Assembly: GCA_016699975.1 (NCBI GenBank) | Contig: CP064994.1 | Location: forward strand, 321,222-385,221 | Source: Candidatus Moraniibacteriota bacterium | Lineage (GTDB): Bacteria > Patescibacteriota > Minisyncoccia > Moranbacterales > UBA1568 | DNA length: 64,000 nucleotides | Direction of reading: 5' to 3' | Part shown: positions 1-64,000 of the stretch, one piece after another | How the letters are laid out: the number at the start of each line of letters is the position of its first letter | Position numbering within the stretch: position 1 is the stretch's first letter | Notes under the pieces: generated by a model | Told to the model about the DNA's origin: nothing | The model's database searches: none | The model's input: only the letters and a program-made list of their open reading frames with translations | Translations under genes and position numbers: made by a program

Positions 1-350
1 AACCACTTCCGAATGGCGAGACGAGAGTTGTCCTGAAACTGCCGAAGAAAATCGCGCCCGTCCAGGTCGCAGTCTTTCCGCTTCTTAAAAATAAACCTGA
101 GCTCGTTGCGAAAGCCCGTGAGGTATTCTCGCTGCTTGGGAAAAAGCTTGTGTGCGAGTTTGATGATCATGGGAATGTCGGGAAGCGCTATCGTCGTCAG
201 GACGAAATCGGCACACCCTTTTGTGTGACGATCGATTTTGAGACACTCGATGATAGAGCGGTGACGGTGCGCGATCGCGATACCATGGCACAAGAGCGCA
301 TCTTGATCGAGAGTCTTCCTGAGACTTTGGAATCCCGATTCCAGTCATGA
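1..350 (+). CDS. glyQS: glycine--tRNA ligase, C-terminal anticodon-binding domain (5' end lies outside the window)
   Basis: Frame-3 translation ...LVAKAREVFSLLGKKLVCEFDDHGNVGKRYRRQDEIGTPFCVTIDFETLDD..VTVRDRDTMAQERI matches the class II GlyRS anticodon-binding domain. The ORF is open to the window start. Confidence 0.7.
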   Translation, partial: PLPNGETRVVLKLPKKIAPVQVAVFPLLKNKPELVAKAREVFSLLGKKLVCEFDDHGNVGKRYRRQDEIGTPFCVTIDFETLDDRAVTVRDRDTMAQERILIESLPETLESRFQS

Positions 351-1654
351 ATTTTTTAGAAAGAGTTGATATATCTGAAACGTGTATGCGGTACGAAAAG
401 AAAATTTTGCCGAATGGACTGCGTATTCTTCTCGCTCCTATGAAGGAAGCGGAAACAGTGACGGTTCTTATCGGCGCGGCGACGGGATCGCGGTACGAGA
501 CGCGTCGCGAGAATGGACTCTCGCATTTTTTGGAGCACTTGTTTTTTAAGGGAACGAAGAAACGTCCGACGGCGCTCTCAATTAGCGAAGAGCTCGACGG
601 TGTTGGCGGAGAATACAATGCGTTTACCTCCAAGGATCGAACCGAATATTATGCGAAGGTAGACAAGAAGCACGCGGCACTGGCGCTCGATGTTGTGAGT
701 GACATTTTTTGAACTCCACTTTGCCTGCGGAAGAGATTGAACGGGAGCGCGGACCCATTCTTCAGGAGCTCAATATGTACGAGGATACGCCCATGCGTCA
801 TGTGGGCGATCTCTTTGAATCGCTTCTCTACGGAGATCATCCGCTCGGGTGGGAGATTATCGGGGCTCGCGAGAATATCAAGCGCTTTCGGCGATCGGAT
901 TTCGTGCGATATCTCACTCGAGCGTATGTCGCCTCGAATGTCGTCGTCGGTATTGCTGGCAACTTCGATATCGAGTGGGCGAAGAAAACGATCGCTCGCG
1001 ATTTCTCTGGCATGCGAGTCGGAAAAAATCCTGCCCGGAAAAAAATCGTCGAGAAACAAACGTCTCCCGCCGTGTTTGTACAGAATAAAAAAACCGATCA
1101 AACACATTTCCTTCTTGGCGTCCGCACCTTTGACTTCTTTCATAAAGATCGCTACGCGCTTTCGGTGCTCTCGGGAATTTTGGGAGGTGGTATGTCGAGC
1201 CGATTGTTTCTTGCCGTTCGGGAGCGGCGCGGTCTTGCCTACAGTGTCCATACCGGTGTCGATGCATACCACGATGCGGGGTATCTCGCGACCCAGTGCG
1301 GTGTTCAGCACAACAACCTCACAAAAACAATTCGCGTTATTCTCGACGAGTACCATCGTTTGTGTGAGGAACTCGTTTCCGATCGAGAACTTCTCAAGGT
1401 GAAAGAGCATATCAAGGGAAGCTTGGGAATGCCTCGAGTCTTCTGACGAGATTTTGGGGTACCTTGTGGATCAAGAAATTCTGAAAGGAGAAATCGTTCT
1501 TCCAGAAGAGCGGTGCGCGCACATCGATGCCGTATCTGCCGAAGATATTCGGAAGGTCGCTCGAAATATTTTTCGCCCCGAACATTTGAATCTTTCCATT
1601 ATCGGACCACATAAATCGTCCTCGAAACTCGCTTCTGTTCTCTCGTTCTCGTAA
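347..1654 (+). CDS. M16 (insulinase/pitrilysin) family zinc peptidase, split into three ORF pieces (347-712, 709-1446, 1454-1654)
   Basis: The three pieces translate colinearly as one M16 peptidase (N-term ...LLAPMKEAETVTV...SHFLEHLFFKGT..., middle ...EEIERERGPILQELNMYEDTP..., C-term ...SAEDIRKVARNIF...). Frame changes sit at a T run near 705-712 and a CC near 1431. Frame 2 is restored after the second change. Confidence 0.7.
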
Positions 1655-1660
1655 AATGCT

Positions 1661-2695
1661 ATGACGCCGTCCCAATATGTCGATGCGTGGACTCGTATTC
1701 TCTTTCGTGGAGCGATTGCGATCGTAGCACTTTTTTTCTTGTGGATCATCCGCGATATTCTCGTCCTCTTTGTTGTGGCGATTATCATCACGGCATCCAT
1801 CGCGCCGGCGGTTGAGCGGCTCGAATCGTTTCGTATCCCGCGGACGCTCGCCGTTTTGGGAATGTATGCGATCGTCGTTACGTTTTTGGTGACCGTTGTT
1901 TCCCTTATCGTCCCGGTACTTTCGGGACAAGTTCGAGAATTTTCTTCGAATGCAGCGTCATACTTCGAGAAGGCTTCTCTTTTTGTAAGCGGCATCGAAT
2001 CGTATTTTCGAACACATGATGTTTCTGTGGGAACCTCTTCTTTTGCTTCGCCTGCCGAATCTTCTTCTGCCGTATCCGGACTTTTTTCGACGACGGTAGG
2101 AATCGTGCGGGGAGTGTTTTCTACGGTCGTTGTCTTTTTTCTTTCGCTTTATATGTCGCTTGAGCGGCGCGGTATCGACAAGGTGCTTCGCACCGTGACC
2201 CCTGTTCTCTATGAAGAGCGCGTTCTCTATTTTTCTCGTCGCATACAAGACAAAATTGGTCAGTGGATGTTCGGACAACTTCTCCTCATGACCATTGTGT
2301 TCTCGTTTTACTTTATCGGTCTCACTGCGCTCGGCATTCCGTACGCGCTTATTCTCGCGCTTCTCGGAGGACTCCTTGAAATGGTACCGTATGCTGGTCC
2401 GACGGTAGCAGCGATTCCAGCGATCCTCCTCGGATTTGCACAGGCGCCCTGGATTGGACTTGCCGTTATTGTGCTATACATCGGCATTCAGCAAGTGCAG
2501 AATCATGTGATTATTCCGCAGGTGATGCGCAAAGCGGTAGGACTGAATCCCGTTGCCGTGATTCTCGCCGTTTTGATCGGAGCGAAGCTTGCGGGAATCG
2601 CCGGTATTCTGCTCGCTGTTCCTTCGGCGGCCGCACTCTCCGTTTTTACGGAAGAATTTCTGGGGAACAAAAAAGGAATGGAAGGTCTCGAATGA
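1661..2695 (+). CDS. AI-2E family transporter (PerM/YhhT-like, UPF0118) membrane protein
   Basis: 344-aa polytopic membrane protein with AI-2E family signatures (...GQWMFGQLLLMTIVF..., ...LEMVPYAGP...IPQVMRKAVGLNPVAVI...). Confidence 0.75.
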   Translation: MTPSQYVDAWTRILFRGAIAIVALFFLWIIRDILVLFVVAIIITASIAPAVERLESFRIPRTLAVLGMYAIVVTFLVTVVSLIVPVLSGQVREFSSNAASYFEKASLFVSGIESYFRTHDVSVGTSSFASPAESSSAVSGLFSTTVGIVRGVFSTVVVFFLSLYMSLERRGIDKVLRTVTPVLYEERVLYFSRRIQDKIGQWMFGQLLLMTIVFSFYFIGLTALGIPYALILALLGGLLEMVPYAGPTVAAIPAILLGFAQAPWIGLAVIVLYIGIQQVQNHVIIPQVMRKAVGLNPVAVILAVLIGAKLAGIAGILLAVPSAAALSVFTEEFLGNKKGMEGLE

Positions 2696-2742
2696 AAATA
2701 TTTTTGGAGGGGTGAGACGAAAATTTTGGATCGGACATTTTC

Positions 2743-3495
2743 TTGTTGAGAACTAATATGTTTCGGGAAGATCAAGAAACGGAGAGTATCGATGTTGATG
2801 AATGTTCCGCGGAAAAATCGGCGCCGCTTTTTGTGGTGGCGACCCCGATCGGCAACATGGAAGACATAACGCTGCGGGCACTTCGAATACTCGAAGAGAG
2901 TGATCTTATTGTGTGCGAGGATACGCGCGTCGCAAAAAAATTGCTTTTCCGTCACGGCATTTCGAAGCCGCTTCTTGCTGTTCCGCAGCGCGCGAGTGAA
3001 GAAAAATTTACTCGGATCCTGGACGCGCTTCGCGGTGGGAAGCGAGTTTCGCTTATTACCGACGCGGGGACACCGGGAATCTCCGATCCCGGGAACGAAG
3101 TTGTAGAGCGTACGATCCGAGCCGGATATGAGGTATCTCCCGTTCCTGGGCCGAGTGCTCTTGCTGCGATACTTTCGGTTGCAGGTATCGATACGAGCGA
3201 GTTTTGTTTCAAGGGATTTCCTCCGCACAAAAAGGGAAGAGAAACATTTTTCCGAGCGGTTTCCGATTCTCTCGTGCCGGTCGTCTATTATGATTCGCCC
3301 TACCGCGTCATAAAAAACCTCGAACTTCTTTCGACGCTTTCTCCCGAGCGGAATATCGTTCTTGGGCGCGAACTCACAAAGGTGTTCGAAGAGGTTCTTC
3401 GAGGGAATGTGGTTCACGTGCTTGAATATTACGAAAAGCACCCCGAAAAGGTGAAGGGGGAATTTGTGCTCATGGTGTTTCGAGGAAAGTCATAA
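2743..3495 (+). CDS. rsmI: 16S rRNA (cytidine1402-2'-O)-methyltransferase RsmI (tetrapyrrole-methylase fold)
   Basis: ...LFVVATPIGNMEDITLRALRIL...LIVCEDTRVAKKLL...ITDAGTPGISDPG... are diagnostic RsmI motifs. Confidence 0.8.
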   Translation: MLRTNMFREDQETESIDVDECSAEKSAPLFVVATPIGNMEDITLRALRILEESDLIVCEDTRVAKKLLFRHGISKPLLAVPQRASEEKFTRILDALRGGKRVSLITDAGTPGISDPGNEVVERTIRAGYEVSPVPGPSALAAILSVAGIDTSEFCFKGFPPHKKGRETFFRAVSDSLVPVVYYDSPYRVIKNLELLSTLSPERNIVLGRELTKVFEEVLRGNVVHVLEYYEKHPEKVKGEFVLMVFRGKS

Positions 3496-4053
3496 GAGAG
3501 AGTGAGGAGAGGGGAGTTTTTCTTCTTTTGTTCAAGGAATCCTTTTCAACAACTCTCCTGAACCGATGTGTTCTTTTTGACCGACAAACATACTCTGGAG
3601 AGTGAGAAGAGAAATTTCTTCCTCAATTCTCTTCACTCGAAAAGTGATCACAATATTTTCTCGGTTATTTTTTGAAATGAGATCGACTCTTTTCTCGGAA
3701 GGTTTGAATGAGAAAATTTTCTTGAGCAGTTTTCTCTTTTATTGAGAGCGTCATTTTTTTCTGAGAGTGAAAAGAGTTGTCTCGGGTGGAGCGCAGCAAG
3801 AGTTTTTCGGATTTTTTGAGTTTCTTTTCTCATATTCCTATGACGACGATGCTTTTTTCTGTGTCGAAAGTTCTCTTGTGAGCCTCATCTTTTTGAAGTG
3901 AGCGCATGTTTAACAAACGTCGGAGAGAAAACTCGAAGAGCGGAAGCGCCCTTTTGAGGAGTATCATTTCGTGTTTTCTCACTCCCCGGTCTTTTTATAT
4001 GATGTTTGTCACATTTGTAACAGTGAAAGTATTTTTCCTGTAGCCCGTATTTT

Positions 4054-5469
4054 ATGTCAAAATTCTATATTACAACCACTCTTCCTTACGTGAACGGAAA
4101 GCCTCACATTGGTTTTGCGCTCGAGGCGGTTCAGGCAGATGTTATCGCTCGTTTCGAGCGACTCCGCGGAAAAGATGTGATTTTCAATATCGGAACCGAC
4201 GAGCATGGTGCGAAGATTTATGAAAAGGCGAAAGAGGAGGGAATAACACCTCAGGAGTATTGTGACCGCATGTCGAAGCCATTTCGCGCACTTCGTGAGA
4301 CACTCGACATTCACTTTACCAACTTTATTCGAACGACGGATGAGTTTCATGTGCGCGCAGCGCAGGAATTTTGGAAGCGCTGCGCGGACCGGGGAGACAT
4401 TTACAAGAAAAATTATCGAATGAAGTATTGTGTTGGGTGCGAGCTTGAGAAAACGGATTCCGATTTGGTTGATGGGCGATGTCCGGAACACCCGAACCGC
4501 GATTTGGAGACCGTAGAGGAAGAAAATTATTTTTTCAGGTTTTCCCACTATCGAGCAGCACTCCTTCGCCTCTATGAAAACGATCCGAAGTTTGTGGTTC
4601 CCGAAAAGCGCCTGAATGAAATCGTGGCGTTCGTTGATCGCGGTCTCCACGATTTTAGTGTGTCGAGGCTTGCACAAAAAATGCCGTGGGGTATTCCCGT
4701 TCCCGGAGATGAAGCGCATGTCATGTATGTGTGGTTCGATGCGCTCGTCAATTATATTTCCACACTCGGGTGGCCGGAAGATATGGATTCCTTCGAAAAG
4801 TTTTGGCCCGGAATTCAAATTGCCGGCAAGGATAATTTGCGGCAGCAGTCGGCGATGTGGCAGGCAATGCTTCTCTCTGCGGGAATCGAGCCATCACGAA
4901 AGATTCTCATACACGGGCATGTGATGAGTGCGGGACAGAAAATGTCGAAGAGTCTTGGAAATGTCGTATCGCCCGACGAACTGATAGAAACCTTTGGCAT
5001 AGATGGGACGCGATACCTGCTTCTTTCTGCGGCTCCTTTCGGCGAAGACATGGATATAACGAAAGAGCGCATGATCGAAAAATATAATGCGGATCTCGCA
5101 AACGGACTCGGGAACCTTGTGTCGCGTGTTATGAAACTGGCGGAAGGCATGGAGGAGAAATATGTTCCGCATGTTCGAGAATTTCCGAATGAATTTGTCT
5201 CTTCATTTGAGTCGTATCGCCTCACGGAAGCGCTCGACTTTGTCTGGAGTCTCGTTCGTCGCGCGAATAAAAATATTGAAGAAACGAAACCCTGGGAGCT
5301 CAAGAAGACGGACTATGAGTCTTTCGAGCGCGTACTTCAGGAGCTTCTTTTTGATATTGAAACCATTGCTTTCCTCCTCGGCCCGTTTCTTCCGCACACG
5401 TCGGAGAAAATCTTTTCTTTTTTCTCAAGCGAAGGCGGGCGAAGCGTTCTTTTCGAACGAATACGATAA
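4054..5469 (+). CDS. metG: methionine--tRNA ligase
   Basis: Class I aaRS with HIGH-like ...PYVNGKPHIGF... and KMSKS; CxxC...C zinc knuckle ...CVGCELEKTD...GRCPEHP... Confidence 0.9.
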   Translation: MSKFYITTTLPYVNGKPHIGFALEAVQADVIARFERLRGKDVIFNIGTDEHGAKIYEKAKEEGITPQEYCDRMSKPFRALRETLDIHFTNFIRTTDEFHVRAAQEFWKRCADRGDIYKKNYRMKYCVGCELEKTDSDLVDGRCPEHPNRDLETVEEENYFFRFSHYRAALLRLYENDPKFVVPEKRLNEIVAFVDRGLHDFSVSRLAQKMPWGIPVPGDEAHVMYVWFDALVNYISTLGWPEDMDSFEKFWPGIQIAGKDNLRQQSAMWQAMLLSAGIEPSRKILIHGHVMSAGQKMSKSLGNVVSPDELIETFGIDGTRYLLLSAAPFGEDMDITKERMIEKYNADLANGLGNLVSRVMKLAEGMEEKYVPHVREFPNEFVSSFESYRLTEALDFVWSLVRRANKNIEETKPWELKKTDYESFERVLQELLFDIETIAFLLGPFLPHTSEKIFSFFSSEGGRSVLFERIR

Positions 5470-5484
5470 TTTTTCATAGGAAGT

Positions 5485-5802
5485 ATGAAAAAAGAAAAGT
5501 TGGTTCGGGACAATATCCCGGATAGAATGAAAAAAAGAGGGAAAGTCCCCGGTTGTTCGCAGTGCCTCTCCCCAAGAATATGAGAATTTTCTCCGGGAAA
5601 ACTTTTTGAAGAGGTCAATGAATTTCTTGAGTCTGGAGCTCAAGAAGAGCTTGCCGATATCATGGAAGTAGTCTTCGCTCTTGGCGAGATGAAAGGCGTG
5701 GATGAGAGAGCGCTTCGAAATATTCGAGAAGAGAACCGACGAGAACGCGGCGGTTTCTCTAAAAGAATTCTTCTCGAGAAATTCGAGGAAGAGCATTCTT
5801 GA
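5485..5802 (+). CDS. small MazG-like nucleoside triphosphate pyrophosphohydrolase, about 105 aa, interrupted by two frame changes
   Basis: Three frame segments read MKKEKLVRDNIPDRMKKRGKVP / VVRSASPQEYENFLRE / KLFEEVNEFLESGAQEELADIMEVVFALGEMKGVD...RERGGFSKRILLEKFEEEHS. Together they resemble the short archaeal/CPR-type MazG/HisE-like NTP pyrophosphatase. Frame switches fall at a C run (~5547-5550) and an A run (~5598-5601). The 60-aa cutoff hides it from the ORF track. Confidence 0.5.
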
Positions 5803-6914
5803 ATACTTTCGGAATGCGTTTTGTTCCCGATTTTCCTTTTTGATTTGAGATTTCAACTCTTCGGTTCCCGGATATTGCTGAGGGAAGAAGCGGCGGAAAG
5901 TCGGTTTCTTCTGTCCTCACATTTTATCCTGACTCCAAAAATTTCATAACCGTTTCGCACCTGTGTGCGGGATTCGTTCAGTTACTCTGTTTCAGAGTAT
6001 TTCAAAAATCGCTGTCATTCGAGGTGTAAATTTTCATTGGGGTGAGTCAGCGCGAGAAAATTTTTCGCGAGGCACTTCCTGTTCATTCTTCACTGTATAA
6101 AAGAACATGAAAGTATTTGTGTATTCTGGAATAAAAAAGAAAAGTGTATACTGAAATTATCAGAGAAAAGAATATTGTTCTATTGTTGAAAGAAAACGAA
6201 CTCTGGGAGATGCCTCTCTTTATGAGAGCTAGAGCAGTTCGCAACAGCTGTGTTAATGTGTTAAGTTGTGCCACAAGAAAAATTCTCATTTTGTAAAAGT
6301 GGAGCCGAAGATGAGAGAAGTTTTACCGGGAGATACCGTTTGGGGTATGGCGTAATACATTTGCTATTTTATGCCACAAAAAGAAATTATTGCTTATCGA
6401 CATGTTTCTCAGAAGAATGCTCGGTTGGCAAATACTGAAGAAGCTGATGCCGAAGAAGAATTTCTTCGAGGCGTAGAGCTTACTGGTGAAGAGACATCCT
6501 TGCTTGCCTCGGATTTTCTAATGTAGCGCGCAAAAACAAAAAAAATTGTATACCGAAGGCAAGGGTCATCTCGATGTTTTGTGGTCTTCTCTCGTCTTGA
6601 CGAAGAAAGATTTCTTCGACCCGAAGGCGTATTTGGTCCACTGACATTTTCTGAGAGTGATTTGGAAGAACTTGAAAAAAAACAGTTGATTGATGATGCG
6701 AAAGAAGTGGTCCTCTCTCGGGAATCAATGGGATTTTCTCCGGAGGGCGAAATTGACGCTCGGAGCTTACAGGATGCTCTCTTTCGGTTATATGCCACCA
6801 ACCCTCGAAAAAAATCGTGACGCTCGATGAGGAGCTCCCTCCCTATTTCTTTCTCATGGCACTCGACTGGTTTGTTGGGAAAGCTCATGCAATAAAATCT
6901 GGAGGCAGAGAATT

Positions 6915-9900
6915 ATGAGAGAAAAGTTTGATTTAAAAAAAACAATGGAGCTTGCTCCTCCCGCATGGCAGGAGGATCTTCGACGCAAGATACGTCCGGA
7001 AGCATTGCCCGTCGGAGAAAGGCGCGAAGAAATTTCTGACTTGATCAAATTGTCTCTTGAGGAACAGAAAGTGTGTCTCATTCAGGGAGAAACAGGGAGT
7101 GGAAAATCAATTCTTCTTCCTGGGATGGTGTACGAGCAATTGGAGCGGTCTCCTTTACCTAGCCGTGTCCTTGTTGTGCAGCCGCGCCGTGACGCCGCTC
7201 TTAACGTATCGCGCGCCGTGAGCGCCGTTCAGAAGAAGTCCTGGGGAAGAAATGGCGCAGTGGGATGTGCGACTTCTGAAACGAAAGAGGCGAACTCGTC
7301 GTCGGAAATTACAGTAGTGACGACGGGCATAGCGATTCGGTACCTCTCGGAAATGATAAAAGACATCGAACAGGGGAAGCGTCCCAGATTTGGCGGCATC
7401 ATGGTTGATGAGTTCCATGAAAATTCCGTCGAGTATCACATGATTTTGGGGATGCTGAAGATACTCCATGATCGAGGGGAAGCTCCTTTGACGCTTCTTA
7501 CCAGCGCAACCTTAGAGAAAGAGAAAATTCAACACTATTTCTCCATAGAGGATCGTCATTACATGAAAGTGGAAGGGCGGCGTTATGAGGTCGAGAATTC
7601 ACTTTTCGATCCAAGAAATACCGAATATACAGAGAACTACTATATACAGGCTGCGGCCTCAGAAGTAAAAGATATTCTTCGCTCCACAACTGAGGGAGAT
7701 ATTCTAGTGTTTATGCCTGGTCTTCGGGAGATCAACTCCGTGATTCATCTTTTGGGTCATCGCGGCGATGGCGATGTTCTTCCGCTTCATGGTTCTCTTT
7801 CGCTCGAAGATCGCGACGCTGTGCTGTCGGGAGGACGTCGTCGGCGGGTTATTGTCTCGACGAATATTGCTGAGACATCACTCACGCTTCCGGGCATAAC
7901 GGCTGTTGTGGACTCTTGTCGAGAACGATCGGTGAAATACAATCCGGCGACCGGAATTTACGAACGTGTGACACAGCTTATTTCAAAGGATTCCGCCGAG
8001 CAACGTTCTGGTCGTGCGGGAAGAGTTCGTTCTGGTATGTGTCGTCGAGTCGTTTTTCCGGAGGAGTGGGAGAAGATGCCCAAACACAGGACTTCTGAAA
8101 TACATCGCGCTAATTTAGCCAATGTCGTTCTGCAACTTCGTGGACTGGGTATTGATCAGAACACGTTCCCGTTTTTGGATGCCCCCGCACCAGAATCACT
8201 GCGTTTTGCCGAAGAGCAACTGAAACTTCTCGGTGCCATAGATGAACGTGGTGTTGTGACGCCGGAAGGAGAGAGGATGTTGGATATGCCTTTTTTTGAA
8301 CCGCCTCTGGCGCGAAGTATAGTGGAAGCCGAGAAACAAAACTGTGTTGATCAAGCGCTTGTCTTGGCTATTTTGGAACGGGAGTCATCACTTTTTTATA
8401 CTCCCTCCCAGAGAGAAATCCTTGAGAGGCAAAAAAGCAGTCTTGAAGAAAAAGGGTACGAAGTGAGAGGCCCTCTCGATATACGATCCCAGGGCCAACA
8501 ACTCGATCCCGAAGTCGCCTCAAAACTTTTTCAAGAACAGCATTCTGTGGCCCTTGGTAATTTGAGAGAACAGTATAGAGAGAAGCATGCTGTTTTCGGA
8601 CATGGCTCTGACTGGATTCGTAACTTGAGTGTTTTCTCGCATGCCATAGAAAACGGGCTTTTTGATGCGCTTCGCTCCAACCGAACACCAGAAGGAAAGA
8701 GAGCAGAGCGCGAACTTTCGAAGTGGTGTGAAGAATACCGTATCAATAAAAAAGCGCTTTTGCATGCTGCTCAACATGTGAGCGATTATTCGCGTGCTCT
8801 CGGTATCGATTTTGATATGAATACACTGGAAAGGAAAATAGCTGAGTTCAATCATTCAGATATGGAGAAAGTGATTCTTGCTGGGTATCCGCATATGATA
8901 CTTGTAAATGTCACAGACAGTGGGCGCATTTCTCGCTATCGATTCTTGCAGGGAAGTGCGGAAGAAATATTTATTTCTTCCGCCTCGGCCGCATTTGGTA
9001 AATCCTCGACCCTGTGTGTGGCGACACGCGTTAATGAGGGAAAGGGAAGTCCAGGCAAAGGAAAAGTAACGCGCAATTATGCATCCGGAGTCCACCCCAT
9101 CTCTCTTCAGCGACTCTGCGAAGTTTCTCCGCATCTTGTCACACAAAAGGGGACAGAGACGTTCTTTGATTGGGAAAGGGGAACAGTTTTTTCATCAGTA
9201 CAAGTCGCTTCCCTCCACAATTCAAGTCGGTCATTGGGGGAGTATAAGAGAGAGGCAACCGCCGAAGAAGCGCAGGAATTTTTTGCGCAGGAATTCTTGC
9301 GAGGCTATGGTCGTTTGTTTTCCGATATGCCGATCTTTCAAGAAAATAGAGAAATCATACAACGCCTGGAGAAACAACAAATTCGTTTTGGGAAGAACGT
9401 CCTTCTTCCCGACCTTCAGTCATGGTATAAAGACAGGCTGAAAAACGCTCCTCAGCCAGTTTCTCTCGACTCTGTTCGAGCACATAAAGAGGACTTTGCT
9501 CTGAAAGAAGAAGATTACTTTTCTGTGGAAAAAGCTGCAGAGCTCGCTCCGCTCTATCCTGAACATATTGAACTTCCTCAGCTTGGTCAGGTAGCGGTTG
9601 TTTATACGTATGACCATACCTCAGAAACAGCGCATGTCGCACATGTGACTCTCGAATTGCCCAATGAACCTCTTTCTCTCAGTGCACTTAGTCACCACTC
9701 GTTCTCTCGTCTTACAAACGCTAGTTTTCCGCGATTGGGAACCGAGAATGATCCCGTACATTTTTCTCTTGTTGCACGTACTCCCGAAGGTTTGCTTGCC
9801 CGCTCTCAATCGGTGGAAGAATTGCAGCGACTCGTCAGAGAGCGCATCATACACAAAGCATGGAGCGCTTTCGAGCGATCTAACGTTTCTGAGAATGAGG

Positions 9901-11282
9901 GCGAGGTGAACGTTGATCAGCCATTTCCTTTGGATCAATATGAGCCGAAAGAGTATATCCAGAATGAACAATTGAATCCCCTCTTTGCGTATCCGGTTCT
10001 CACCCCTCTTTTGGTAAAAGAGGATCTCAGCAAAAACCGATATATCTGGCGTCTCACCTGGGAGCGGGATCGCATTGAGGCGGATCGTCTCAATGAAGAA
10101 TCGTCCCACTTTTTGAAAAAGGAGAAGATTGCTCTTGATGAGTGGCGATCTGATCAGAAACGAAACATTGAAGAGCGAGAAGAGTTGGTTAAACGACTAA
10201 GAAGTCGCATTCAGCAAACCCACTTGAGCGTTTTTGCTTACTCTCGGGGATTTGATTCAAACGATTTAGTGCTATTGCGGCAAGACCTCGAAAAATACGA
10301 CCGCCTCAAGGAGGGACACATTCATTCTGTGGATTTGAATTGGAATCTCTTTGACGATCGACTCCTGCGATTTGAGAAAACTTTGGACGGTATAGAATCG
10401 AGAGACCGAGAGAGGCAGCATGAACTTGAAAAATATGCGAATGTCATGCAGGCAGCGCGAGGAGAAATTGATGATTTCTTCGATCGGGTGCGCGCTCTTT
10501 CGGAAGACGACCTCAATACTATGTCCTTGGGCCAGTGGGAGGTTGATATGCTCTCTCAAGAGTTTTCAATTATACAGCGCATTCTTGAAGAAGATCCCGA
10601 GAAGTTTGAGAGGCTCAAAGAATTGGTGCCGAATACATTACAAAAAATGCGTACATACGCGACAATCTTGGATGTATCGGGGTTTCATAGAGAGTCAGAA
10701 ACTGCGCTTTCGCATGCCTTTCGTAAATCCGGTATCTCCAAAGAGGAGACGCCAGAGAATATTCAGCCCCTTCGTTCTCCGATGTTGGTACAAGAGAGAT
10801 ATCGAGCTTCGGAACAATCAAAGCAACAAGAAAAAGTGGCTGAACAGATACTGCCACCAGCATTGCTTGAACGCATCAATGCCGAATCCGACTTGGAAGT
10901 GAGGGGTATCATCATTATGGAAGAGAAAGAACTGTTGCATGCCAAGCTCAAAGCCATGGAGGAAGAGCACCTAGGACTTGAGGCGCTTCTCGCTCAATCA
11001 AACAAGCTTACCGAAGAGCATAATTTATTAAAAAAGATGGAACAGTCGCTCAATCGAGAGATTGGAGAGTTGACTGAGCGGAAAGCGGATAAACAAAGAG
11101 AAGGAACACTTCGTTTGAAAAGAAGAGACATTGCTGAGCAAATAAAAACAATCGAAGCGAAACTCAAAGGAACGCGTGCTCGTAAGAACAATCTCCTAGA
11201 TTTTGATCGGAAAAAAGATGAGATCAAGAAACAGATCGACGAACTTGACCGACTTGAAGATGAGACGCTTTCTCTCTTGTGA
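6915..11282 (+). CDS. ATP-dependent DEAH-box RNA helicase, HrpA/HrpB-like, 1455 aa with a long coiled-coil C-terminal tail
   Basis: Walker A GETGSGKS, DEFH (DEAH variant), SAT, TNIAETSLT, QRSGRAGR and an HA2-like region occupy the first ~550 aa. The C-terminal ~300 aa is heptad-rich (...EEKELLHAKLKAMEEEHLGLEALLAQSNKLTEEHNLLKKMEQSLNREIGEL...). It is an uninterrupted 4.4-kb ORF. Confidence 0.8.
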   Translation: MREKFDLKKTMELAPPAWQEDLRRKIRPEALPVGERREEISDLIKLSLEEQKVCLIQGETGSGKSILLPGMVYEQLERSPLPSRVLVVQPRRDAALNVSRAVSAVQKKSWGRNGAVGCATSETKEANSSSEITVVTTGIAIRYLSEMIKDIEQGKRPRFGGIMVDEFHENSVEYHMILGMLKILHDRGEAPLTLLTSATLEKEKIQHYFSIEDRHYMKVEGRRYEVENSLFDPRNTEYTENYYIQAAASEVKDILRSTTEGDILVFMPGLREINSVIHLLGHRGDGDVLPLHGSLSLEDRDAVLSGGRRRRVIVSTNIAETSLTLPGITAVVDSCRERSVKYNPATGIYERVTQLISKDSAEQRSGRAGRVRSGMCRRVVFPEEWEKMPKHRTSEIHRANLANVVLQLRGLGIDQNTFPFLDAPAPESLRFAEEQLKLLGAIDERGVVTPEGERMLDMPFFEPPLARSIVEAEKQNCVDQALVLAILERESSLFYTPSQREILERQKSSLEEKGYEVRGPLDIRSQGQQLDPEVASKLFQEQHSVALGNLREQYREKHAVFGHGSDWIRNLSVFSHAIENGLFDALRSNRTPEGKRAERELSKWCEEYRINKKALLHAAQHVSDYSRALGIDFDMNTLERKIAEFNHSDMEKVILAGYPHMILVNVTDSGRISRYRFLQGSAEEIFISSASAAFGKSSTLCVATRVNEGKGSPGKGKVTRNYASGVHPISLQRLCEVSPHLVTQKGTETFFDWERGTVFSSVQVASLHNSSRSLGEYKREATAEEAQEFFAQEFLRGYGRLFSDMPIFQENREIIQRLEKQQIRFGKNVLLPDLQSWYKDRLKNAPQPVSLDSVRAHKEDFALKEEDYFSVEKAAELAPLYPEHIELPQLGQVAVVYTYDHTSETAHVAHVTLELPNEPLSLSALSHHSFSRLTNASFPRLGTENDPVHFSLVARTPEGLLARSQSVEELQRLVRERIIHKAWSAFERSNVSENEGEVNVDQPFPLDQYEPKEYIQNEQLNPLFAYPVLTPLLVKEDLSKNRYIWRLTWERDRIEADRLNEESSHFLKKEKIALDEWRSDQKRNIEEREELVKRLRSRIQQTHLSVFAYSRGFDSNDLVLLRQDLEKYDRLKEGHIHSVDLNWNLFDDRLLRFEKTLDGIESRDRERQHELEKYANVMQAARGEIDDFFDRVRALSEDDLNTMSLGQWEVDMLSQEFSIIQRILEEDPEKFERLKELVPNTLQKMRTYATILDVSGFHRESETALSHAFRKSGISKEETPENIQPLRSPMLVQERYRASEQSKQQEKVAEQILPPALLERINAESDLEVRGIIIMEEKELLHAKLKAMEEEHLGLEALLAQSNKLTEEHNLLKKMEQSLNREIGELTERKADKQREGTLRLKRRDIAEQIKTIEAKLKGTRARKNNLLDFDRKKDEIKKQIDELDRLEDETLSLL

Positions 11283-11502
11283 CTTCCTGCTTTGTTTGAA
11301 AGAAAGAAATGTATTTTTGTTGAGTCGAAAATATTTCAACAAAGGGATATCTTGCCTCACTTTACAGTGAGTCTTTTGTGTGATTCCTGTTTGTATCGGA
11401 TTGGCTTTGATGAGCTTCTCATTTTAACGGATGATTGAAGTGAGGGGAGGAGTTGCGGGATGTACCATTGTTTCGAAACCGTTTGCGAGATAAGCTCTTC
11501 AT

Positions 11503-12102
11503 ATGTCGACCACCCTTCTTCTTAAGGAACTTGCAAAAAATTGGCGAGAAATCGGAGCAGTTGCCCCGAGTTCGGTGTTTCTTACGGAGAAAATGCTTTC
11601 TGTGATCGACTTTGCATCCGCCTGTACCGTGGTGGAGCTTGGTGCCGGAACGGGAGTTATGACGCGAGAAATGTTGAAGCGCCTTTCGTCGAAGGGAACG
11701 CTCACGGTCTTCGAACTCAATAAAAATTTTTGTAACGCACTGAGAAAAGAAAAGGATGCTCGTCTTTCAGTTCACTGTCTCTCGGCGGAAAAATTACATG
11801 CGATGCTTCCTGAAAGCTCGGTCGATGTTGTCCTTTCTGGCTTGCCGCTTCTGGTTCTCCCCAAAGAAAGAGTCCGGTCCATTCTGGAAGCCATTCAAAA
11901 AACTCTTTCACCGAAAGGGGTGTTTGTGCAATTTCAATACTCACTCGCTTCTCGAAAACTTTTGTTGCGCCACTTTCAAACGGTTGACGTATACTTCGTC
12001 TCTCGCAATATTCCGCCCGCCTTCGTCTACGTGTGCTCGTCGGGCACTCCCTCGAGGAAACGACGATCCTTTCACAACATATTTGAGCGACAGAATACAT
12101 AG
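11503..12102 (+). CDS. class I SAM-dependent methyltransferase (COG3963/PmtA-like small MTase)
   Basis: Motif I VVELGAGTGVMT and the downstream SGLP motif; 199 aa. Confidence 0.65.
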   Translation: MSTTLLLKELAKNWREIGAVAPSSVFLTEKMLSVIDFASACTVVELGAGTGVMTREMLKRLSSKGTLTVFELNKNFCNALRKEKDARLSVHCLSAEKLHAMLPESSVDVVLSGLPLLVLPKERVRSILEAIQKTLSPKGVFVQFQYSLASRKLLLRHFQTVDVYFVSRNIPPAFVYVCSSGTPSRKRRSFHNIFERQNT

Positions 12103-12110
12103 TCCACAGT

Positions 12111-12947
12111 ATGGCACTTATCGATACGCATGCGCATATTCATGATGAGCAATTTAAAGGCGAAGTGAACGCCGTATTGTGCCGCGCGCGTACAGCGGGA
12201 GTGTCTCGTATTATTACGGTCGGGACGAATGTAGAGGAGAGTCGAGTGGCGGTTTCATTCGCGTCGGTTTACGAACATGTTTACGCGACGGTCGCCGTTC
12301 ATCCGGAAAAATACTCTGAACTTCCAGATGAACTAACGAGACGAAGATGGATAGAATCGATCTCTTCGCTTGCGAAAGGCGAGAAAACCGTGGGCATCGG
12401 AGAGTGCGGACTTGACTACCATGTGTTGCAAAACATTGTCGTCCCCGAAGAGCAAAAGCAGTGTCAGCGACAAGGATTTTCCGATCATATCGAACTTGCG
12501 CGACAGGTCCACAAGCCACTCATCGTCCATGCGCGCGATTCCTACAACGATGTGCTTGCCATACTGTCCGAAAATACCGTTGATATTCCTCTGATTGTTC
12601 TTCATTGTTACCAGGGTGATACCGACGTTACGGATCGTTTTCTTACTCTTTCGGACCGGATCTTTTTTTCATTCGCTGGGAATAGCACCTATCCGCCAAA
12701 AAAAATCGATCGAAATACGAAAGATGATGTGCGAAATGTCATTCGTATGATTCCGCTTGATCGCCTCCTTTCCGAAACGGATTGTCCATATCTTGCGCCG
12801 CAAAAATTTCGTGGCCAGCGAAACGAACCAGCGTATGTCGAGGAAGTGGTTCTTGCGATTGCCGAGTTTCGGGGCGTGTCGCCTGAAAGCGTCGAGCGAG
12901 CGATTGAGTATACCGCTCGCCGTATTTTTCCTCGGATGTTTTTTTGA
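12111..12947 (+). CDS. tatD: TatD family metal-dependent DNase/hydrolase
   Basis: N-terminal LIDTHAHI, ...GIGECGLDYH..., ...PLIVHARDS..., ...LLSETDCPYLAP... are TatD signatures. Confidence 0.85.
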   Translation: MALIDTHAHIHDEQFKGEVNAVLCRARTAGVSRIITVGTNVEESRVAVSFASVYEHVYATVAVHPEKYSELPDELTRRRWIESISSLAKGEKTVGIGECGLDYHVLQNIVVPEEQKQCQRQGFSDHIELARQVHKPLIVHARDSYNDVLAILSENTVDIPLIVLHCYQGDTDVTDRFLTLSDRIFFSFAGNSTYPPKKIDRNTKDDVRNVIRMIPLDRLLSETDCPYLAPQKFRGQRNEPAYVEEVVLAIAEFRGVSPESVERAIEYTARRIFPRMFF

Positions 12948-13020
12948 GCAGGAGTTCGATTGTGTGCTATCGTATTTCATGAGAACCTTTCTTTCTCCTT
13001 CCCAACTTTACATCACAGCA

Positions 13021-14019
13021 ATGCTTATGAAACGAAAAATACTGATTTTGATAGGAGCAGTCCTCACTCTGCTTTTTGTAGGAGTTGTAGTTTTTTTCTT
13101 GTCTCGGGGAAATGAGAGTACGAGCCTCTCACTTCCAGGAAACTCCAAAAAACTTTCGGTCGTGACGACACTTTTCCCACTTGCCGAATTCGCTCGGGAA
13201 GTGGGAGGAGATTTTGTTGACGTGAAACTCTTGCTTCCGCCGGGTGCGGAGGCTCATGCCTTTGAACCGACGCCCCAAGATATCGCCATGATCAATTCAG
13301 CCGATCTCTTTATTTTTACCGGGAAAGCGATGGAACCGTGGGCGGAAAATATAGCGAGCGAAGCGCAAAAATCCGGAGTACGCGTTTTGGATGCATCCGT
13401 TGGCGTGCCGATGCTTCTCCGCAGAGAGGATCGGAAGGAGGATTCCGGCGATACAGATTCTCATGATTCAGAAGAGGCGAATGGGAGAGTGGATCCGCAT
13501 ATATGGCTCGATCCCGAGAATGCAATTCACATGGTGCAAGAAATAGAAAAGGCTCTGTCGGAAAAGGATGCGGAACACAAAGACGTATACCGAGAACGAA
13601 GCGAGGCGTACCAAGAAACGATTTCTCTTATCGACGAGGCGTACCGCACGACTCTTGAATCATGCGCGACAAAAACACTTCTCTATGGAGGACATTACGC
13701 CTTTGGGTATGTCGCAAAGCGCTACGGACTTTCGTATAGGGCGGCTCAAGGATTTTCTCCTGATGCGGAACCAACAGCTCGTACACTTGCTGAGCTCACG
13801 GATCAGATTCGTCGGGAGAATATTCGATTCATTTTTTATGAAGAGCTTTCGAGTCCGAAAATCGCCGAGACACTCTCTCGTGAAACAGGGGCAACGCTCC
13901 TTCTTTTGAACGCTGCACACAATGTTTCGAAAGAGGATATGGGGGAAAAAGTTTCCTTCCTCGATATTTTGGAAGAGAACCGGGCAAATCTCGCAGAGGG
14001 TCTTGAATGTCGGGAATAA
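13021..14019 (+). CDS. znuA: metal (Zn/Mn) ABC transporter substrate-binding protein, ZnuA/TroA family, with acidic/His-rich loop
   Basis: Signal/TM segment MLMKRKILILIGAVLTLLF, then ...VDPHIWLDPENA..., and a loop EDRKEDSGDTDSHDSEEANGR typical of ZnuA. In-frame ATG at 13021. The upstream part of ORF 12757 overlaps tatD and is not coding. Confidence 0.8.
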   Translation: MLMKRKILILIGAVLTLLFVGVVVFFLSRGNESTSLSLPGNSKKLSVVTTLFPLAEFAREVGGDFVDVKLLLPPGAEAHAFEPTPQDIAMINSADLFIFTGKAMEPWAENIASEAQKSGVRVLDASVGVPMLLRREDRKEDSGDTDSHDSEEANGRVDPHIWLDPENAIHMVQEIEKALSEKDAEHKDVYRERSEAYQETISLIDEAYRTTLESCATKTLLYGGHYAFGYVAKRYGLSYRAAQGFSPDAEPTARTLAELTDQIRRENIRFIFYEELSSPKIAETLSRETGATLLLLNAAHNVSKEDMGEKVSFLDILEENRANLAEGLECRE

Positions 14020-14783
14020 TATTTTCGAGTATGGCATCGGTTCTTGAGGTTGACGGATTCACAGTTCGCGTGGAACAGAGCCTCGCATTGGAGGATGTTT
14101 CGTTTCGTATCGAGGCTGGGGATTTCGTGGGAATTGCCGGGCCAAATGGCGCCGGAAAAACGACTCTCATCAAAGGCATTCTTGGTCTTCTCACGCCGAC
14201 TCGCGGAACAGTGAAGCTGTTTGGTCTTCCGGCAAATTCGCCCCGCACGTATTCCCGAATCGGATATTTGCCTCAAAAAACATTCGCTTCGAACCCGCTT
14301 TTCCCGGCAACAGTGGAAGAGGTGGTAACGCTCGGGCTCCTTTCCGGAAAGTCGTTCCCCAAAAGAATAACTTCTCTAGATCGAGAGAAGGCGAGAGAGA
14401 TGCTCCTCAAGCTCGGAATTGATTCGCTTGGCGAAAAGATGTTCGCGCATCTTTCGGGAGGGGAACATCAGCGAGTGCTTCTCGCTCGAGCGCTGGTGCA
14501 GGATCCCAAACTGCTTATCTTTGACGAACCATCGACGGCGCTCGATCCGCGTTCTCGGGACGATTTCTTTCGTCTTCTTGAAACACTGAATCGCGTGCAA
14601 GGAGTCACGATTCTCTTTGTGACTCACGATACGACCTACATCGAAAAGTACGCCAATACGATCCTCTATGTGGATCGCAAAGTCGTATATTTCGGTGACG
14701 CTCGAGCATTTTTTACCGTTGGAGATACCGGGAACCTCGAGGGACAACATCATATCCACTTTTTTCAAAGGCATGATGACTGA
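14007..14783 (+). CDS. znuC: metal ABC transporter ATP-binding protein
   Basis: Walker A GPNGAGKTTL, signature LSGGEHQRVLLARAL, Walker B LLIFDEP. Confidence 0.8.
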   Translation: MSGIIFSSMASVLEVDGFTVRVEQSLALEDVSFRIEAGDFVGIAGPNGAGKTTLIKGILGLLTPTRGTVKLFGLPANSPRTYSRIGYLPQKTFASNPLFPATVEEVVTLGLLSGKSFPKRITSLDREKAREMLLKLGIDSLGEKMFAHLSGGEHQRVLLARALVQDPKLLIFDEPSTALDPRSRDDFFRLLETLNRVQGVTILFVTHDTTYIEKYANTILYVDRKVVYFGDARAFFTVGDTGNLEGQHHIHFFQRHDD

Positions 14784-15729
14784 AAGTCTGGGAGAAGTTT
14801 TCTCCTTTTTGCACTACGGTTTTATCCAGCGAGCATTTGTGGTCGGCATTTTTGTTGGTGCGACCTGTGCGCTTCTTGGTGTGTTTTTGGTTCTGAAGAA
14901 AATGTCGCTTATCGGAGATGGACTTTCCCATGTTTCGTTTGGCGCGGTTGCACTCGGACTTTTTTGGGGAGCTTCTCCGCTCTTCGTTGCCGTTCCGGTT
15001 GTTCTGGTAGCGTCGGTTGCAATTCTGTGGATTTCCAAATATGCGAAACTCTACGGAGATGCGGCGATTGGAGTCGTCTCTGCCATTGGCATCGCGTTTG
15101 GTGTTCTCCTTGCCAGTCTCTCGGGGGGATTCACAGTCGATCTCCTGGGCCTTCTCTTTGGCAATATTCTTGCAGTTACGACAGGAGAAGTCATTTCTTC
15201 CATAATTCTTTTCCTCCTTGTTTCGACGGTTGTCATCTTTCTTTACTGGGACCTTTTTTCCGTCACTTTTGATGAAGAATATGCGCAATCGACAGGGGTG
15301 CGAGTTGAACTGCTCGATATGCTTCTTGCGGTCTTGACGGGGATAACTGTTGTTCTCTCACTCAAAATTGTGGGAGTCATGCTGGTTTCAGCATTTCTTA
15401 TTCTCCCTGCAATTACCGCCCTCCAATTTTCCAGAGGATTTTTCAACACGATTTTGATTGCGGAAGGAGCTACTCTTTTCTCGATTCTTTTTGGAATTAC
15501 CTTTTCTTTCTTTTGGAATATTCCAGCAGGCGCGACTATTGCACTTTTTTTAGCAACTCTTTTTGTCGGATCTTTCCTCATAAAAAGTTTCTCACGATTC
15601 TCTAAAAATGCGCGAATGTTGAGGGAGAAGAGACAATTGTTCGAAGCGAAAGTGCCCTGTGTGTTTGAGGAGAAAGCCGATTCATTTTTTGTTCAGATGA
15701 AGGAGGATTTCTTCTTTTTCCCTTTTTAG
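14773..15729 (+). CDS. znuB: metal ABC transporter permease (ZnuB/TroCD family)
   Basis: Polytopic membrane protein following znuA-znuC. Start MMTESLGEVFSFL at 14773 is in frame with ORF 14668. Confidence 0.75.
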   Translation: MMTESLGEVFSFLHYGFIQRAFVVGIFVGATCALLGVFLVLKKMSLIGDGLSHVSFGAVALGLFWGASPLFVAVPVVLVASVAILWISKYAKLYGDAAIGVVSAIGIAFGVLLASLSGGFTVDLLGLLFGNILAVTTGEVISSIILFLLVSTVVIFLYWDLFSVTFDEEYAQSTGVRVELLDMLLAVLTGITVVLSLKIVGVMLVSAFLILPAITALQFSRGFFNTILIAEGATLFSILFGITFSFFWNIPAGATIALFLATLFVGSFLIKSFSRFSKNARMLREKRQLFEAKVPCVFEEKADSFFVQMKEDFFFFPF

Positions 15730-15826
15730 AGCCATATTGTCACAGTTCAGGGAGGATGAGAGCGGGAAAGAAGGTGCTGACATTTCTCCCTTGAAGAGGT
15801 CTCATTCTGAACCTATGGACAATTGC

Positions 15827-15926
15827 TTGACAAAAGAAAATCATGTTGCTAAGCTCTCACAAGTGCTCGGGAAAGACCGAGTGTTTCTCTTTCAACTGTA
15901 CTGCTTTGGTTTTTGTGTGATATACT
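15827..15926 (+). promoter_or_regulatory. candidate sigma70-type promoters upstream of tuf
   Basis: Perfect -35 TTGACA (15827-15832), 17-nt spacer, -10 TAAGCT (15850-15855). A second candidate further downstream is an extended -10, TGaTATACT at 15918-15926. Confidence 0.3.
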
Positions 15927-16044
15927 GTTCGCAGTTTCCGAAATTTATTCCTCGAAATCTAAATCGTTAATTTACGAGAGGCGAGAAAAACGTACTCATA
16001 TCCTCACAGGAGGACAAAACTTGGCGGTATCTCGAACCTTACTT

Positions 16045-17235
16045 ATGGCGGAGCAATTGCAGCGGAGTAAACCGCACGTGAATGTGGGAACTATCGGTCA
16101 TGTTGACCACGGGAAGACGACTCTGACCGCGGCCATTTTGCATGTCCTCAGCATGAAGGGTCTTGCAAAGGCAAAGAACGTTGATGAGATCGATAAAGCT
16201 CCAGAAGAAAAGGCTCGCGGTATTACAATCGCGACTTCCCACTGCGAGTATGAATCCGAGGCTCGTCATTATGCACACGTCGACTGTCCGGGGCATGCTG
16301 ACTACATTAAGAACATGATTACCGGTGCCGCTCAGATGGACGGCGCAGTTCTCGTGGTGTCGGCAACTGATGGTCCCATGCCGCAAACGAGAGAACATAT
16401 TCTGCTTGCAAGACAGGTGGGTGTGCCGGCTATTGTTGTTTTCTTGAACAAGGTAGACATGGTGGATGATCCTGAGTTGGTTGATTTGGTTGAAGCGGAG
16501 GTACGAGAACTCCTCTCGAAATATGAGTTTGATGGTGATAATGCATCCATCATTCGCGGGAGTGCTCTTAAGGCTCTTGAATCCAAGTCTGCCGACGAAG
16601 CCGATGCAAAGCCGATTCTTGACCTCATGGAAGCACTTGACAGCAAAATTCCGGAACCGGTTCGAGATACTGACAAGCCGTTCCTCATGCCCATTGAAGA
16701 TATTTTTTCCATTGAAGGGCGTGGTACCGTGGTGACGGGACGCATTGAGCGAGGGGTCGTGAACATCAACGAAGAAATTGAAATCGTTGGTATTCGTCCC
16801 ACAGTAAAAACCGTTGTTACCGGTATTGAGATGTTTAATAAGTCGCTTGATCGCGGCCAAGCCGGAGACAATGCGGGACTCCTTCTTCGTGGTATCAAAA
16901 AAGAAGATGTAGAGCGCGGACAGGTGCTTGCAAAGCCTGGCTCCATTACTCCCCACACTGAATTTGAGGGAGAAGTCTATATCTTGACCAAAGAAGAAGG
17001 CGGTCGCCACACTCCTTTTTTCAAAGGGTACAAGCCGCAATTTTATATTCGTACCACCGATGTTACTGGTGATGTGACCCTGCCAGAGGGATCGGAGATG
17101 GTCATGCCGGGTGATACCGTGAAACTGAAGGTAAGCCTTATCGCTCCGGTTGCGATGGAAGAAGGGATGCGCTTTGCTATTCGCGAAGGAGGGCGGACTG
17201 TTGGCGCGGGAGTCGCGACTTCCATCATCAAATAA
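16045..17235 (+). CDS. tuf: translation elongation factor Tu
   Basis: [31 protein letters not shown]..., [16 protein letters not shown]. The 396-aa in-frame ATG at 16045 lies inside the longer ORF 15913. Confidence 0.95.
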
Positions 17236-17370
17236 TTTCGAGAAAAGAACAAGTCTCAGGCTTTTCTGGGACTTGTTACTGTCTCCCGAAAATTGCAAGG
17301 ACGGTTACGGTATTTCAGGAAACGTATCAATAGTTGTCTTCTTCTTCGAAGATACGATCTTTACCGGAGC

Positions 17371-17400
17371 TTCACTTGTTGCTTGAAGGAGTGTTATAAT
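17371..17400 (+). promoter_or_regulatory. candidate extended -10 promoter for the S10 operon
   Basis: tgtTATAAT at 17392-17400 (TGn + perfect -10), about 16 nt upstream of the rpsJ start, with TTCACT/TTGCTT -35-like hexamers upstream. Confidence 0.35.
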
Positions 17401-17416
17401 TCCCGTTGCCATTCGC

Positions 17417-17746
17417 ATGAAGAAGTCGGAACCACGAGATGCAACCAATCGAGTTCGTATCAAGATCAAAGCGTACGATCACAAGATAATTGATCAGACC
17501 GCGCGCAAGAGTGTGGAAACGGCGGAACGGACGGGGGCGGGTGTGACCGGACCAGTACCGTTGCCGACCGAGATGCATCGGGTGACGGTGAATCGCTCCT
17601 CGTTTGTGCATAAAAATGCACGTGATCAGTACGAGATGCGCGTTCACAAACGAGTGGTTGATATTCTGAATCCGACGGCGAAGACGGTTGATCAGCTCAC
17701 CAACCTGGATCTTCCCGCGGGAGTGGATATTGAAATTAAAATGTAG
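17417..17746 (+). CDS. rpsJ: 30S ribosomal protein S10
   Basis: ...[38 protein letters not shown]... is canonical S10. Confidence 0.95.
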
Positions 17747-18079
17747 AGCTTCTCTGTAATCATTGTCAGCACTTTTTCTTACAAGAGGTGAGTGGCACGC
17801 CAAGGATGAGAAGGATCTCTCGAAGAAATTCGGGAATAACAATCTCGGCTCTTGTGTGGACGGCAGGATAAGCTCTGGATATACAACTCGTTTTCGTCCG
17901 GCTCTCGGAAAGATATTGTGGTGGAGAGTGCGGATACGTAGCGGGACCGAAGAAAGAAGCATGAGAAATGCTTGTTTTATGGGACTGGCTTCAGACCGGT
18001 TTTTTTATTGGGAAAGTTATTCAATCTCGAGCCTGATTCGTAAAATTGAGTTCCTGAAATACTTCCCGTTTTCCTCACT

Positions 18080-18669
18080 ATGAAATTTCTTCTTGGTAAA
18101 AAATCGGAATGACCACGATTCACGACGTGGAACGAGGTGCGCAAAATGTGACACTTCTTGAGTGTGACGTGAACACGATTACGCTCCTTCGCGACAAGGA
18201 GCGTGACGGCTATAGTGCCGTCCAAGTTGAGACTTCGTGGTCTAAGCGCCGCAGTGTTCGTCGTGAGTTTCGCTTGGATCAAGACGCTTCCGAAAATATT
18301 ACCTCCGAAAAAGAGGCTTTTTCCATAGGAATGGTATTGTCGGTCGAGAAGTTTGTGGTGGGAGAAAGAGTTCGTGTTTCGGGGATAACGAAAGCAAAAG
18401 GGTTTCAGGGAGTCGTAAAGCGTCACGGATTTAAAGGGGCACCCAAAACACATGGGCACAAACACGACCTGCGGGCCCCTGGTTCGATCGGTGCGACTAC
18501 GCCGCAGCATGTGACCAAGGGTATGCGTATGGCGGGACGTATGGGAGGGACACGATCGACATCGGAGAATCTTCGGATTGCCTATGTGGATCCCGAGAAG
18601 CGATTGATTGGTGTTCGGGGTGCCGTTCCCGGTGTTCCGGGAAGCATCGTTGAGATTTGTTCGCTCTAA
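18080..18669 (+). CDS. rplC: 50S ribosomal protein L3; N-terminus displaced by a single-base frame change in an A run
   Basis: ATG at 18080 gives MKFLLGKK. After a 6-A run (18098-18103) the frame shifts into ORF 18109 (MTTIHDVERGAQNVTL...KGFQGVVKRHGFKG...). Restoring one A gives MKFLLGKKIGMTTIHD, the canonical L3 start. Confidence 0.85.
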
Positions 18670-18681
18670 AATTGAAGAGAT

Positions 18682-19329
18682 ATGGCGTTGCTTCAGACAT
18701 ACAATCTTGACGGAGGCGAATCGGGTTCGATCGAACTGGAAGATCGGTTTTTCGATATCCCTCTAAATGAGGCTCTTCTGAAAGAGGTGTATGTGGCTCT
18801 TTCCGCCAACGAACGAGAGGTGATCGCGCATACCAAAGGGCGTGGAGAACGAGCGGGTTCCGGGAAAAAACCGTGGAAGCAAAAACACACGGGACGAGCT
18901 CGCGCGGGAAGCGTTCGAAGTCCTCTCTGGAGAAAAGGAGGAGTGGTATTTGGCCCCAAAAATACCCGGAATTTTTCAAAAAAAGTGAATAAGAAGGCAA
19001 AGCAGAAAGCTTTTTCTATAGCAATGAGCGAAAAACTTCGAAGGAACCAAATGAAAGTGTTAGACTCGTTTGAACTTTCGCAGCCCAAGACAAAATTAGT
19101 GGCAAGTGCGCTTCAGAAATTGGGAGTGTCTGAGAAATCGCTCGTCCTCGGGTTTCTTTCTTCCGAAAAGTCCTTCGAGCGTGCAGGACAGAATATCGCT
19201 CTTCTTACCTCTCGCTCCGCACATACACTCAATGTAAAAGATATTTTGGATCATCATTTTCTTCTGATGAGTCGAGAGGGAATTCAGCATATTCAAGATC
19301 GAATGCGTCTTTCAGCAAAGGAATTATGA
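18682..19329 (+). CDS. rplD: 50S ribosomal protein L4
   Basis: ...HTKGRGERAGSGKKPWKQKHTGRARAGSVRSPLWRKGGVVFGPK... is an L4 signature. Confidence 0.9.
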   Translation: MALLQTYNLDGGESGSIELEDRFFDIPLNEALLKEVYVALSANEREVIAHTKGRGERAGSGKKPWKQKHTGRARAGSVRSPLWRKGGVVFGPKNTRNFSKKVNKKAKQKAFSIAMSEKLRRNQMKVLDSFELSQPKTKLVASALQKLGVSEKSLVLGFLSSEKSFERAGQNIALLTSRSAHTLNVKDILDHHFLLMSREGIQHIQDRMRLSAKEL

Positions 19330-19655
19330 CCAAGAAAAAGGAAATGCTTGAGCAGAAAAAGCAATCATCCGAACAGGCTGTTCGCATATTGCTTCGTCCA
19401 CGCATGACAGAAAAAGCCCATTCACTCATCGCTTCTCGAAAGTACGTCTTTCAGATATCGTCTCTTGCGACGAAGCTTGCGGTGAAGCGTTCGGTTGAGA
19501 CGGTGTATGGCGTAAAGGTGCTCTCAGTGAATATTGTTCGTATCCCAAGAAGGCACCGAGTGTTTGGCCGGGTTTCCGGTTGGAGATCAGCGGTGAAGAA
19601 GGCAATCGTTACCCTCAAGGAAGGGGAGAATATCGAACTGTTTAAGGGAGTTTAG
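19326..19655 (+). CDS. rplW: 50S ribosomal protein L23
   Basis: Position after rplD and L23-like sequence ...LLRPRMTEKA...VKVLSVNIVRIP... Confidence 0.85.
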   Translation: MTKKKEMLEQKKQSSEQAVRILLRPRMTEKAHSLIASRKYVFQISSLATKLAVKRSVETVYGVKVLSVNIVRIPRRHRVFGRVSGWRSAVKKAIVTLKEGENIELFKGV

Positions 19656-19667
19656 GTATCTTGTCGT

Positions 19668-20505
19668 ATGGCTATCCATGTTTATCGGAAAAATACGGCC
19701 GGACGAAGAAATATGTCCGTGGTGAGGCCTGAGGGGGGTGGCCTCTAGTTCTTCTCGTCCGGAAAAATCTTTGACGGTTTCACTGTCTAAGAAATCCGGT
19801 CGTTCCCATGGGAAAATTTCGGTAAGACACCGAGGCGGCGGCCATAAGCGACGCTATCGCCTCGTCGATTTCTTGGAAGAGACTCACCGGAATATTCCGG
19901 CGACGGTAGTTGCTCTTGAAAAAGATCCCAATCGTTCGGCGCTTATTGCGCTCCTTCAGTATGCAAATGGCGCTCGGGCGTATGTGCTTGCCGCTACGGG
20001 GCTCGCTGTTGGGTCCAAGGTTATGTGTGGTCCTGATGCTCCTGTCGGGCCAGGCAACCGCTTACCGATTCGTCGTATTCCGGTTGGAACCCTGGTATCG
20101 AATGTCGAATTGTTTCCCGGAAAAGGCGGACAGATTGCCCGAAGTGCAGGATCTCGCGTTACGCTTATGTCAATAGACGGCGAGAAGGCGCAGATCCGGC
20201 TTTCTTCTGGTGAGATCCGTTTGATTAACGTCGAGTGCTATGCTACCGTTGGCGAAGTAAGCAATTTTGAACATAGTGCGGAACGTATCGGGAAAGCTGG
20301 TCGAAGTCGGTGGAAAGGGCGACGTCCTGCCGTCCGAGGCACAGCCATGAATCCCGTTGACCATCCTCATGGAGGAGGGGAAGGACGGCAACCGCTTGGT
20401 ATGCATCCAAAAACTCCGTGGGGAAAGCCAGCTCTCGGAAAAAAGACTCGCAAAAGGAAAAAGTGGACCAATCAATATATCGTCAAACGTCGGTTCAAGA
20501 AATAG
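19668..20505 (+). CDS. rplB: 50S ribosomal protein L2; N-terminus split by a frame change at a G run
   Basis: ATG 19668 gives MAIHVYRKNTAGRRNMSVVRPEGG (canonical L2 N-terminus). After GGGGGG at 19733-19738 it continues in ORF 19738 (...VRHRGGGHKRRYRLVDF...HPHGGGEGR...). Confidence 0.85.
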
Positions 20506-20532
20506 CTTCGGAAATTTTCTCTACTTGATACT

Positions 20533-20883
20533 ATGTCTCGAAGTCTCAAAAAAGGACCCTATGTGGATGAACGAGTTCTTGCGAAAGTGAGAAATCGGAA
20601 GGCGAACGATCGCGGCGTCATAAAGACGTGGTCTCGTGCCTGTGTCATTACTCCGGAAATGATCGGCGTTACTTTCGGGGTGCACAATGGAAAAGAATTT
20701 CTTCAGGTATTTGTCACGGAAGATATGGTGGGACACCGTCTCGGCGAGTTCTCTCCGACTCGGAAGTTCACGCGTCACGGAGGAAAGATGCAGAAAGATA
20801 TTGAGACTGCTGCCAAACAGAAAGAGCTAGAAGCGTCGAAGGCGGCAAAGGCGGCTCCAAGCGGAGGCGGAAAGAAGAAATAA
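20533..20883 (+). CDS. rpsS: 30S ribosomal protein S19 with Lys/Ala-rich C-terminal extension
   Basis: ...[14 protein letters not shown]...[30 protein letters not shown]..., followed by a ~25-aa basic tail. Confidence 0.9.
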
Positions 20884-20918
20884 GCGGAATATTTTGGAAT
20901 GTGGCATAAGAAATTGGT

Positions 20919-21443
20919 ATGGTATTTGAAGCTCAACTCAACAATTTGCGAATTTCACCGAGAAAGGTGCGCGTGGTAGCGGGTATGCTTCCCGGACTTT
21001 CCGTACGGGAAGCCGAGAAGCAGCTAACTCAAGAACTTCGACGCGCTGCTCTTCCGCTCAGAAAACTTCTTTTGAGTGCTGCATCTAACGCGGAACACAA
21101 CTTTCAGGCGGTTCCTGCAAACCTTTTGGTTTCGAAGGTGGTGGTAAATGAGGGAAAAAAACTGAAACGATGGCTTCCTCGGGCGCAAGGTCGTGCCACA
21201 CCTCTCTGGAAAAGAATGTCTCATGTGAGCATTACGCTTCGAGAAGAGGTCCCTGGATTGAAAGAAGAGCAGAACACGGAGAGTCATGTCGACCGAGGAG
21301 GTAAGAAAAAGAAAAAATCTTCCGACGCTTCTGCGCAGACCTCTTCGAAGACCCGTTCTTTTTCCGGAGAAAAAAGCGTGACGACGAAAGGTTCTTCTGG
21401 AAAACGCTCATCCCGATCTCTGTTTCATAGAAAATCGGTTTAG
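20919..21443 (+). CDS. rplV: 50S ribosomal protein L22 with ~60-aa Lys/Ser-rich C-terminal extension
   Basis: L22 core ...ISPRKVRVVAGMLPGLSVREAEKQL..., then a low-complexity tail GGKKKKKSSDASAQTSSKTRS... Confidence 0.85.
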   Translation: MVFEAQLNNLRISPRKVRVVAGMLPGLSVREAEKQLTQELRRAALPLRKLLLSAASNAEHNFQAVPANLLVSKVVVNEGKKLKRWLPRAQGRATPLWKRMSHVSITLREEVPGLKEEQNTESHVDRGGKKKKKSSDASAQTSSKTRSFSGEKSVTTKGSSGKRSSRSLFHRKSV

Positions 21444-21545
21444 AAGAGAAGAAGATTCTTGTAAAGCAATAAAAAAACGATGAACGAGGAGGCAAGCCCT
21501 CAACGAATGTAAAAAACTCTCTGTATTTTTCTTCCCCTTTCTTTT

Positions 21546-22187
21546 ATGGGTCACAAAGCAAATCCAATTGGACTGAGAATCGGAATCACGACGTCCTGGC
21601 GCTCGCGATGGTTTGCCGATCGTTTGTACCAAAAAAATCTTCGCGAAGATATCTTGATTCGAGAATACATTCTTTCTAAATGGAAGAACGCCGCGATTGC
21701 ATTTGTTGAAATTGAGCGATCATCAGGATCTTTGCGACTTATCATCGGCACCTCTCGACCGGGAGTCCTTATTGGTCGTGGAGGAACGGGGGTTGAAGAT
21801 TTGACTCGTTCAGTAAAGCGGCAGTTTTTCCGCGGAAAAAGGCTGGATCTCAAAATTGATATTCAGGAGGTAAAGCATTTCGAAGAGAATGCGTTGCTCG
21901 TCGCCGAACAAGTTGCGGAACAGCTAGAGCGTCGTCTGCCGTTTCGTCGCGTTCTTAAGGGAACGCTTGATCAGGTGGAAAAAAATCGTCTCATTCGCGG
22001 CGTAAAAATTGAGATCTCTGGTCGCCTAGGAGGAGCGGAAATGTCTCGCAGAGAATGGCTTTCTCGAGGAACCCTTCCTCTCCACACGCTCCGCGCTGAT
22101 ATCGACTTTGCTCGTGCAACGGCAAGGACGACGTACGGAGCGATCGGCGTGAAGGTGTGGCTGTACCGAGGAGAAAAATTTGATTAA
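21546..22187 (+). CDS. rpsC: 30S ribosomal protein S3
   Basis: MGHKANPIGLRIGITTSWRSRWFA..., followed by KH-domain GRGGTGVE. Confidence 0.9.
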   Translation: MGHKANPIGLRIGITTSWRSRWFADRLYQKNLREDILIREYILSKWKNAAIAFVEIERSSGSLRLIIGTSRPGVLIGRGGTGVEDLTRSVKRQFFRGKRLDLKIDIQEVKHFEENALLVAEQVAEQLERRLPFRRVLKGTLDQVEKNRLIRGVKIEISGRLGGAEMSRREWLSRGTLPLHTLRADIDFARATARTTYGAIGVKVWLYRGEKFD

Positions 22188-22251
22188 TTTCCAAAAAGGA
22201 GAAAGTTGATATTGTTGTGTTGTACGACCGTTCAAGAAGAAGATACCGCAT

Positions 22252-22665
22252 ATGTTAATGCCCAGAAAAGTAAAACATAGGAAGATGCACCGCGGCGGGA
22301 AAGTCGAGGGAAAATGCTATTCCGGAGACCGCTTAAGTTTCGGAAGTTTTGGACTCAAAGCAACCGAAGCTGGTCTTATTTCGGCTCGTCAAATTGAAGC
22401 GGCTCGTCGAGCTATGACGCGCTATATTGCACGAGGAGGGAAGGTTTGGATCCGCATCTTTCCCGACAAACCTATGACCAAGAAAGGAGACGAAATTCCG
22501 ATGGGAAAAGGAAAGGGAGCAGTCGATCATTTCGTCGCAAAAATATTTGCAGGTCGTATTCTTTTTGAAATGGATGGAGTTCCCAAAGAAACCGCTGAAA
22601 AGGCAATGAAGCTCGCTTCGTATAAACTCTGTGTGAAAACCAAGTTTCTCGCTTCGGAAAAGTGA
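22252..22665 (+). CDS. rplP: 50S ribosomal protein L16
   Basis: [16 protein letters not shown]...[13 protein letters not shown]... Confidence 0.9.
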
Positions 22666-22710
22666 AAGACTTGATTTTCCTGCTCACATGCGATACACTG
22701 AAAAATCACT

Positions 22711-23016
22711 ATGCGCGTACAAGACATCCGAGAAAAAAATTTAGAAGAACTTCGTGAATCTCTTCGTGAGAGCTGCGAAAAGTTGCGCACGGTTCGATTC
22801 AGTATTGCCCAAAACGAGACAAAAAATCATCGTGAACACCGTCATATTCGACGTTCGATCGCTCGAATGCAGAGTGTCCTTCGTGAACGAGCCCTTGTTT
22901 TCATAAGCGCCCACTATGACTCCTCAGAAATCCACAAATTCGACAACAAAAGCCCCTATTTTTCGTGGGGTCGTGGTGAGCAAAGCGCAGGAAAAGACGC
23001 TTGTCGTTTCTGTTGA
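22711..23016 (+). CDS. rpmC: 50S ribosomal protein L29; the ORF as assembled reads through into rpsQ, with the true stop probably near 22904-22906
   Basis: L29 core MRVQDIREKNLEELRESL...SIARMQSVLRERAL is ~65 aa. A TTTT run at 22898-22901 precedes an out-of-frame TAA. Removing one T yields ...RERALVS-stop, a normal L29 length. As assembled, the ORF overlaps rpsQ by ~100 nt. Confidence 0.75.
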   Translation: MRVQDIREKNLEELRESLRESCEKLRTVRFSIAQNETKNHREHRHIRRSIARMQSVLRERALVFISAHYDSSEIHKFDNKSPYFSWGRGEQSAGKDACRFC

Positions 23017-23185
23017 AACACTGAAGACGCATCCGAAATATCGCAAGAAATATCGTTCGACAAAACGTTATCAGGTGCACAATCCAGAAAATAAATTTTC
23101 GGTAGGAGAGACTGTAGAATTTCGAGAATGCCCTCCAGTAAGTCGAAAGAAACGACATCGTGTTCTGGGCAACTCGGCTCAGTGA
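22916..23185 (+). CDS. rpsQ: 30S ribosomal protein S17
   Basis: ...IFRGVVVSKAQEKTLVVSVETLKTHPKYRKKYRSTKRYQVHNPENKFSVGETVEFRECPPVSRKK... Confidence 0.85.
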   Translation: MTPQKSTNSTTKAPIFRGVVVSKAQEKTLVVSVETLKTHPKYRKKYRSTKRYQVHNPENKFSVGETVEFRECPPVSRKKRHRVLGNSAQ

Positions 23186-23257
23186 TGCTACTGCCCTGAG
23201 GGAAGGAAAAGAGGAAGAGAAACAAATCTATTGATACTCGGTGATTTTTTGGACATT

Positions 23258-23623
23258 ATGATTCAAGCGGAGACAAAATTGACGGTCGCAGATAATACAG
23301 GAGCGAATGTGATCGAGTGCTTTAAAGTGCTTGGTGGAAGTCGGCGCCGCTATGCGGCGCTCGGAGATATTATTGTGGCGTCCGTAAAATCTGCTCAACC
23401 GCGAGGATCGGTGAAAAAAGGGGATAAGGTGAAAGCGGTTATTGTTCGGCAGGCCGAGGCGTATCGACGCAAGGATAATTCCTATATTCGTTTTGACGAG
23501 AACGCGGCGGTTATTGTGGATGGAACAGATCCGAAGGGTACTCGAGTATTCGGTCCGATTGCTCGTGAAGTGCGTGATCGTGGTTTCAGTAAAATTGTTT
23601 CACTTGCTCCGGAAGTTCTGTAA
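23258..23623 (+). CDS. rplN: 50S ribosomal protein L14
   Basis: [17 protein letters not shown]... starts at the internal ATG 23258 of ORF 23231; 122 aa. Confidence 0.9.
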
Positions 23624-23639
23624 GAGAATCTGATATCTT

Positions 23640-23948
23640 ATGAAATTTAAGAAAGGAGATACCATTCAAATGATAGCGGGAAAAGATAAAGGAAAACGGG
23701 GAACCGTTCTCCGTATTTTTCCTTCCCTTTTGAAAATGACCGTTGAGGGAGTGAATATTCGAAAGAAACATATTCGATCTCGCAAGGAGGGCTCTCCAGG
23801 AGAGAGAGTGGAATTTCCGGCAGCATTCTCAGTCGAAAAAGCAATGTTGGTCTGTCCTCATACCGATAAGCCTACTCGTATCGGGTATCGGTTTGAGGGA
23901 GGCGAAAAGATTCGCATCAGCAAACGATCCGGAAAACCCCTCGCATAA
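23640..23948 (+). CDS. rplX: 50S ribosomal protein L24
   Basis: MKFKKGDTIQMIAGKDKGKRGTVLRIF... (KOW motif). Confidence 0.9.
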   Translation: MKFKKGDTIQMIAGKDKGKRGTVLRIFPSLLKMTVEGVNIRKKHIRSRKEGSPGERVEFPAAFSVEKAMLVCPHTDKPTRIGYRFEGGEKIRISKRSGKPLA

Positions 23949-23987
23949 TTTCTTCGTACTCAGATTTTTTGTCTGCCGGTTATCTCT

Positions 23988-24551
23988 ATGGAAAAAGTCG
24001 ACGTCAACATTTCGCTCAAAGAGTTGTATCGGACAAATATTGTTCCGAAGATTTTAGAGTCGTCCAAAAAGAAGAATGTATGTGCCGTTCCTCGCGTTGT
24101 GAAGGTTGTTATAAACGCGGGAATAGGAAAGTTTCTCAAAGAGGAGTCCCGAGTTGAAGAAATTGTTCAGTCGATTACCGAAATTGCGGGACAAAAACCG
24201 GTCTTCACGAAAGCAAAAAAAGCTATTGCAGGATTTAAGATTCGCGAAGGATTGCCCGTTGGAGTCATGGTTACTCTTCGAGGAGAGCGGATGTGGAGCT
24301 TTCTTGATCGCCTCATTAAAACTGCGTTTCCTCGTGTTCGTGATTTTCAGGGAATCGCTCCCTCGGTTGTTGATGGAAACGGGCACATTAATGTAGGAAT
24401 TCGAGAGCACAGCGTTTTTCCGGAAATTATTCCAGAGAAAGTTCAGACACCGTTTAGCCTTCAGATTACCCTTGTGACGACTGCACATTCTCAAGAAGAA
24501 GGACAGAAACTGGCAAGAATGTTGGGATTTCCCTTGCAATCTTCTCACTAA
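23988..24551 (+). CDS. rplE: 50S ribosomal protein L5
   Basis: ...LKELYRTNIVPKILE...VVINAGIGK...GFKIREGLPVGVMVTLRGERMW... Confidence 0.9.
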   Translation: MEKVDVNISLKELYRTNIVPKILESSKKKNVCAVPRVVKVVINAGIGKFLKEESRVEEIVQSITEIAGQKPVFTKAKKAIAGFKIREGLPVGVMVTLRGERMWSFLDRLIKTAFPRVRDFQGIAPSVVDGNGHINVGIREHSVFPEIIPEKVQTPFSLQITLVTTAHSQEEGQKLARMLGFPLQSSH

Positions 24552-24590
24552 AATTTTCTTTCGAACACCCGATTCCCCTTTCTTTTTTCT

Positions 24591-24776
24591 ATGGCAAAGA
24601 CATCCACCGCAGCTCGAGCTCGAAAAAAACCGAAGTTTTCTACACGCATCGTTCGACGGTGTTGGCGATGTGGAAGAAAACATGGCTATTTGCGAAAATT
24701 CGATCTCTGCAGAATTTGTTTTCGAGAACTGGCGAGTCGGGGAGAGGTGCCGGGAATAAGAAAATCTTCGTGGTAA
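24591..24776 (+). CDS. rpsZ: 30S ribosomal protein S14 type Z (zinc-binding, 61 aa)
   Basis: ...[27 protein letters not shown]... is a C4 zinc knuckle. Confidence 0.9.
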
Positions 24777-24864
24777 TGTTGTCGGAAGAAGGTCAAAAAT
24801 AAACTCTCATGCGAAACCATTCTTGAAGCGAGTAACTCGACTTCTCTGTAAATCTCACGTCTCT

Positions 24865-25269
24865 ATGGATCAAATAGCGAACATGCTGACCAGTATTCGA
24901 AACGCTCAACGTGCCGGCCACGAATCGGTGACGTTTCCTTCTTCTCGATTGAAACTCTCCATTGCTCGCATACTCGAACGCAAAGGGTTTGTAGAGAAGG
25001 TGGAAGAAATTTCTGAGAATGAAATAGCGCCTCTCCTTCGGGTGAATCTTCGATATCATCGTCTTTCTCCGACGGAACTTGACCCAGCTATTCGGGGGAT
25101 TCGGCGAGTAAGTCGATTGGGTCAACGTCGCTACGTACATCGAAATGAAATCCGGAAAGTGAAGAATGGATACGGCTTTGCCATCATTTCTACACCGAAG
25201 GGTGTTATGACTGGCTCAGAGGCGTATCATGCCGGACTTGGCGGAGAATACATTTGTGATGTATGGTAA
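24865..25269 (+). CDS. rpsH: 30S ribosomal protein S8
   Basis: MDQIANMLTSIRNAQRAGHESV... starts at the in-frame ATG 24865 of ORF 24823. Confidence 0.9.
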   Translation: MDQIANMLTSIRNAQRAGHESVTFPSSRLKLSIARILERKGFVEKVEEISENEIAPLLRVNLRYHRLSPTELDPAIRGIRRVSRLGQRRYVHRNEIRKVKNGYGFAIISTPKGVMTGSEAYHAGLGGEYICDVW

Positions 25270-25332
25270 AGTGATTTGAGAGGTGAGAGATAGATGGATG
25301 GATAGAACGGATTTTTGCCCTCTTCAATAGTT

Positions 25333-25869
25333 ATGAGTAGAATCGGAAAACAATCTGTGATGATACCCGCAGGCGTCGAAGTCGTGCTTTCGGGGAATAA
25401 GCTCTCCGTGAAAGGTCCGAAGGGAGCCCTTTCCTTGCTTCACCACTATGAAGTTTCTGTGGTGATTGATGGGGAAGAAATTCGCGTCCAAAAGACGGGC
25501 AAATCGAAAATGGCCCCTGCTCTCTGGGGAACGACGGTACGACTGATTCAGAATATGATAACCGGCGTGACGCAGGGATTCTCGAAGCAACTTGAACTCA
25601 ACGGTGTGGGATATCGCATGTCGCTTCAGGGTCAAAAATTGGTGTTTGCGCTTGGATTTTCGCATCCCGTTGAAGTCGTGGTTGCTCCCGGGTTGTCGGC
25701 AAGCATAGAAAACAATGTGCTTACTGTTTCTGGGATTGATCGTCAACAGGTGGGACAATTCTCGGCGGAAATAAAAAAACTGAAGCCGGTAGAGCCATAT
25801 AAGGGAAAAGGATTTCGCTATGTAGGGGAAACCGTTCTGAAGAAGGAAGGGAAGAAGTCGGCTGCCTAA
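25333..25869 (+). CDS. rplF: 50S ribosomal protein L6
   Basis: MSRIGKQSVMIPAGVEVVLSGNKLSVKGPKG... Confidence 0.9.
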   Translation: MSRIGKQSVMIPAGVEVVLSGNKLSVKGPKGALSLLHHYEVSVVIDGEEIRVQKTGKSKMAPALWGTTVRLIQNMITGVTQGFSKQLELNGVGYRMSLQGQKLVFALGFSHPVEVVVAPGLSASIENNVLTVSGIDRQQVGQFSAEIKKLKPVEPYKGKGFRYVGETVLKKEGKKSAA

Positions 25870-25911
25870 GTTTAATTCAAGGCCTCTTGGGGAGCGTGTC
25901 GCAATTATATT

Positions 25912-26280
25912 TTGAGCGTTATGGCACAGTCAGTTTCACTTTCGGGAAGAAGACGTTTTCGAAAACTTCGCGTTCGATCTCGTGTTTCGGGCACTGCTTC
26001 ACGGCCCCGTCTTTCTGTGTTTCCTAGTTGGCGCTCATTCTCAATTCAAGCAATCGATGATGTTTCAGAAAAAACGATTGCCTCCGCGTCTCTTCGCGAG
26101 GTTTCTGAAAAGGATCGACACAATACTACAGAAGGGGCGCGTGAGGTGGGAAAGCTTCTTTCAAAAAAATGTCTTGCTCTTGGAATATCGGCGGGCGTAT
26201 TCGATCGAAATGGATATCGTTACCATGGACGAGTGCGTGCGGCTGCGGAGGGAATTCGCGAGGGCGGAATTACTGTCTAA
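25912..26280 (+). CDS. rplR: 50S ribosomal protein L18
   Basis: ...RPRLSVFPSWRSFSIQAIDD... and the rplF-rplR-rpsE order. Confidence 0.85.
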   Translation: MSVMAQSVSLSGRRRFRKLRVRSRVSGTASRPRLSVFPSWRSFSIQAIDDVSEKTIASASLREVSEKDRHNTTEGAREVGKLLSKKCLALGISAGVFDRNGYRYHGRVRAAAEGIREGGITV

Positions 26281-26303
26281 AAAAAGAGATCCTGACCCCC
26301 TAA

Positions 26304-26885
26304 TTGAAATTTATTTCGGATGAATTTATGTCGAAGCAGATGAGAAAACCGAAGCGGAGAGAGAAGCCGGAATATGACCAAAAGCTTCTCAATTTGGCCC
26401 GAGTAACGCGGGTCGTAAAGGGCGGACGCCGCTTTCGTTTTCGTGCTACCCTCGTTATCGGAAACCGAAAAGGTAAGGTTGGAGTTGGCGTGGCAAAAGG
26501 CTCTGATGTTTCCGATGCTATTCAAAAGTCGTTTAACGATGCGAAGCGGAATATGATATCGGTAACGCTTCTTGGATCTACCATTCCTCACGATGTTCGT
26601 GAAAAACGAGGAAGTGCTGTCGTTTTGTTGAAGCCTGGCGGAGCAGGTCAGGGTATTATTGCTGGTGGAGCGGTCCGAGCCGTTATGGATCTCGCGGGAG
26701 TAAAGGATATTGTCTCGAAATCGCTTGGTGCTTCGAATCCTCTGAATGTAGCGAGGGCCACGGTCGCGGCACTCTCTCAGTTGAGAGTGAAAGAGAGACC
26801 GGTTTCTGATCGCACTCTTCTTCATGAAGCCAATGAACACGTTTCCGAAGCTCAACCTTCTGATGAGAGTACCGTTTTGAACTAG
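26304..26885 (+). CDS. rpsE: 30S ribosomal protein S5 (start may be the ATG at 26328)
   Basis: ...LARVTRVVKGGRRFRFRATLVIGNRKGKVGVGVAKGSDVSDAIQKS... Confidence 0.9.
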   Translation: MKFISDEFMSKQMRKPKRREKPEYDQKLLNLARVTRVVKGGRRFRFRATLVIGNRKGKVGVGVAKGSDVSDAIQKSFNDAKRNMISVTLLGSTIPHDVREKRGSAVVLLKPGGAGQGIIAGGAVRAVMDLAGVKDIVSKSLGASNPLNVARATVAALSQLRVKERPVSDRTLLHEANEHVSEAQPSDESTVLN

Positions 26886-26895
26886 ATGCTGTTTT

Positions 26896-27351
26896 ATGCA
26901 AATTCATGAAATAGGAGGAGAGAAAAAACGACGCAAACGCATCGGCCGCGGTGGAAAGCGTGGTACGTATTCCGGCAAAGGAAATAAAGGCCAGAAAGCG
27001 CGATCCGGAGCTCATGTGAACCCACTTTTTGAAGGAGGGCGTTCTTCTTTGGTTGAGAGACTGAAAAAAGTTCGAGGGTTTAAATCTCCGCATCCGAAGA
27101 AGAGTTTTGTAAAATTGTCCGATGTGGCTCGTATGTTCTCGGCGGGAGAAACGGTGTCCCTCGATACTTTGCTCGAAAAGCGAATGGTTTCCACAGACGC
27201 TCTGAAGCGGGGTTGCAAAGTTATTGGTTCGGGAGTCCTTCCAAAGAATCTTATTTTCGAGAGTGTGCTTTCATTTTCGGACGGAGCAAAAGCGTGTATA
27301 GAAGAGCACAAAGGGCTCATTCGGGAATCTCCTGAGGAAAAAGAAGCATAA
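26896..27351 (+). CDS. rplO: 50S ribosomal protein L15
   Basis: ...KKRRKRIGRGGKRGTYSGKGNKGQKARSG... follows rpsE directly, with no L30 gene between. Confidence 0.9.
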   Translation: MQIHEIGGEKKRRKRIGRGGKRGTYSGKGNKGQKARSGAHVNPLFEGGRSSLVERLKKVRGFKSPHPKKSFVKLSDVARMFSAGETVSLDTLLEKRMVSTDALKRGCKVIGSGVLPKNLIFESVLSFSDGAKACIEEHKGLIRESPEEKEA

Positions 27352-27409
27352 AACGTTTCTCAAAAGTAGTGAGAGTGAAGTTCGGGTACGGTCCACTTCT
27401 TTCAAAAAT

Positions 27410-28688
27410 ATGTACGCGGCACTCGTTCGGATTTTTTCCGAAAAAGAAATACGAAAAAAACTCATTTTCATTCTCGGGATGCTCGTTGTTTATCGTGTGG
27501 CAGCGACGATTCCGCTTCCCGGTGTTGATGTGGCACGACTCGAGCGATTCTTTGATGAAAATCAATTCCTGGGCCTTCTCAATGTCTTTTCGGGGGCGGT
27601 TTGAGCAATGTCTCGATCGTGCTTTTGGGGTTGCTCCATACATTACAGCGTCCATTATTATGCAGCTCCTCACCACGGTTATTCCGCGAGTGGAGCAAAT
27701 GTACAAAGAAGAAGGAGAGATCGGTCGACAGAAGTTCAACATGATTACTCGCTGGCTCACGATACCGCTCGCCGTGCTCCAGACGTTTAGCATGATCGCG
27801 CTTCTTAAGTCACAGGGGGTTTTGGGTATCGTCACCCCTTTTGATACAGCGGCCATGGTAATGATTGCCACGGCCGGTACAATTTTCCTGATGTGGCTCG
27901 GCGAGCTTATCACGGAGAAGGGGCTTGGGAACGGTGTCTCCATTTTGATCTTTGCGGGAATCATGGCCGGAATTCCCGGAATTCTATTTCAATTTTTTGA
28001 CACGCTCGGACAAAATCCGGATGATTTTTTCAATACGATAGTTTTTGGAGCGGTAGCGCTTCTTATGGTTGCGGGCGTCGTATTTGTGAATGAGGCGCAA
28101 AGAATCATTCCTATTTCGTACGCGAAACGTATTCGTGGGGGCGTTGCGGCTGCGGGTACTTCAACGCATTTGCCGCTTCGGGTAAATCAGGCCGGTGTTA
28201 TCCCTATTATTTTTTCTGTGTCGCTCGTGGTTCTTCCTACCGTAGCTGCGGGCTACTTGATGCAAAATTCCGGAAACGTTACCGTCGCACAGGCGGCCTC
28301 TTTTGTGTACTACCTTTTCCAGAACATGTGGTTTTACGGAATATTTTATTTTGTTCTGGTTGTGCTGTTTACGTATTTTTATACGGCTGTTATTTTTGAT
28401 CCGACAAAAATTGCCGAGAATCTCCAGAAACAAGGAGGCTATATTCCTGGAATACGACCAGGGACGCCCACAGTTGAATATCTTTCGAAAGTATTGGGTC
28501 ATGTAACACTTGTTGGCGCTCTTTTCTTGGGGACAGTTGCGGTTTTGCCGATTGCGGTTCAGGGACTCACCGGAGTGCAGTCTCTCACTATCGGAGGAAT
28601 CAGTATTCTCATCGTGGTTTCGGTAGTTCTTGAGATGGTGAAACATATTCAGAGTCAGCTGGCTATGCGAAGTTACGAGGGTTTTTGA
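27410..28688 (+). CDS. secY: preprotein translocase subunit SecY; two single-base frame changes near the 5' end
   Basis: N-term MYAALVRIFSEKEIRKKLIFILGMLVVYRVAATIPLPGVD... (ORF 27410-27604) continues as ...GGLSNVSIVLLG... (a third frame) and then ...VAPYITASIIMQLL... (ORF 27369-28688). The switches fall at G runs ~27592-27596 and ~27627-27630. Confidence 0.85.
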
Positions 28689-28994
28689 TCAACTCTTTTT
28701 TCTCAATTCAAAAGATTATCCTTTTAGGTTTCTGCTCCTCTTTTTCTATAAAGATACCGAGGAAAAAAAGTATTTCTTGGTTTGCGTCGGGATTTTTCTG
28801 TAGAGGGCGTACTGGAATGAGTTTCCTTCTTGGATAAAAACGACATCTCTTTCTCTTTGTTCTTACCTCGGTTGAGCTCCGATTTTCTGTGTCAGGAGAT
28901 TCGCAGAGGAAGCTCCCCTCATTGTTCATGAGGAACTTTGATAGAAGAAGAAAGAATCATTGTGTGATACTGCTCTTTCGAAACGTTTTTCTTT

Positions 28995-29668
28995 ATGAAT
29001 CATCCTCGAACAGTTATTCTTTTGGGTCCTCCGGGAAGTGGGAAAAGTACGCAGGCGAGCGCCATGGTTCGAGAGATGGATGCGGTACATATCGATATCG
29101 GGCTTGCACTTCGCAAAACCGCCGAACTTCCTACCCCGCTCGGAAGAAAGGTTTCCGAAATCATGAATCACCGCATGGGACTCGTGCCGGATGATATAGT
29201 GGAAGAGGTACTCTCGGGAGCCCTTGTTGCAATTCCAGGAGAAGCATTGGTGGTGCTCGACGGTGTGCCTCGGCGTTTGGAGCAAATTTCTTTGGTGGAT
29301 TCGATTCTTTCAGTCTTTGGGCGAACCATTGGAGCGGTGATCTCGATGACGCTTCCCGAAGAAGAAGTTCTGAAGAGAATTGGGTTACGGCGCTTCTGTA
29401 AAGTATGTGGCCGACCCATTCCTCCAGAAGGGCCTCTCATTACGGCTTGTCCTTCTTGCGGAGGCGAACTTCTAAAAGAAAAGACGATACCGAAGAAGGA
29501 GTGCGGAAACGATTCTCGGTCTTTCGCTCGAATACTGCTCCCGTTCTTGAATACTATCGAGCCAAAGGATTATTGTATGAAGTAGATGGCCTCAAAAGTC
29601 CGGAAGCTCTGTTTGAGGATATTCGAAGAGTGCTTTCAAGTGAGCCCTCTCGTGATTCTCTCGTTTGA
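28995..29668 (+). CDS. adk: adenylate kinase (zinc-lid type); one frame change
   Basis: ...ILLGPPGSGKSTQA..., CPSCGG lid in ORF 28995, C-term ...RKDDTEEGVRKRFSVFRSNTAPVLEYYRAKGLLYEVDG... in ORF 29405. The switch is at an A run ~29475-29478. Confidence 0.85.
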
Positions 29669-29907
29669 TATTTTCTCATTGTCCGAAAGGATCATATCTC
29701 GGTCGCGGCTCGTACAGATTTTTCCGACGCGAGACAAAAACTTTTCACCTTCTCTATTTTTTGCCGAACAACTTTTTATTGAAACTCCTCCTTCGCTTTC
29801 ATATTTTCCAATCGAAATGTACTAACGCTCGAACGAGAGAGTAAAACAAGCTCTGGAATGAGAGAAATCGTTCTGCAGACAGGATTCAACCTTTTTATCT
29901 TACTGAT

Positions 29908-30690
29908 ATGCCAAAGTTGGGCATACGATTCAAAAATGAGGAGCACTTCGAAGCGCTTCGAGAAAGCGGAAAGCGTCTCGAAGAAGTGATGCGTCGCGTC
30001 GAGAAGATGATAGTGCCGGGAGCATCTACCGAGCTTCTTGATAAAATTGCCGAGAAGGCCATACAGGAGTTGGGAGGAGAGACCGTTTTTAAAGGCTATG
30101 GAAAAGAATACGGCAACCCTTTTCCCGCTTCCATCTGCGTTTCCATAAACGATGAAGTGGTGCATGGCATTCCGCGTAAGGAGAGACTTCTCCGAGAAGG
30201 AGATCTAGTCAAAGTGGATATGGGTCTTCGTTTTCGGGGCATGATAACCGATATGGCTCGGACGTTTGGTGTTGGCACTCTTTCGGAGGATTCGAAACGT
30301 CTCCTCTGGGTGACCGAAGAAAGTTTGTTGCGGGGTATAGCCACTGTGCGACATGGCTCGAAGCTCTCGGAGTATGGAAGCGCGGTTGAGCGATTTGTGG
30401 AGTCACACGGATTTTCGGTCGTGCGAGATTTGGTAGGGCATGGGGTTGGATTTTTGCTCCATGAACCTCCACAGATTCCCAACTTTTCTTTTCCAAGTTC
30501 TCAGAATCTCTTATTCCAAAATGGAATGGCAGTCGCGCTTGAGCCTATGATAAACGCGGGGAGTTCCGCGGTTCGCCTCGCGAAAGACGGCTGGACTTTT
30601 GTGACTGAAGATCATGCTCGAAGCGCGCACTTTGAAGACACGGTTCTTCTTTCAGAGCACGGGGTCGAAACGGTAACGAGAACATCCTAG
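29908..30690 (+). CDS. map: type I methionine aminopeptidase
   Basis: ...ICVSINDEVVHGIP...GDLVKVDMG...HGVGFLLHEPPQIPN... Confidence 0.9.
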   Translation: MPKLGIRFKNEEHFEALRESGKRLEEVMRRVEKMIVPGASTELLDKIAEKAIQELGGETVFKGYGKEYGNPFPASICVSINDEVVHGIPRKERLLREGDLVKVDMGLRFRGMITDMARTFGVGTLSEDSKRLLWVTEESLLRGIATVRHGSKLSEYGSAVERFVESHGFSVVRDLVGHGVGFLLHEPPQIPNFSFPSSQNLLFQNGMAVALEPMINAGSSAVRLAKDGWTFVTEDHARSAHFEDTVLLSEHGVETVTRTS

Positions 30691-30815
30691 TCCTTGTGCA
30701 CGTGTTCGATTCTCTCAAGATCCTCTCTCATTTTGGTTTTTCCTTCTCTTTTCCTCTTTCGCCCGCTCCCAGCAAAGTCGGTTGTGTCAGGAGTATTCTT
30801 TTTGTATTGAGCTTC

Positions 30816-31226
30816 ATGGAAAATTTTTCCTCCCTCGGTATTGACTGGGGAAGTAAGAAAATCGGACTGGCAATTGCGGATTCTGAAACAAGAGTAGCGC
30901 TCCCTCTTTCTACGATTCCGAATGACGAACATTTGCTTGATCGACTCGCTTCCTATGTCAACGAATATACAGTTCGCGAAGTCGTTATTGGTATTCCTGC
31001 TTTTGTACATCACGAACGTGCTCGTTTCGGGGGAGAGCTGTTGGGAAAGCAGATCGAAGACGCATTCCATATTCCTGTTCGGTATGAAAATGAAATGTTT
31101 ACCACGAAGCTGGCGCGGGCCGAACTGCTTGCGCGTGGTGTACGTCGATCTCTTGATGATCTGGATGATCAGGAAGCGGCGAGAATTATTTTAGAAAGCT
31201 TTCTCGCCCGAATGATTAAAATGTGA
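30816..31226 (+). CDS. ruvX: Holliday-junction resolvase-like RNase YqgF/RuvX
   Basis: MENFSSLGIDWGSKKIGLAIAD...VIGIPAFVHH...LDDQEAARIILESFL; the in-frame ATG 30816 lies inside ORF 30696. Confidence 0.8.
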   Translation: MENFSSLGIDWGSKKIGLAIADSETRVALPLSTIPNDEHLLDRLASYVNEYTVREVVIGIPAFVHHERARFGGELLGKQIEDAFHIPVRYENEMFTTKLARAELLARGVRRSLDDLDDQEAARIILESFLARMIKM

Positions 31227-31536
31227 TACACTACATTCGAAAATATTCTCGAAACACTCGGGTTTTTGAATTGCAAATTCTTTTCGAATTCGTGCAGCAT
31301 CGTTTCAAGAGGAGCCGTCGTTTGATTCTTGCAAAACACAGAGTGTCCGCTTCTCTTTTTTGAACGTTTCTTGAATTTGATGTCAGTCATGTTCTTGTGT
31401 GACATTCTTGCCGATACGGTGCTTCTAATTTCCAAATCGAATCGCTCGTGTTTTTGGGGACGATCCTCGTCATTTTCGGAATCACACGATTCTTTTGATC
31501 GGCTTTCCTTTGTTCTCGCTCCATTTTGTTTCTTCT

Positions 31537-32331
31537 ATGGAATCACAACCATTCATTTCCGTTATTATTCCCTCATACAAAGAAGGGGAACGTATTGGAA
31601 CCACGCTTCTTGAAATCGACAAATACCTGAAACAGAAAGATCTTTCGTACGAAGTGCTCGTTGTGGTTGACGGCTCTCCGGACAACACGGCTGAAGTCGC
31701 TCGGAATTATGCGCTTCAGATGGAAAATATTCGCGTTCTCGATAATCAAGAAAATCACGGAAAGGGCTACGTAGTGCGGCAAGGACTTCTCGAATCCAAA
31801 GGAAAGTACCGACTTTTTTTGGATGCCGACGGATCGACTTCTATCACGCATCTCGAAACATTTTTGCCGGCTTTTGAAGAGGGTTTCGATGTCGTCATCG
31901 GCTCGCGTGATATCGAAGGCGCATTCGTTCAGGTACACCAGCCGAAATATCGAGAAGTTATGGGAGATATGGGAAACTGGGCCATCCGTATCGTGCTCGG
32001 TCTCTGGTCCTATCCCGACACGCAGTGTGGTTTCAAAATGCTTTCAGCGGAGGCAGCGGAGGCGATTGCGAGTCGCATGGTCGTTGATCGATTTGGTTTT
32101 GATTTCGAGCTCATCATTTTGGCTCACAAACTTGGTTTTCGAGTAAAGCAGCTCCCTGTTCGTTGGTTGAATGAAGAGGGCTCAACGGTTGGAGGACTCT
32201 TTGGACCGAACGGATTCTTGCAAGTCCTGCTGGATCTTTTTAAGACCAGGTGGAGACTGATGACGGGTGCTTATCATCTTGGGGAACCGGTTCGAGCGGA
32301 AAATCATTCGGAAATCGAAGCACAAAAATAA
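31537..32331 (+). CDS. family 2 glycosyltransferase (dolichyl-phosphate/undecaprenyl-phosphate hexosyltransferase-like)
   Basis: ...ISVIIPSYKEGERIG...VLVVVDGSPDNT...FLDADGST... Confidence 0.75.
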   Translation: MESQPFISVIIPSYKEGERIGTTLLEIDKYLKQKDLSYEVLVVVDGSPDNTAEVARNYALQMENIRVLDNQENHGKGYVVRQGLLESKGKYRLFLDADGSTSITHLETFLPAFEEGFDVVIGSRDIEGAFVQVHQPKYREVMGDMGNWAIRIVLGLWSYPDTQCGFKMLSAEAAEAIASRMVVDRFGFDFELIILAHKLGFRVKQLPVRWLNEEGSTVGGLFGPNGFLQVLLDLFKTRWRLMTGAYHLGEPVRAENHSEIEAQK

Positions 32332-32513
32332 TTCCTGTTTATCTTGAAGTTCGGGCAACAATTCGAGCGACGATCCGTATTGGGACATTTCTTTCTTCGG
32401 ACACTCGAGTGTGAATCCTTCTCCTCGACCTCACGAACGCGTGGAGCGTGACCGAAAGAACGCCTTCTATTTCTTCGGAAAAAATTTTTACACACCCATA
32501 CTAAAATACAATT

Positions 32514-33569
32514 GTGATTCGTGTTGCTGATACAGCATTTCCTGCTGCGGCGAATGACACTCTCTCGGAGCTTCGACAGGATCTCGTGACGGGAGATTGG
32601 GTAGTCATCGCGACGGGTCGCGGAAAACGACCCGATGATTTTTCGCGTCATGAGGCAGAGCACGTCCCTTCAGGAAGTGTTGATGAGTGTCCTTTTGAGC
32701 GTCCTGAGGAAACCAAACAAGAGAAAGACGTTCTCATCTATACGTCGAATGATGATTGGACACTGCGAGTCTTTCCGAATAAATACCCCGCCGTTTCTCG
32801 AGGGGGAATGCCGCGTGAAAGAGGCGAAGGGCCATACTTTTCTGTAACGGGGAATGGCTACCACGAAGTGATCGTCACTCGAGGTCATGAAACTCAGCTT
32901 GCTACTATGGAGTCGTGGCAAGTAGCGGAAGTACTCGATGCCTATCAAGATCGATACATGTCGCTCATGAACAAAAAAGGGTGTTTCCTACATTCAAATT
33001 TTTCATAATCACGGGAAAGAAGCGGGTGCGTCACTTGCTCATCCGCATTCTCAGTTGATAGCGATTCCCGTTGTTTCTCCGTATATTCAGCTCGAATTGA
33101 CGGGATCCGAGCGATATTTCCGCAAGAACAAGGAGCTGGTATATGGAGTTATTGCGGAGTATGAATCCGAAGCGAAAACCCGAGTGGTGTATGAGAATGA
33201 AAAATTTCTCGCTTTTTGTCCGTTTGCTTCGCGATCGGCTTTTGAGATTCATGTTATGCCGAAGCGTTCCTCGCCTTATTTTGAAAGAATCGGTGACGAA
33301 GAAAAGTTGTTGGCAGCGGAGCGCTTCGCGCCGCACTGTTTTCGCTCTACCAGGGGCTTGGAAATCCGGCCTATAATTTTTATCTTCATACGGCTCCGTG
33401 CGATGGAAGAGACTATTTGCACTACGGGTGGCATATCGAAATTTTACCCCACACGTCCACCTGGGCGGGGTTTGAACTTTCGACCGGCATAGAAATATCT
33501 GCCATTCAGCCAGAGAAAGCAGCGGCATATCTGAGAGAACAGCTCACAGGGAAAAGATTTTCTGTATGA
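32514..33569 (+). CDS. galT: galactose-1-phosphate uridylyltransferase family (GalT-like); at least two frame changes
   Basis: ORF 32514 has ...LRQDLVTGDWVVIATGRGKRPDDF...RVFPNKYPA...GYHEVIV... ORF 33055 has ...HGKEAGASLAHPHSQLIAIPVV...FLAFCPFASRSAFEIHVMPK... A third frame has ...YNFYLHTAPCDGRDYLHYGWHIEILPHTSTWAGFELSTGIEI.... Switches are at an A run ~32973-32978 and a G run ~33353-33356. Confidence 0.7.
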
Positions 33570-33694
33570 AAGAAGCTGTTTTCCCCAATATTTTTGGAAT
33601 TCATCTTTTTGATTCGTTGGAACGATGCGATCTCGAGAAAATTTTGACGGAAATCGCTCCTCCAAAAACATTCATTCAATGACAATACGGTCTC

Positions 33695-34459
33695 ATGCGC
33701 TACTTGATTGCCAATCTCAAAATGAATTTGATTTCGTATGAGGAAAATATTTCGTATCTGACGACTCTGTTGGACGTTGCGAAAAGGAATCGTCGCGTCG
33801 GTGTGAAAACTTCGCTCGTGATCTGCCCCTCATTTCCTTTTTTGTCGCTCTTTCAGAAAAAGTTGCCCAAGCGACTTTTTCTCGGCGCGCAGGACGTGGC
33901 TTTTTCGGAACGAGGAGCATATACGGGATACGTTCCGGCCCGTTCGCTCGCGGACAATGGCGCTTCTTTTGTTCTCATCGGACACAGTGAGTCCCGACGG
34001 TATGGGGGGGATACGAATGAGCGAATTTCCGAAAAGATTCGCCTTTCCGTGCGAAACGGACTTCGTCCAGTTCTCTGTGTCGGGGAATCTGCTGCCGAAA
34101 GGGCGGCCGGTCAAACCGCTCTTGTTATTCGTCGGCAAATTTCCGAAGCGCTTCATGATATTTCTTCTGAAGAATGGACTCGTGGTATTATTGCCTATGA
34201 ACCCTGTTGGGCAATCGGAACGGATCACATTCCCCGGTCCGACGATATCCTTGAAGTATCAATCGCGATCCGACGAACGCTTGTGGAAATTCTCGATCGA
34301 ACTCTTGCACAGAGTGTCCCGATTTTGTATGGGGGTTCCGTAAATGTTGAGCGGATTTCCGAAGTCTGCCTTGCTCCGGGACTCTCTGGAGTTTTGGTGG
34401 GGAGAGAAAGTCTTCTGCCGGAAGAGCTCCTCGCTATGGTTTCAGCCCTTGATGCCTAA
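33695..34459 (+). CDS. tpiA: triosephosphate isomerase
   Basis: ...IANLKMN..., GHSESRRY, IAYEPCWAIGT, YGGSV. Confidence 0.9.
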   Translation: MRYLIANLKMNLISYEENISYLTTLLDVAKRNRRVGVKTSLVICPSFPFLSLFQKKLPKRLFLGAQDVAFSERGAYTGYVPARSLADNGASFVLIGHSESRRYGGDTNERISEKIRLSVRNGLRPVLCVGESAAERAAGQTALVIRRQISEALHDISSEEWTRGIIAYEPCWAIGTDHIPRSDDILEVSIAIRRTLVEILDRTLAQSVPILYGGSVNVERISEVCLAPGLSGVLVGRESLLPEELLAMVSALDA

Positions 34460-34547
34460 ACTCTTTTTCCTGAAATGTTGGTCTTCGCATCCCGAATGAT
34501 TCCGAAGCAGTTTTTCTGAAAGAAACGATAAATTTTGAAAAGCGATT

Positions 34548-35501
34548 ATGATTGTGAGTGTGAAGGATATTCTGAACGAAGCGAAGGCGGGGAACTATGC
34601 TGTTGGAGCATTTAATACCGTGAATCTCGAAACGACCCAAGCGATCCTGCGGGTCGCCTCGGAGCTTGAGTCTCCGGTTATCGTTCAGGTGACAGAAAAG
34701 ACCCTTGAATACGCCGGCGGGCGTGCCATTTTTCACCTTATTTCTGATGTGGCGGAAAGCTACTATCCTCAGGTGCCAGTCGGCATCCATCTCGATCATG
34801 GGAAGAGTTTCGAACTGATAGAGCGCGCGGTGGAAATTGGCTTCAACTCGGTCATGTACGATGGGTCGAGGAAAAAATACGTTGATAATGTAGCGACTAC
34901 TAAACGAGTGGTGGAATTTTGTCACAAGAAGGGTGTGTCGGTGCAAGGAGAGCTAGGCAATGTTCCGTATATTGGAGAAGTGGCGACTCAAACGATCGTG
35001 TGGGAAGATTACATGACAAATCCTGAAGAAGCGTGTCGGTTCGTCGAAGAAACTGGCATTGATACGCTGGCGGTTGCGATTGGAAATGCGCATGGATTTT
35101 TCCCGGAGCGTCCCGAGCCAGACTATGATCGACTCCAAACGTTAAGCCGATGTGTTCGACTCCCGATCGTACTTCATGGTGCTTCGGATTGGGATGGGGA
35201 GCGAGTGGAAAAAGTTATTCGACTCGGAGTCTCGTGTTTCAATGTGGACACTGCCATTCGTCTCAGTTTTCTCAGTCAGTTATCGCAAACGCTTGCTTCC
35301 GGAAGCGAAACGGATTTGCGGAGCGTTCTTGGAACGGCGCGCGAGAGCGTTGAGGCAGCCGTTCGAAAAAAGATTCTCCTCTTCGGATCAAATGGAAAGG
35401 CAGCGAATCGGGAAGGAATTCCCGAGCATGATGAAAAAGAGCGCTCTCGAAATAATGAATCGATTCGGAGCCGTGAAACGACGGAAATGAATTACGAGTA
35501 A
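34548..35501 (+). CDS. fba: class II fructose-bisphosphate aldolase
   Basis: ...NYAVGAFNTVNLE...IHLDHG...GELG..., class II FBA family. Confidence 0.9.
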   Translation: MIVSVKDILNEAKAGNYAVGAFNTVNLETTQAILRVASELESPVIVQVTEKTLEYAGGRAIFHLISDVAESYYPQVPVGIHLDHGKSFELIERAVEIGFNSVMYDGSRKKYVDNVATTKRVVEFCHKKGVSVQGELGNVPYIGEVATQTIVWEDYMTNPEEACRFVEETGIDTLAVAIGNAHGFFPERPEPDYDRLQTLSRCVRLPIVLHGASDWDGERVEKVIRLGVSCFNVDTAIRLSFLSQLSQTLASGSETDLRSVLGTARESVEAAVRKKILLFGSNGKAANREGIPEHDEKERSRNNESIRSRETTEMNYE

Positions 35502-35598
35502 ACGGTTTTTCTGATCTTGGATGAGTCTTGGAATTTTTGGGAGGAAGAATATCTCAATTTTTCTCGAGCTGCGTACTCACTTTTAATGAAACGAAGGT

Positions 35599-36606
35599 AT
35601 GAAACGAATAGCCATAAACGGATTCGGAAGAATCGGCCGGACAGCATTTCGCATCTTGAGCGAGCGTCCAGAGGGAGAAGTGGTCGCGATTAACGATCTC
35701 ACTGATGCCAAAACACTGGCGCATCTTTTGAAGCATGACACTGCATACCGAACGTGGAACCATGAGGTTTCTTCCGAAGAACATGCTCTCCTTATTGACG
35801 GAAAGGTGTGCCCTGTTTTTTCCGAACCGGATCCGGAGCGGCTTCCGTGGAAGGACCTTGGGGTTGATGTGGTGCTTGAGTGTACGGGACGATTTGTGAA
35901 AGGCGATGCGGCAGGGAAGCATCTTTCTGCTGGTGCCAAAAAAGTGGTTCTCTCGGCGCCAGGAAAGGGAAGCGATATTCCCATGTACCTTCTCGGTGTA
36001 AATGACGACCAGTATCGAGGCGAGCGCGTTGTCTCGAATGCATCCTGCACGACGAATTGTTTGGCGCTCGTCGCAGCCGTTTTGCACGAATCCTTCGGTA
36101 TAGAAAAAGCAATGATGACCACCGTTCATTCCTACACGGCCGACCAGAATTTACAGGATGCGCCGCACGACGACCTTCGTCGCGCGCGTGCTGCTGCGCA
36201 AAATATCGTGCCGACGACGACCGGGGCAGCTCTCTCGATCGGAGAAGTGCTCCCCGATATCAAAGGGAAATTCGATGGGCTTGCGATTCGTGTTCCGACC
36301 ATGGTGGTATCGCTCACGGATTTTACTTTTCTCCTGAGGCGAAAGGTGAGTATTGAAGACGTGAATGGCGCACTCGAAGCGGCTGCTCACACCGATCGAT
36401 TTCGCGGCATCCTTGAAGTCACGAATGTACCGCTCGTGTCCTCAGACTTTATCGGAAATCGTGCATCTTCTATTGTTGATCTCGCTCTCACAAAAGTGGT
36501 AGACGGCGATCTGGTGAAGGTGGTTGCCTGGTATGACAATGAATGGGGATATTCGGAGCGTTTGGTGGATATGGCACTTCTCGTTTCTCGGGAAGACGAA
36601 CAGTAA
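35599..36606 (+). CDS. gap: glyceraldehyde-3-phosphate dehydrogenase
   Basis: INGFGRIGR..., ASCTTNCLA, WYDNEWGYS. Confidence 0.9.
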   Translation: MKRIAINGFGRIGRTAFRILSERPEGEVVAINDLTDAKTLAHLLKHDTAYRTWNHEVSSEEHALLIDGKVCPVFSEPDPERLPWKDLGVDVVLECTGRFVKGDAAGKHLSAGAKKVVLSAPGKGSDIPMYLLGVNDDQYRGERVVSNASCTTNCLALVAAVLHESFGIEKAMMTTVHSYTADQNLQDAPHDDLRRARAAAQNIVPTTTGAALSIGEVLPDIKGKFDGLAIRVPTMVVSLTDFTFLLRRKVSIEDVNGALEAAAHTDRFRGILEVTNVPLVSSDFIGNRASSIVDLALTKVVDGDLVKVVAWYDNEWGYSERLVDMALLVSREDEQ

Positions 36607-36841
36607 CGTTTCTGTGAGTATTCTTTTTTGCAAATCAATTTGTTTGTTATGGGACGGATACATATATTTCCGAAAGTTTGAAGAGAAACTTTCCTGAGCG
36701 TGAAAAAGCGTGAACTCTCGAAACCTGTTTTCGAAGAACTCTTTCCCGAAATGATGACTCATATTTTTGTGCAGGGAATCGTGAAGGTCAGAAGATGTTT
36801 AAAAGAGGTGCGATGAGTTTTTGTTGTTGTATTCATACGTC

Positions 36842-38440
36842 ATGTACGATGTCATTGTAAAGGGCGGACTCATTGTAGACGGCACCGGAGCCCGTGGCTT
36901 TGATGCGGATATCGGCATTCGTGAAGGCACAATCGAAGCGATCGGCAATCTCTCGTCCGCGCGAGCCGAAACAATTATCGATGCGAAGGGAAAGTATGTC
37001 ACTCCGGGATTTGTCGACATCAACAATCATTCCGATACTCACTGGCAAATTTTCTTGAATCCTGATTTAGAGAGTCTCGTTCGGCAGGGAATTACCACTC
37101 TCGTCGGGGGAAACTGCGGTTCTTCTTTGGCACCCCTTACGGACAAATCCATGCTGGAGTCCATTCAAAAATGGACGGATATTCGAAATCTGAATCTCAA
37201 CTGGCTTTCAGTCCGAGAGTTTTTGGAAGAGGTGGAACAACGTGCGCTTCCTGTAAATTTTGCAACACTTTTGGGTCATGGGACGCTTCGTCGCGGGTTC
37301 GTTCGAGATGAGTCGCGACCTCTTCGTGCGCCGGAACTCTCTGGGATGGCGAAACTCCTCAAGCTGTCGCTTCGAGAAGGATCAATTGGTATGTCTTTGG
37401 GTCTTGCATATGTGCACGGTCGGCATGCGACGGAGCATGAACTTTCGACACTCTCGGCGATCGTGGGAAAATATGATGGGTTTTGTGCCGTTCACTTGAG
37501 AAACGAAGGAAAAATGCTTCCGGAAGCGGTTACCGAAGTGCTCACACTCGCGAAGACTTCGGGAGTTCGGCTTCACCTCTCTCACTTAAAGGCGCTTGGA
37601 CGAGAATCATGGCCGCATGTGGATCGAGCGCTCTATTTGCTCGACGCTTTCGATTCCCAGGGAATTGACGTGTCATTTGATCTCTCGCCCTACACTTCGA
37701 CTGCGTCGGTTTTGTATACCGTGCTTCCCACGTGGGTGAGTGATGGTGGGAAAAAACTCATGATGGAGCGTTTACGCGATCCGTCACTTCGGGCACGTAT
37801 TGTTCGGGAACTTCGAGAAGAGCATATTGAATACGCATCCGCGTTTTTGATGGCGTCTTCGCTCAATAAAATGATCGTCCGTACCAATGTGCTCGACATA
37901 GCGAAAGCCGAAGGAAAATCTCCCGAGGAAGTTATTCTTGACGTGCTCCTTGCTTCCGATGATCGCGCCATCATTTCTTTCGATACTCTTTCCGAAGAGA
38001 ATATCGAAAAGGAACTTCGCCACCCATTCTCCCTTATTAGCACGAACGGGGTCGGGTACGCCGCTTCTCACGTTTCGACGGGCGAGAGTGTGCACCCGCG
38101 CTCTTTCGGTGCATTTCCCCGAGTGCTCGCTCGCTATGTGCGGGAGAAAAAAATCTTGAGTTGGGAAGAAGCGATACACAAAATGACCGGAAAGCCGGCT
38201 CAGAAGGCAGGTCTCACAAACCGAGGCATTCTCGCGGTTGGGAATTTCGCTGATCTGGTCGTCCTTGATCCCGAAACAGTGGAAGACCATGCGACGCTTG
38301 ATAATCCATACCAATACCCGTCAGGCATCGTTTCGGTACTTGTGAACGGGAAACACGCTGTGAGTAACGGTGTCTATACGGGAGTTCGCGCGGGGAACGT
38401 GCTTCGCCGGAAAAGCAGCTTTTTTGAAAAATTCTGGTAA
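36842..38440 (+). CDS. N-acyl-D-amino-acid deacylase (D-aminoacylase) family amidohydrolase
   Basis: MYDVIVKGGLIVDGTG...TPGFVDINNHSD...; about 532 aa, amidohydrolase superfamily. Confidence 0.75.
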   Translation: MYDVIVKGGLIVDGTGARGFDADIGIREGTIEAIGNLSSARAETIIDAKGKYVTPGFVDINNHSDTHWQIFLNPDLESLVRQGITTLVGGNCGSSLAPLTDKSMLESIQKWTDIRNLNLNWLSVREFLEEVEQRALPVNFATLLGHGTLRRGFVRDESRPLRAPELSGMAKLLKLSLREGSIGMSLGLAYVHGRHATEHELSTLSAIVGKYDGFCAVHLRNEGKMLPEAVTEVLTLAKTSGVRLHLSHLKALGRESWPHVDRALYLLDAFDSQGIDVSFDLSPYTSTASVLYTVLPTWVSDGGKKLMMERLRDPSLRARIVRELREEHIEYASAFLMASSLNKMIVRTNVLDIAKAEGKSPEEVILDVLLASDDRAIISFDTLSEENIEKELRHPFSLISTNGVGYAASHVSTGESVHPRSFGAFPRVLARYVREKKILSWEEAIHKMTGKPAQKAGLTNRGILAVGNFADLVVLDPETVEDHATLDNPYQYPSGIVSVLVNGKHAVSNGVYTGVRAGNVLRRKSSFFEKFW

Positions 38441-38720
38441 AATGAAAAAAGAAAGGGTGAAGGTGAGATTTTGATTCATTTTTTGTTTTTCTTTTTCTTG
38501 TCTATTCTGCATATTCTTTCCCGGGAAAATCGAGTGGTATGAATTTTAGAAAATGGTAAAAATTTTCTTTCTTCTCAAAATATATGAGCAGCTTTCCTTC
38601 AAGAAACAATGTTGCCTCTTTCATTTCTTACCGCACTCTCATTTAATAATGTAACTTTTACTTGCTTTGGAAGCGATCCCAAACAAAGTTACAAAGAAAA
38701 CCCCCCCTCATTCTTCACCT

Positions 38721-39461
38721 ATGAAAAATACCTCTTGGAAGATTCCTCTCCTCTTTCTCTTCCTTACTCTTTTTCTTTTCCAGTCAAAAGAAGGGAATGC
38801 TGCTGGGTGGGGAGCTGTCATTACTCCAGGCACCCTGAATCCCGACAGCACCATTCGAATTCTTCACAATGAAGTCCAGGTGCTCCCGCTTGTCCTTCAG
38901 GCGGACGCCACCATTACGGGTGATCCAGATGTCAACGCAACCCAAACCGGAACGCTCGAATGGAATATGCCGCAGGGACTTCAGATACTGTCGAGTGGTG
39001 GCTACTACAACGCTTCTCTTGTCTCTCAACAAACGTCTGGAAATCGAGAAATTCTTACCTACTCTTTTTCGGTCACGGAATCCTCCCTCGATGGTGTTCC
39101 GGGTGCACGCATTACAACGGAATGGAAGAACCACGTCTTCTATGTAAAGGCAACAACTGTCCCTGCTTCGGGAAATGATTTCATTACCCTCACGCTCCGC
39201 CAAGGAGCAAATTCCGACACATGGACCTGGCCCCTTGCAGTAACGCCGCTTCGAACGCCTGCGGGAGTTCCGAGTAAGATCACTCTCGGCTTTTGGGATT
39301 ACGGATGGTATCGAGCGGGGACAGCAAGTACTGAGGTGGCGAACTTGTGGAGTAAGCTTGGGATATCATATACGCAGTATGGAGGAGTACCGAGCTATGT
39401 AACTGCGCTCAGAAATAAGGGCATCATAACCGGAGGAAACGTTCACAATTCTCACTTTTAG
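38721..39461 (+). CDS. secreted protein with signal peptide, possibly the N-terminal part of one large surface protein continued in ORF 39566
   Basis: MKNTSWKIPLLFLFLTLFLFQSKEGNA is a signal peptide, followed by a Thr/Ser-rich extracellular domain. The downstream ORF has no start context of its own. Confidence 0.5.
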   Translation: MKNTSWKIPLLFLFLTLFLFQSKEGNAAGWGAVITPGTLNPDSTIRILHNEVQVLPLVLQADATITGDPDVNATQTGTLEWNMPQGLQILSSGGYYNASLVSQQTSGNREILTYSFSVTESSLDGVPGARITTEWKNHVFYVKATTVPASGNDFITLTLRQGANSDTWTWPLAVTPLRTPAGVPSKITLGFWDYGWYRAGTASTEVANLWSKLGISYTQYGGVPSYVTALRNKGIITGGNVHNSHF

Positions 39462-39565
39462 CTTGCAGGTTTTCCTGATTATACAGCGACGAGTGTTGCT
39501 ATTACCGGTACTTTTCCCTGCCCCCAAGACGTCATTGCGCTCCTCCGGGGTCGGCTATTCCGGGC

Positions 39566-41323
39566 GTGAGTACTATGGTTCAAAGATCTTCGGACGAAAA
39601 TGGTCTCGTCAGCTTTGACTATGAGCCTAGTATAAGTGAAGGATTCTGTCCTTCCGCAGTGGTGAGGTTTAAGAGTGAAAAAGCTGTAACTGACTCAGAT
39701 TTCTCCATGTTTCAGTCATATATAGCTGCGAATGGTGCCAATACTTACAAAACTACCGATCCAAAGATGCTTGGTCTTTACAACAAGTGGGTGCAGTTTA
39801 GGAATGAACAAACCGCCGAATACATAGCGCGAATCCGATCTGCCCTCGCTGTCGCTTCTCCGCAAACGAAAATGGCAGTGACGACCCGCAATAGCGTGAG
39901 CGGTTTTCCGCTTTCGGTAGCGGCGAATGGCCCTTCTGCTTCGGATCTTGCCCGGCATATGGATATAGCCATGCCTCAGATTTATTTGGTATGGACAACT
40001 CGATCAGTAAAAAATGTCATAAAATTTACGGAATTATGGGCGAATGAAATCCGAGCTGCTGGCGCAACGACCAAATTGTGGCCCCTCCTCCTTCTCAGAA
40101 ATATGGGGTTGTCATCAGGAAATCCAGCCTCCTGGCTTCACCAACAGACTCTCGCTGCTCTTGTCTCGGGAGCCCAGGGCGTCATCTTTTATCACCCACA
40201 TAACTTTGAAGCCTCTCACTGGAATATGTTGAGCGATATTTCTGAGGAGCTTGCTTTGTTTGAAAATTATTATGCTGATGGCGTTCGTGCCGACGCTTCG
40301 TTCTCGGTTTCCAATATGCCAACGACGAGTCTTACCGAACCCGTTTATCCCGGGTATGATTCCGTTGTCACAAATGCCTACTGGCACTTCACTGTTCACC
40401 GACTCGGCTCCAAATATCTCCTCACTCTCTTTAATCTCCAGGAGAGCGGAAACCTTGTGTTTCCTGTTTCCACATCAATTCCCAATATCGCTGTTGAGAG
40501 TATGCGGGGCACAACACAAACAGCAAATCTTTCTTTTACGGTAGCGCCCAATACGACAGCCTTTGTCGTTCTTGCTTCTCCCGATGGACAAAATCCAACC
40601 GCTCCTTCCAATCTGGTCGCCTCAGCACTTGCGCAAGAAGTCTCTCTTTCGTGGTCGCCTTCCACAGATAACGTAGGAGTGACCGGGTACCAGATTGAGC
40701 GATGTGTCGGCGCGGGTTGCGTGAATTTTACCCCGCTTACTTCTGTATCCACCTCCCCCTTCTCAGATACATCGGTTGCCTTTTTCACAGTCTATCGTTA
40801 TCGGGTGCGGGCTCTTGATGCTTCCGGAAATATGTCTTCGTATTCGAATATTGTGGAAGTGACGAGTTCGAGAGCAAGCTTTGTTGCGTGTAGTACCGTG
40901 ACCCAAAACACCTGGAGCACTTTTCCGGGAAGGAATCTATCCTATGGCACTCCGTATGATGTGTTCTCACCCGCAACATTACTTGTGAAAGCACAGTGCA
41001 CTCCTTCCGATCCCACCACATTTCGAGTGGATCTTGGAAACGAGGGAAACATGACGATGGTATTCTCTACGAAGGGGTACTACTATGCTTCTGGTTCATG
41101 GGTTCAATACACGTCCAGCTGTAGCGGGGTTCAGAATGGGAACTGGTGCCAAGGGTATGGATCAGCGACGGTCACGGATCCCGCCATTTCGACCGCCTCG
41201 GCATCCTCCCCGGTCTATCTTGTTGGCATGACGTGTCAGGTACAAGGCGGTGCCTGGAAGTGTGGATGTCGGGATACTACCTGTTCTTCATTCTATTGGC
41301 AGGTCCAAGGAGCAGGGCAGTAG
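39566..41323 (+). CDS. large extracellular protein with a fibronectin type III domain and a Cys-rich C-terminus
   Basis: ...PTAPSNLVASALAQEVSLSWSPSTDNVGVTGYQIERCVGAGCVNFTPL...YRYRVRALDASGNMSSYSNIVEV... is an FN3 signature. The N-terminal ~300 aa resembles a glycoside-hydrolase-like TIM barrel (weak). The C-terminus has many Cys (...CQGYGSA...CQVQGGAWKCGCRDTTC...). Confidence 0.6.
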   Translation: MSTMVQRSSDENGLVSFDYEPSISEGFCPSAVVRFKSEKAVTDSDFSMFQSYIAANGANTYKTTDPKMLGLYNKWVQFRNEQTAEYIARIRSALAVASPQTKMAVTTRNSVSGFPLSVAANGPSASDLARHMDIAMPQIYLVWTTRSVKNVIKFTELWANEIRAAGATTKLWPLLLLRNMGLSSGNPASWLHQQTLAALVSGAQGVIFYHPHNFEASHWNMLSDISEELALFENYYADGVRADASFSVSNMPTTSLTEPVYPGYDSVVTNAYWHFTVHRLGSKYLLTLFNLQESGNLVFPVSTSIPNIAVESMRGTTQTANLSFTVAPNTTAFVVLASPDGQNPTAPSNLVASALAQEVSLSWSPSTDNVGVTGYQIERCVGAGCVNFTPLTSVSTSPFSDTSVAFFTVYRYRVRALDASGNMSSYSNIVEVTSSRASFVACSTVTQNTWSTFPGRNLSYGTPYDVFSPATLLVKAQCTPSDPTTFRVDLGNEGNMTMVFSTKGYYYASGSWVQYTSSCSGVQNGNWCQGYGSATVTDPAISTASASSPVYLVGMTCQVQGGAWKCGCRDTTCSSFYWQVQGAGQ

Positions 41324-41344
41324 CTCTCTACAAATATTTCTCAA

Positions 41345-42763
41345 TTGTTCATGAGACAAGGTTTCTTTGGGGGGAGAAAAGTGACCGTTTTCGGCCTTGG
41401 GATTTCGGGTGGCGGCGTCGGAACCGTCGAGTTTTTGGTACGCGAAGGAGCGCGGGAAATTCGAGTCACCGATGAGAAAAGTTCCGAAGAACTCGCTGAT
41501 TCGATTGCGAAAATTCGCGGTCTTCCCGGCGTCACTTTTGCTCTGGGCGGTCACCAGGAACGAGACTTTACCGAAGTAGATGCGGTTATCAAAAATCCTC
41601 GGATACCGTGGACGAATCCCTTCATCCTTCTTTCGAAAGAGAAAGGCATCCCCGTCTTTATGGATTCAAGTATTTTTTGTGCGCGTTCGAAGACGCCGAT
41701 CGTCGGTGTGACAGGAACGAAAGGAAAAACGACGACATCGAGTGCGATTGCGCATCTGTTGCGAAACGCAGGGACAAGCGTCACGGAAGTTGGCATTGGA
41801 GAAACTCCGGTACTCAGTCTTCTTGCGGAAGCCGAGGCGAGCGACGTAACGGTGTTCGAACTTTCGAGCTGGCGGCTTTCTGCATTGCCTTCGATCGAAA
41901 AGAGTCCTCATATTTCGGTTCTTACAAATATTGCCCCGGACCACCTTAACTACTACGACTCGATGAACTCGTATGTAGAGGACAAGATGAATATCGCGCG
42001 ATTCCAAACTGCCGAAGACACACTTATCTATAATGCGGAGGATCCATGGATTGTAGAGGCGGTTCGCACGCTCAATTCTCCTGCGCACAAAAAAGCTTTT
42101 TCTTTCGCTGATCATGGGCTCGAAGGAATGTATGTTCGAGATGGAGACATTGTCAGTCGAGAGGGAGCAAAAGAAACGGTGTTCGCCTCTGTTTCAGATG
42201 TTCGTTTACCGGGGAAGCATATGCTCCTCAATATGCTTGCCGCTCTTGCTGCAACGAGAGCGTTCGGCATCGACCTTGAAACGCTTTCAAGAAGCATCTC
42301 TTCTTTTTCTGGCGTGCCGCATCGCCTTGAATTGGTCGCGATCCATAATGGCGTTCGTTGGTACAACGATACGGCAGCGACGATTCCTGATGCGACAATC
42401 GCCGCTCTTCGCTCGTTCGAAAATCCGATCGTTCTCATTGCAGGAGGAAGCGATAAAAATTTGGAATTCGAATCACTCGGAAAATTTATTGCTGAATCGC
42501 CTTCTGTAAAGACGACCATTCTTTTTTCCGGGAGCGCGACCAAAAAACTGGTGGCGTCGATCCGCGTTTTCGGCGGTGCTCGAAAAATTGCTGCGGAAGT
42601 TTCTTCCATGGAAGAGGCAGTCACGCTCGCTCGAGCACAGTGCGAATCGGGTGATGCTGTACTTTTGTCTCCGGGTTCCGCGAGTTTCGGACTTTTTCGC
42701 AATGAATTTGATCGCGGCAACCAATTTCGAAATTCTGTTCGGGCATTTTCATCTCATCTGTAA
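41345..42763 (+). CDS. murD: UDP-N-acetylmuramoyl-L-alanine--D-glutamate ligase
   Basis: ...VGVTGTKGKTTTSS..., ...NIAPDHLNYY..., ...GVPHRLE..., ...IAGGSDKN... Confidence 0.9.
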   Translation: MFMRQGFFGGRKVTVFGLGISGGGVGTVEFLVREGAREIRVTDEKSSEELADSIAKIRGLPGVTFALGGHQERDFTEVDAVIKNPRIPWTNPFILLSKEKGIPVFMDSSIFCARSKTPIVGVTGTKGKTTTSSAIAHLLRNAGTSVTEVGIGETPVLSLLAEAEASDVTVFELSSWRLSALPSIEKSPHISVLTNIAPDHLNYYDSMNSYVEDKMNIARFQTAEDTLIYNAEDPWIVEAVRTLNSPAHKKAFSFADHGLEGMYVRDGDIVSREGAKETVFASVSDVRLPGKHMLLNMLAALAATRAFGIDLETLSRSISSFSGVPHRLELVAIHNGVRWYNDTAATIPDATIAALRSFENPIVLIAGGSDKNLEFESLGKFIAESPSVKTTILFSGSATKKLVASIRVFGGARKIAAEVSSMEEAVTLARAQCESGDAVLLSPGSASFGLFRNEFDRGNQFRNSVRAFSSHL

Positions 42764-42801
42764 AGGCTCACTCTTTTCCAAGAAATTCTTGAAGCGAGGC
42801 A

Positions 42802-45671
42802 GTGAAGGTTTTCAGCAAGACAATCAACGGTGTGTTACAATGGAAAAAAGAAAAGTGTAAAACACAAGATTTTATGAAGCCAACGACTCCGATAGCGCCC
42901 TCTCCTTTTCTTGAAACCGAGAAAAAATTTTTTTCTGCTGAAGAGAACGCATCTTCTTCTGCTCAAGATTTTCCTGAGGAGGGAGGAATGCTTTCGGACA
43001 TGTCTTTTTCTTCCTCTCCCAAACCAAAAGGACATATCGATGCTCTGAAATCAACCGGGACGAAAAATGTTCGGGAAGAAGTGGGAACAAATTCGTTCCT
43101 GCACTCGTCTGTTTCATCCTCGCTTGCTGCGAAAGACAAGAAGAGAAGTCTCGAGGAAAACGAGCGTCGTTTCTTGTCGAAGGAGCGAGACGGAGATCTC
43201 GGTCGTTCTTCCCGCAGATTTTCCCCGAATGCGATAAAAAAATTTGGAGGAATAATGGTTCTCATTCTGCTGTGTGCAGGAGGAGTGTTGTGGGGAAGCT
43301 TCTGGTATGTAGAGCGGGTAAAAACGTATCCGGCGCTTTCTCTTGTGCCCGGGTCTTCGGAGCTTTTGCTCATGGTCAATATCAATCCGCGCTCGTCGGA
43401 GTATGCTCTTCTTGAGAGGCATGCGAGCGCTTTTCCCGGTTATGAAATGCTCAAGAAGAAACTCGACCCGGCCGGCGAAGGAAAAACAATCTCAAAAACA
43501 TTTCAGGACTCTCTGAAACGATTTAATCTCGACCTCGAAAGCGATATCCTTCCTATTCTCGGAGAAACCGCCTACATATCCGTGAACAATGTCGAACCCC
43601 TTGGAAATAGCATTCGCAAAACGGCCATTGCTTCTGTTTTCGAAAGAAATATCCTCCCAGGAGGAGTACGAGACCGTTCAAAAGATATTTCATTGGCCGA
43701 TCAGCCAGTAGTGCTCGGAGAAAAACAGTGCGCGGAGAGGAGGCGGATGTTTCCTCTGAACAGCCGCTTGATTTTCTCGTCGTCTCGCCGATTCGCGACC
43801 GAACCAAGGCACTTCAAATTTTCAAAACCATTCGCTCAAATGGGGATTTCGAATCCGAAGAGCGATCATTCAAGCGACTCCCGTACCTCAAGGTTTCTTT
43901 CAAGACCGATGGAAAATCAGAAAGTGCACTTGAGGATGTTTCGCGATTTGTTCGGTTTCGCACACTCTATCATGCCGTGGTAGGTGGAAATTGGGTTGTC
44001 GCTTCTTCCGAAGATGAACTCAAAGAAATACTGGCACGCCAGTCGACGAGAACACCGCTTGATATATTTTCCAGCCAGTCGACCTCTGGGGGAATTGCCG
44101 AGAATACCGATTTCAAAAAGGTGGAATCGCAACTTGAAGTCCGGAATGCTTCTGAGACCCTTTTCACGGCGTATTTGAATATCCCTTCAAAAATTTTTCT
44201 TGGAAAAGAAGAAAACTGTTCGGGAGACGATTGCTTCGGTCTCAATGACTTTTTGCGGTATCCGGAAAGAATAGTTCTCGGGTGGTCTGCCGATATGAAT
44301 GAGAAAGGGATCAATGTTCGTTGGACGGGACCGGTCCAAGAGGGAGTTGTTTTGGGAAAACCAGTTTCAGAATCGCTTGCGACGCGTCTTCCGGAAAAAG
44401 CAAATAACGCTTGGCTGAACGTCTATGTCGAGGGGCGTGATGTAAAAAAACGCTTCTATGATTTTAAGCGATTGGTTCTTACTGATTGTGGACGGGAAGA
44501 GTGGGAAAAGTTTCGCGGTTCTCTTCGCTCCTCTCTCGGAGTCGATCCCGAAGACGACTTCATTGGACACCTCTCGGGAAGCGCCTCGTTTTCCATTGTA
44601 ACGAATGGTGATCAGGATCCCCAAGCCGTCTTCACGATGCACGTCGACAATCGCGAGGCCATTCGAGAGTTTATCCGAAAAGGAACAGATGCGATTCGAA
44701 ATGCGCTGGTTGCCGAGCGTGCTTCTCTTGAGACGGTGTCACCCCCTTCTTTCTGCAAGGCCGGATACGATTGTACTTCGCCATTTATTCAAGGAATTCT
44801 CAATTCGAACGAGTCAAAGAAAAAAGAGCTTGATGAGCTTATTAGAGCGGCGAACATTACGGAAACAGTGACGCCCGAAGGAACCATTTTTTCTTTCAAG
44901 CTTTCAAACACGGTTCCGTACTCATTTCTATCTTTTGATTTCGCCTTTCGTGACGATCTCTTCATTTTCGGTTCTCACTTTGCCTCGACGGAGGCGTTTC
45001 TTCGAGAAATAGGGCCACAATCCAAAGAGAAAAAACTTTCTCAGAGTGATTTTTACCGCGAGACGCACGAAGGAGAAAATCCCAATTCGTATCAGACTTC
45101 TTTTTTGGTGATGAACGGTGTTTGGGATGTAGTGAATTATGGATTCCGAATTCTTGAAAGAGAGGTTTGGGGGAGTTCCCCCTCGTCTTCTTCGGCAGAG
45201 CTCGACGAAGTGCGGAATCTGTTGTTTGCAACGGGGGCAGTCGTGCGAACTGTGCGTATGATGGGAAACGAAACATTTTTTCGAGATGGTTTCCAGACAT
45301 CTCTCTCACGGTTTTTTATCGATCCTCTGCCGATCGACGAAAAGAAGCGGGCGTCGGATATTTTGGAGCGTCTTCCTCGCGATATCGAGTCAAAACGCAA
45401 TGAGGCGAATCGAGCTTCATTTAAAGCAGAGGCGACATCGATGGTCCCCCGCACTCTCCTTGTGTGTGACGGTGAGAGGAATATTACCAAGGAAGAGATC
45501 TTCGGCCAGAGAGAATTTTTGTGCACTGATACAAATTCTTTTGCGATTCAAAATCAAAAATGTGGACCCGATGGTGACGGAACCTTTCAGTTCACGGTTG
45601 TCTCGACGTGTCTTCCGACGCCGTGCACCGCAACGGTGACGCAAAATGGCATTACGTTTTCACCGTGTTGA
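42802..45671 (+). CDS. large (~950 aa) N-terminally membrane-anchored protein of unknown function; two ORF pieces (42802-43983, 43728-45671) joined across a frame change
   Basis: Single TM helix IMVLILLCAGGVLWGSFWYV after an ~130-aa acidic/Ser-rich cytoplasmic segment. ORF 42802 turns to Arg/Ser-rich junk after ...VLGEKQ, while ORF 43728 continues protein-like (...LDFLVVSPIRDRTKALQIFK...). Switch at an A run ~43721-43725. No confident family. Confidence 0.55.
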
Positions 45672-45723
45672 AGGGAGTCTGAAGAAGAGGTATGATGGGA
45701 GGAATACTCTTTATTTTCTTCCT

Positions 45724-46884
45724 ATGCCTTCTACAGACTTTTCGAAACGAGCGCTTCTTGCACACAAGGCGCTTCGCGGAAAAATAGAGATCGTTCCGAA
45801 GGTGCGTGTTCGACGAGCTACTGACCTCAGTCTCTACTACTCGCCTGGCGTTGGAGCGGTTTCGTCGTTTCTCGCACAAAATCCCGAGCAGTCGAAAACG
45901 TATACGATGCGCGGCAATACGGTGGCGATTGTTTCCGACGGTTCGGCTGTGTTGGGGCTCGGGAACATCGGCCCTATCGCTGCTCTTCCTGTTATGGAAG
46001 GAAAAGCGATGTTCTTTAAGCGCTTCGCGAACATTGATGCGTTTCCCATCGTTCTCTCGACGCAGAATGTGGGAGAAATAGTTGAGACGGTGGTACGTAT
46101 CGCACCGGGGTTTGGAGGAGTGAATCTCGAAGATATTGCAGCGCCCCGTTGTTTCGAAGTCGAAGCGGAGCTCAGGAAGAGACTTCCTATTCCGGTCTTC
46201 CACGACGATCAGCACGGAACAGCGATGGTTGTGCTTGCAGGACTTTTGAATGCGCTTCGCATCGCCAAAAAGAAACTTGATGCAGTGCGTATCGTGATTG
46301 CGGGAGCGGGTGCTGCGGGTCAGGCGATTGAGGAGCTTTTGCTTCGGGCGGGGGCGAAGTATATGATCATGACTGACAGTAAAGGAATCCTCTCGAAAGA
46401 CCGAAGCGATCTCAATGGTTTCAAACGAAAACTTTTGGAAACCACTAACCCGGAGAATATTCGGGGCACACTTGGAGAGGCGATGGCAGATGCCGATATT
46501 TTTATTGGCGTTTCCAAAGGAGGAACGGTCACCCCTCCTCTCATTCGGCGGATGCGACCTGATCCAATCGTTTTTGCACTCGCGAATCCCATTCCCGAAA
46601 TCATGCCGAACGAGGCCAAAAAGGCGGGGGCACTTGTCGTAGCGACGGGCCGATCTGACTTTCCGAACCAAATCAATAATTGTTTGGGTTTTCCAGGAAT
46701 TTTTCGCGGAGCGCTCGACCATGGCGTTCGGGACGTGACTGACTCGATGCTGGTGGGGGCGGCGATCAAACTCTCTAAACTCATTCCTTCGCTTCGGCCC
46801 GACAATATTATTCCTTCTGCATTTGATGAACGCGTCGTAAAGGCGGTTGCGAGCGCTATTCGAGAACCGAGGAAATCCACATAA
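45724..46884 (+). CDS. NAD(P)-dependent malic enzyme (malate dehydrogenase, oxaloacetate-decarboxylating)
   Basis: ...VFHDDQHGTA..., ...IVIAGAGAAGQA..., ...FALANPIPEI...; in-frame ATG 45724 inside ORF 45646. Confidence 0.85.
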   Translation: MPSTDFSKRALLAHKALRGKIEIVPKVRVRRATDLSLYYSPGVGAVSSFLAQNPEQSKTYTMRGNTVAIVSDGSAVLGLGNIGPIAALPVMEGKAMFFKRFANIDAFPIVLSTQNVGEIVETVVRIAPGFGGVNLEDIAAPRCFEVEAELRKRLPIPVFHDDQHGTAMVVLAGLLNALRIAKKKLDAVRIVIAGAGAAGQAIEELLLRAGAKYMIMTDSKGILSKDRSDLNGFKRKLLETTNPENIRGTLGEAMADADIFIGVSKGGTVTPPLIRRMRPDPIVFALANPIPEIMPNEAKKAGALVVATGRSDFPNQINNCLGFPGIFRGALDHGVRDVTDSMLVGAAIKLSKLIPSLRPDNIIPSAFDERVVKAVASAIREPRKST

Positions 46885-46929
46885 CGATGAGGCAGGTTGG
46901 AATCGCAGACATTTTCAAATTCCATAATT

Positions 46930-47847
46930 ATGTACGATCTTATCATTGTCGGAGCCGGTCCCGCCGGACTTTCCGCCTCAGTATACGCTTCTCGTTATGG
47001 CATTTCCCATGTCGTCCTCGGGGAAGTGGCGGGAGGACTTTTGACACAAACGTTCGATGTGGGGAACTGGATCGGTACCAAGGAAATTCGTGGACAAGAG
47101 TTTGCGGAAAAGATGGCAGAACATGCAAAAAGTTATGGTATTGAAATTCTTCCGTTGTCCGTTGATCGAATTGAACGCGATGAAAAATCGTTCGTTGTTT
47201 TTTGTGGAGACACGTCGTTTCGATCGAAAACGATACTCATTGCGACGGGAACAAAACATCGCCACCTCGGTGTTCCTGGAGAACAAGAATTTTCGGGAAA
47301 GGGAGTTTCGTTTTGTCCCACGTGCGACGGTTTCTTTTTTAAAGGGAAAACTGTGGCGGTTGTCGGAGGGGGTGACAGTGCCGCGGAAGGAGGAGCGTAT
47401 CTTTCCGATATCTGTGAGCGGGTATACGTTATCGTTCGGGATTCAAATATGATTGCAGAAAAATTTTGGCAAACTCTTCTTGCATCAAAAAAGAATGTGC
47501 ACATTCTTTTGGAAACGAATGTGAAAGAAATTCGCGGGGGATCGAAATTGGAATCGCTTCTTCTCGATCGGTCGTTTGAAGGAAGCGAGTTGCTGTCTGT
47601 CGACGGGCTCTTTGTTGAAATCGGCCTCATTCCCAACACTGCACTTCTCGCTTCACTCGGTGCGCGACTCGATGCTCACGGCTCTGTTGAAACCGCGGCG
47701 GATCAAAGTGTGGGTGTTCCAGGCGTTTGGGCGGCGGGGGATATTACTACCAATTCCAATCGATTTTGCCAAATCGTGACTGCGGCTTCCGAGGGAGCGA
47801 TCGCTGCCAAGAGTATTCTCGAGCACCTCCAAAAGTCGTCGTCTTGA
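46930..47847 (+). CDS. trxB: thioredoxin-disulfide reductase
   Basis: MYDLIIVGAGPAGLSA..., redox CPTCDG, second dinucleotide fold ...VAVVGGGDSAAEG... Confidence 0.85.
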   Translation: MYDLIIVGAGPAGLSASVYASRYGISHVVLGEVAGGLLTQTFDVGNWIGTKEIRGQEFAEKMAEHAKSYGIEILPLSVDRIERDEKSFVVFCGDTSFRSKTILIATGTKHRHLGVPGEQEFSGKGVSFCPTCDGFFFKGKTVAVVGGGDSAAEGGAYLSDICERVYVIVRDSNMIAEKFWQTLLASKKNVHILLETNVKEIRGGSKLESLLLDRSFEGSELLSVDGLFVEIGLIPNTALLASLGARLDAHGSVETAADQSVGVPGVWAAGDITTNSNRFCQIVTAASEGAIAAKSILEHLQKSSS

Positions 47848-47929
47848 CTCAAAAAGAGAAAGAGTATATACTATAGTCGTATGTAATCGAAAAGGAACGG
47901 GTGCCTTAGGTGCCCGTTCCTTCTTTTCT

Positions 47930-48688
47930 ATGCGTCGCAGTTTTTCATCAATCTTCGTGGTACTCCTCTCTTCTTTTATCGGAAGTGTTGTTTGTGCGCC
48001 CCAGAGCTTTGCCGCTCCTTTTTCAAAAGAGGAGGTGCTTCGTTTTGTCAATGAAGACCGAAGGGCGGCGGGGCTACCCGAATTTCAGGAAAATGAAAAA
48101 TTGTCTTTTGCTGCCGAGAGAAAGGCGAGCGATATGCTTCGCGGACAGTACTTTGCACACACCTCTCCTCAGGGCACTACGCCTTGGTACTTTTTTGACG
48201 AAGCAGGATATGACTACCGGTTTGCTGGGGAGAACCTCGCAATTTCTTTTTCCGATGCGAAATCTCAGGAGGAAGCGTGGATGGCGAGTTCCTCTCATCG
48301 AGACAATATCCTCTCCGAAAAATTTCGGGACACTGGTATAGCGGTTCGTGAAGGAACATTTCATGGGAAACCGACACTTCTTACGGTAACGTTTTTCGGA
48401 ACTTCCTTGGAGGAAGGAGAATTCTCTTCGCACTTAGAAACTGCTTCTTCCAAAACAGAAGTTTCTCTCGTTCCCTCTTCTCCGGAACGTCGTACTCAAT
48501 TTGTTCTTGACATTTTTCGTTCGGAGGCAGGATCTGGTGCTTTTTCAATAGAGAATTCTCGCTCCTACATTCTTTCCAGAGCGATACTTATTTTTCTTGC
48601 ACTGCTCCAGGGAAGCGCCGCTTTTCTTCTCTTTCGTTTTTCGCGATCTTTTGGGAAGAGTGGTCTCGCTCTTCGTCGGAGTGTATAA
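47930..48688 (+). CDS. CAP/SCP (PR-1-like, YkwD-type) domain protein with signal peptide and C-terminal hydrophobic anchor
   Basis: Signal MRRSFSSIFVVLLSSFIGSVVCA, then ...RRAAGLPEF...HTSPQGT...YRFAGENLA...SSSHRDNIL... (CAP domain). C-terminal ILIFLALLQGSAAFLLF is a TM segment. Confidence 0.7.
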   Translation: MRRSFSSIFVVLLSSFIGSVVCAPQSFAAPFSKEEVLRFVNEDRRAAGLPEFQENEKLSFAAERKASDMLRGQYFAHTSPQGTTPWYFFDEAGYDYRFAGENLAISFSDAKSQEEAWMASSSHRDNILSEKFRDTGIAVREGTFHGKPTLLTVTFFGTSLEEGEFSSHLETASSKTEVSLVPSSPERRTQFVLDIFRSEAGSGAFSIENSRSYILSRAILIFLALLQGSAAFLLFRFSRSFGKSGLALRRSV

Positions 48689-48830
48689 AAGGGAGAATAA
48701 GCGTTTGATTTTCTTCTTGAAGGGAAAGCGGTATTTGCTTTTCGTCTCAACATTTTTTACAAATCTTTCTCGATGAGAAGAGTTTTCTGGACAGGGGAGT
48801 GATATTTTCGTAGAATACAAAGAGTTTTTT

Positions 48831-48904
48831 GGGCCTGTAGCTTAGTGGTAGAGCACCCGGTTTGCATCCGGGAGAGAGGGGTTCGATTCCCCTCAGGTCC
48901 ACCA
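48831..48904 (+). tRNA. tRNA-Ala (anticodon TGC), CCA encoded
   Basis: Cloverleaf with anticodon stem cccgg/ccggg and loop ttTGCat; G3:U70 alanine identity pair; T-loop ttcgatt; 3' ...caggtcc-a-cca. Confidence 0.85.
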
Positions 48905-48975
48905 TAAGGGATTTTTCTTGAAAAATCTCAAAATCTTTTTCAGAGGCTCCAATCCCATAGCTTCAAGTTTTTCGT

Positions 48976-49590
48976 ATGGCGCTTCTTGAATCTCTTCCAC
49001 GAAAAATCGTGAGTATTACGGGGGCATCCGGAACCGGGAAGTCGACTCTCGTGACGAGTTTACTTCAGCACTTCCCGGAAAAATTTCGCCTCATACGAAG
49101 TGTCACGACGCGCGAACCGCGCCCCGGAGAAGATGATTTCTTCACTTTTCTTTCTCGTGAAGAATTCTTTCGCCTTGAATGCGCGGGAGAGTTTTTGTGG
49201 AGTCAGGAAAATCACGGAAATTTTTATGCGACGCGACGCTCGGATATTGATGCGGCTATTTCTTTGAATCGAATTTCTCTCGCGATTGTGTCTCCTCAAA
49301 ATATAGAGCGACTTGTGGAATATGCACCTCAATTTGTGCTTCCTCTCCATATTGCGGCACCGTCCGACTCCATACTTCGGTTGCGCCTCCTCTCTCGCGG
49401 TGAGCACGTGTCGGAGATTGATCGACGTTTGGCCGACTGTCGAAAGTGGGATCACTCTATTGCTCACCTTCCGATTCATATTGAAATAATTTCAAACGAA
49501 GGGAGTCTCGAGGCATTCCAGGAAGAAGCGATCAAAAGAATATTCTCGGAGAAAAACGAATGTGAACAGAGGGAGCGACTACCAGCATGA
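48976..49590 (+). CDS. gmk: guanylate kinase
   Basis: ...ITGASGTGKSTL..., ...RSVTTREPRPGEDDFFTF... Confidence 0.8.
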   Translation: MALLESLPRKIVSITGASGTGKSTLVTSLLQHFPEKFRLIRSVTTREPRPGEDDFFTFLSREEFFRLECAGEFLWSQENHGNFYATRRSDIDAAISLNRISLAIVSPQNIERLVEYAPQFVLPLHIAAPSDSILRLRLLSRGEHVSEIDRRLADCRKWDHSIAHLPIHIEIISNEGSLEAFQEEAIKRIFSEKNECEQRERLPA

Positions 49591-50258
49591 CTCATTCCTA
49601 TAAATTAGTGCGTTCAAGAAGAAAGAGTATCGCGCTCACTCTCTCTTTGCGTGACGGGACGCTTACGGTGCGAGCGCCGCTTCGCGTCCCACTTTCTGCT
49701 CTCGAGCGCTTTGTGGACGAGCGACAAGCATGGATCGAGACGCGGCAGAAACAGATTCGTGCGGATATTGAATCGTCGCAACGGAATTACGATGAAGGGG
49801 AATATTTTCGTTACTTAGGAAGTGAATATCCTTTGGTTCATGTCGATGAGAGTCGGAAAGCTCTTTCTTTTGATGGTGAAAAATTTGTGCTCTTTCGAGG
49901 TTCTCGATGGCGGGCGAAGCGACTCTTTGCTGACTGGTACTCCTCTCAAGCGAAACGCATCCTTACCGATCGCACAACGTTGTTTTCTGAAACGTGGAGA
50001 ATTCCGCATGCCCGTATTCACGTGAGAGATATGAAAAGTCGATGGGGATCGTGTCGGCGAGATGGAGCACTCTCCTTCAATGTGCGTCTTGTGCTTTCGC
50101 CGCTTCCTGTTCTCGATTCCGTTGTGGCGCATGAGCTTGCGCATATCGTGCACCGAGATCACTCTCCTCAGTTCTGGAAATTCGCCTCCACGCTTTGCCC
50201 GGAGATACGACACCATGGGGCATGGCTTAAGAAGAACGGGCATCTTTTGGTATGGTGA
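49587..50258 (+). CDS. YgjP-like (DUF45/M48-fold) zinc metallopeptidase
   Basis: HEXXH ...VVAHELAHIVHRDHS... in a ~220-aa protein with the YgjP family layout. Confidence 0.75.
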   Translation: MTHSYKLVRSRRKSIALTLSLRDGTLTVRAPLRVPLSALERFVDERQAWIETRQKQIRADIESSQRNYDEGEYFRYLGSEYPLVHVDESRKALSFDGEKFVLFRGSRWRAKRLFADWYSSQAKRILTDRTTLFSETWRIPHARIHVRDMKSRWGSCRRDGALSFNVRLVLSPLPVLDSVVAHELAHIVHRDHSPQFWKFASTLCPEIRHHGAWLKKNGHLLVW

Positions 50259-50261
50259 AGA

Positions 50262-51285
50262 CTGGTGAGTTCAAGAATTTAATGCCCCTTTTCCAGTACC
50301 CTGGCAAAAACTTCATTCGGCGTCAAATAGTTAAGCGCTTTCCTCGGTCGATTGTTGAGTTTGTCCTGAACTGACCGAACTTCTTTTGGGAAATTTTATC
50401 AAACGGGCATTTCTTCGGAAAATACTCTCGTAACAATCCATTCAAGTTTTCCACACCTCCTTTCTGCCAACTTTTGTAGGTATCGCAGAAGTAGGAAGGA
50501 AGAGAAAGTTTTTGTTTCGTTTCTCCGTGCAAAACATTCTCCGTTCCATTATCTCTCGTAATACTTCTCCTCAATTGCTGCGGAAGCCGAGAGAAATGTC
50601 CCTGTATCGCTCGTTCGCTTTCGACCGCTGTTTTGTTTGGAACTTTCTTTAATCGGCATAGCTTCATTTTTCGCTCGTACTGTACCGAGAGTACTGACTT
50701 CTGTTTTGAGAATATCACGGAATCGGTTTCCCAGTCTCCAAAGTGTGTACGCTTGGTAATGACCGCGGGTCTTTCGTGAATGGGTATTCTATCCGGAATC
50801 GTCTCTTTTCGCGGTTTTCGAGAGAACTTTGGTCGTCTCCGCTTCTGTTTTCGTCGCAGATGTTTGTACCATCCGCCGACCCTTCCTTCTCCGCGGTAAA
50901 TGTAATCATAGATGGATTCGTAACTTATCGAGGTATCCGTACACGAGGAAAGATTTTTCGGAGGAGATGTTTTCAACCGGCCGGCTATCTGCTCCGGTGA
51001 ATGTCCCTTCAGGAGTTCGCTTTCGACAAACTTTTTCAGTTTCTCGTTTTGCCATTTTTCCAGTTTTCTTTTGTTGGTATTTTTCTTTCGTCTTTCCGCA
51101 TACGCTTCAGCTCGGATGGCAACATAGGAAGGTGCGGACTCGAATTTCTTCGTATCTCTCGCTTGATGACGGAGTAATCTCTTCCAAGTTTCTCCGGATC
51201 CATGTTTTCTTTTCTTCATGCGGAGAAAGCTTTCGATTCGCTCTCGTTCAAAGAAGGTTATGGACGTTCCTTTTGGCATATTCAT
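50262..51285 (-). CDS. IS30-family transposase (copy A); C-terminus shifted by a single-base indel
   Basis: MNMPKGTSITFFERERIESF..., ...SPEQIAGRL...HFGDWETDSV...RDNGTEN... Past a T run on + (~50359-50362) the alternative frame encodes the canonical IS30 end ...EVRSVQDKLNNRPRKALNYLTPNEVFARVLEKGH, stopping inside the terminal repeat. Confidence 0.85.
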
Positions 51286-51347
51286 AGCGTTTTTGGAAGT
51301 TAACGCCGGAGTATACCAGAAAAGGGGCTTCGGGGTTTGAATTCACC
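50264..51347 (-). mobile_element. IS30-family insertion sequence, copy A (~1.08 kb) with imperfect terminal inverted repeats and a 3-bp ACT target duplication
   Basis: Ends GGTGAGTTCAAG... (50264) and ...TTGAATTCACC (51347) are inverted. ACT flanks the element at 50261-50263 and 51348-51350. The internal transposase has the DDE IS30 signature. Confidence 0.85.
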
Positions 51348-51451
51348 ACTCTCTCGTCTTTCTTGCATACCCCTTCTTTTTTTGGTACCCTTTTCAGGGA
51401 ATGCGTTTTGTAGCGCGATTATAAGAAATTTTGCGCGGTACCCGAAAGAGA

Positions 51452-51526
51452 GGGCGTGTAGCTCAGATGGTTAGAGCGCGACACTGATAATGTCGAGGTC
51501 CCAAGTTCGATTCTTGGCACGCCCAC
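51452..51526 (+). tRNA. tRNA-Ile (anticodon GAT)
   Basis: Acceptor gggcgtg/cacgccc, anticodon stem cgaca/tgtcg, loop ctGATaa, T-loop ttcgatt; no encoded CCA. Confidence 0.85.
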
Positions 51527-51568
51527 AGTTTGACTTTTTTCATCGTTCATATACTCTAAGAACACTGC

Positions 51569-51643
<75 letters not shown>

Positions 51644-51738
51644 TAGTACGATAAAGATGAGGTGAGAGAATATGTTCGGATTCTCATGCTCCCCGCCACT
51701 TCGGCGGGGAAGTTTCGTCTCCACAAAAAGAGGTTGCT

Positions 51739-53523
51739 ATGAGTGAAAAACGTCGAGAAAAAGGTTTGATACGGAGAGTCTTTCTCACGTACCGCCCTTC
51801 GTTTGAAGGGTATGGGTTTTTAACTGTTCTTTTGTTTCTCTCGTACGCGCTTGCGACGCTTGTTTCCAACACAGTGCTTCCACTTGTCTATCGCCAGGTT
51901 ATCGACACAATTTCGGGATCTGGGGAAAGGGGCATGGTTGCGCCACAACTTTTTGAGAGTTTTCGTTGGTTGGTGGTTTGCATTGTTTCGTATCAGGTGT
52001 TTTATCGGGCGGGAGATTATTTGAGCACTTTCGTGCAGAGTCGGGTCATGAAGCGGGTAGCGGACGATATGTTTGTCCGGCTCAAGCTCCATGGTTCCGG
52101 ATTCTTTTCTGGAAATTTTGTGGGGAGTCTTGTGGCGAAGTCGAGACGATATGTGCGTTCGTTTGAGGAACTCTGCGATCAAACCGTGTACTCTCTATGG
52201 ATGACAGCGGTCAATCTCGTGGGAATTCTCGTGACCCTGTCGATTCTCGCTCCCGTTTTGAGCATCGCTTTTTTTGTGTGGGTCTTCGTGTATCTTTTCT
52301 TTGCTCGATGGATATCCCAGAAAAAGTCTCCGTACGATCTTGCTACAGCAGAGCAGGACTCGGTCGTCGTCGGACGACTCTCGGATGTCATTTCAAATAT
52401 TCTTGCAGTAAAAATGTTCTCGTCGGGCACTTCGGAGCAGCATGCTTTTGAAGAAGCGACGGAGAAAGAAGAACGACTTCGTCGTCGCTCGTGGAATTTT
52501 CAGAATCTCATTTTCATCATTCAAATCGCACTTCTTAGTCTCCTGGAAATTGGGGGAATGTATGGCGCGCTCCGGTTATGGCTTGCGGGGGAAATTTCTT
52601 CGGGGACGGTCGCTCTTCTTCAAATATATATCGCAAGCATTTTTTCCAGTCTCTTTTCGGTCGGGCGTGTTTTTGCCAAAATTACGGGAAGCCTGTCGTA
52701 TGCAGATGAAATGATACAAATCTTTGAAACTCCAATCGATATACGGGATCCCGAGATGCCTGAGGAGGATCGAATTCAAAACGGACATATTCGTTTTCAA
52801 GATGTGTCGTTTCGCTATGGTTACTCCGAGAACGTTTTCGAACATTTCTCCCTTTCTATTGCTTCCGGAGAAAGAGTGGGCCTTGTCGGTCCTTCGGGCG
52901 CGGGGAAGAGCACGGTGACAAAACTTCTTTTGCGGTTCGCTGATCCGCAGGAAGGATCGATTACCATAGATGGTCAGGACATCCGTCACATTTCCCAGGA
53001 TCGTCTTCGCTCGCACATCGCCTATGTCCCGCAAGAGCCAATTCTTTTTCATCGATCAATTCGCGAAAATATCGCCTATGGCAAACCCGACGCGTCGGAG
53101 GAAGAGATTCATGAGGCAGCGAGACGGGCTGAAGCGCACGATTTTATTTTGCGACTTCCGGCGAACTACGATACGGTGGTCGGAGAGCGTGGAGTAAAAC
53201 TTTCGGGAGGAGAGCGGCAGCGCATTGCAATCGCGCGCGCGATTCTAAAGGACGCAGAGATTCTCGTGCTCGACGAAGCAACGAGTTCGCTTGATTCTGA
53301 GAGCGAACATGCTATTCAGGAATCGCTTGACGATCTTATGTCCGGGAAGACTGCCGTAGTCATCGCACACCGACTGAGTACTATTCGTCAGCTTGATCGC
53401 ATCATCGTACTCAATCGCGATGGAAAAATAGAAGAAGAAGGAAAGCACGACGAACTTCTCGTAAAAGGAGGGCTATACGCGAGTTTGTGGGGTCGTCAGA
53501 CGGGCGGGTTTTTGGAAGAGTGA
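51739..53523 (+). CDS. ABC exporter, fused permease + ATPase (MsbA/multidrug-exporter type)
   Basis: N-terminal 6-TM domain, then Walker A GPSGAGKST, signature LSGGERQRIAIARA, Walker B ILVLDEATS. Confidence 0.85.
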   Translation: MSEKRREKGLIRRVFLTYRPSFEGYGFLTVLLFLSYALATLVSNTVLPLVYRQVIDTISGSGERGMVAPQLFESFRWLVVCIVSYQVFYRAGDYLSTFVQSRVMKRVADDMFVRLKLHGSGFFSGNFVGSLVAKSRRYVRSFEELCDQTVYSLWMTAVNLVGILVTLSILAPVLSIAFFVWVFVYLFFARWISQKKSPYDLATAEQDSVVVGRLSDVISNILAVKMFSSGTSEQHAFEEATEKEERLRRRSWNFQNLIFIIQIALLSLLEIGGMYGALRLWLAGEISSGTVALLQIYIASIFSSLFSVGRVFAKITGSLSYADEMIQIFETPIDIRDPEMPEEDRIQNGHIRFQDVSFRYGYSENVFEHFSLSIASGERVGLVGPSGAGKSTVTKLLLRFADPQEGSITIDGQDIRHISQDRLRSHIAYVPQEPILFHRSIRENIAYGKPDASEEEIHEAARRAEAHDFILRLPANYDTVVGERGVKLSGGERQRIAIARAILKDAEILVLDEATSSLDSESEHAIQESLDDLMSGKTAVVIAHRLSTIRQLDRIIVLNRDGKIEEEGKHDELLVKGGLYASLWGRQTGGFLEE

Positions 53524-53681
53524 TGCCTCGTTTCAGCTACGAACTTTCTTCTTGAAAGATCCGAGCCTTTCTGATACGCTTACAAGGCGTGTGTTTCTTC
53601 CAAAGAAAGAAGTGCTGAAGTTTGAGAGAATCTCGTTGTTTGTCGCAGATAAGAAAGACATCGCTTCAGTTGTTTGCTATT

Positions 53682-53754
53682 GCCAGGGTAGCTCAGTTGG
53701 TTAGAGCACGGGACTCATAAGCCCGGGGTCGAGAGTTCGAATCTCTCCCTGGTA
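53682..53754 (+). tRNA. tRNA with CAT anticodon (elongator Met or Ile2); the acceptor stem only pairs if one C is restored in a C run
   Basis: D-arm gctcagttggttagagc, anticodon loop ctCATaa, T-arm gagag-ttcgaat-ctctc. The 3' acceptor strand as assembled (cctggta) mispairs with 5' gccaggg, but pairs well if ccc were cccc. Confidence 0.5.
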
Positions 53755-53781
53755 CTCGGGAAGGAAAAGTTTCAGAAGATC

Positions 53782-53858
53782 GGGGGCGTAGCTCAGTTGG
53801 TTAGAGCGTCTGCCTGTCACGCAGAAGGTCACGGGTTCGAACCCCGCCGTCCCCGCCA
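53782..53858 (+). tRNA. tRNA-Asp (anticodon GTC), CCA encoded
   Basis: Acceptor gggggcg/cgtcccc (one G:U), anticodon stem tctgc/gcaga, loop ctGTCac, T-loop ttcgaac, 3' g-cca. Confidence 0.85.
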
Positions 53859-55347
53859 GTCCGAACACGAAGCCCTTTCGAGCACTCTATCGAAGGGCTT
53901 TTTGTATTGTAGGAGCGCTTTTCTGTCCTTGAGAGTCGAGTTCGATAGTAGAAAAGAGAGCAATTCTTTCTTTTCTTCGGGGTTGGCTTTTTCATACAGG
54001 AACGAAGCCTTATTCGCGAGTTCGAGAATCTTTGAGCCGAAATCGTAATAATCCAAGCTGGCATGCGTCATCTTGCTAATCTTCTCATCGAGCTCTTTTA
54101 TGCGTGTTGAATACTCGTCTGCTTTGCGTTCGTAAAAATCTTTTGCAATGTTGCCGTCGAGCTTGTCCTCATAGAGGCTGTCGAGCCGTTCTTCCAAAAG
54201 TTTTTTCTCCTCTTCGAAATTGCGCTTTATTTTGTCCGCCGTGGCTCTCTTGGTGGTGAGAGAAGTCTTGAGCCCCATGGCGACGTAAGAGACGGCTTCC
54301 TGGGGCATTTCAAGGCCGTGGAGGGAAGAAGTGATCTGCTTTTCTATCACGGTTTCATTGATCGCTTTTTGAGAGCAATTCGTTTCGAATTTGGTGCAGT
54401 GATAGTAGGTGTATTCCTTGCCGGATTTCTTCACTTTCTTTTCGGCGGTTATGGATCGTCCGCACTCTCCGCATACGAAAAGACCCTTGAAGATAAAGGG
54501 TGTCGCCTGATGCTTGGAGAGCATCTCTTTCTTTTCGAACCGATCGAGGTTGGCTTGGACTTTGTTCCAGAGTTCTTTTGGGATGAGCGGCGGGTGTGTT
54601 CCGGTATAGAGTTTGTCATTCCACTGAAAATCCCCGTAGTAGAACGGATTGCGAAGAAGCCGATGCATGGTGCTTTTGGTGAGCGTTCTTCGCCGCAGGT
54701 CTTCTTTGAATCGTTCAGGAGATATGAAACCCTCCGCTTTCAATCTTTGACGTAGGGAAAGAATGGAATAGGAGCCGGAGGCATAGAGTTCAAACATTTG
54801 GACAGCAAGCTCTTTGTGCGTCTCATCAACAACAGGGATGCTTTTCCCATCATGCTTCCCGAGCTTGTAGCCGATCGGGAGATTTGAGCCCGGGTATATG
54901 CCGCTTTCTGCTTTCTGATTCAGTCCCTTGCGTGCCTCTTCGCTCAAATTGTCCACGTAGTTCTTCGCCATGAGGACTTTGATTCCATGGATGAACTTTT
55001 GGTGTGAAGACGCTTCCTTCCCGATAATCTCGTTTTCTTTGACGAGGTATACCGTGAGACCGAGGTCATCGATGATGACGTAGTCCTTGAAGTTCCGATA
55101 GAGGCGGTCGGTTTTCTCCACGAGGATCGCCTCAATGTCGCTGTTCCCATGGAGATGCTCGATCATCTTGCCGAAGCCACTCCTGCCGGAACTTTTCGCT
55201 GTTTCGTCGTCCTCAAACTCTCGGACGATGTCTATCCGGTTCGCTTTGGCGAAGTCCGTGAGCAGTCGCCGCTGGGCGGGTATGGAATATCCCCTCCAAT
55301 TTTTGTTCTCTTGAAGAGACGCGAAGATAGGCGACAGCTTTCTTCAT
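53829..55347 (-). CDS. large serine recombinase (resolvase-domain integrase, ~505 aa); one frame change near the 5' end. The 3' end overlaps tRNA-Asp
   Basis: Reverse strand from ATG (55347-55345) gives MKKAVAYLRVSSREQKLEG (catalytic Ser motif). After a frame switch at a C/G run ~55291-55294 it continues ...YSIPAQRRLLTDFAKANRIDIVREFEDDETAKSSGRSGFGKMIEHLHGN... into ORF 53829-55166, which has a recombinase domain, a Cys-rich zinc ribbon ...CGECGRS...YYHC... and a coiled coil. Confidence 0.85.
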
Positions 55348-55365
55348 AGAGAAGTGGTGATAAAC

Positions 55366-56013
55366 TTACGCCTCATTTGAGGAATTAAACTTTACTAACT
55401 TTTCCCAATTTATAAGTCCACTGCTACAAAATGTCTCATTGAATTCTTGAGTGAATAAGTTGATGATTTGAGCGTAGGCGATAATGAACTCCTCATTTTT
55501 TTGTCTGGCTTGGTGTCCCAGGGGCTCAACAATATCAACGAACAAATTGTTATCACCCGAGATAAATTCCCAGAAATTCTGACCGCAGTATTTGAAATAC
55601 TCTCCCTTGTCTGGCTGATTATCCTTGCCATAGCAACAGCCGTTTACCGCGACTATATTCAGGGTATTGGAATTGCTTGTGCGGCGTATTCTTTTTGCTT
55701 TGTTGAAATTATCAATCATTCTCCCTATCTGACTGCTGTTACCCCAATTTGGACCGGACTTGATGGTAACAATATATCTGACGTTCTCTTTTGAAAACTC
55801 CAAATCTATTCCTTCCGAAGAAGACTTCTGTCCACCATATACTTTCTGGTTGATGAATATGGCTAATCCTTCCAGGAAGTCCCCAAATATAGTTTCTTCT
55901 TGCGAGGACAAATAAGCATCGAGCAAGTTCTTAACGAGGTCTTGCGCGGTAAGAATGTTCTTGGCTTTGAAAAGATACGGATTTTTACGCTTCAAAATAT
56001 GGTTTAGTTTCAA
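55366..56013 (-). CDS. hypothetical 215-aa protein; candidate type II restriction endonuclease, inferred from context
   Basis: No confident family. It lies 70 bp downstream of a DNA amino-methyltransferase in the same orientation and is Cys-poor and nuclease-sized. A possible degenerate PD-(D/E)XK segment is ...GIDLEFSKENVRYIVTIKSG... Confidence 0.4.
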   Translation of the reverse strand: MKLNHILKRKNPYLFKAKNILTAQDLVKNLLDAYLSSQEETIFGDFLEGLAIFINQKVYGGQKSSSEGIDLEFSKENVRYIVTIKSGPNWGNSSQIGRMIDNFNKAKRIRRTSNSNTLNIVAVNGCCYGKDNQPDKGEYFKYCGQNFWEFISGDNNLFVDIVEPLGHQARQKNEEFIIAYAQIINLFTQEFNETFCSSGLINWEKLVKFNSSNEA

Positions 56014-56083
56014 CTCCTGAATACTTTGAAGTCGTTTTTTATGAAATGTACCTATGTTTGTTTCAACGTACGTTATGACGTTC

Positions 56084-56950
56084 TCAGTTTTTACTTTTGG
56101 TATATTCTTTTTCCTTAATGAGAGTCATTATGCTTATGGGAGCGGCTTGCCGTAGGCTTTGCTCTGCAATTCTATAGTACTCGGGAGAAATCTCTATTCC
56201 TACTGAATTTCTGTCTAACCTCTGGGCTACTCTGTTTGTTGTTCCCGAACCCATGAATGGGTCCAACACGTAGTCTTCTGTTTGAGTAAATAACTTGATA
56301 AACCATTCGGGAAGAGCCTCTGGAAAAACCGCGCTATGGTTCTTATTCCCACACTCAGTAGCCATGTGCAGCACGTTTGTTGGGTATACCTTTTCTCTAT
56401 TGAGCCAGTTAGAGATATTTTTTCCAAAGCCACTGGAAACTTTTGATTCGTCTCTTATCTTATCCTTATCACTAAGTTTTTTGAGCCTACTTCTTGCCCA
56501 ATCTCCCGTTGGAATCATCACTTCTTCTTGATACATGTGAAACTTTTTTGTTTTATTGAATTGAAACACATGCTCCCACGCATCGCGAAATCGATTGGGC
56601 CATTTTCCTGGGTAGCAATTCTTTTTGTGCCAAATAAATTCTTCAGTCCAGAGCCAGCCCTGCTTTCTTAGGCCAAGTATAAGTTCAAGGACGTACGTAT
56701 GGCGCTCTCCGTCTGAAACGCGTTCTTTTATATTTAGTATAAAAGTCCCCGTTGGTTTCAAAACTCGAAGAAGTTCCTTCGAGATGGGTAAGAACCATTC
56801 AACATAATGATCTGGATGAGTGCCCCCATATGTCTTTTTTCTCGCATCTGCATAAGGAGGCGAGGTCACAACTAAGTCTATCGAATTATCCTCAATATCT
56901 TGAAGTTTTTCGAAACTATCGCCGAGCATGAGTTTATGTACGGTGTTCAT
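56084..56950 (-). CDS. DNA N4-cytosine/N6-adenine methyltransferase (beta-class amino-MTase)
   Basis: Motif IV ...LVVTSPPYAD... precedes motif I ...VLDPFMGSGTT... (circular-permuted beta order), characteristic of ParB-less N4/N6 DNA methylases. Confidence 0.85.
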   Translation of the reverse strand: MNTVHKLMLGDSFEKLQDIEDNSIDLVVTSPPYADARKKTYGGTHPDHYVEWFLPISKELLRVLKPTGTFILNIKERVSDGERHTYVLELILGLRKQGWLWTEEFIWHKKNCYPGKWPNRFRDAWEHVFQFNKTKKFHMYQEEVMIPTGDWARSRLKKLSDKDKIRDESKVSSGFGKNISNWLNREKVYPTNVLHMATECGNKNHSAVFPEALPEWFIKLFTQTEDYVLDPFMGSGTTNRVAQRLDRNSVGIEISPEYYRIAEQSLRQAAPISIMTLIKEKEYTKSKN

Positions 56951-57225
56951 TTTTGGGCACTTAACTGTTGAGAGGATTTTTTCAAGAAATTTTCAAATTC
57001 TTCCTTTTCAATTCTAAATCCTTTTCCGAGATTATAGGCGTTCAAACGTCGCGATTTGATGTAACGGTAAATTGTCATATTGCAAACTCGGAGTTTTTTG
57101 GCGACCTCTTCGACAAGATAAAACTCTTTTCCAGTATCCGGAGCATTCTTTTTATTGCTTGGAGGATTGTTCATACTTGATAGCTCTATTGTGGTAATAC
57201 TTTTATAGTATACGTCGATTAACAA
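56947..57225 (-). CDS. excisionase-family/MerR-like HTH DNA-binding protein (92 aa), possibly the R-M controller or a recombination directionality factor
   Basis: ...EFYLVEEVAKKLRVCNMTIYRYIKSRRLNAYNLGKGFRIEKEEFENFL... is the excisionase-family HTH pattern. It has 4-bp start/stop overlaps with the upstream gene and the downstream MTase. Confidence 0.7.
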   Translation of the reverse strand: MLIDVYYKSITTIELSSMNNPPSNKKNAPDTGKEFYLVEEVAKKLRVCNMTIYRYIKSRRLNAYNLGKGFRIEKEEFENFLKKSSQQLSAQK

Positions 57226-58478
57226 TGGTTGACAACGCTATTAGCGATTCGGTTGACAGTCAAGAGGTTGAATCGCTCGTGCTCGGCTCGCAAAAACTGG
57301 ATAAGATTCGGCTGTTCAAGCCCTATTGTATCCATGAATGAGGAAATATCGGTAAGTTTCTTTTTGTAGCGGCTATAGTTGCTTGGAGACATGGTTTCCT
57401 TCATTTCAGCGAGAGTCCCCTTGGGTCCGTATTTGGTAGCCTTATTTGCAAAATAGGAGAGTGCGTATTTCTCTGATGAAGAAATATTGAGGCTGTTGAG
57501 ATAGTTTTCAATTTCATTTTCTCGCATTTCCGAAAGCGTCACCAAGAGAATGTGGGCGGGGGAATATACTTTGTCAAAAGTCTCGAGGAGAATATTTCGT
57601 AGCGCCTGCTTGTTCGAAAACAAGTCTTTCAGAGTGAAGTCTTTTTTCTTTTCAGTAATATGTCGCCGAAGCACGGCATCCATCGATTGTTTTTTCTGAA
57701 GGGAAAGCTCAAAGCGCAAGACTCTTCGAACGAGCTTACCGTCTCTGAGATGCCCTATGAGCTTAGTTTCAATGTCCGTGTATCCATGTGCAATTATTTC
57801 TGCCGCTTTGTCATAGACAACGTATCCTTGCGTGCCATTGTAGTATTTCAAAAAAGATTCCTTTGATCCTTCCCGAAACTCTTTGATTGTAAAATCAGAG
57901 TCGGGCTTGTGATTGAACTTTTGGAGCTTATACAGTACCTGCTTTGCCGTTCCAAGGTATGGCGGAAGAATGACTGATTTGCAGAGGTCGGCTCGTTTAA
58001 CGATGGCATTTGCAACGTTTTCGGGAGTGACGGCAACTTTGACTCGCCATAGTTCTTCTGAGAGCTTTTTGCAGAAAGGGGCATAGTCTATCTCGTCGAC
58101 TTCGAAGAGATTCGTTCCATAGAGAAGTTTTGGAATGGAAACCTGAACAAGCAGGTGGGAAGATTCGATCTTATCTTTTCCCGTCTTGCTTTTCGGTACC
58201 TCAACTTGTGGAAAATATTTCCCCTGTTTTTTTGATTGGATGGCCATGTCGGTGAAAGCTTTGGAAATGCAAAATCTGCCATTTATTTGTTTCATGCTTC
58301 TCCCGACAAAATAGCGATCGTCTGCTAATTGGTATTGGCTTTCCTTAAAAGCGAGGGTTACTGAGTCAATCACAAGCACCCTCCTTTCCTGCTTCTGTCT
58401 GTAATCGTTCATCGATCCTATAGAGAGTCTCGAAAAACCCGAGCAGATTGAAGCTCGCTTCGAACTCGTCGGCTTCAT
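57219..58478 (-). CDS. hypothetical 419-aa protein; possible Rep_trans-like rolling-circle replication initiator
   Basis: Segment ...GYVVYDKAAEIIAHGYTDIETKLIGHLRDGKLVRRVLRFELSLQKKQ... resembles the Rep_trans pattern (..YDK..E...R.E..L..). No relaxase HUH motif. Assignment is tentative. Confidence 0.45.
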   Translation of the reverse strand: MKPTSSKRASICSGFSRLSIGSMNDYRQKQERRVLVIDSVTLAFKESQYQLADDRYFVGRSMKQINGRFCISKAFTDMAIQSKKQGKYFPQVEVPKSKTGKDKIESSHLLVQVSIPKLLYGTNLFEVDEIDYAPFCKKLSEELWRVKVAVTPENVANAIVKRADLCKSVILPPYLGTAKQVLYKLQKFNHKPDSDFTIKEFREGSKESFLKYYNGTQGYVVYDKAAEIIAHGYTDIETKLIGHLRDGKLVRRVLRFELSLQKKQSMDAVLRRHITEKKKDFTLKDLFSNKQALRNILLETFDKVYSPAHILLVTLSEMRENEIENYLNSLNISSSEKYALSYFANKATKYGPKGTLAEMKETMSPSNYSRYKKKLTDISSFMDTIGLEQPNLIQFLRAEHERFNLLTVNRIANSVVNHC

Positions 58479-58524
58479 CGAGGCAGAGCGCTGTTGCCCA
58501 GTTCTGTTCTTTGTATGGGGTTTT

Positions 58525-58560
58525 CGGGTGCATAAAAGGCTTGCGCTATTTCAACGCAAG
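58525..58560 (-). terminator. candidate rho-independent terminator downstream of the ImmA-like gene
   Basis: On the reverse strand, GGCTTGCG-ttgaaatag-CGCAAGCC (8-bp stem) followed by TTTTA. Confidence 0.4.
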
Positions 58561-58633
58561 CCCTTGTCTAAAGAGGGGATTGGGTGCTACATTTTCCTTG
58601 CAGGGGTTGACGTAGCAATGCGTTGATCTAGCA

Positions 58634-58668
58634 GGAATCCCGCGTTACAGCGCGGGGTTTTTCTATTT
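58634..58668 (+). terminator. rho-independent terminator-like hairpin on the + strand with no annotated upstream + gene
   Basis: CCCGCG-ttacag-CGCGGG followed by GTTTTTCTATTTTT. Confidence 0.4.
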
Positions 58669-58687
58669 TTACGATACATTGAAATGG

Positions 58688-59221
58688 TCAAAGCGTGTCG
58701 AGGGGATTATGAGGACTGTTCATGATTCCGCATTCTTCCAATCGTATTTCCAGTGTTTTCTGAGAAACGCCATAGAATTTTGCGAGATCTCTGGCGTCTC
58801 GTGTTTCTTTATATTTTTTCCTCAAGTGCTCTTCCGGTATGAGGTACATGGCAGTCGCCTTATTGGCGCTTCTCTCAATGAGCCTTCGGACAAGATCTGA
58901 AGGAAGTGTGGATTCAGTTATGATTTTTTCGAGAAGCTTTACAAAAGCGATATCAAGGCTTTGGCAGAAATGAAAGAGCTCATGTATCTTTGTAAAGATT
59001 TGCCGGTTTGCATTCGAACTGGTTTTTACAAAGATGTAGACCCGCTTCATAGATTCGTCGGGAAACCAAAAGCCCTCCAGATAGTGGGGGCTTGGGTCTT
59101 TCCCTTCGGAGTCGAAGGGATTGCAAAAATGGGGAATTAATACGCTGTCCAGTATTTCTTCAAGTGAGCAATACTTAATTTCAAACCCAGACAAAACATG
59201 CTCCATGGGTTTAGTGCCCAT
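58688..59221 (-). CDS. ImmA/IrrE family zinc metallopeptidase (anti-repressor protease of ICE/prophage regulatory modules)
   Basis: HEXXH ...KIHELFHFCQ... and ImmA/IrrE C-terminal region ...EEHLRKKYKETRDARDLAKFYGVSQKTLEIRLEE... Confidence 0.75.
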   Translation of the reverse strand: MGTKPMEHVLSGFEIKYCSLEEILDSVLIPHFCNPFDSEGKDPSPHYLEGFWFPDESMKRVYIFVKTSSNANRQIFTKIHELFHFCQSLDIAFVKLLEKIITESTLPSDLVRRLIERSANKATAMYLIPEEHLRKKYKETRDARDLAKFYGVSQKTLEIRLEECGIMNSPHNPLDTL

Positions 59222-59296
59222 AGGAAATGTGATTTGATAGGGATATTGCCGAAAGATATCATCGATGAGTTTCTGGGAATAGTTTGTGAGTCGATT

Positions 59297-60385
59297 GGTG
59301 AATTCAAACCCCGAAGCCCCTTTTCTGGTATACTCCGGCGTTAACTTCCAAAAACGCTATGAATATGCAATGGAACGTCCATAACCTTCTTCTTTGAACG
59401 AGAGCGAATCGAAAGCTTTCTCCGCATGAAGAAAAAGAAAACATGGATCGCGGAGAAACTTGGAAGAGATTACTCCGTCATCAAGCGAGAGATACGAAGA
59501 AATTCTGAGTCCGCACCTTCCCTATGTTGCCATCCGAGCTGAAGCGTATGCGGAAAGACGAAAGAAAATACCAACAAAAGAAAACTGGAAAAATGGCAAA
59601 ACGAGAAACTGAAAAGTTTGTCGAAAGCGAACTCCTGAAGGGACATTCACCGGAGCAGATAGCCGGCCGGTTGAAAAACATCTCCTCCGAAAAATCTTCC
59701 TCGTGTACGGATACCTCGATAAGTTACGAATCCATCTATGATTACATTTACTGCGGAGAAGGAAGGGTCGGCGGATGGCAAAGATCTGCGACGAAAACAG
59801 AAGCGGAGACGACCAAAGTTCCCTGAAAACCGCGAAAAGAGACGATTCCGGATAGAATACCCATTCACGAAAGACCTGGCGGTCATCTTTACCAAGCGTA
59901 CACACTTTGGAGACTGGGAAACCGATTCCGTGATATTCTCAAACAGAAGTCAGTACTCTCGGTGGTATAGTACGAGCGAAAATGAAGCTATGCCGATTAA
60001 AGAAAGTTCCAAACAAAACAGCGGTCGAAAGCGAACGAGCGATACAGGGACATTTCTCTCGGCTTCCGCAGCAATTGAGGAGAAGTATTACGAGAGATAA
60101 TGGAACGGAGAATGTTTTGCACGGAGAAACGAAACAAAACTTTCTCTTCCTTCCTACTTCTGCGATACCTACAAAAGTTGGCAGAAAGGAGGTGTGGAAA
60201 ACTTGAATGGATTGTTACGAGAGTATTTTCCGGAAGAAATGCCCGTTTGATAAAATTTCCCAAAAGAAGTTCGGTCAGTTCAGGACAAACTCAACAATCG
60301 ACCGAGGAAAGCGCTTAACTATTTGACGCCGAATGAAGTTTTTGCCAGGGTACTGGAAAAGGGGCATTAAATTCTTGAACTCACC
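59297..60385 (+). mobile_element. IS30-family insertion sequence, copy B, inverted relative to copy A, with a 3-bp ATT target duplication; transposase degenerate
   Basis: Ends GGTGAATTCAAACCCC... (59297) and ...TTCTTGAACTCACC (60385) match the copy A termini. ATT is at 59294-59296 and 60386-60388. The internal sequence is colinear with copy A, with substitutions and several indels. Confidence 0.8.
59359..60370 (+). pseudogene. IS30-family transposase (copy B), disrupted by multiple indels and substitutions
   Basis: Start MNMQWNVHNLLL-stop, where copy A has MNMPKGTSITFF. The remaining transposase is scattered over ORFs 59524-59826, 59738-60100, 59982-60206 and 60100-60318. The canonical C-terminus ...RPRKALNYLTPNEVFARVLEKGH is present in a third frame. 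Confidence 0.7.
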
Positions 60386-60464
60386 ATTGAGTAGCACATG
60401 ATATCCTTGTTTTTGTTGGAATTCGAGGACGGCTGATTCAATCTCATTGGGACTTTGAGTGGCA

Positions 60465-60833
60465 TTAGTCTCTGTCCTTTGGCTGGGATTTGATGAACTT
60501 GGCATAACTGACGATGTTCCGTGCCTGCTGGTCGGTGTAGCCGTGGCTTCGAAGCGCGCTCGCGATCAGCCGGAGTCCGGAGTTTTGTCTTAACGGATTA
60601 TATTTGTCTTGTTTTTCCAAAAAGCCAATTTTTTCAAGAAAATCCTTCAGAGTGAGTCCGAGCCCTACTGCGAGGGCGCGCGAGGTGGTTAGCGTGAGCG
60701 TCTGGTACTTGCCACTTTCCAATTTGGAAATATATGCCAAAGAGAGATCGGACTTCTCTGCTAACTTGGAAAGAGAAATGCCGGACTTTATTCGAAGTCG
60801 CTTCACGGATTGTCCAATGGTGTTTGTGATCAT
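60465..60833 (-). CDS. XRE-family (Cro/C1-type) HTH transcriptional regulator, ImmR-like
   Basis: ...GQSVKRLRIKSGISLSKLAEKSDLSLAYISKLESGKYQTLTLTTSRALAVGLGLTLKDF... (HTH_3). Confidence 0.8.
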   Translation of the reverse strand: MITNTIGQSVKRLRIKSGISLSKLAEKSDLSLAYISKLESGKYQTLTLTTSRALAVGLGLTLKDFLEKIGFLEKQDKYNPLRQNSGLRLIASALRSHGYTDQQARNIVSYAKFIKSQPKDRD

Positions 60834-60965
60834 AATGATTTCTCAATTACTCTCGTTTTTATGGTAGGTACTATTTAACAATAGTCAAATTAGTTTCTTG
60901 TTGTTATTATTAGAGATCTCAAGCGTCTTTTGGCGGGCAGCGTCTGAAAGGGGGATTGATCTTCT

Positions 60966-61238
60966 GTGCTTGCCAAAACTCTTTTCTTGTCGTATAGTAA
61001 TGTTAACAAAGTATTCGATATGGAATCGAGCAAGGCACAGCCAAAACATTCAGCAAAGAACCTCCCTGAACTCATCACGCTTCAGGAGGCTTCTGGCATT
61101 CTGAAGTGCCACCCAAATACGCTTCGGCAGTGGGACAAGAAGGGGATACTGAAAGCCCTGCGTTTTGACGATCGAAAGGATCGTCGTTATAAAAAATCCG
61201 ACATTATGAAATTCATAGAAGATCGAGGAAAGACATAG
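60966..61238 (+). CDS. excisionase-family HTH protein (Xis/AlpA-like), divergent from the XRE regulator
   Basis: ...LITLQEASGILKCHPNTLRQWDKKGILKALRFDDRKDRRYKKSDIMKFIE... is the excisionase-family HTH pattern. Confidence 0.65.
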   Translation: MLAKTLFLSYSNVNKVFDMESSKAQPKHSAKNLPELITLQEASGILKCHPNTLRQWDKKGILKALRFDDRKDRRYKKSDIMKFIEDRGKT

Positions 61239-61295
61239 AAGCTCTTTTTACAATTGCCTAAACCCATGGGTTTCTGTGGGCATGGCACTATAAAA

Positions 61296-61343
61296 ACGAC
61301 AACGACAAAGATGGTCTTCTGACCAGCACTTCGTCGTTGTCGT
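61296..61343. repeat. 15-bp near-perfect inverted repeat (ACGACAACGACAAAG ... CTTCGTCGTTGTCGT) around an 18-nt spacer that is itself palindromic (TGGTCTTCTGACCA)
   Basis: Read directly from the sequence in the 275-bp gap between the Xis-like gene and the downstream GT2 gene. Confidence 0.6.
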
Positions 61344-61512
61344 CTGCATTCGAAAGGATGCAGGGTAGTTCCGAAAGGAGCTATCGCTGGCTCGGGAGAC
61401 CTTTTTTGATTTCGCTACAATTTCCATAAAGTCGCCGCGCCAGCATTGGTAGCGGCTTTTTCTAAAATGGAGGGTTTTGGGGAGGCGCTTTTATCCGTAA
61501 CCAAAACTCTTT

Positions 61513-62834
61513 ATGGGTGTTTTTGAAGGGATTGATGCTTTACAGGTTGTGGTTGCTGTTTCGACCATTTTCCTCATTTCTTTGATAGACTTTGTTGTGC
61601 TTGTTCGCGCTCGCCTGCGCTCGCACCATGCCGTTCACGAGTACACCAAGTCGGATCTCGATTACACGATTCTCATTCCCATTTTTGGAAATATCTCGTA
61701 TTTGCGAAATGTTGAGTTTTTGAAGCAATACGCTCGGCATGTCGTCTTGTGCACTACCACGAAGGAAAGTCCGGAGTTTGATGTCGCGATAGACAAAGTC
61801 GCCGCAGAGCATGGATTCCGTATCTTTCGGTCTCATGTTCCGCTCGCCTCATCGGTGCAGAAGCCGAATCCATGGCGATTGTTTACCCACACTCTGCATG
61901 GATCGGGTGATCTGGCAAAACAAGAAAGCGATCAAAATGCTGGTCTCCGGTTTAACAAAGAAATAGCCCGAGATGAAATTATCCGCGACAGTTTTGCGGC
62001 GATTGATACGGGCTACTGCGTATTTTTGGACGGCGACACGGTGGCACATGAGAAACTCTTCAAGCTGGTTCATCTCATGCGGGAGCTTGGCTTTGATTTG
62101 GCGTCGGTTCGCGTGCTTGCCTCGAAGCAAGAAACAATTATGGAGAAATTGCAGTCGGTGGAATATGATCTGGCTATGGATGCGCGCAAGATTTACCCAT
62201 GGCTCACTTCTGGCGCATGCATGGTGGCAAAAACGAGCGTTATCAAGGACATCATGCAACATCATTCACTTTTCTTCAGCGGGGGCGATATTGAGATAGG
62301 AAGCTCGCTGGTATTCTGAAGTACAAAGTCGGACACATTCGTTTCGAGTTCTACACCGATGTTCCGTCTACCTTCAAAGCGTGGTTCAAACAGAGAATGG
62401 CATGGTTCGGAGGTGGTTTTCGCCATGCCGTTGTGAATCTCCATCGGTACGCTTGGAGGCATCCGCTGTTTTACTTCTATACCACGATCCTTGTGTATCT
62501 TTTGACGCCGCTTCGCTGGTACGAGGTTATCAATCATCCGCTCATATTGCCGCTTATCATTGTGCTGTATTGGGTGCTTATCTTCACGTTCCACTGGAGA
62601 ACTCGACGATGGTTCTATTTCCTGTTCCCATTCTATGCGCTCATACAGATTCTCATCCTGATCCCGCTCGGTATATTCACCTACTTTCGCATGGCATTCT
62701 CGACCAACAATATCGGTCTGATACGATTGCGTCGTGGGAGGGCGTTTGTACAACCGGAGCATCAGTCTCTCGAGCCCATTCAAGGGGAAGTTCGGAATGA
62801 GCGGCGGCTTGCTGATATTCGTGTTCGCGTATGA
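61513..62834 (+). CDS. processive family 2 glycosyltransferase (PgaC/IcaA/cellulose-synthase-like); one frame change
   Basis: ORF 61513 has an N-terminal TM, ...DYTILIPIFGN... and the DXD ...VFLDGDT.... After a switch near 62300 it continues as ...GHIRFEFYTDVPSTFKAWFKQRMAWFGGGF... (a Q(Q/R)xRW-like motif) plus four C-terminal TM helices in ORF 62397-62834. Confidence 0.7.
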
Positions 62835-63865
62835 AAAACATTCTTCTTTTTCTTGCCTTTCTTTTCGTATCCGGACTTATTGTCGGGGCTCGATATTTTG
62901 TTTTTTCTCATAAAGAGGCGTCAGTAGAATCACAGCCCGTTCCGGAAAAGAAGACGCTTCTTTCGGGATATGATAATGCTGTCTGGGATTGGAATCCTTT
63001 TGATCATGGAGCAGAGTTTTTTGATGCGCTCAAGACGAGGGGCGTTACGACAGCGTATATGAATATCGGCGATGTTGTTGATTTGTATGAGATGGCGGAC
63101 GGCGAAGAGAAGCAGAAGAAAATGGAAGACTTCAATGCGAAGGTGAGAAGCTATCTTATTCTGGCAAAAGGGAACGAGTTGGCCGTTCACGCTCTGGCGG
63201 GAGGGACGAACTGGGGAAACGCTTCGCATCGGTATTTTAATAGGATCGTTCTTGATTATGTGCGAGAGTTCAATACATCGAATCCGGAGACTGCCTTTCA
63301 GGGGATTCAGTTTGATATTGAGCCGTACAGTCAAGAAGGGTTCAATGCTAAAACGAGTGGGGATATTTTTACACAATACCTCGATACCGTTGAAGGAATA
63401 ACGAACGCCTTCATCAGTTTACAAACAGAGTCCCCGCAGTTCGGCTCGATGAAACTCGGATTTGTGACTCCGTACTGGTTCGATGGTCAGGACGGAAATA
63501 TTCAAAAAGTATCTTGGCAGGGAGAAGAAAAATACCCCTTTTATTATCTGCTCAATCGCTTGAATCGAGTTCAAAACGGATACCTTGCCATTATGGCGTA
63601 CCGGAACTTTGCTGATGGATCGGACGGAATTATCGAGCATATCCAGAATGAAATTAGCTTTTCCCAGCAGTATACGCCACGGATCAGAATCATTGTCGGA
63701 CAAGAGACTTCCGATGTGAAGCCGCAAAAGATTACCTATTTCGGGAAGCCGTTCAATGCTCTGGTGGAAGAGGTGAAGAAGATTGGTTTGAAGTTTGAGA
63801 ACTTCCAGAATGTGGCGGGATTCTCGTTTAATAACGCGGATTCGTTTTTGGAGATGGAGTGGTAA
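62831..63865 (+). CDS. hypothetical membrane-anchored or secreted protein (344 aa) downstream of the processive GT2
   Basis: N-terminal hydrophobic segment MKNILLFLAFLFVSGLIVGA. No confident family. It has a 4-bp overlap with the GT2 stop, suggesting an operon. Confidence 0.5.
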   Translation: MKNILLFLAFLFVSGLIVGARYFVFSHKEASVESQPVPEKKTLLSGYDNAVWDWNPFDHGAEFFDALKTRGVTTAYMNIGDVVDLYEMADGEEKQKKMEDFNAKVRSYLILAKGNELAVHALAGGTNWGNASHRYFNRIVLDYVREFNTSNPETAFQGIQFDIEPYSQEGFNAKTSGDIFTQYLDTVEGITNAFISLQTESPQFGSMKLGFVTPYWFDGQDGNIQKVSWQGEEKYPFYYLLNRLNRVQNGYLAIMAYRNFADGSDGIIEHIQNEISFSQQYTPRIRIIVGQETSDVKPQKITYFGKPFNALVEEVKKIGLKFENFQNVAGFSFNNADSFLEMEW

Positions 63866-64000
63866 CTGTTGGATACCATGAATACGCAACGGCTTTGTTG
63901 AATAATTAATTTGTCTATATAAGCCATAAAATGTCTTAAAAAATTTCAAAAACCATAAAATTCTGAGAAATTTCGAGATTTTTATGAAAATTATGGGTTT

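Follow-up and report, generated by a model that had tools for sequence, protein, structure and literature searches.

Do the many split genes in this stretch of DNA reflect the decay of a reduced genome, or errors in its assembled sequence? The stretch, referred to here as the window, is 64,000 nucleotides of CP064994, the circular 1,048,819-bp metagenome-assembled genome (MAG) Hirt_18-Q3-R61-65_MAXAC.378 of a Moranbacterales (Patescibacteria) bacterium (Singleton et al. 2021, PMC8012365). The organism is uncultured and comes from the Hirtshals wastewater plant. Sequencing depth is 10.93x for Nanopore and 5.38x for Illumina (Supplementary Data 3, Singleton et al. 2021, PMC8012365), and the R9.4.1 reads were assembled with CANU and polished with Racon, twice with medaka, and once with Racon using Illumina reads (PMC8012365). 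R9.4.1 consensus sequences retain homopolymer indels that lead to frameshifts, and Illumina polishing is needed for R9.4.1 bins below ~40x (Sereika et al. 2022, PMC9262707).

An original prediction, made from the letters of the window, attributed the breaks to homopolymer sequencing error rather than gene decay, and the documented platform together with intact alleles in same-species contigs supports this. Unpolished nanopore data were among the options it offered; Nanopore is right, but a single Illumina polish (5.4x) is documented. We conclude, with a probability of about 95%, that most gene breaks in the window are consensus errors of a low-coverage Nanopore MAG and not gene decay.

Spectrum and distribution of the indels

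The affected features are collected in Table 1. All genes that the original prediction named as broken do have breaks, each at or no more than a few bases from the position given, but its count of at least 18 split genes exceeds the 15 disrupted protein genes that we document: its 13 named genes, a 182-aa hypothetical gene, and an ABC-3 permease disrupted at the C-terminus.

Table 1. Disrupted genes, mobile elements, and intergenic indels in the window
Feature	Coordinates	Strand	Change in the window
M16 peptidase	347..1654	+	T7>T6 at 705-710; 2-bp CA deletion at 1432
MazG-like small NTP pyrophosphohydrolase-like gene	5485..5802	+	Two shifts; family length ~100-105 aa
182-aa hypothetical gene	6371..6919	+	A8>A7 deletion at 6808-6814; TGG>TAG nonsense at 6525
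ABC-3 permease, last codons	15582..15586	+	A6>A5 deletion
Intergenic indels	15623..17759		G4>G3 at 15623; A5>A4 at 17243; A3>A2 at 17758 (L088 alignment)
Intergenic	15721-15727		T7>T5 and one substitution (L088 alignment)
rplC (L3)	18080..18669	+	A7>A6 deletion at 18098-18103
rplB (L2)	19668..20505	+	G5>G6 insertion at 19733-19738
rpmC (L29)	22711..23016	+	T3>T4 insertion at 22898-22901
Intergenic	24583-24588		T7>T6 deletion; run ends at 24588, 3 nt upstream of rpsN start
Intergenic	24860		TC deletion in (TC)3 repeat; interval 24583..24863
secY	27410..28688	+	G6>G5 at 27592-27596 and G5>G4 at 27627-27630 (both deletions)
adk	28995..29668	+	One C lost at 29474 (true CTTCTCAAAAG), outside homopolymers
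galT	32514..33569	+	A5>A6 insertion at 32973-32978; GG>G deletion at 33321
Intergenic	33586		A deletion just past galT
DUF3352-like membrane protein (~932 aa)	42874..45671	+	Split at A5 run 43721-43725
IS30-family element copy A	50264..51347	-	3-bp ACT target duplication; transposase frame broken several times
tRNA-Met	53681..53755	+	C4>C3 deletion at 53747-53749, 3' acceptor strand
Large serine recombinase	53829..55347	-	One-base insertion in C4 run 55291-55294 (coding-strand G run)
IS30-family element copy B	59297..60385	+	3-bp ATT target duplication; transposase across three frames
PgaC-like GT2 glycosyltransferase	61513..62834	+	Split at 62297-62304; one base lost from GGGAAG or GGAAAG

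Short-read contigs of the same species, 99.4 to 100% identical to the window and spanning 29.7 kb of it, are available from Logan (SRR15021097, SRR12767646, SRR31893859, and ERR4678626) and from ENA assemblies whose contigs are named in MEGAHIT or SPAdes style. These contigs represent samples other than Hirtshals, and a real private mutation at a single site is compatible with such data; one of them, L088, is a slightly different strain with 34 substitutions relative to the window in 7.9 kb. The comparison reveals 20 small indels, with 17 deletions and three insertions in the window, a bias toward deletion (p = 0.001). Runs of at least three identical bases contain 15 of the 20 events compared to 21% of bases (binomial p = 3e-7), and runs of at least five contain 11 compared to 4.2% of bases (p = 8e-11). 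Longer runs are miscalled more often: the rate per run is 0.006% for single bases, 0.8% for length 4, 1.4% for length 5, and 8.8% for length 6, and the longest run anywhere in the window is eight bases. It had been claimed that every switch lies in a run of at least three, and five of the 20 are exceptions (CA at 1432, TC at 24860, C at 29474, GG>G at 33321, and A at 33586). The description of the events as single-base shifts is accurate for most, the exceptions being two deletions of 2 bp and a T7 run shortened by two bases.

Nonsense changes and larger deletions are absent from these comparisons, except for a single TGG>TAG inside an unusual G>A cluster. Eight of the 20 events are intergenic, though only a small part of the sequence lies between genes; runs may be more numerous there, or a few of these events may be real polymorphisms. 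The closest contigs differ from the window by three to four indels but zero to two substitutions per 2 to 4 kb, and this indel-skewed pattern is unlike ordinary strain divergence, in which substitutions usually exceed indels. Where at least two samples span a site (both secY sites, adk, rpmC, 24583, and 24860), the contigs are concordant and all disagree with the window.

Genes intact in same-species contigs

The M16 peptidase, rplC, rplB, rpmC, secY, adk, and galT genes are all intact in the short-read contigs. Comparison with a closely related genome had been proposed as a check, and the intact allele is present at every essential-gene site compared; genuine decay of these essential genes is thereby refuted. 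SecY is 426 aa and Adk 224 aa in both L100 and L101, which are from two samples, and L2 is an unbroken 278 aa in L088. L3 is 196 aa in L088 and is likewise intact in the relatives L081 and L085; the shift in the window removes its first six codons (MKFLLG), and the Lys-Lys codons spanning the run remain. In rpmC the extra T lies just 5' of the stop codon, which is shifted such that the open reading frame (ORF) continues into rpsQ, and this T is absent from L089 and L090, two different samples.

The M16 peptidase gene is in three frame pieces, with a net loss of 3 nt restoring the frame; contig L098 (Logan SRR15021097) has one 436-aa ORF and differs from the window at exactly the two sites listed. 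The same contig has a single 182-aa ORF at the hypothetical gene locus, where the nonsense change is one of five G>A differences clustered at 6520-6542. In galT, the insertion is offset by the downstream deletion and the frame is regained; GalT is 351 aa in L100 and a one-piece 328 aa in the relative L085. The permease deletion swaps the C-terminus and prolongs the ORF to 15729, so that the product is 276 aa in L088 and 353 aa in the window (ORF 14668-15729, using the longest possible start); the true 3' extension is ~41 aa.

Retranslation after correction of the runs, also proposed as a check, gives single ORFs for SecY and GT2 like those of relatives. The corrected sites yield the relatives' exact lengths for SecY (426 aa, 92% identity over 100% of the length to 426-aa relatives), GT2 (440 aa), M16 (436 aa), L3 (196 aa), L2 (278 aa), Adk (224 aa), and GalT (351 aa). 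There is no sign of selection in where the events fall: SecY has two, and L2, L3, Adk, and the initiator-like tRNA-Met have one each.

Genes compared with more distant relatives

The DUF3352 protein, the serine recombinase, and GT2 were compared with relatives at 43 to 92% identity, and a single-base correction in each restores one full-length protein, as in those relatives. With one A added, the DUF3352 protein aligns unbroken over the junction (between VLGEK and TVRG) to the 822-aa homologue P0182; the NCBI annotation includes only its C-terminal 564 aa (IPL87_01850). The recombinase shift detaches the first 19 codons, including the catalytic-Ser motif, and in the tblastn alignment frame -2 encodes residues 1-24 and frame -3 residues 19-489; the relative L102 (84% nucleotide identity) has CCC at this site and one ORF starting MKKAVAYLRVSSKEQKLEGYSIPAQ. 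At the GT2 site the window reads ATAGGAAGC versus ATAGGGAAGC in the DNA of the closest relative, P0190, whose 440-aa protein matches the corrected GT2 at 92% identity and 100% coverage.

tRNA-Met, IS30 copies, and intergenic sites

The tRNA-Met is initiator-like, with three G-C pairs in the anticodon stem. With the extra C, as in ENA contig L110, it has a regular 7-bp acceptor stem, in contrast to the shifted stem and bulge of the window copy, whose Rfam score is the lowest of any tRNA in the window. The site of IS30 copy A (NF033563 match, 220 bits) is empty in L110, and copy B interrupts a Peptidase_M78/ImmA-like gene at codon 40. Alignment of the two copies shows ~17 indel events and nine substitutions per 1.09 kb. 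Among the intergenic sites, the T7 allele at 24583 is present in five contigs (L089-L092 and L094), and the TC at 24860 in four of the four that reach it (L089-L092). Judging from the alignment, some of the indels between 15623 and 17759 could be real strain differences, because they are seen only against the substitution-bearing L088.

The MazG-like gene

The reading of error rather than decay is right for most breaks but not for the MazG-like gene. Alignment to 10 homologues traces its path from frame 0 to frame 1 near an A7 run (5530-5536) and back at an A4 run (5598-5601); a TGA stands in frame at 5581. Window positions 5440-5810 are base-for-base identical in the short-read contig L098; the MEGAHIT contig L109 has the same A7 run but A5 at the second site. 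The gene is thus probably a genuine pseudogene, since its shifts occur in short-read contigs too, and their recurrence there means that position in a homopolymer is not by itself proof of error.

Origin of the gene breaks

The window alleles are private to the CP064994 assembly, and the run-length dependence, platform, and coverage of that assembly are as described above; we infer that the intact alleles would be found in the raw reads of the original sample. With ~11x of R9.4.1 data and a single ~5x Illumina polish, the consensus would retain the characteristic R9.4.1 error, in which basecaller and polisher miscount run lengths, mostly by one base too few, and occasionally drop bases in short dinucleotide repeats. 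Such errors would strike runs anywhere, whether in essential or dispensable genes, tRNA, or intergenic DNA, and each one in a coding sequence would produce an apparent frameshift. Where the frame seems restored, an insertion and a deletion would lie close together, or the errors would total three bases. The IS30 repeats seem to have ~10 times more errors, presumably because short reads cannot be placed uniquely for polishing.

How much real variation is mixed in with these errors? On balance, we think it probable that most differences are consensus errors and a minority are true strain differences, the candidates being the MazG-like gene, some L088-only intergenic indels, and possibly the mobile-island genes (recombinase, GT2, and the IS30 copies). 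The MazG-like shifts shared with L098, the first also with L109, are consistent with this, as are the distinguishable L088 strain with its 34 substitutions, the absence of IS30 copy A from another sample, which indicates real strain variation in the region, and the fact that the recombinase, GT2, and DUF3352 sites could be set only against more distant relatives. However, the breaks in these last three are of the kind seen in the proven errors (one base more or less in a short run), and the IS30 copies differ chiefly by indels and less by substitutions. Wholesale decay, in which a reduced, host-dependent Patescibacterium is losing genes and replication slippage at short runs creates real pseudogenes, is very improbable. 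Homopolymers are indeed favored by slippage, the MazG-like shifts recur in other assemblies, and the ImmA-like gene is truly interrupted by IS30. Against this, SecY (with two events), L2, L3, Adk, and tRNA-Met are indispensable, every covering same-species short-read assembly at 99.4 to 100% identity has intact alleles, indels far exceed substitutions relative to the closest contigs, the one TGG>TAG in the G>A cluster has no companion among nonsense changes or larger deletions, and the documented depth is 11x Nanopore and 5x Illumina.

Phase variation, with contingency tracts toggling surface or defense genes (GT2, the DUF3352 protein, and the recombinase) and the consensus capturing an "off" state, is highly unlikely. 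In host-associated bacteria, phase variation does affect genes of these types (GT2, the membrane protein, and those of the island); but the tracts here are two to five bases, far below known contingency tracts, and breaks like these occur in genes that do not phase-vary (those for ribosomal proteins, SecY, and a tRNA). Recoding by programmed ribosomal frameshifting or transcriptional slippage on runs, as occurs on the poly(A) tracts of some endosymbionts, we regard as the least credible explanation of all. Many shifts are in A or T runs, and the sequence at the first MazG-like shift is A AAA AAA AGA, where +1 re-pairing of tRNA-Lys is possible in principle. However, the shift sites are not conserved, with the same species and relatives using one frame; shifts occur in both directions and at G runs and non-repeat sites; and efficient transcriptional slippage usually needs runs of nine or more, above the window maximum of eight.

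The preferred explanation, consensus error, is an ordinary one, and the use of this finding is limited to a data-quality warning.

Comparison with known systems

Homopolymer indels in R9.4.1 MAGs (PMC9262707, PMC8012365) are the closest counterpart, with a documented platform and pipeline identical to those of the window. They are mainly one-base deletions at a rate that grows with run length, are blind to gene function and worse in repeats, and do not occur when the same organism is assembled from short reads. Nothing essential differs, although about one-quarter of the window events are outside runs of at least three (CA, TC, and single C or A) and the window has one G>A substitution cluster; these features receive less discussion but are in keeping with a consensus of very low coverage. 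The over- and under-calls of 454 pyrosequencing and Ion Torrent similarly cause frameshifts at identical-base runs across all genes, but the platform here is documented as Nanopore, and the 17:3 deletion bias and dinucleotide losses fit Nanopore.

Genuine pseudogenes in reduced or host-restricted genomes also carry frameshifts at short runs, and the MazG-like gene and the IS30-interrupted ImmA-like gene probably belong with them. The window differs from such genomes in that its essential genes are intact elsewhere in the species, its spectrum is nearly all small indels, and its tRNA and intergenic DNA are affected at similar or higher density. The +1 shift of prfB, the -1 shift of dnaX, and endosymbiont poly(A) slippage share with the window apparent shifts at slippery runs in genes that must be expressed, but the window sites are unconserved, lack a consistent heptamer or direction, and lie in tracts that, at eight bases or fewer, are too short.

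Genes broken in the assembly and intact in the same species

The frame breaks were located by three-frame reading and by tblastn with the proteins of relatives, and the genes named in the original prediction are broken where it placed them, with 15 protein genes documented rather than the at least 18 it had counted. In rplC, the frame encoding MKFLLGKKSE* gives way to the one encoding KIGMTTIHDV... around an A6 run at 18098-18103; rplB switches frame within a G6 run (19733-19738), adk switches near 29474, and secY passes through three frames inside 40 nt, at a G5 run (27592-27596) and a G4 run (27627-27630). There are two frame changes each in galT and the M16 peptidase gene, and the rpmC ORF continues into rpsQ in the window, whereas L29 stops ahead of S17 in the short-read contigs. 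With the exception of the MazG-like gene, all of the affected genes are single ORFs in the short-read contigs that cover them (99.4 to 100% identical). Re-translation after correction likewise gives full-length proteins for SecY, DUF3352, and GT2; insertion of two G's into secY yields a 426-aa protein with 92% identity over 100% of the length to relatives of exactly 426 aa. We note that the rpsJ-rplC spacer (17747-18079) is long, at 333 nt (175 to 334 nt in relatives), and has no Rfam family at threshold.

Features of the window, lengths of proteins encoded intact in short-read contigs, and segments compared (f0 and f1, reading frames; L088 and L098, Logan contigs of SRR15021097; L089-L097, L100, and L101, short-read contigs of the same species from several samples; L110, ENA contig)
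Feature	Position	Strand	Observation	Comparison contig
M16 peptidase			436 aa in short-read contigs	
L3			196 aa in short-read contigs	
L2			278 aa in short-read contigs	
SecY			426 aa in short-read contigs	
Adk			224 aa in short-read contigs	
GalT			351 aa in short-read contigs	
ABC-3 permease			276 aa in short-read contigs	
Hypothetical protein			182 aa in short-read contigs	
MazG-like gene	5485-5802		frame path f0 > f1 > f0; A7 run 5530-5536, A4 run 5598-5601; in-frame TGA between	
tRNA-Met	53681-53755		one C of C4 run missing in 3' acceptor strand	L110
IS30-family copy A	50264-51347		3-bp target duplication ACT	
IS30-family copy B	59297-60385		3-bp target duplication ATT	
LOOT RNA motif RF03000	61255-61385	+	full-length match, 74 bits (gathering score 46)	
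Compared segment	1-10379			L098
Compared segment	13135-20989			L088
Compared segment	22723-26849			L089-L097
Compared segment	25930-34199			L100, L101
Compared segment	48560-50263 + 51348-54039		analyzed separately, outside the 29.7-kb count	L110

The comparison contigs come from SRA runs assembled by Logan and from ENA assemblies with MEGAHIT or SPAdes contig names, chosen via residue-for-residue matches to many intact window proteins. Same-strain short-read DNA leaves out 34.2 to 48.5 kb and 54 to 64 kb because exact protein look-ups of rpsJ, malic enzyme, and TrxB returned no match. The first four contig groups in the table cover 29.7 kb at 99.4 to 100% identity, and relative to them the window has 20 indel events and 55 substitutions, 34 of the latter coming from a single slightly divergent contig, L088; the closest contigs show 0 to 2 substitutions versus 3 to 4 indels per 2 to 4 kb. 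At the sites represented by at least two samples (both secY sites, adk, rpmC, 24583, and 24860) the samples are concordant and all contradict the window. The indel alleles are thus private to the CP064994 assembly and are missing from short-read assemblies made independently from the same organism. The 34 substitutions relative to L088 lie within 13329-17705, clustered in ZnuA, ABC transporter genes, EF-Tu, and S10, and other SRR15021097 contigs have only 0 to 11 substitutions relative to the window; the excess may come from a mixture of strains in that sample, or from recombination there.

Breaks in the DUF3352, serine recombinase, and PgaC-like GT2 genes were compared with relatives rather than with same-strain short-read DNA. 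Addition of one A to an A5 run (43721-43725) gives a DUF3352 membrane protein of 932 aa, whose junction aligns unbroken to an 822-aa homologue. The recombinase gene has CCCC at 55291-55294 versus CCC in an 84%-identical relative, in which it reads MKKAVAYLRVSSKEQKLEGYSIPAQ in a single frame, and the GT2 gene has ATAGGAAGC versus ATAGGGAAGC in a 92%-identical relative, the corrected protein and that of the relative both being 440 aa. Judged from these alignments, the three breaks appear to behave like the other error sites. The sole same-genome NCBI proteins returned for the DUF3352 gene (42802-45671) and the GT2 gene (61513-62834) are the C-terminal 564 aa (IPL87_01850) and the N-terminal 268 aa (IPL87_01980), respectively, and at least part of each gene is therefore databased as a truncated family member. 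The LOOT RNA match sits 128 nt 5' of the GT2 gene.

Error signature and origin of the sequence

The indels have a strong direction and a strong dependence on run length. Seventeen of the 20 are deletions in the window and three are insertions (P = 0.001). Eleven events fall in true runs of at least 5 bases, which make up 4.2% of bases (P = 8e-11), and 15 in true runs of at least 3, which make up 21% (P = 3e-7); the miscall rate per run climbs from 0.006% at length 1 through 0.8% (length 4) and 1.4% (length 5) to 8.8% (length 6). The original prediction had every switch that it localized in a run of three or more bases and the recurrent frameshifts as single-base, and both statements require adjustment. 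The former holds for about three-quarters of events, the five outside such runs being CA at 1432, TC in (TC)3 at 24860, C at 29474, GG>G at 33321, and A at 33586, and the latter is correct for most events, a few being of 2 bases. There is no imprint of selection, in that secY (twice), rplB, rplC, adk, the acceptor stem of a tRNA-Met, and intergenic DNA (8 of 20 events) are all affected; the short-read version of the tRNA-Met folds as a regular cloverleaf, but the window version does not. We also note six G>A differences from L098 at 6416-6542, of which five are packed into 23 bp (6520-6542); one of these is TGG>TAG, and the cluster turns CAGAAGAAATTG into CAAAAAAAATTG, forming an A8 run. Either a consensus error at low coverage of a purine-rich tract or true local hypermutation could explain it.

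The genome record accords with this signature. CP064994 is Hirt_18-Q3-R61-65_MAXAC.378, a circular genome of 1,048,819 bp (Patescibacteria; Paceibacteria_A; Moranbacterales; UBA1568) with coverage of 5.38x by Illumina and 10.93x by Nanopore, assembled from R9.4.1 reads with CANU and polished with Racon, twice with medaka (r941 model), and once with Racon using Illumina reads (Singleton et al. 2021, PMC8012365, Supplementary Data 3). Short-read polishing is required for bins below about 40x (Sereika et al. 2022, PMC9262707). The record is thus that of a low-coverage, little-polished R9.4.1 genome. By exact-sequence look-up, 19 of 20 intact window proteins match NCBI entries in the range QQS21211-QQS21274 (locus tags IPL87_...), and for the twentieth, malic enzyme, the NCBI record has a different start; the nearest locus in a scan of genome contigs has 71% L5 identity. 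The intact same-species alleles, the run-length dependence, and the documented low coverage support the view that most of the frame breaks are consensus errors left over from R9.4.1 Nanopore sequencing of a genome covered 11x by long reads and 5x by short reads, and the original attribution to homopolymer sequencing error rather than decay stands.

Real disruptions: the IS30 insertions and, probably, the MazG-like gene

The MazG-like gene is different. Its family was assigned solely via exhaustive HMMER search and alignment, searches of Pfam, NCBIfam, and PDB sequences giving zero matches, and its frame path proves to be the ancestral protein when aligned with ten homologues, each about 100 aa long. 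Unlike the other broken genes, this region (5440-5810) matches L098 base for base, and the MEGAHIT contig L109, from a strain with 99.4% identity, keeps the A7 run and has A5 at the second site. The first shift (A AAA AAA AGA) is present in three assemblies and two strains, and is the sole defect of the gene in L109. Because the shifts are identical in L098 and the A7 run is also found in L109, they are probably real, and we suggest that the gene is probably a true pseudogene that gained one slippage mutation and then a second. The general distrust of pseudogene calls urged in the original prediction is therefore warranted, but not every break is an artifact. We note that a +1 slip at 5530-5536 would give the exact family consensus, IPDRMKK-EGKSPVV.

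The two IS30-family copies are inverted relative to each other, and the element ends read GGTGAGTTCAAG and GGTGAATTCAAA. Their placement in the family comes from a transposase model (NF033563, 220 bits for the copy A ORF and 247 bits when stitched, with a cut-off of 80), and the terminal inverted repeats and 3-bp target duplications (2 to 3 bp in IS30 elements) agree with it; Pfam, scanned with single ORF pieces, gave no match for the copy A ORF, whereas NCBIfam did. The copies differ at 26 positions, about 17 of them small indels distributed across both, and each transposase is therefore broken differently. Indels are roughly tenfold denser here than in unique sequence (about 0.7 small indels per kb), perhaps because the repeats gave short reads no unique mapping position during polishing. 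The copy A site is empty in L110, and the copy is thus a strain-specific insertion.

The approximately 8 kb bracketed by the IS30 copies contain tRNA-Ile, two tRNA-Met, tRNA-Asp, an ABC transporter, a large serine recombinase, an EcoO109I-type restriction enzyme, and an N6/N4 methylase. A Peptidase_M78/ImmA-like gene (58691-59296 and 60386-60505, minus strand), the partner of an XRE repressor (60465-60833), is split at codon 40 by copy B with its ATT duplication; this interruption, known from the window alone, is a real disruption, unlike the frameshifts. The island defense genes differ among relatives (window 55369-56992 versus positions 1492-3497 of L102, the contig of the 84%-identical relative), with the EcoO109I-like endonuclease and N6/N4 methylase beside the recombinase in the window, and an NgoFVII-like endonuclease and m5C methylase in the equivalent place, adjoining the same recombinase, in relatives at 84 to 92% identity.

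Alternative explanations

Wholesale gene decay would also break genes, and the reproduction of the MazG-like disruption in independent assemblies is what it would produce. That gene is the only such case, however, and at 12 other coding sites the breaks are not reproduced in short-read contigs. Decay on this scale is excluded because the genes affected (SecY, L2, L3, Adk, and tRNA-Met) are not dispensable, intact alleles are present elsewhere in the same species, and the differences are almost purely indels. Phase variation, in which tract length would switch genes on and off, does not fit tracts of just 2 to 5 bases or the involvement of ribosomal proteins and a tRNA.

Recoding, whether by programmed frameshifting or transcriptional slippage, would leave split genes functional, but this is not supported. 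The contigs of relatives (L081, L085, and L102) and of the same species use one frame and the sites are not conserved, the shifts run in both directions, and they occur also at G runs and non-repeat sites. Transcriptional slippage typically involves an A or T tract of about 9 or more, and programmed frameshifting a slippery heptamer followed by a stimulator; the longest homopolymer anywhere in the window is 8 bases, with just four runs of that length. A joint reading would have the run at 5530-5536 decoded by +1 ribosomal slippage or transcriptional loss of one A, giving a full-length NTP pyrophosphohydrolase in at least the L109-type strain, with a few island-gene breaks being real on/off variants; we regard this as very improbable. 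We consider a mixed description, mostly artifact with a few real differences, to be the most accurate, and it is compatible with residual consensus error as the main explanation. An alternative genetic code was rejected, the breaks being frame changes rather than stop codons, as was, for the one site inspected by eye (19733), methylation-linked basecalling error associated with the EcoO109I-type restriction-modification system of the window, whose motif (RGGNCCY) is absent there.

Implications

Several kinds of statement drawn from CP064994 are unreliable, including pseudogene calls, split hypothetical proteins (e.g., IPL87_01850 and IPL87_01980), tRNA structure, extended ORFs (rpmC and the ABC-3 permease), and inferences of gene loss for this Patescibacterium. 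Other low-coverage genomes of the same pipeline are likely to be similarly unreliable. Near-identical public short-read contigs can tell artifacts from the few genuine disruptions, which here are the IS30 insertions and, probably, the MazG-like pseudogene. The value of these observations is solely as a quality-control warning on the CP064994 record; they hold no biological novelty and the artifact is already known, as R9.4.1 consensus sequences retain homopolymer indels that lead to frameshifts (Sereika et al. 2022, PMC9262707).

What the first reader, a model, noticed from the sequence alone, without database searches (positions are those of the whole stretch)
6915..11282. 1455-aa HrpA-like DEAH helicase with a ~300-aa coiled-coil tail in an otherwise streamlined region
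The N-terminal ~550 aa carry all DEAH/RHA helicase motifs, with DEFH in place of DEAH. The following ~600 aa have no recognisable OB or DUF3418 signature that I can see. The last ~300 aa are strongly heptad, Lys/Glu-rich coiled coil ending ...IDELDRLEDETLSLL. A 4.4-kb gene is a large investment for a small genome, and it is preceded by ~1 kb of low-coding sequence. Its role (ribosome biogenesis, mRNA processing, defence?) is open.
Basis: partly seen in the sequence, partly recalled or inferred. Interest (0 to 1): 0.55.

Follow-up and report, generated by a model that had tools for sequence, protein, structure and literature searches.

The report
Patescibacterial HrpA helicase, novel tail
This 1455-residue gene is a divergent candidate-phyla-radiation version of HrpA, the helicase that rescues collided ribosomes, with an unrelated long helical arm in place of HrpA's ribosome-sensing end domain; in relatives it is paired with an undescribed small upstream gene, which is broken in this genome.

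Summary
The ORF (6915-11282, +, 1455 aa) is real and intact, with all DEAH/RHA motifs. DEFH is a clade trait, not an oddity.

Profile comparison and an AlphaFold model identify HB1, OB/beta-meander, HB2 and both alpha+beta domains. The HrpA-specific region q783-1052 is significant on its own (99.4%, E 1.5e-21). The best structural match is full-length E. coli HrpA on the disome.

Only the last ~400 aa (q1053-1455) are unmatched. They sit where HrpA's Hook domain lies and are all-helical. They end in a confident two-helix module, apparently hairpin-like, whose turn is conserved and basic. This tail has only 8 relatives among 1.84 billion representative proteins, and all are helicases of the same family.

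The helicase belongs to a Patescibacteria clade of long HrpA-like proteins whose C-terminal modules vary.

Unexpectedly, the "low-coding" upstream kilobase holds two disrupted genes. One is the broken orthologue of a ~190-aa unannotated gene. That gene precedes this helicase in 10 of 11 relative Patescibacteria loci and in none of 78 canonical hrpA loci.

Most likely function: mRNA-pulling rescue of stalled or collided ribosomes, inferred from homology. Verdict: a new variant of a known kind, of moderate interest.

The parts
6915..11282 (+). Intact ORF of 1455 aa: a Patescibacteria-type HrpA-like DEAH/RHA helicase
   Evidence: It is 100% identical to P0001, annotated in a Candidatus Moraniibacteriota MAG on a 1,048,819-bp contig.
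6901..6905 (+). GGAGG Shine-Dalgarno sequence, 9 nt before ATG 6915
   Evidence: Read directly from the sequence. It supports the 1455-aa start over the deposited M11 start.
7011..8108 (+). RecA1 (q33-224) and RecA2 (q225-398), carrying motifs I-VI; motif II is DEFH at residues 165-168
   Evidence: Boundaries were transferred from the phmmer alignment to E. coli HrpA.
8109..8894 (+). Winged helix (q399-462) and HB1/ratchet bundle (q464-660), with a ~50-aa insertion that includes a beta-hairpin (q~500-555)
   Evidence: Pfam HA2_N; hhalign; AF2 model with pLDDT ~90.
8898..9254 (+). OB fold plus beta-meander (q662-780)
   Evidence: Beta-rich in the AF2 model. On its own, hhalign against canonical HrpA gives 96.1%, E 2.8e-9.
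9261..9554 (+). HB2 helical bundle (q783-880)
   Evidence: hhalign 97.5%, E 7e-12; helical in the model.
9564..9806 (+). Reduced alpha+beta-1 domain (q884-964). The whole clade lacks the ~70-80-aa 'VPGLREE...LPK..R' segment of canonical HrpA.
   Evidence: hhalign 59.5%, E 9e-5, first 44 columns only. The gap corresponds to canonical positions 899-978.
9813..10064 (+). alpha+beta-2 domain (q967-1050), including the conserved G-x-P-x-x-AYP motif (AYP at q1025-1027)
   Evidence: hhalign 87.7%, E 3.4e-6. The AYP motif is conserved across the clade.
10071..10676 (+). Helical arm (q1053-1254): long helices 1053-1108, 1115-1132, 1143-1194, 1207-1226 and 1228-1254. It occupies the position of the Hook domain but is not detectably related to it.
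   Evidence: AF2 pLDDT ~65-80. hhalign for the tail gives 0%. Heptad-type periodicity z 8.6 and 6.5 in two of the helices.
10704..10733 (+). Short linear motif ALSHAFRKSG (q1264-1273), at the start of the low-confidence linker (q1255-1292, nt 10677-10790)
   Evidence: The motif [LFM][AGRS]xA[FL] occurs ~190-225 aa before the C-terminus in 20 of 44 clade members, against 8% of shuffled tails.
10893..11276 (+). Two terminal helices (q1327-1385 and q1390-1454) separated by a four-residue turn, read as an antiparallel hairpin. The turn region LTERKADKQREGTLRLKRR (q1386-1404, nt 11070-11126) is conserved and basic.
   Evidence: AF2 pLDDT ~90 in two models. The nearest folds are antiparallel helical hairpins such as PspA, AhlC and the p85 iSH2 domain, none significant; I could not inspect coordinates. 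The turn is conserved in all 8 relatives.
6371..6918 (+). Disrupted orthologue of the conserved ~190-aa upstream partner gene. It has a TAG at 6524-6526 (Trp in the closest relative) and a frame change at an A7 run at ~6806-6812. Its TGA (6916-6918) overlaps the helicase ATG (an ATGA junction).
   Evidence: tblastn with the L003 partner, E 8e-21. The partner HMM hits three pieces at 5.6e-36, 2.8e-14 and 1.6e-11. Sequence; alignments A6 and A7.
5485..5805 (+). Small NTP pyrophosphohydrolase (MazG-like) gene with an in-frame TGA at 5581-5583
   Evidence: tblastn against plasmids: 17 records, 88-93% coverage across the stop, 40-47% identity, E to 7e-7, annotated 'nucleoside triphosphate pyrophosphohydrolase'. 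Stop codon located.
11356..11371 (+). Terminator-like stem-loop followed by a T-rich tract, 74 nt after the helicase stop codon
   Evidence: Consensus scan only.

Best explanation
The gene encodes the Patescibacteria (candidate phyla radiation) form of HrpA.

Shown here. Residues ~27-1050 are collinear with canonical HrpA: an active-looking DEAH/RHA core, WH, HB1, OB, beta-meander, HB2, a trimmed alpha+beta-1 and alpha+beta-2. The last ~400 aa take the place of the Hook domain. They form a lineage-specific all-helical arm, then a short conserved motif, a disordered linker, and two ~60-residue terminal helices with a conserved basic turn.

Inferred from E. coli HrpA. The core sits at the mRNA entry site of a stalled ribosome and threads the downstream mRNA. 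It pulls 3'->5' using ATP, which splits the ribosome or disengages it from the mRNA. HB2 and the alpha+beta domains ride on the 30S head. I propose that the helical arm does the Hook's job with different hardware: it reaches the trailing (collided) ribosome and touches rRNA with its basic tip.

In relatives, a ~190-aa protein of unknown fold is encoded immediately upstream, usually abutting or overlapping the helicase start codon, and probably works with the helicase. In this genome that partner is inactivated while the helicase stays intact, so the partner appears to be accessory.
For: Family identity. The CPR-clade profile against the canonical HrpA profile gives 100% probability, E 5e-139, over 919 columns. 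The same profile against PDB matches full-length E. coli HrpA (9ggr/9gft) over residues 74-878, E 1.5e-129. The HrpA-specific CTR (q783-1052) alone gives 99.4%, E 1.5e-21, and is collinear. The AF2 model of q480-1455 (pLDDT 83.9) has the expected order of domain types. Its top Foldseek hit is HrpA on the disome, 9gft_B, E 2e-14 over 905 columns. All catalytic motifs are intact.

Function of the family. E. coli HrpA splits collided ribosomes. [quoted passage not shown] A newer preprint links HrpA to mRNA disengagement and tmRNA/Hsp15 (10.64898/2026.04.23.720132).

Tail. It is confidently helical, with the terminal module at pLDDT ~90. The turn motif LT-x-[RK]-x-x-D-[KR]-x-[KR] and a following basic patch are conserved in all relatives. 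The tail occurs only on HrpA-like helicases.

Selection. The 4.4-kb ORF is intact while two small genes just upstream carry three lesions in under 0.9 kb.

Partner. It lies upstream of the helicase in 10 of 11 independent relative Patescibacteria loci, is present but broken in the window, and is absent from all 78 canonical hrpA loci.
Against: No experiment exists for any member of this clade.

The Hook, which confers collision specificity in E. coli, is exactly the part that is not conserved. The tail shows no sequence or fold similarity to it. The N-terminal 3-helix bundle is missing and alpha+beta-1 is trimmed.

The protein scores far below the NCBIfam HrpA cut-offs (252.7 against 722.75).

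Tails differ even within the clade, which could mean different targets rather than one conserved task.

The partner's role is unknown. It is decayed here and absent in L091.

The antiparallel packing of the terminal helices and the inter-domain geometry come from AF2 and from non-significant fold neighbours. The AF2 alignment is only about four sequences deep in the tail.
Confidence: 0.55

Rival explanations
1. It is a general RNA-remodelling helicase, for example in ribosome biogenesis, RNA processing or RNA decay. It descends from HrpA but no longer senses collisions. The coiled-coil-like tail serves dimerisation or binding to another RNP or partner.
For: The collision-sensing Hook is not conserved. 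Eukaryotic relatives with the same core (Prp43/DHX15, DHX37) work in biogenesis and splicing through different C-terminal or adaptor modules (PMC11419001 discussion). PNPase lies next to the gene in two relatives. rsmI, metG and TatD are nearby in the window.
Against: HB2 and the alpha+beta domains, which hold E. coli HrpA on the 30S head, are retained. The adjacency to RNA or translation genes is no more than expected in a reduced genome. Nothing supports dimerisation.
Confidence: 0.25
2. The small protein plus the large helicase form a two-gene anti-phage or anti-mobile-element module. The variable C-terminus would be a fast-evolving sensor.
For: The architecture, a small unknown protein next to a large helicase with a variable C-terminus, recurs in defence systems (my own knowledge). 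The pair keeps together while its neighbours change. There are weak PADLOC hits: mad8 at 28 bits for the helicase, mad2 for the neighbouring methyltransferase and QatD for TatD.
Against: The PADLOC hits are generic domains: the P-loop only (66 of 314 profile positions), a SAM methyltransferase that scores better as OlsG/PmtA-like, and a housekeeping TatD above its own NCBIfam cut-off. The partner hits nothing in PADLOC or PHROGs. The helicase is collinear with HrpA through the ribosome-binding CTR. Flanking genes are housekeeping genes such as aaRS, MreB, FtsH and PNPase, not defence islands.
Confidence: 0.07
3. The tail is an evolutionarily drifting, low-complexity extension with no specific function, and the gene as a whole is decaying along with its upstream neighbours.
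For: Two adjacent genes are pseudogenised. The tail is restricted to very few relatives. Tail length across the clade ranges from 117 to 872 aa.
Against: The 4.4-kb reading frame is intact. The turn motif and the overall tail layout are conserved at 25-36% identity across relatives. AF2 confidence is high for the terminal module. A linker motif sits at a fixed distance from the C-terminus across the clade.
Confidence: 0.05

Closest known systems
E. coli HrpA (PDB 9gft/9ggr on the disome; 6zww, 7akp core; TIGR01967)
   Same: It shares the DEAH/RHA core with all motifs, then WH, HB1, OB, beta-meander, HB2, alpha+beta-1 and alpha+beta-2 in the same order. It also shares the AYP motif. A helical region follows alpha+beta-2 in both, and overall length is similar (1455 against 1300 aa).
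   Different: There is no N-terminal 3-helix bundle. Motif II is DEFH. HB1 carries a ~50-aa insertion and alpha+beta-1 a ~70-80-aa deletion. A 403-aa unrelated helical arm that ends in two very long helices replaces the Hook (223 aa). The protein scores below the NCBIfam cut-offs. A dedicated upstream partner gene exists in relatives and in none of 78 canonical loci.
Other Patescibacteria HrpA-like proteins (P0005-P0044; Magasanikbacteria and the Parcubacteria group)
   Same: They share the body up to the AYP motif, the DExH variant with a hydrophobic third residue, the trimmed alpha+beta-1, the upstream partner gene, and the tail layout of arm, GxLAxAF motif, linker and terminal helical module.
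   Different: Most end in a different conserved helical module ('W..Y...IP') and several carry an inserted beta-rich domain. The query's terminal two-helix module is shared by only 8 cluster representatives.
Eukaryotic DEAH helicases Prp43/DHX15, DHX37/Dhr1 and DHX29
   Same: RecA1/2, WH, ratchet and OB core (E ~1e-56 by sequence; Foldseek E 1e-9 to DHX37).
   Different: They have no HB2 or alpha+beta CTR, and other adaptors (G-patch proteins, the SSU processome) recruit them.
HrpB
   Same: The helicase core matches at a similar score (237.9 bits against 252.7 for HrpA).
   Different: The HrpB-specific C-terminal domain was not detected. The query's region after the OB fold aligns with HrpA's HB2 and alpha+beta domains instead.
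Functional analogues: MutS2/RqcU, SmrB and the eukaryotic Slh1/RQT complex
   Same: If the inference holds, they share the task of recognising collided ribosomes and clearing the stalled one.
   Different: Their folds and mechanisms are unrelated (SMR domain or ABC ATPase; Ski2-like helicase recruited by ubiquitin).

Membership tests
HrpA (bacterial DEAH/RHA helicase) | DEAH/RHA motifs I-VI in two RecA-like domains | tested here: met
   All motifs were located. Pfam DEAD and Helicase_C match. phmmer to E. coli HrpA gives E 4e-60.
HrpA (bacterial DEAH/RHA helicase) | Winged helix, ratchet/HB1 and OB fold after the core | tested here: met
   HA2_N Pfam hit. The profile aligns through E. coli residue 878. 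OB+meander alone gives 96.1%, E 2.8e-9. Matching secondary structure in the AF2 model.
HrpA (bacterial DEAH/RHA helicase) | HrpA-specific connector: beta-meander plus HB2 | tested here: met
   HB2 alone gives 97.5%, E 7e-12 against canonical positions 759-855.
HrpA (bacterial DEAH/RHA helicase) | alpha+beta-1 (inactive REase-like) domain of the DUF3418-like CTR | tested here: inconclusive
   Only the first 44 columns align (59.5%, E 9e-5). About 70-80 aa, including the conserved VPGLREE...LPK..R segment, are absent across the clade.
HrpA (bacterial DEAH/RHA helicase) | alpha+beta-2 domain | tested here: met
   87.7%, E 3.4e-6. The AYP motif is conserved. The whole CTR gives 99.4%, E 1.5e-21.
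HrpA (bacterial DEAH/RHA helicase) | [quoted passage not shown] | tested here: not met
   Tail against the canonical profile: 0%. Terminal module against the canonical C-terminus: 0.16%. In the tail-only fold search, 9gft is not in the top 50 and the best E-value is 0.59. Only the position and the helical character are shared.
HrpA (bacterial DEAH/RHA helicase) | N-terminal 3-helix bundle (E. coli residues 1-78) | tested here: not met
   The alignment to E. coli HrpA starts at q27 against residue 73. Only ~26 residues precede it.
HrpA (bacterial DEAH/RHA helicase) | Score above the curated equivalog cut-off (TIGR01967 / PRK11131) | tested here: not met
   252.7 bits against a cut-off of 722.75, and 228.5 against 1400. 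Only residues 28-485 match.
HrpA (bacterial DEAH/RHA helicase) | ATP-dependent splitting or mRNA disengagement of collided ribosomes | not testable with these tools
   Known for E. coli only (PMC11419001; 10.64898/2026.04.23.720132).
HrpB | HrpB-type C-terminal domain after the OB fold | tested here: not met
   No such Pfam hit. The NCBIfam HrpB match covers residues 44-545 only, at 237.9 bits against a 546 cut-off. The region after the OB fold aligns to HrpA's CTR.
Known anti-phage defence helicases (PADLOC-DB) | Full-length match of the helicase or its partner to a defence-system model | tested here: not met
   The only helicase hit is mad8 over 66 of 314 profile positions (28 bits). The partner has no hits and none in PHROGs.
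Two-stranded coiled coil | Sustained heptad (3.5-residue) hydrophobic periodicity and long uninterrupted helices | tested here: inconclusive
   AF2 predicts helices of 52-65 residues. Periodicity is strong for 1143-1194 and 1207-1254 (z 8.6, 6.5) but weak for the two terminal helices (z 1.6, 2.3; a/d hydrophobic fraction 0.44-0.59). Fold neighbours are antiparallel helical hairpins, none significant.

The most novel reading that the evidence does not exclude
Patescibacteria may carry a distinct two-component ribosome- or RNA-surveillance system. It would combine an HrpA-derived mRNA-pulling motor, whose collision-sensing Hook has been replaced by interchangeable lineage-specific 'reach' modules, with a dedicated ~190-aa protein of unknown fold, usually encoded abutting or overlapping the helicase start. 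That protein would supply target recognition or regulation. Ribosome-collision sensing would then have been re-invented on the unusual ribosomes of these ultra-small bacteria.
Probability: 0.3. Interest if true: 0.65.

Novelty: new variant of a known kind. Interest (0 to 1): 0.48.

Why it matters
HrpA was only recently shown to be a collision-sensing ribosome rescue factor, and the work so far concerns proteobacteria. Ultra-small CPR genomes of ~1 Mb keep a 4.4-kb HrpA-type gene, which argues that this activity matters even in minimal cells.

The retained parts are the mRNA-pulling core and the 30S-head-riding domains. The replaced part is the Hook that reads the second ribosome. That split gives a natural experiment on which parts of HrpA are mechanistically fixed and which adapt to the ribosome.

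The consistently linked, unannotated partner gene is a concrete and testable lead to an unknown cofactor.

For annotation, these proteins are currently labelled only 'DEAD/DEAH box helicase' or 'hypothetical'. The upstream 'non-coding' kilobase should be read as pseudogenes.

Tried and rejected
- Single-sequence Pfam, NCBIfam and PDB searches see only residues ~27-500.
- Alignment A4 (tail fragment against full-length homologues) was unusable because MAFFT smeared the fragment over the helicase core. I replaced it with tail fragments cut at the AYP anchor (A5).
- The tail-only fold search against PDB found nothing significant.
- hhalign of the query-type terminal module against the canonical Hook C-terminus, and against the CPR-majority terminal module, was negative in every pairing.
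- The idea that the partner is a split-off piece of HrpA (N-domain, deleted alpha+beta-1 segment or Hook) was rejected: hhalign probabilities were at most 0.2%.
- The partner has no hit in Pfam, PDB, PADLOC or PHROGs.
- Word-indexed homology searches with partner profiles returned only 7 proteins, twice. The family's true size is therefore unknown.
I reused the canonical ones as a negative control.
- No contig is on record for P0001 itself.
- Rfam found nothing in 5300-7100, even at E <= 1.
- The sigma-70 promoter scan found no + strand candidate upstream of the gene, and the number of sites was no higher than in shuffled sequence.
- The defence hypothesis was considered and judged unlikely.

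Full report
**Observation**

The ORF at 6915..11282 (+) exists exactly as stated. It has 1455 codons, an ATG start, and ends ...IDELDRLEDETLSLL. A GGAGG sequence at 6901-6905 lies 9 nt before this ATG. The deposited annotation (P0001, 1445 aa, 100% identical) starts at M11 instead.

All DEAH/RHA motifs are present: GETGSGKS 58, QPRR 89, TTGIAIR 136, DEFH 165, SAT 197, ILVFMPG 263, TNIAETS 316 and QRSGRAGR 363.

The source is a Candidatus Moraniibacteriota MAG on a single 1.05-Mb contig, within the Patescibacteria/Parcubacteria group.

**What single-sequence scans see**

Pfam finds DEAD, Helicase_C and the HA2 winged helix, and nothing after about residue 460. NCBIfam HrpA and HrpB models match residues 28-490 only, far below their cut-offs (252.7 against 722.75 bits). 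phmmer against PDB aligns residues 27-486 to E. coli HrpA.

**The middle region is standard HrpA**

The homology search revealed a clade of about 40 long (1100-1900 aa) helicases from Moranbacteria, Magasanikbacteria and other Parcubacteria. They lack Pfam OB_NTP_bind and DUF3418 annotations, and canonical HrpA proteins follow them in the hit list. BLASTP already aligned the query to some canonical HrpA proteins continuously to q900-1117.

Profile evidence:
- A profile of the clade (A1) against a profile of canonical HrpA (A2) gives 100% probability, E 5e-139, over 919 aligned columns.
- The same profile matches full-length E. coli HrpA (9ggr/9gft) over residues 74-878 at E 1.5e-129.
- Column-level matches continue to about q1060 and include the conserved G-x-P-x-x-AYP motif. 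They are blank beyond that point.

Cut into domains, the homology holds on its own:

| Region (query residues) | hhalign probability | E-value |
|---|---|---|
| OB + beta-meander (662-780) | 96.1% | 2.8e-9 |
| HB2 (783-880) | 97.5% | 7e-12 |
| alpha+beta-1 (884-964), first 44 columns only | 59.5% | 9e-5 |
| alpha+beta-2 (967-1050) | 87.7% | 3.4e-6 |
| HrpA-specific CTR as a whole (783-1052), collinear | 99.4% | 1.5e-21 |

The AlphaFold2 model of q480-1455 (64-sequence alignment, mean pLDDT 83.9) shows the expected succession: helical, beta, helical, alpha+beta, alpha+beta, then all-helical. Its best PDB match is HrpA on the E. coli disome (9gft_B, E 2e-14, 905 columns). The TM-score is low, as I would expect from flexible multi-domain geometry.

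Differences from canonical HrpA in this body:
- No N-terminal 3-helix bundle (compared with the domain list).
- A ~50-aa insertion in HB1.
- A clade-wide ~70-80-aa deletion in alpha+beta-1 that removes the canonical VPGLREE...LPK..R segment.
- A hydrophobic residue (L/V/I/A/F/M) in place of the invariant Ala of DEAH. DEFH is therefore a clade trait.

**The tail**

Residues 1053-1455 (403 aa) have no detectable relation to the canonical Hook region: 0% by hhalign, and 0.16% for the terminal module.

AF2 predicts an all-helical region:
- Long helices at 1053-1108, 1143-1194 and 1207-1254, with pLDDT ~65-80.
- A disordered linker at 1255-1292, with pLDDT below 50.
- A confident terminal module with pLDDT ~90, whose two last helices (1327-1385 and 1390-1454) are separated by a four-residue turn.

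A tail-only model has no significant PDB neighbour (best E 0.59). The nearest are generic antiparallel helical hairpins (AhlC, PspA 1-144, p85 iSH2, the Rad50 hook and the dynein stalk), and E. coli HrpA is not among the top 50. I read the terminal helices as an antiparallel hairpin on that basis, but I could not inspect the coordinates.

Hydrophobic 3.5-residue periodicity is strong in two arm helices (z 8.6 and 6.5). It is modest in the terminal helices (z 1.6 and 2.3) and across the last 300 aa (z 3.1). 'Helical arm ending in two long paired helices' is therefore a better description than 'strongly heptad coiled coil'.

**Distribution of the tail**

phmmer of the tail against 1.84 billion representative proteins finds 9 proteins at E <= 0.001, including the query itself. 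All are full-length copies or fragments of the same helicase family.

Among them the turn is conserved as LT-x-[RK]-x-x-D-[KR]-x-[KR], followed by a basic LR..RR patch. In the query this is LTERKADKQREGTLRLKRR, q1386-1404.

Across the wider clade, the region after the AYP motif ranges from 117 to 872 aa, mostly 400-630. Most members end in a different conserved helical module, and some carry an inserted beta-rich domain. The query-type, majority-type and canonical C-terminal modules are mutually unrelated by profile comparison.

The tails still share a layout. A short motif, G-x-L-A-x-A-F, lies ~190-225 aa before the C-terminus in 20 of 44 members, against 8% of shuffled tails and 5 of 31 canonical proteins at scattered positions. 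In the query it is ALSHAFRKSG at 1264-1273.

**What is known about the family**

In E. coli, HrpA binds collided disomes. The core sits on the 30S beak at the mRNA entry site and holds the downstream mRNA. HB2 and the two alpha+beta domains contact h39 and uS10 of the stalled ribosome. The Hook (1078-1300) reaches the collided ribosome and touches its h39. Constructs 1-783 and 1-1179 cannot split ribosomes (PMC11419001).

A 2026 preprint links HrpA action to mRNA disengagement followed by tmRNA and Hsp15. The authors discuss HrpA mainly for proteobacteria. No paper in the searchable library mentions HrpA together with Patescibacteria.

**Mechanism proposed**

- Shown here: the query keeps an apparently active motor and the domains that ride on the 30S head. 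It has replaced the element that reads the second ribosome.
- Inferred: the protein pulls mRNA out of a stalled ribosome as HrpA does, and the helical arm with its basic tip substitutes for the Hook as the reach-and-touch element.
- Confidence: about 0.95 that the protein is an HrpA derivative, and about 0.55 for the rescue mechanism.

**Surroundings**

The upstream 'low-coding' stretch is 1445 nt (5470-6914) and is not empty.

1. *A broken NTP pyrophosphohydrolase gene (5485-5805).* It reads as a ~105-aa protein with an in-frame TGA at 5581-5583. tblastn against plasmids matches genes annotated 'nucleoside triphosphate pyrophosphohydrolase' across the stop, covering 88-93% of the query at E down to 7e-7.

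2. *A broken copy of a conserved partner gene (6371-6918).* tblastn with the L003 upstream protein gives E 8e-21, and the repaired 182-aa copy aligns end to end with the family.
   - It carries a TAG at 6524-6526, where the closest relative has Trp.
   - The frame changes at an A7 run at ~6806-6812. The run is an A_AAA_AAA slippery-type sequence followed by TCG TGA, and a -1 shift restores the protein.
   - Its TGA overlaps the helicase ATG (an ATGA junction).

3. *A 565-nt spacer (5806-6370).* It remains unexplained: no ORF and no Rfam match.

The rest of the window is densely coded, and the 4.4-kb helicase frame is intact. The lesions therefore look like local gene decay rather than assembly-wide error, although only read mapping can settle that.

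**The partner gene**

In relatives, a 177-199-aa gene with no Pfam hit lies immediately upstream of the helicase on the same strand. Most junctions run from a 16-nt overlap to a 6-nt gap, and one locus (L005) has a 225-nt gap. Other neighbours are not conserved.

These proteins are homologous to each other, with pairwise E-values from 1e-24 to 3e-4. An HMM built from them detects the upstream gene in loci that were not used to build it:
- L039, E 1.5e-39.
- L090, E 3.9e-40.
- L092, weakly, E 8e-6.

Starting from the partner side, two further contigs show the helicase N-terminus 5-6 nt downstream.

The tally is 10 of 11 independent relative Patescibacteria loci with DNA. The exception, L091, has PNPase upstream instead. 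The window itself carries a broken copy. A further locus without DNA (P0016) has a 199-aa no-Pfam gene in the expected position. None of 78 canonical hrpA loci from Verrucomicrobiota, Proteobacteria, Actinomycetota, Planctomycetota and others has the partner.

The partner has no relative in Pfam, PDB, PADLOC or PHROGs. It is not a split-off piece of HrpA. Its function is unknown. Its decay here and its absence in L091 suggest that it is accessory.

**Rivals**

- *A general RNA helicase without collision sensing (0.25).* The Hook loss favours it. The retained 30S-binding CTR argues against it.
- *A two-gene defence module (0.07).* The architecture resembles one. The PADLOC matches are generic-domain hits, though. 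The neighbouring methyltransferase is OlsG/PmtA-like, and TatD passes its own housekeeping model. The flanks are housekeeping genes.
- *A drifting, functionless tail (0.05).* The conserved turn and layout and the intact frame contradict it.

**Verdict**

The helicase is a new variant of a known kind: a Patescibacteria HrpA with a substituted Hook and, in relatives, a dedicated partner gene. The interest is moderate. The mechanistic core is ordinary HrpA. The replaced collision-sensing module and the tightly linked unknown partner are concrete, testable leads.

Noticed in passing
window 61255-61385 (+): LOOT RNA (Rfam RF03000) matched over the full model at 74.3 bits, against a gathering score of 46.4. 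It is a structured sRNA of unknown function.
   Followed up: no
window 5485-5805 (+): A small MazG-like NTP pyrophosphohydrolase gene directly after metG is interrupted by an in-frame TGA at 5581-5583. Homology spans the stop. Pfam, NCBIfam and PHROGs did not recognise it.
   Followed up: yes
window ~6800-6820 (+): The frame change in the partner gene falls on an A7 run that forms an A_AAA_AAA slippery-type sequence. It is followed by TCG TGA in the zero frame, and a -1 shift restores the full protein. It could be a homopolymer indel, a sequencing error, or slippage-prone expression. Relatives have a single frame.
   Followed up: partly
window 5806-6370: A 565-nt stretch between the two disrupted genes has no convincing ORF and no Rfam match, and its G+C content is low. 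It is unusual for an otherwise dense genome.
   Followed up: partly
window 3496-4053: A 558-nt gap without an ORF of 80 aa or more lies between rsmI and metG. Rfam found nothing at the gathering threshold.
   Followed up: no
L091 696-2951; the P0016 locus (no DNA held): PNPase lies directly next to the HrpA-like gene in two relatives, upstream in L091 and downstream in the P0016 locus. rpsO or rpsT are nearby.
   Followed up: no
Tails of P0005, P0006, P0008-P0013, P0015, P0022, P0024 and P0042: Many clade members carry a conserved beta-rich insert in the tail (for example '...IGxSGRAL...DGxYxxxRxAxxVxxVE...') that the query lacks. I did not examine its fold or role.
   Followed up: no
window 6915 versus 6945: The deposited annotation (P0001) starts at M11. 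The GGAGG at 6901-6905 and the ATGA overlap with the partner gene's stop favour ATG 6915.
   Followed up: partly
window 11503-12947 (+): The downstream neighbours are an OlsG/PmtA-like lipid N-methyltransferase homologue (below its cut-off) and TatD (above its cut-off). Their PADLOC hits (mad2, QatD) are generic-domain matches.
   Followed up: yes
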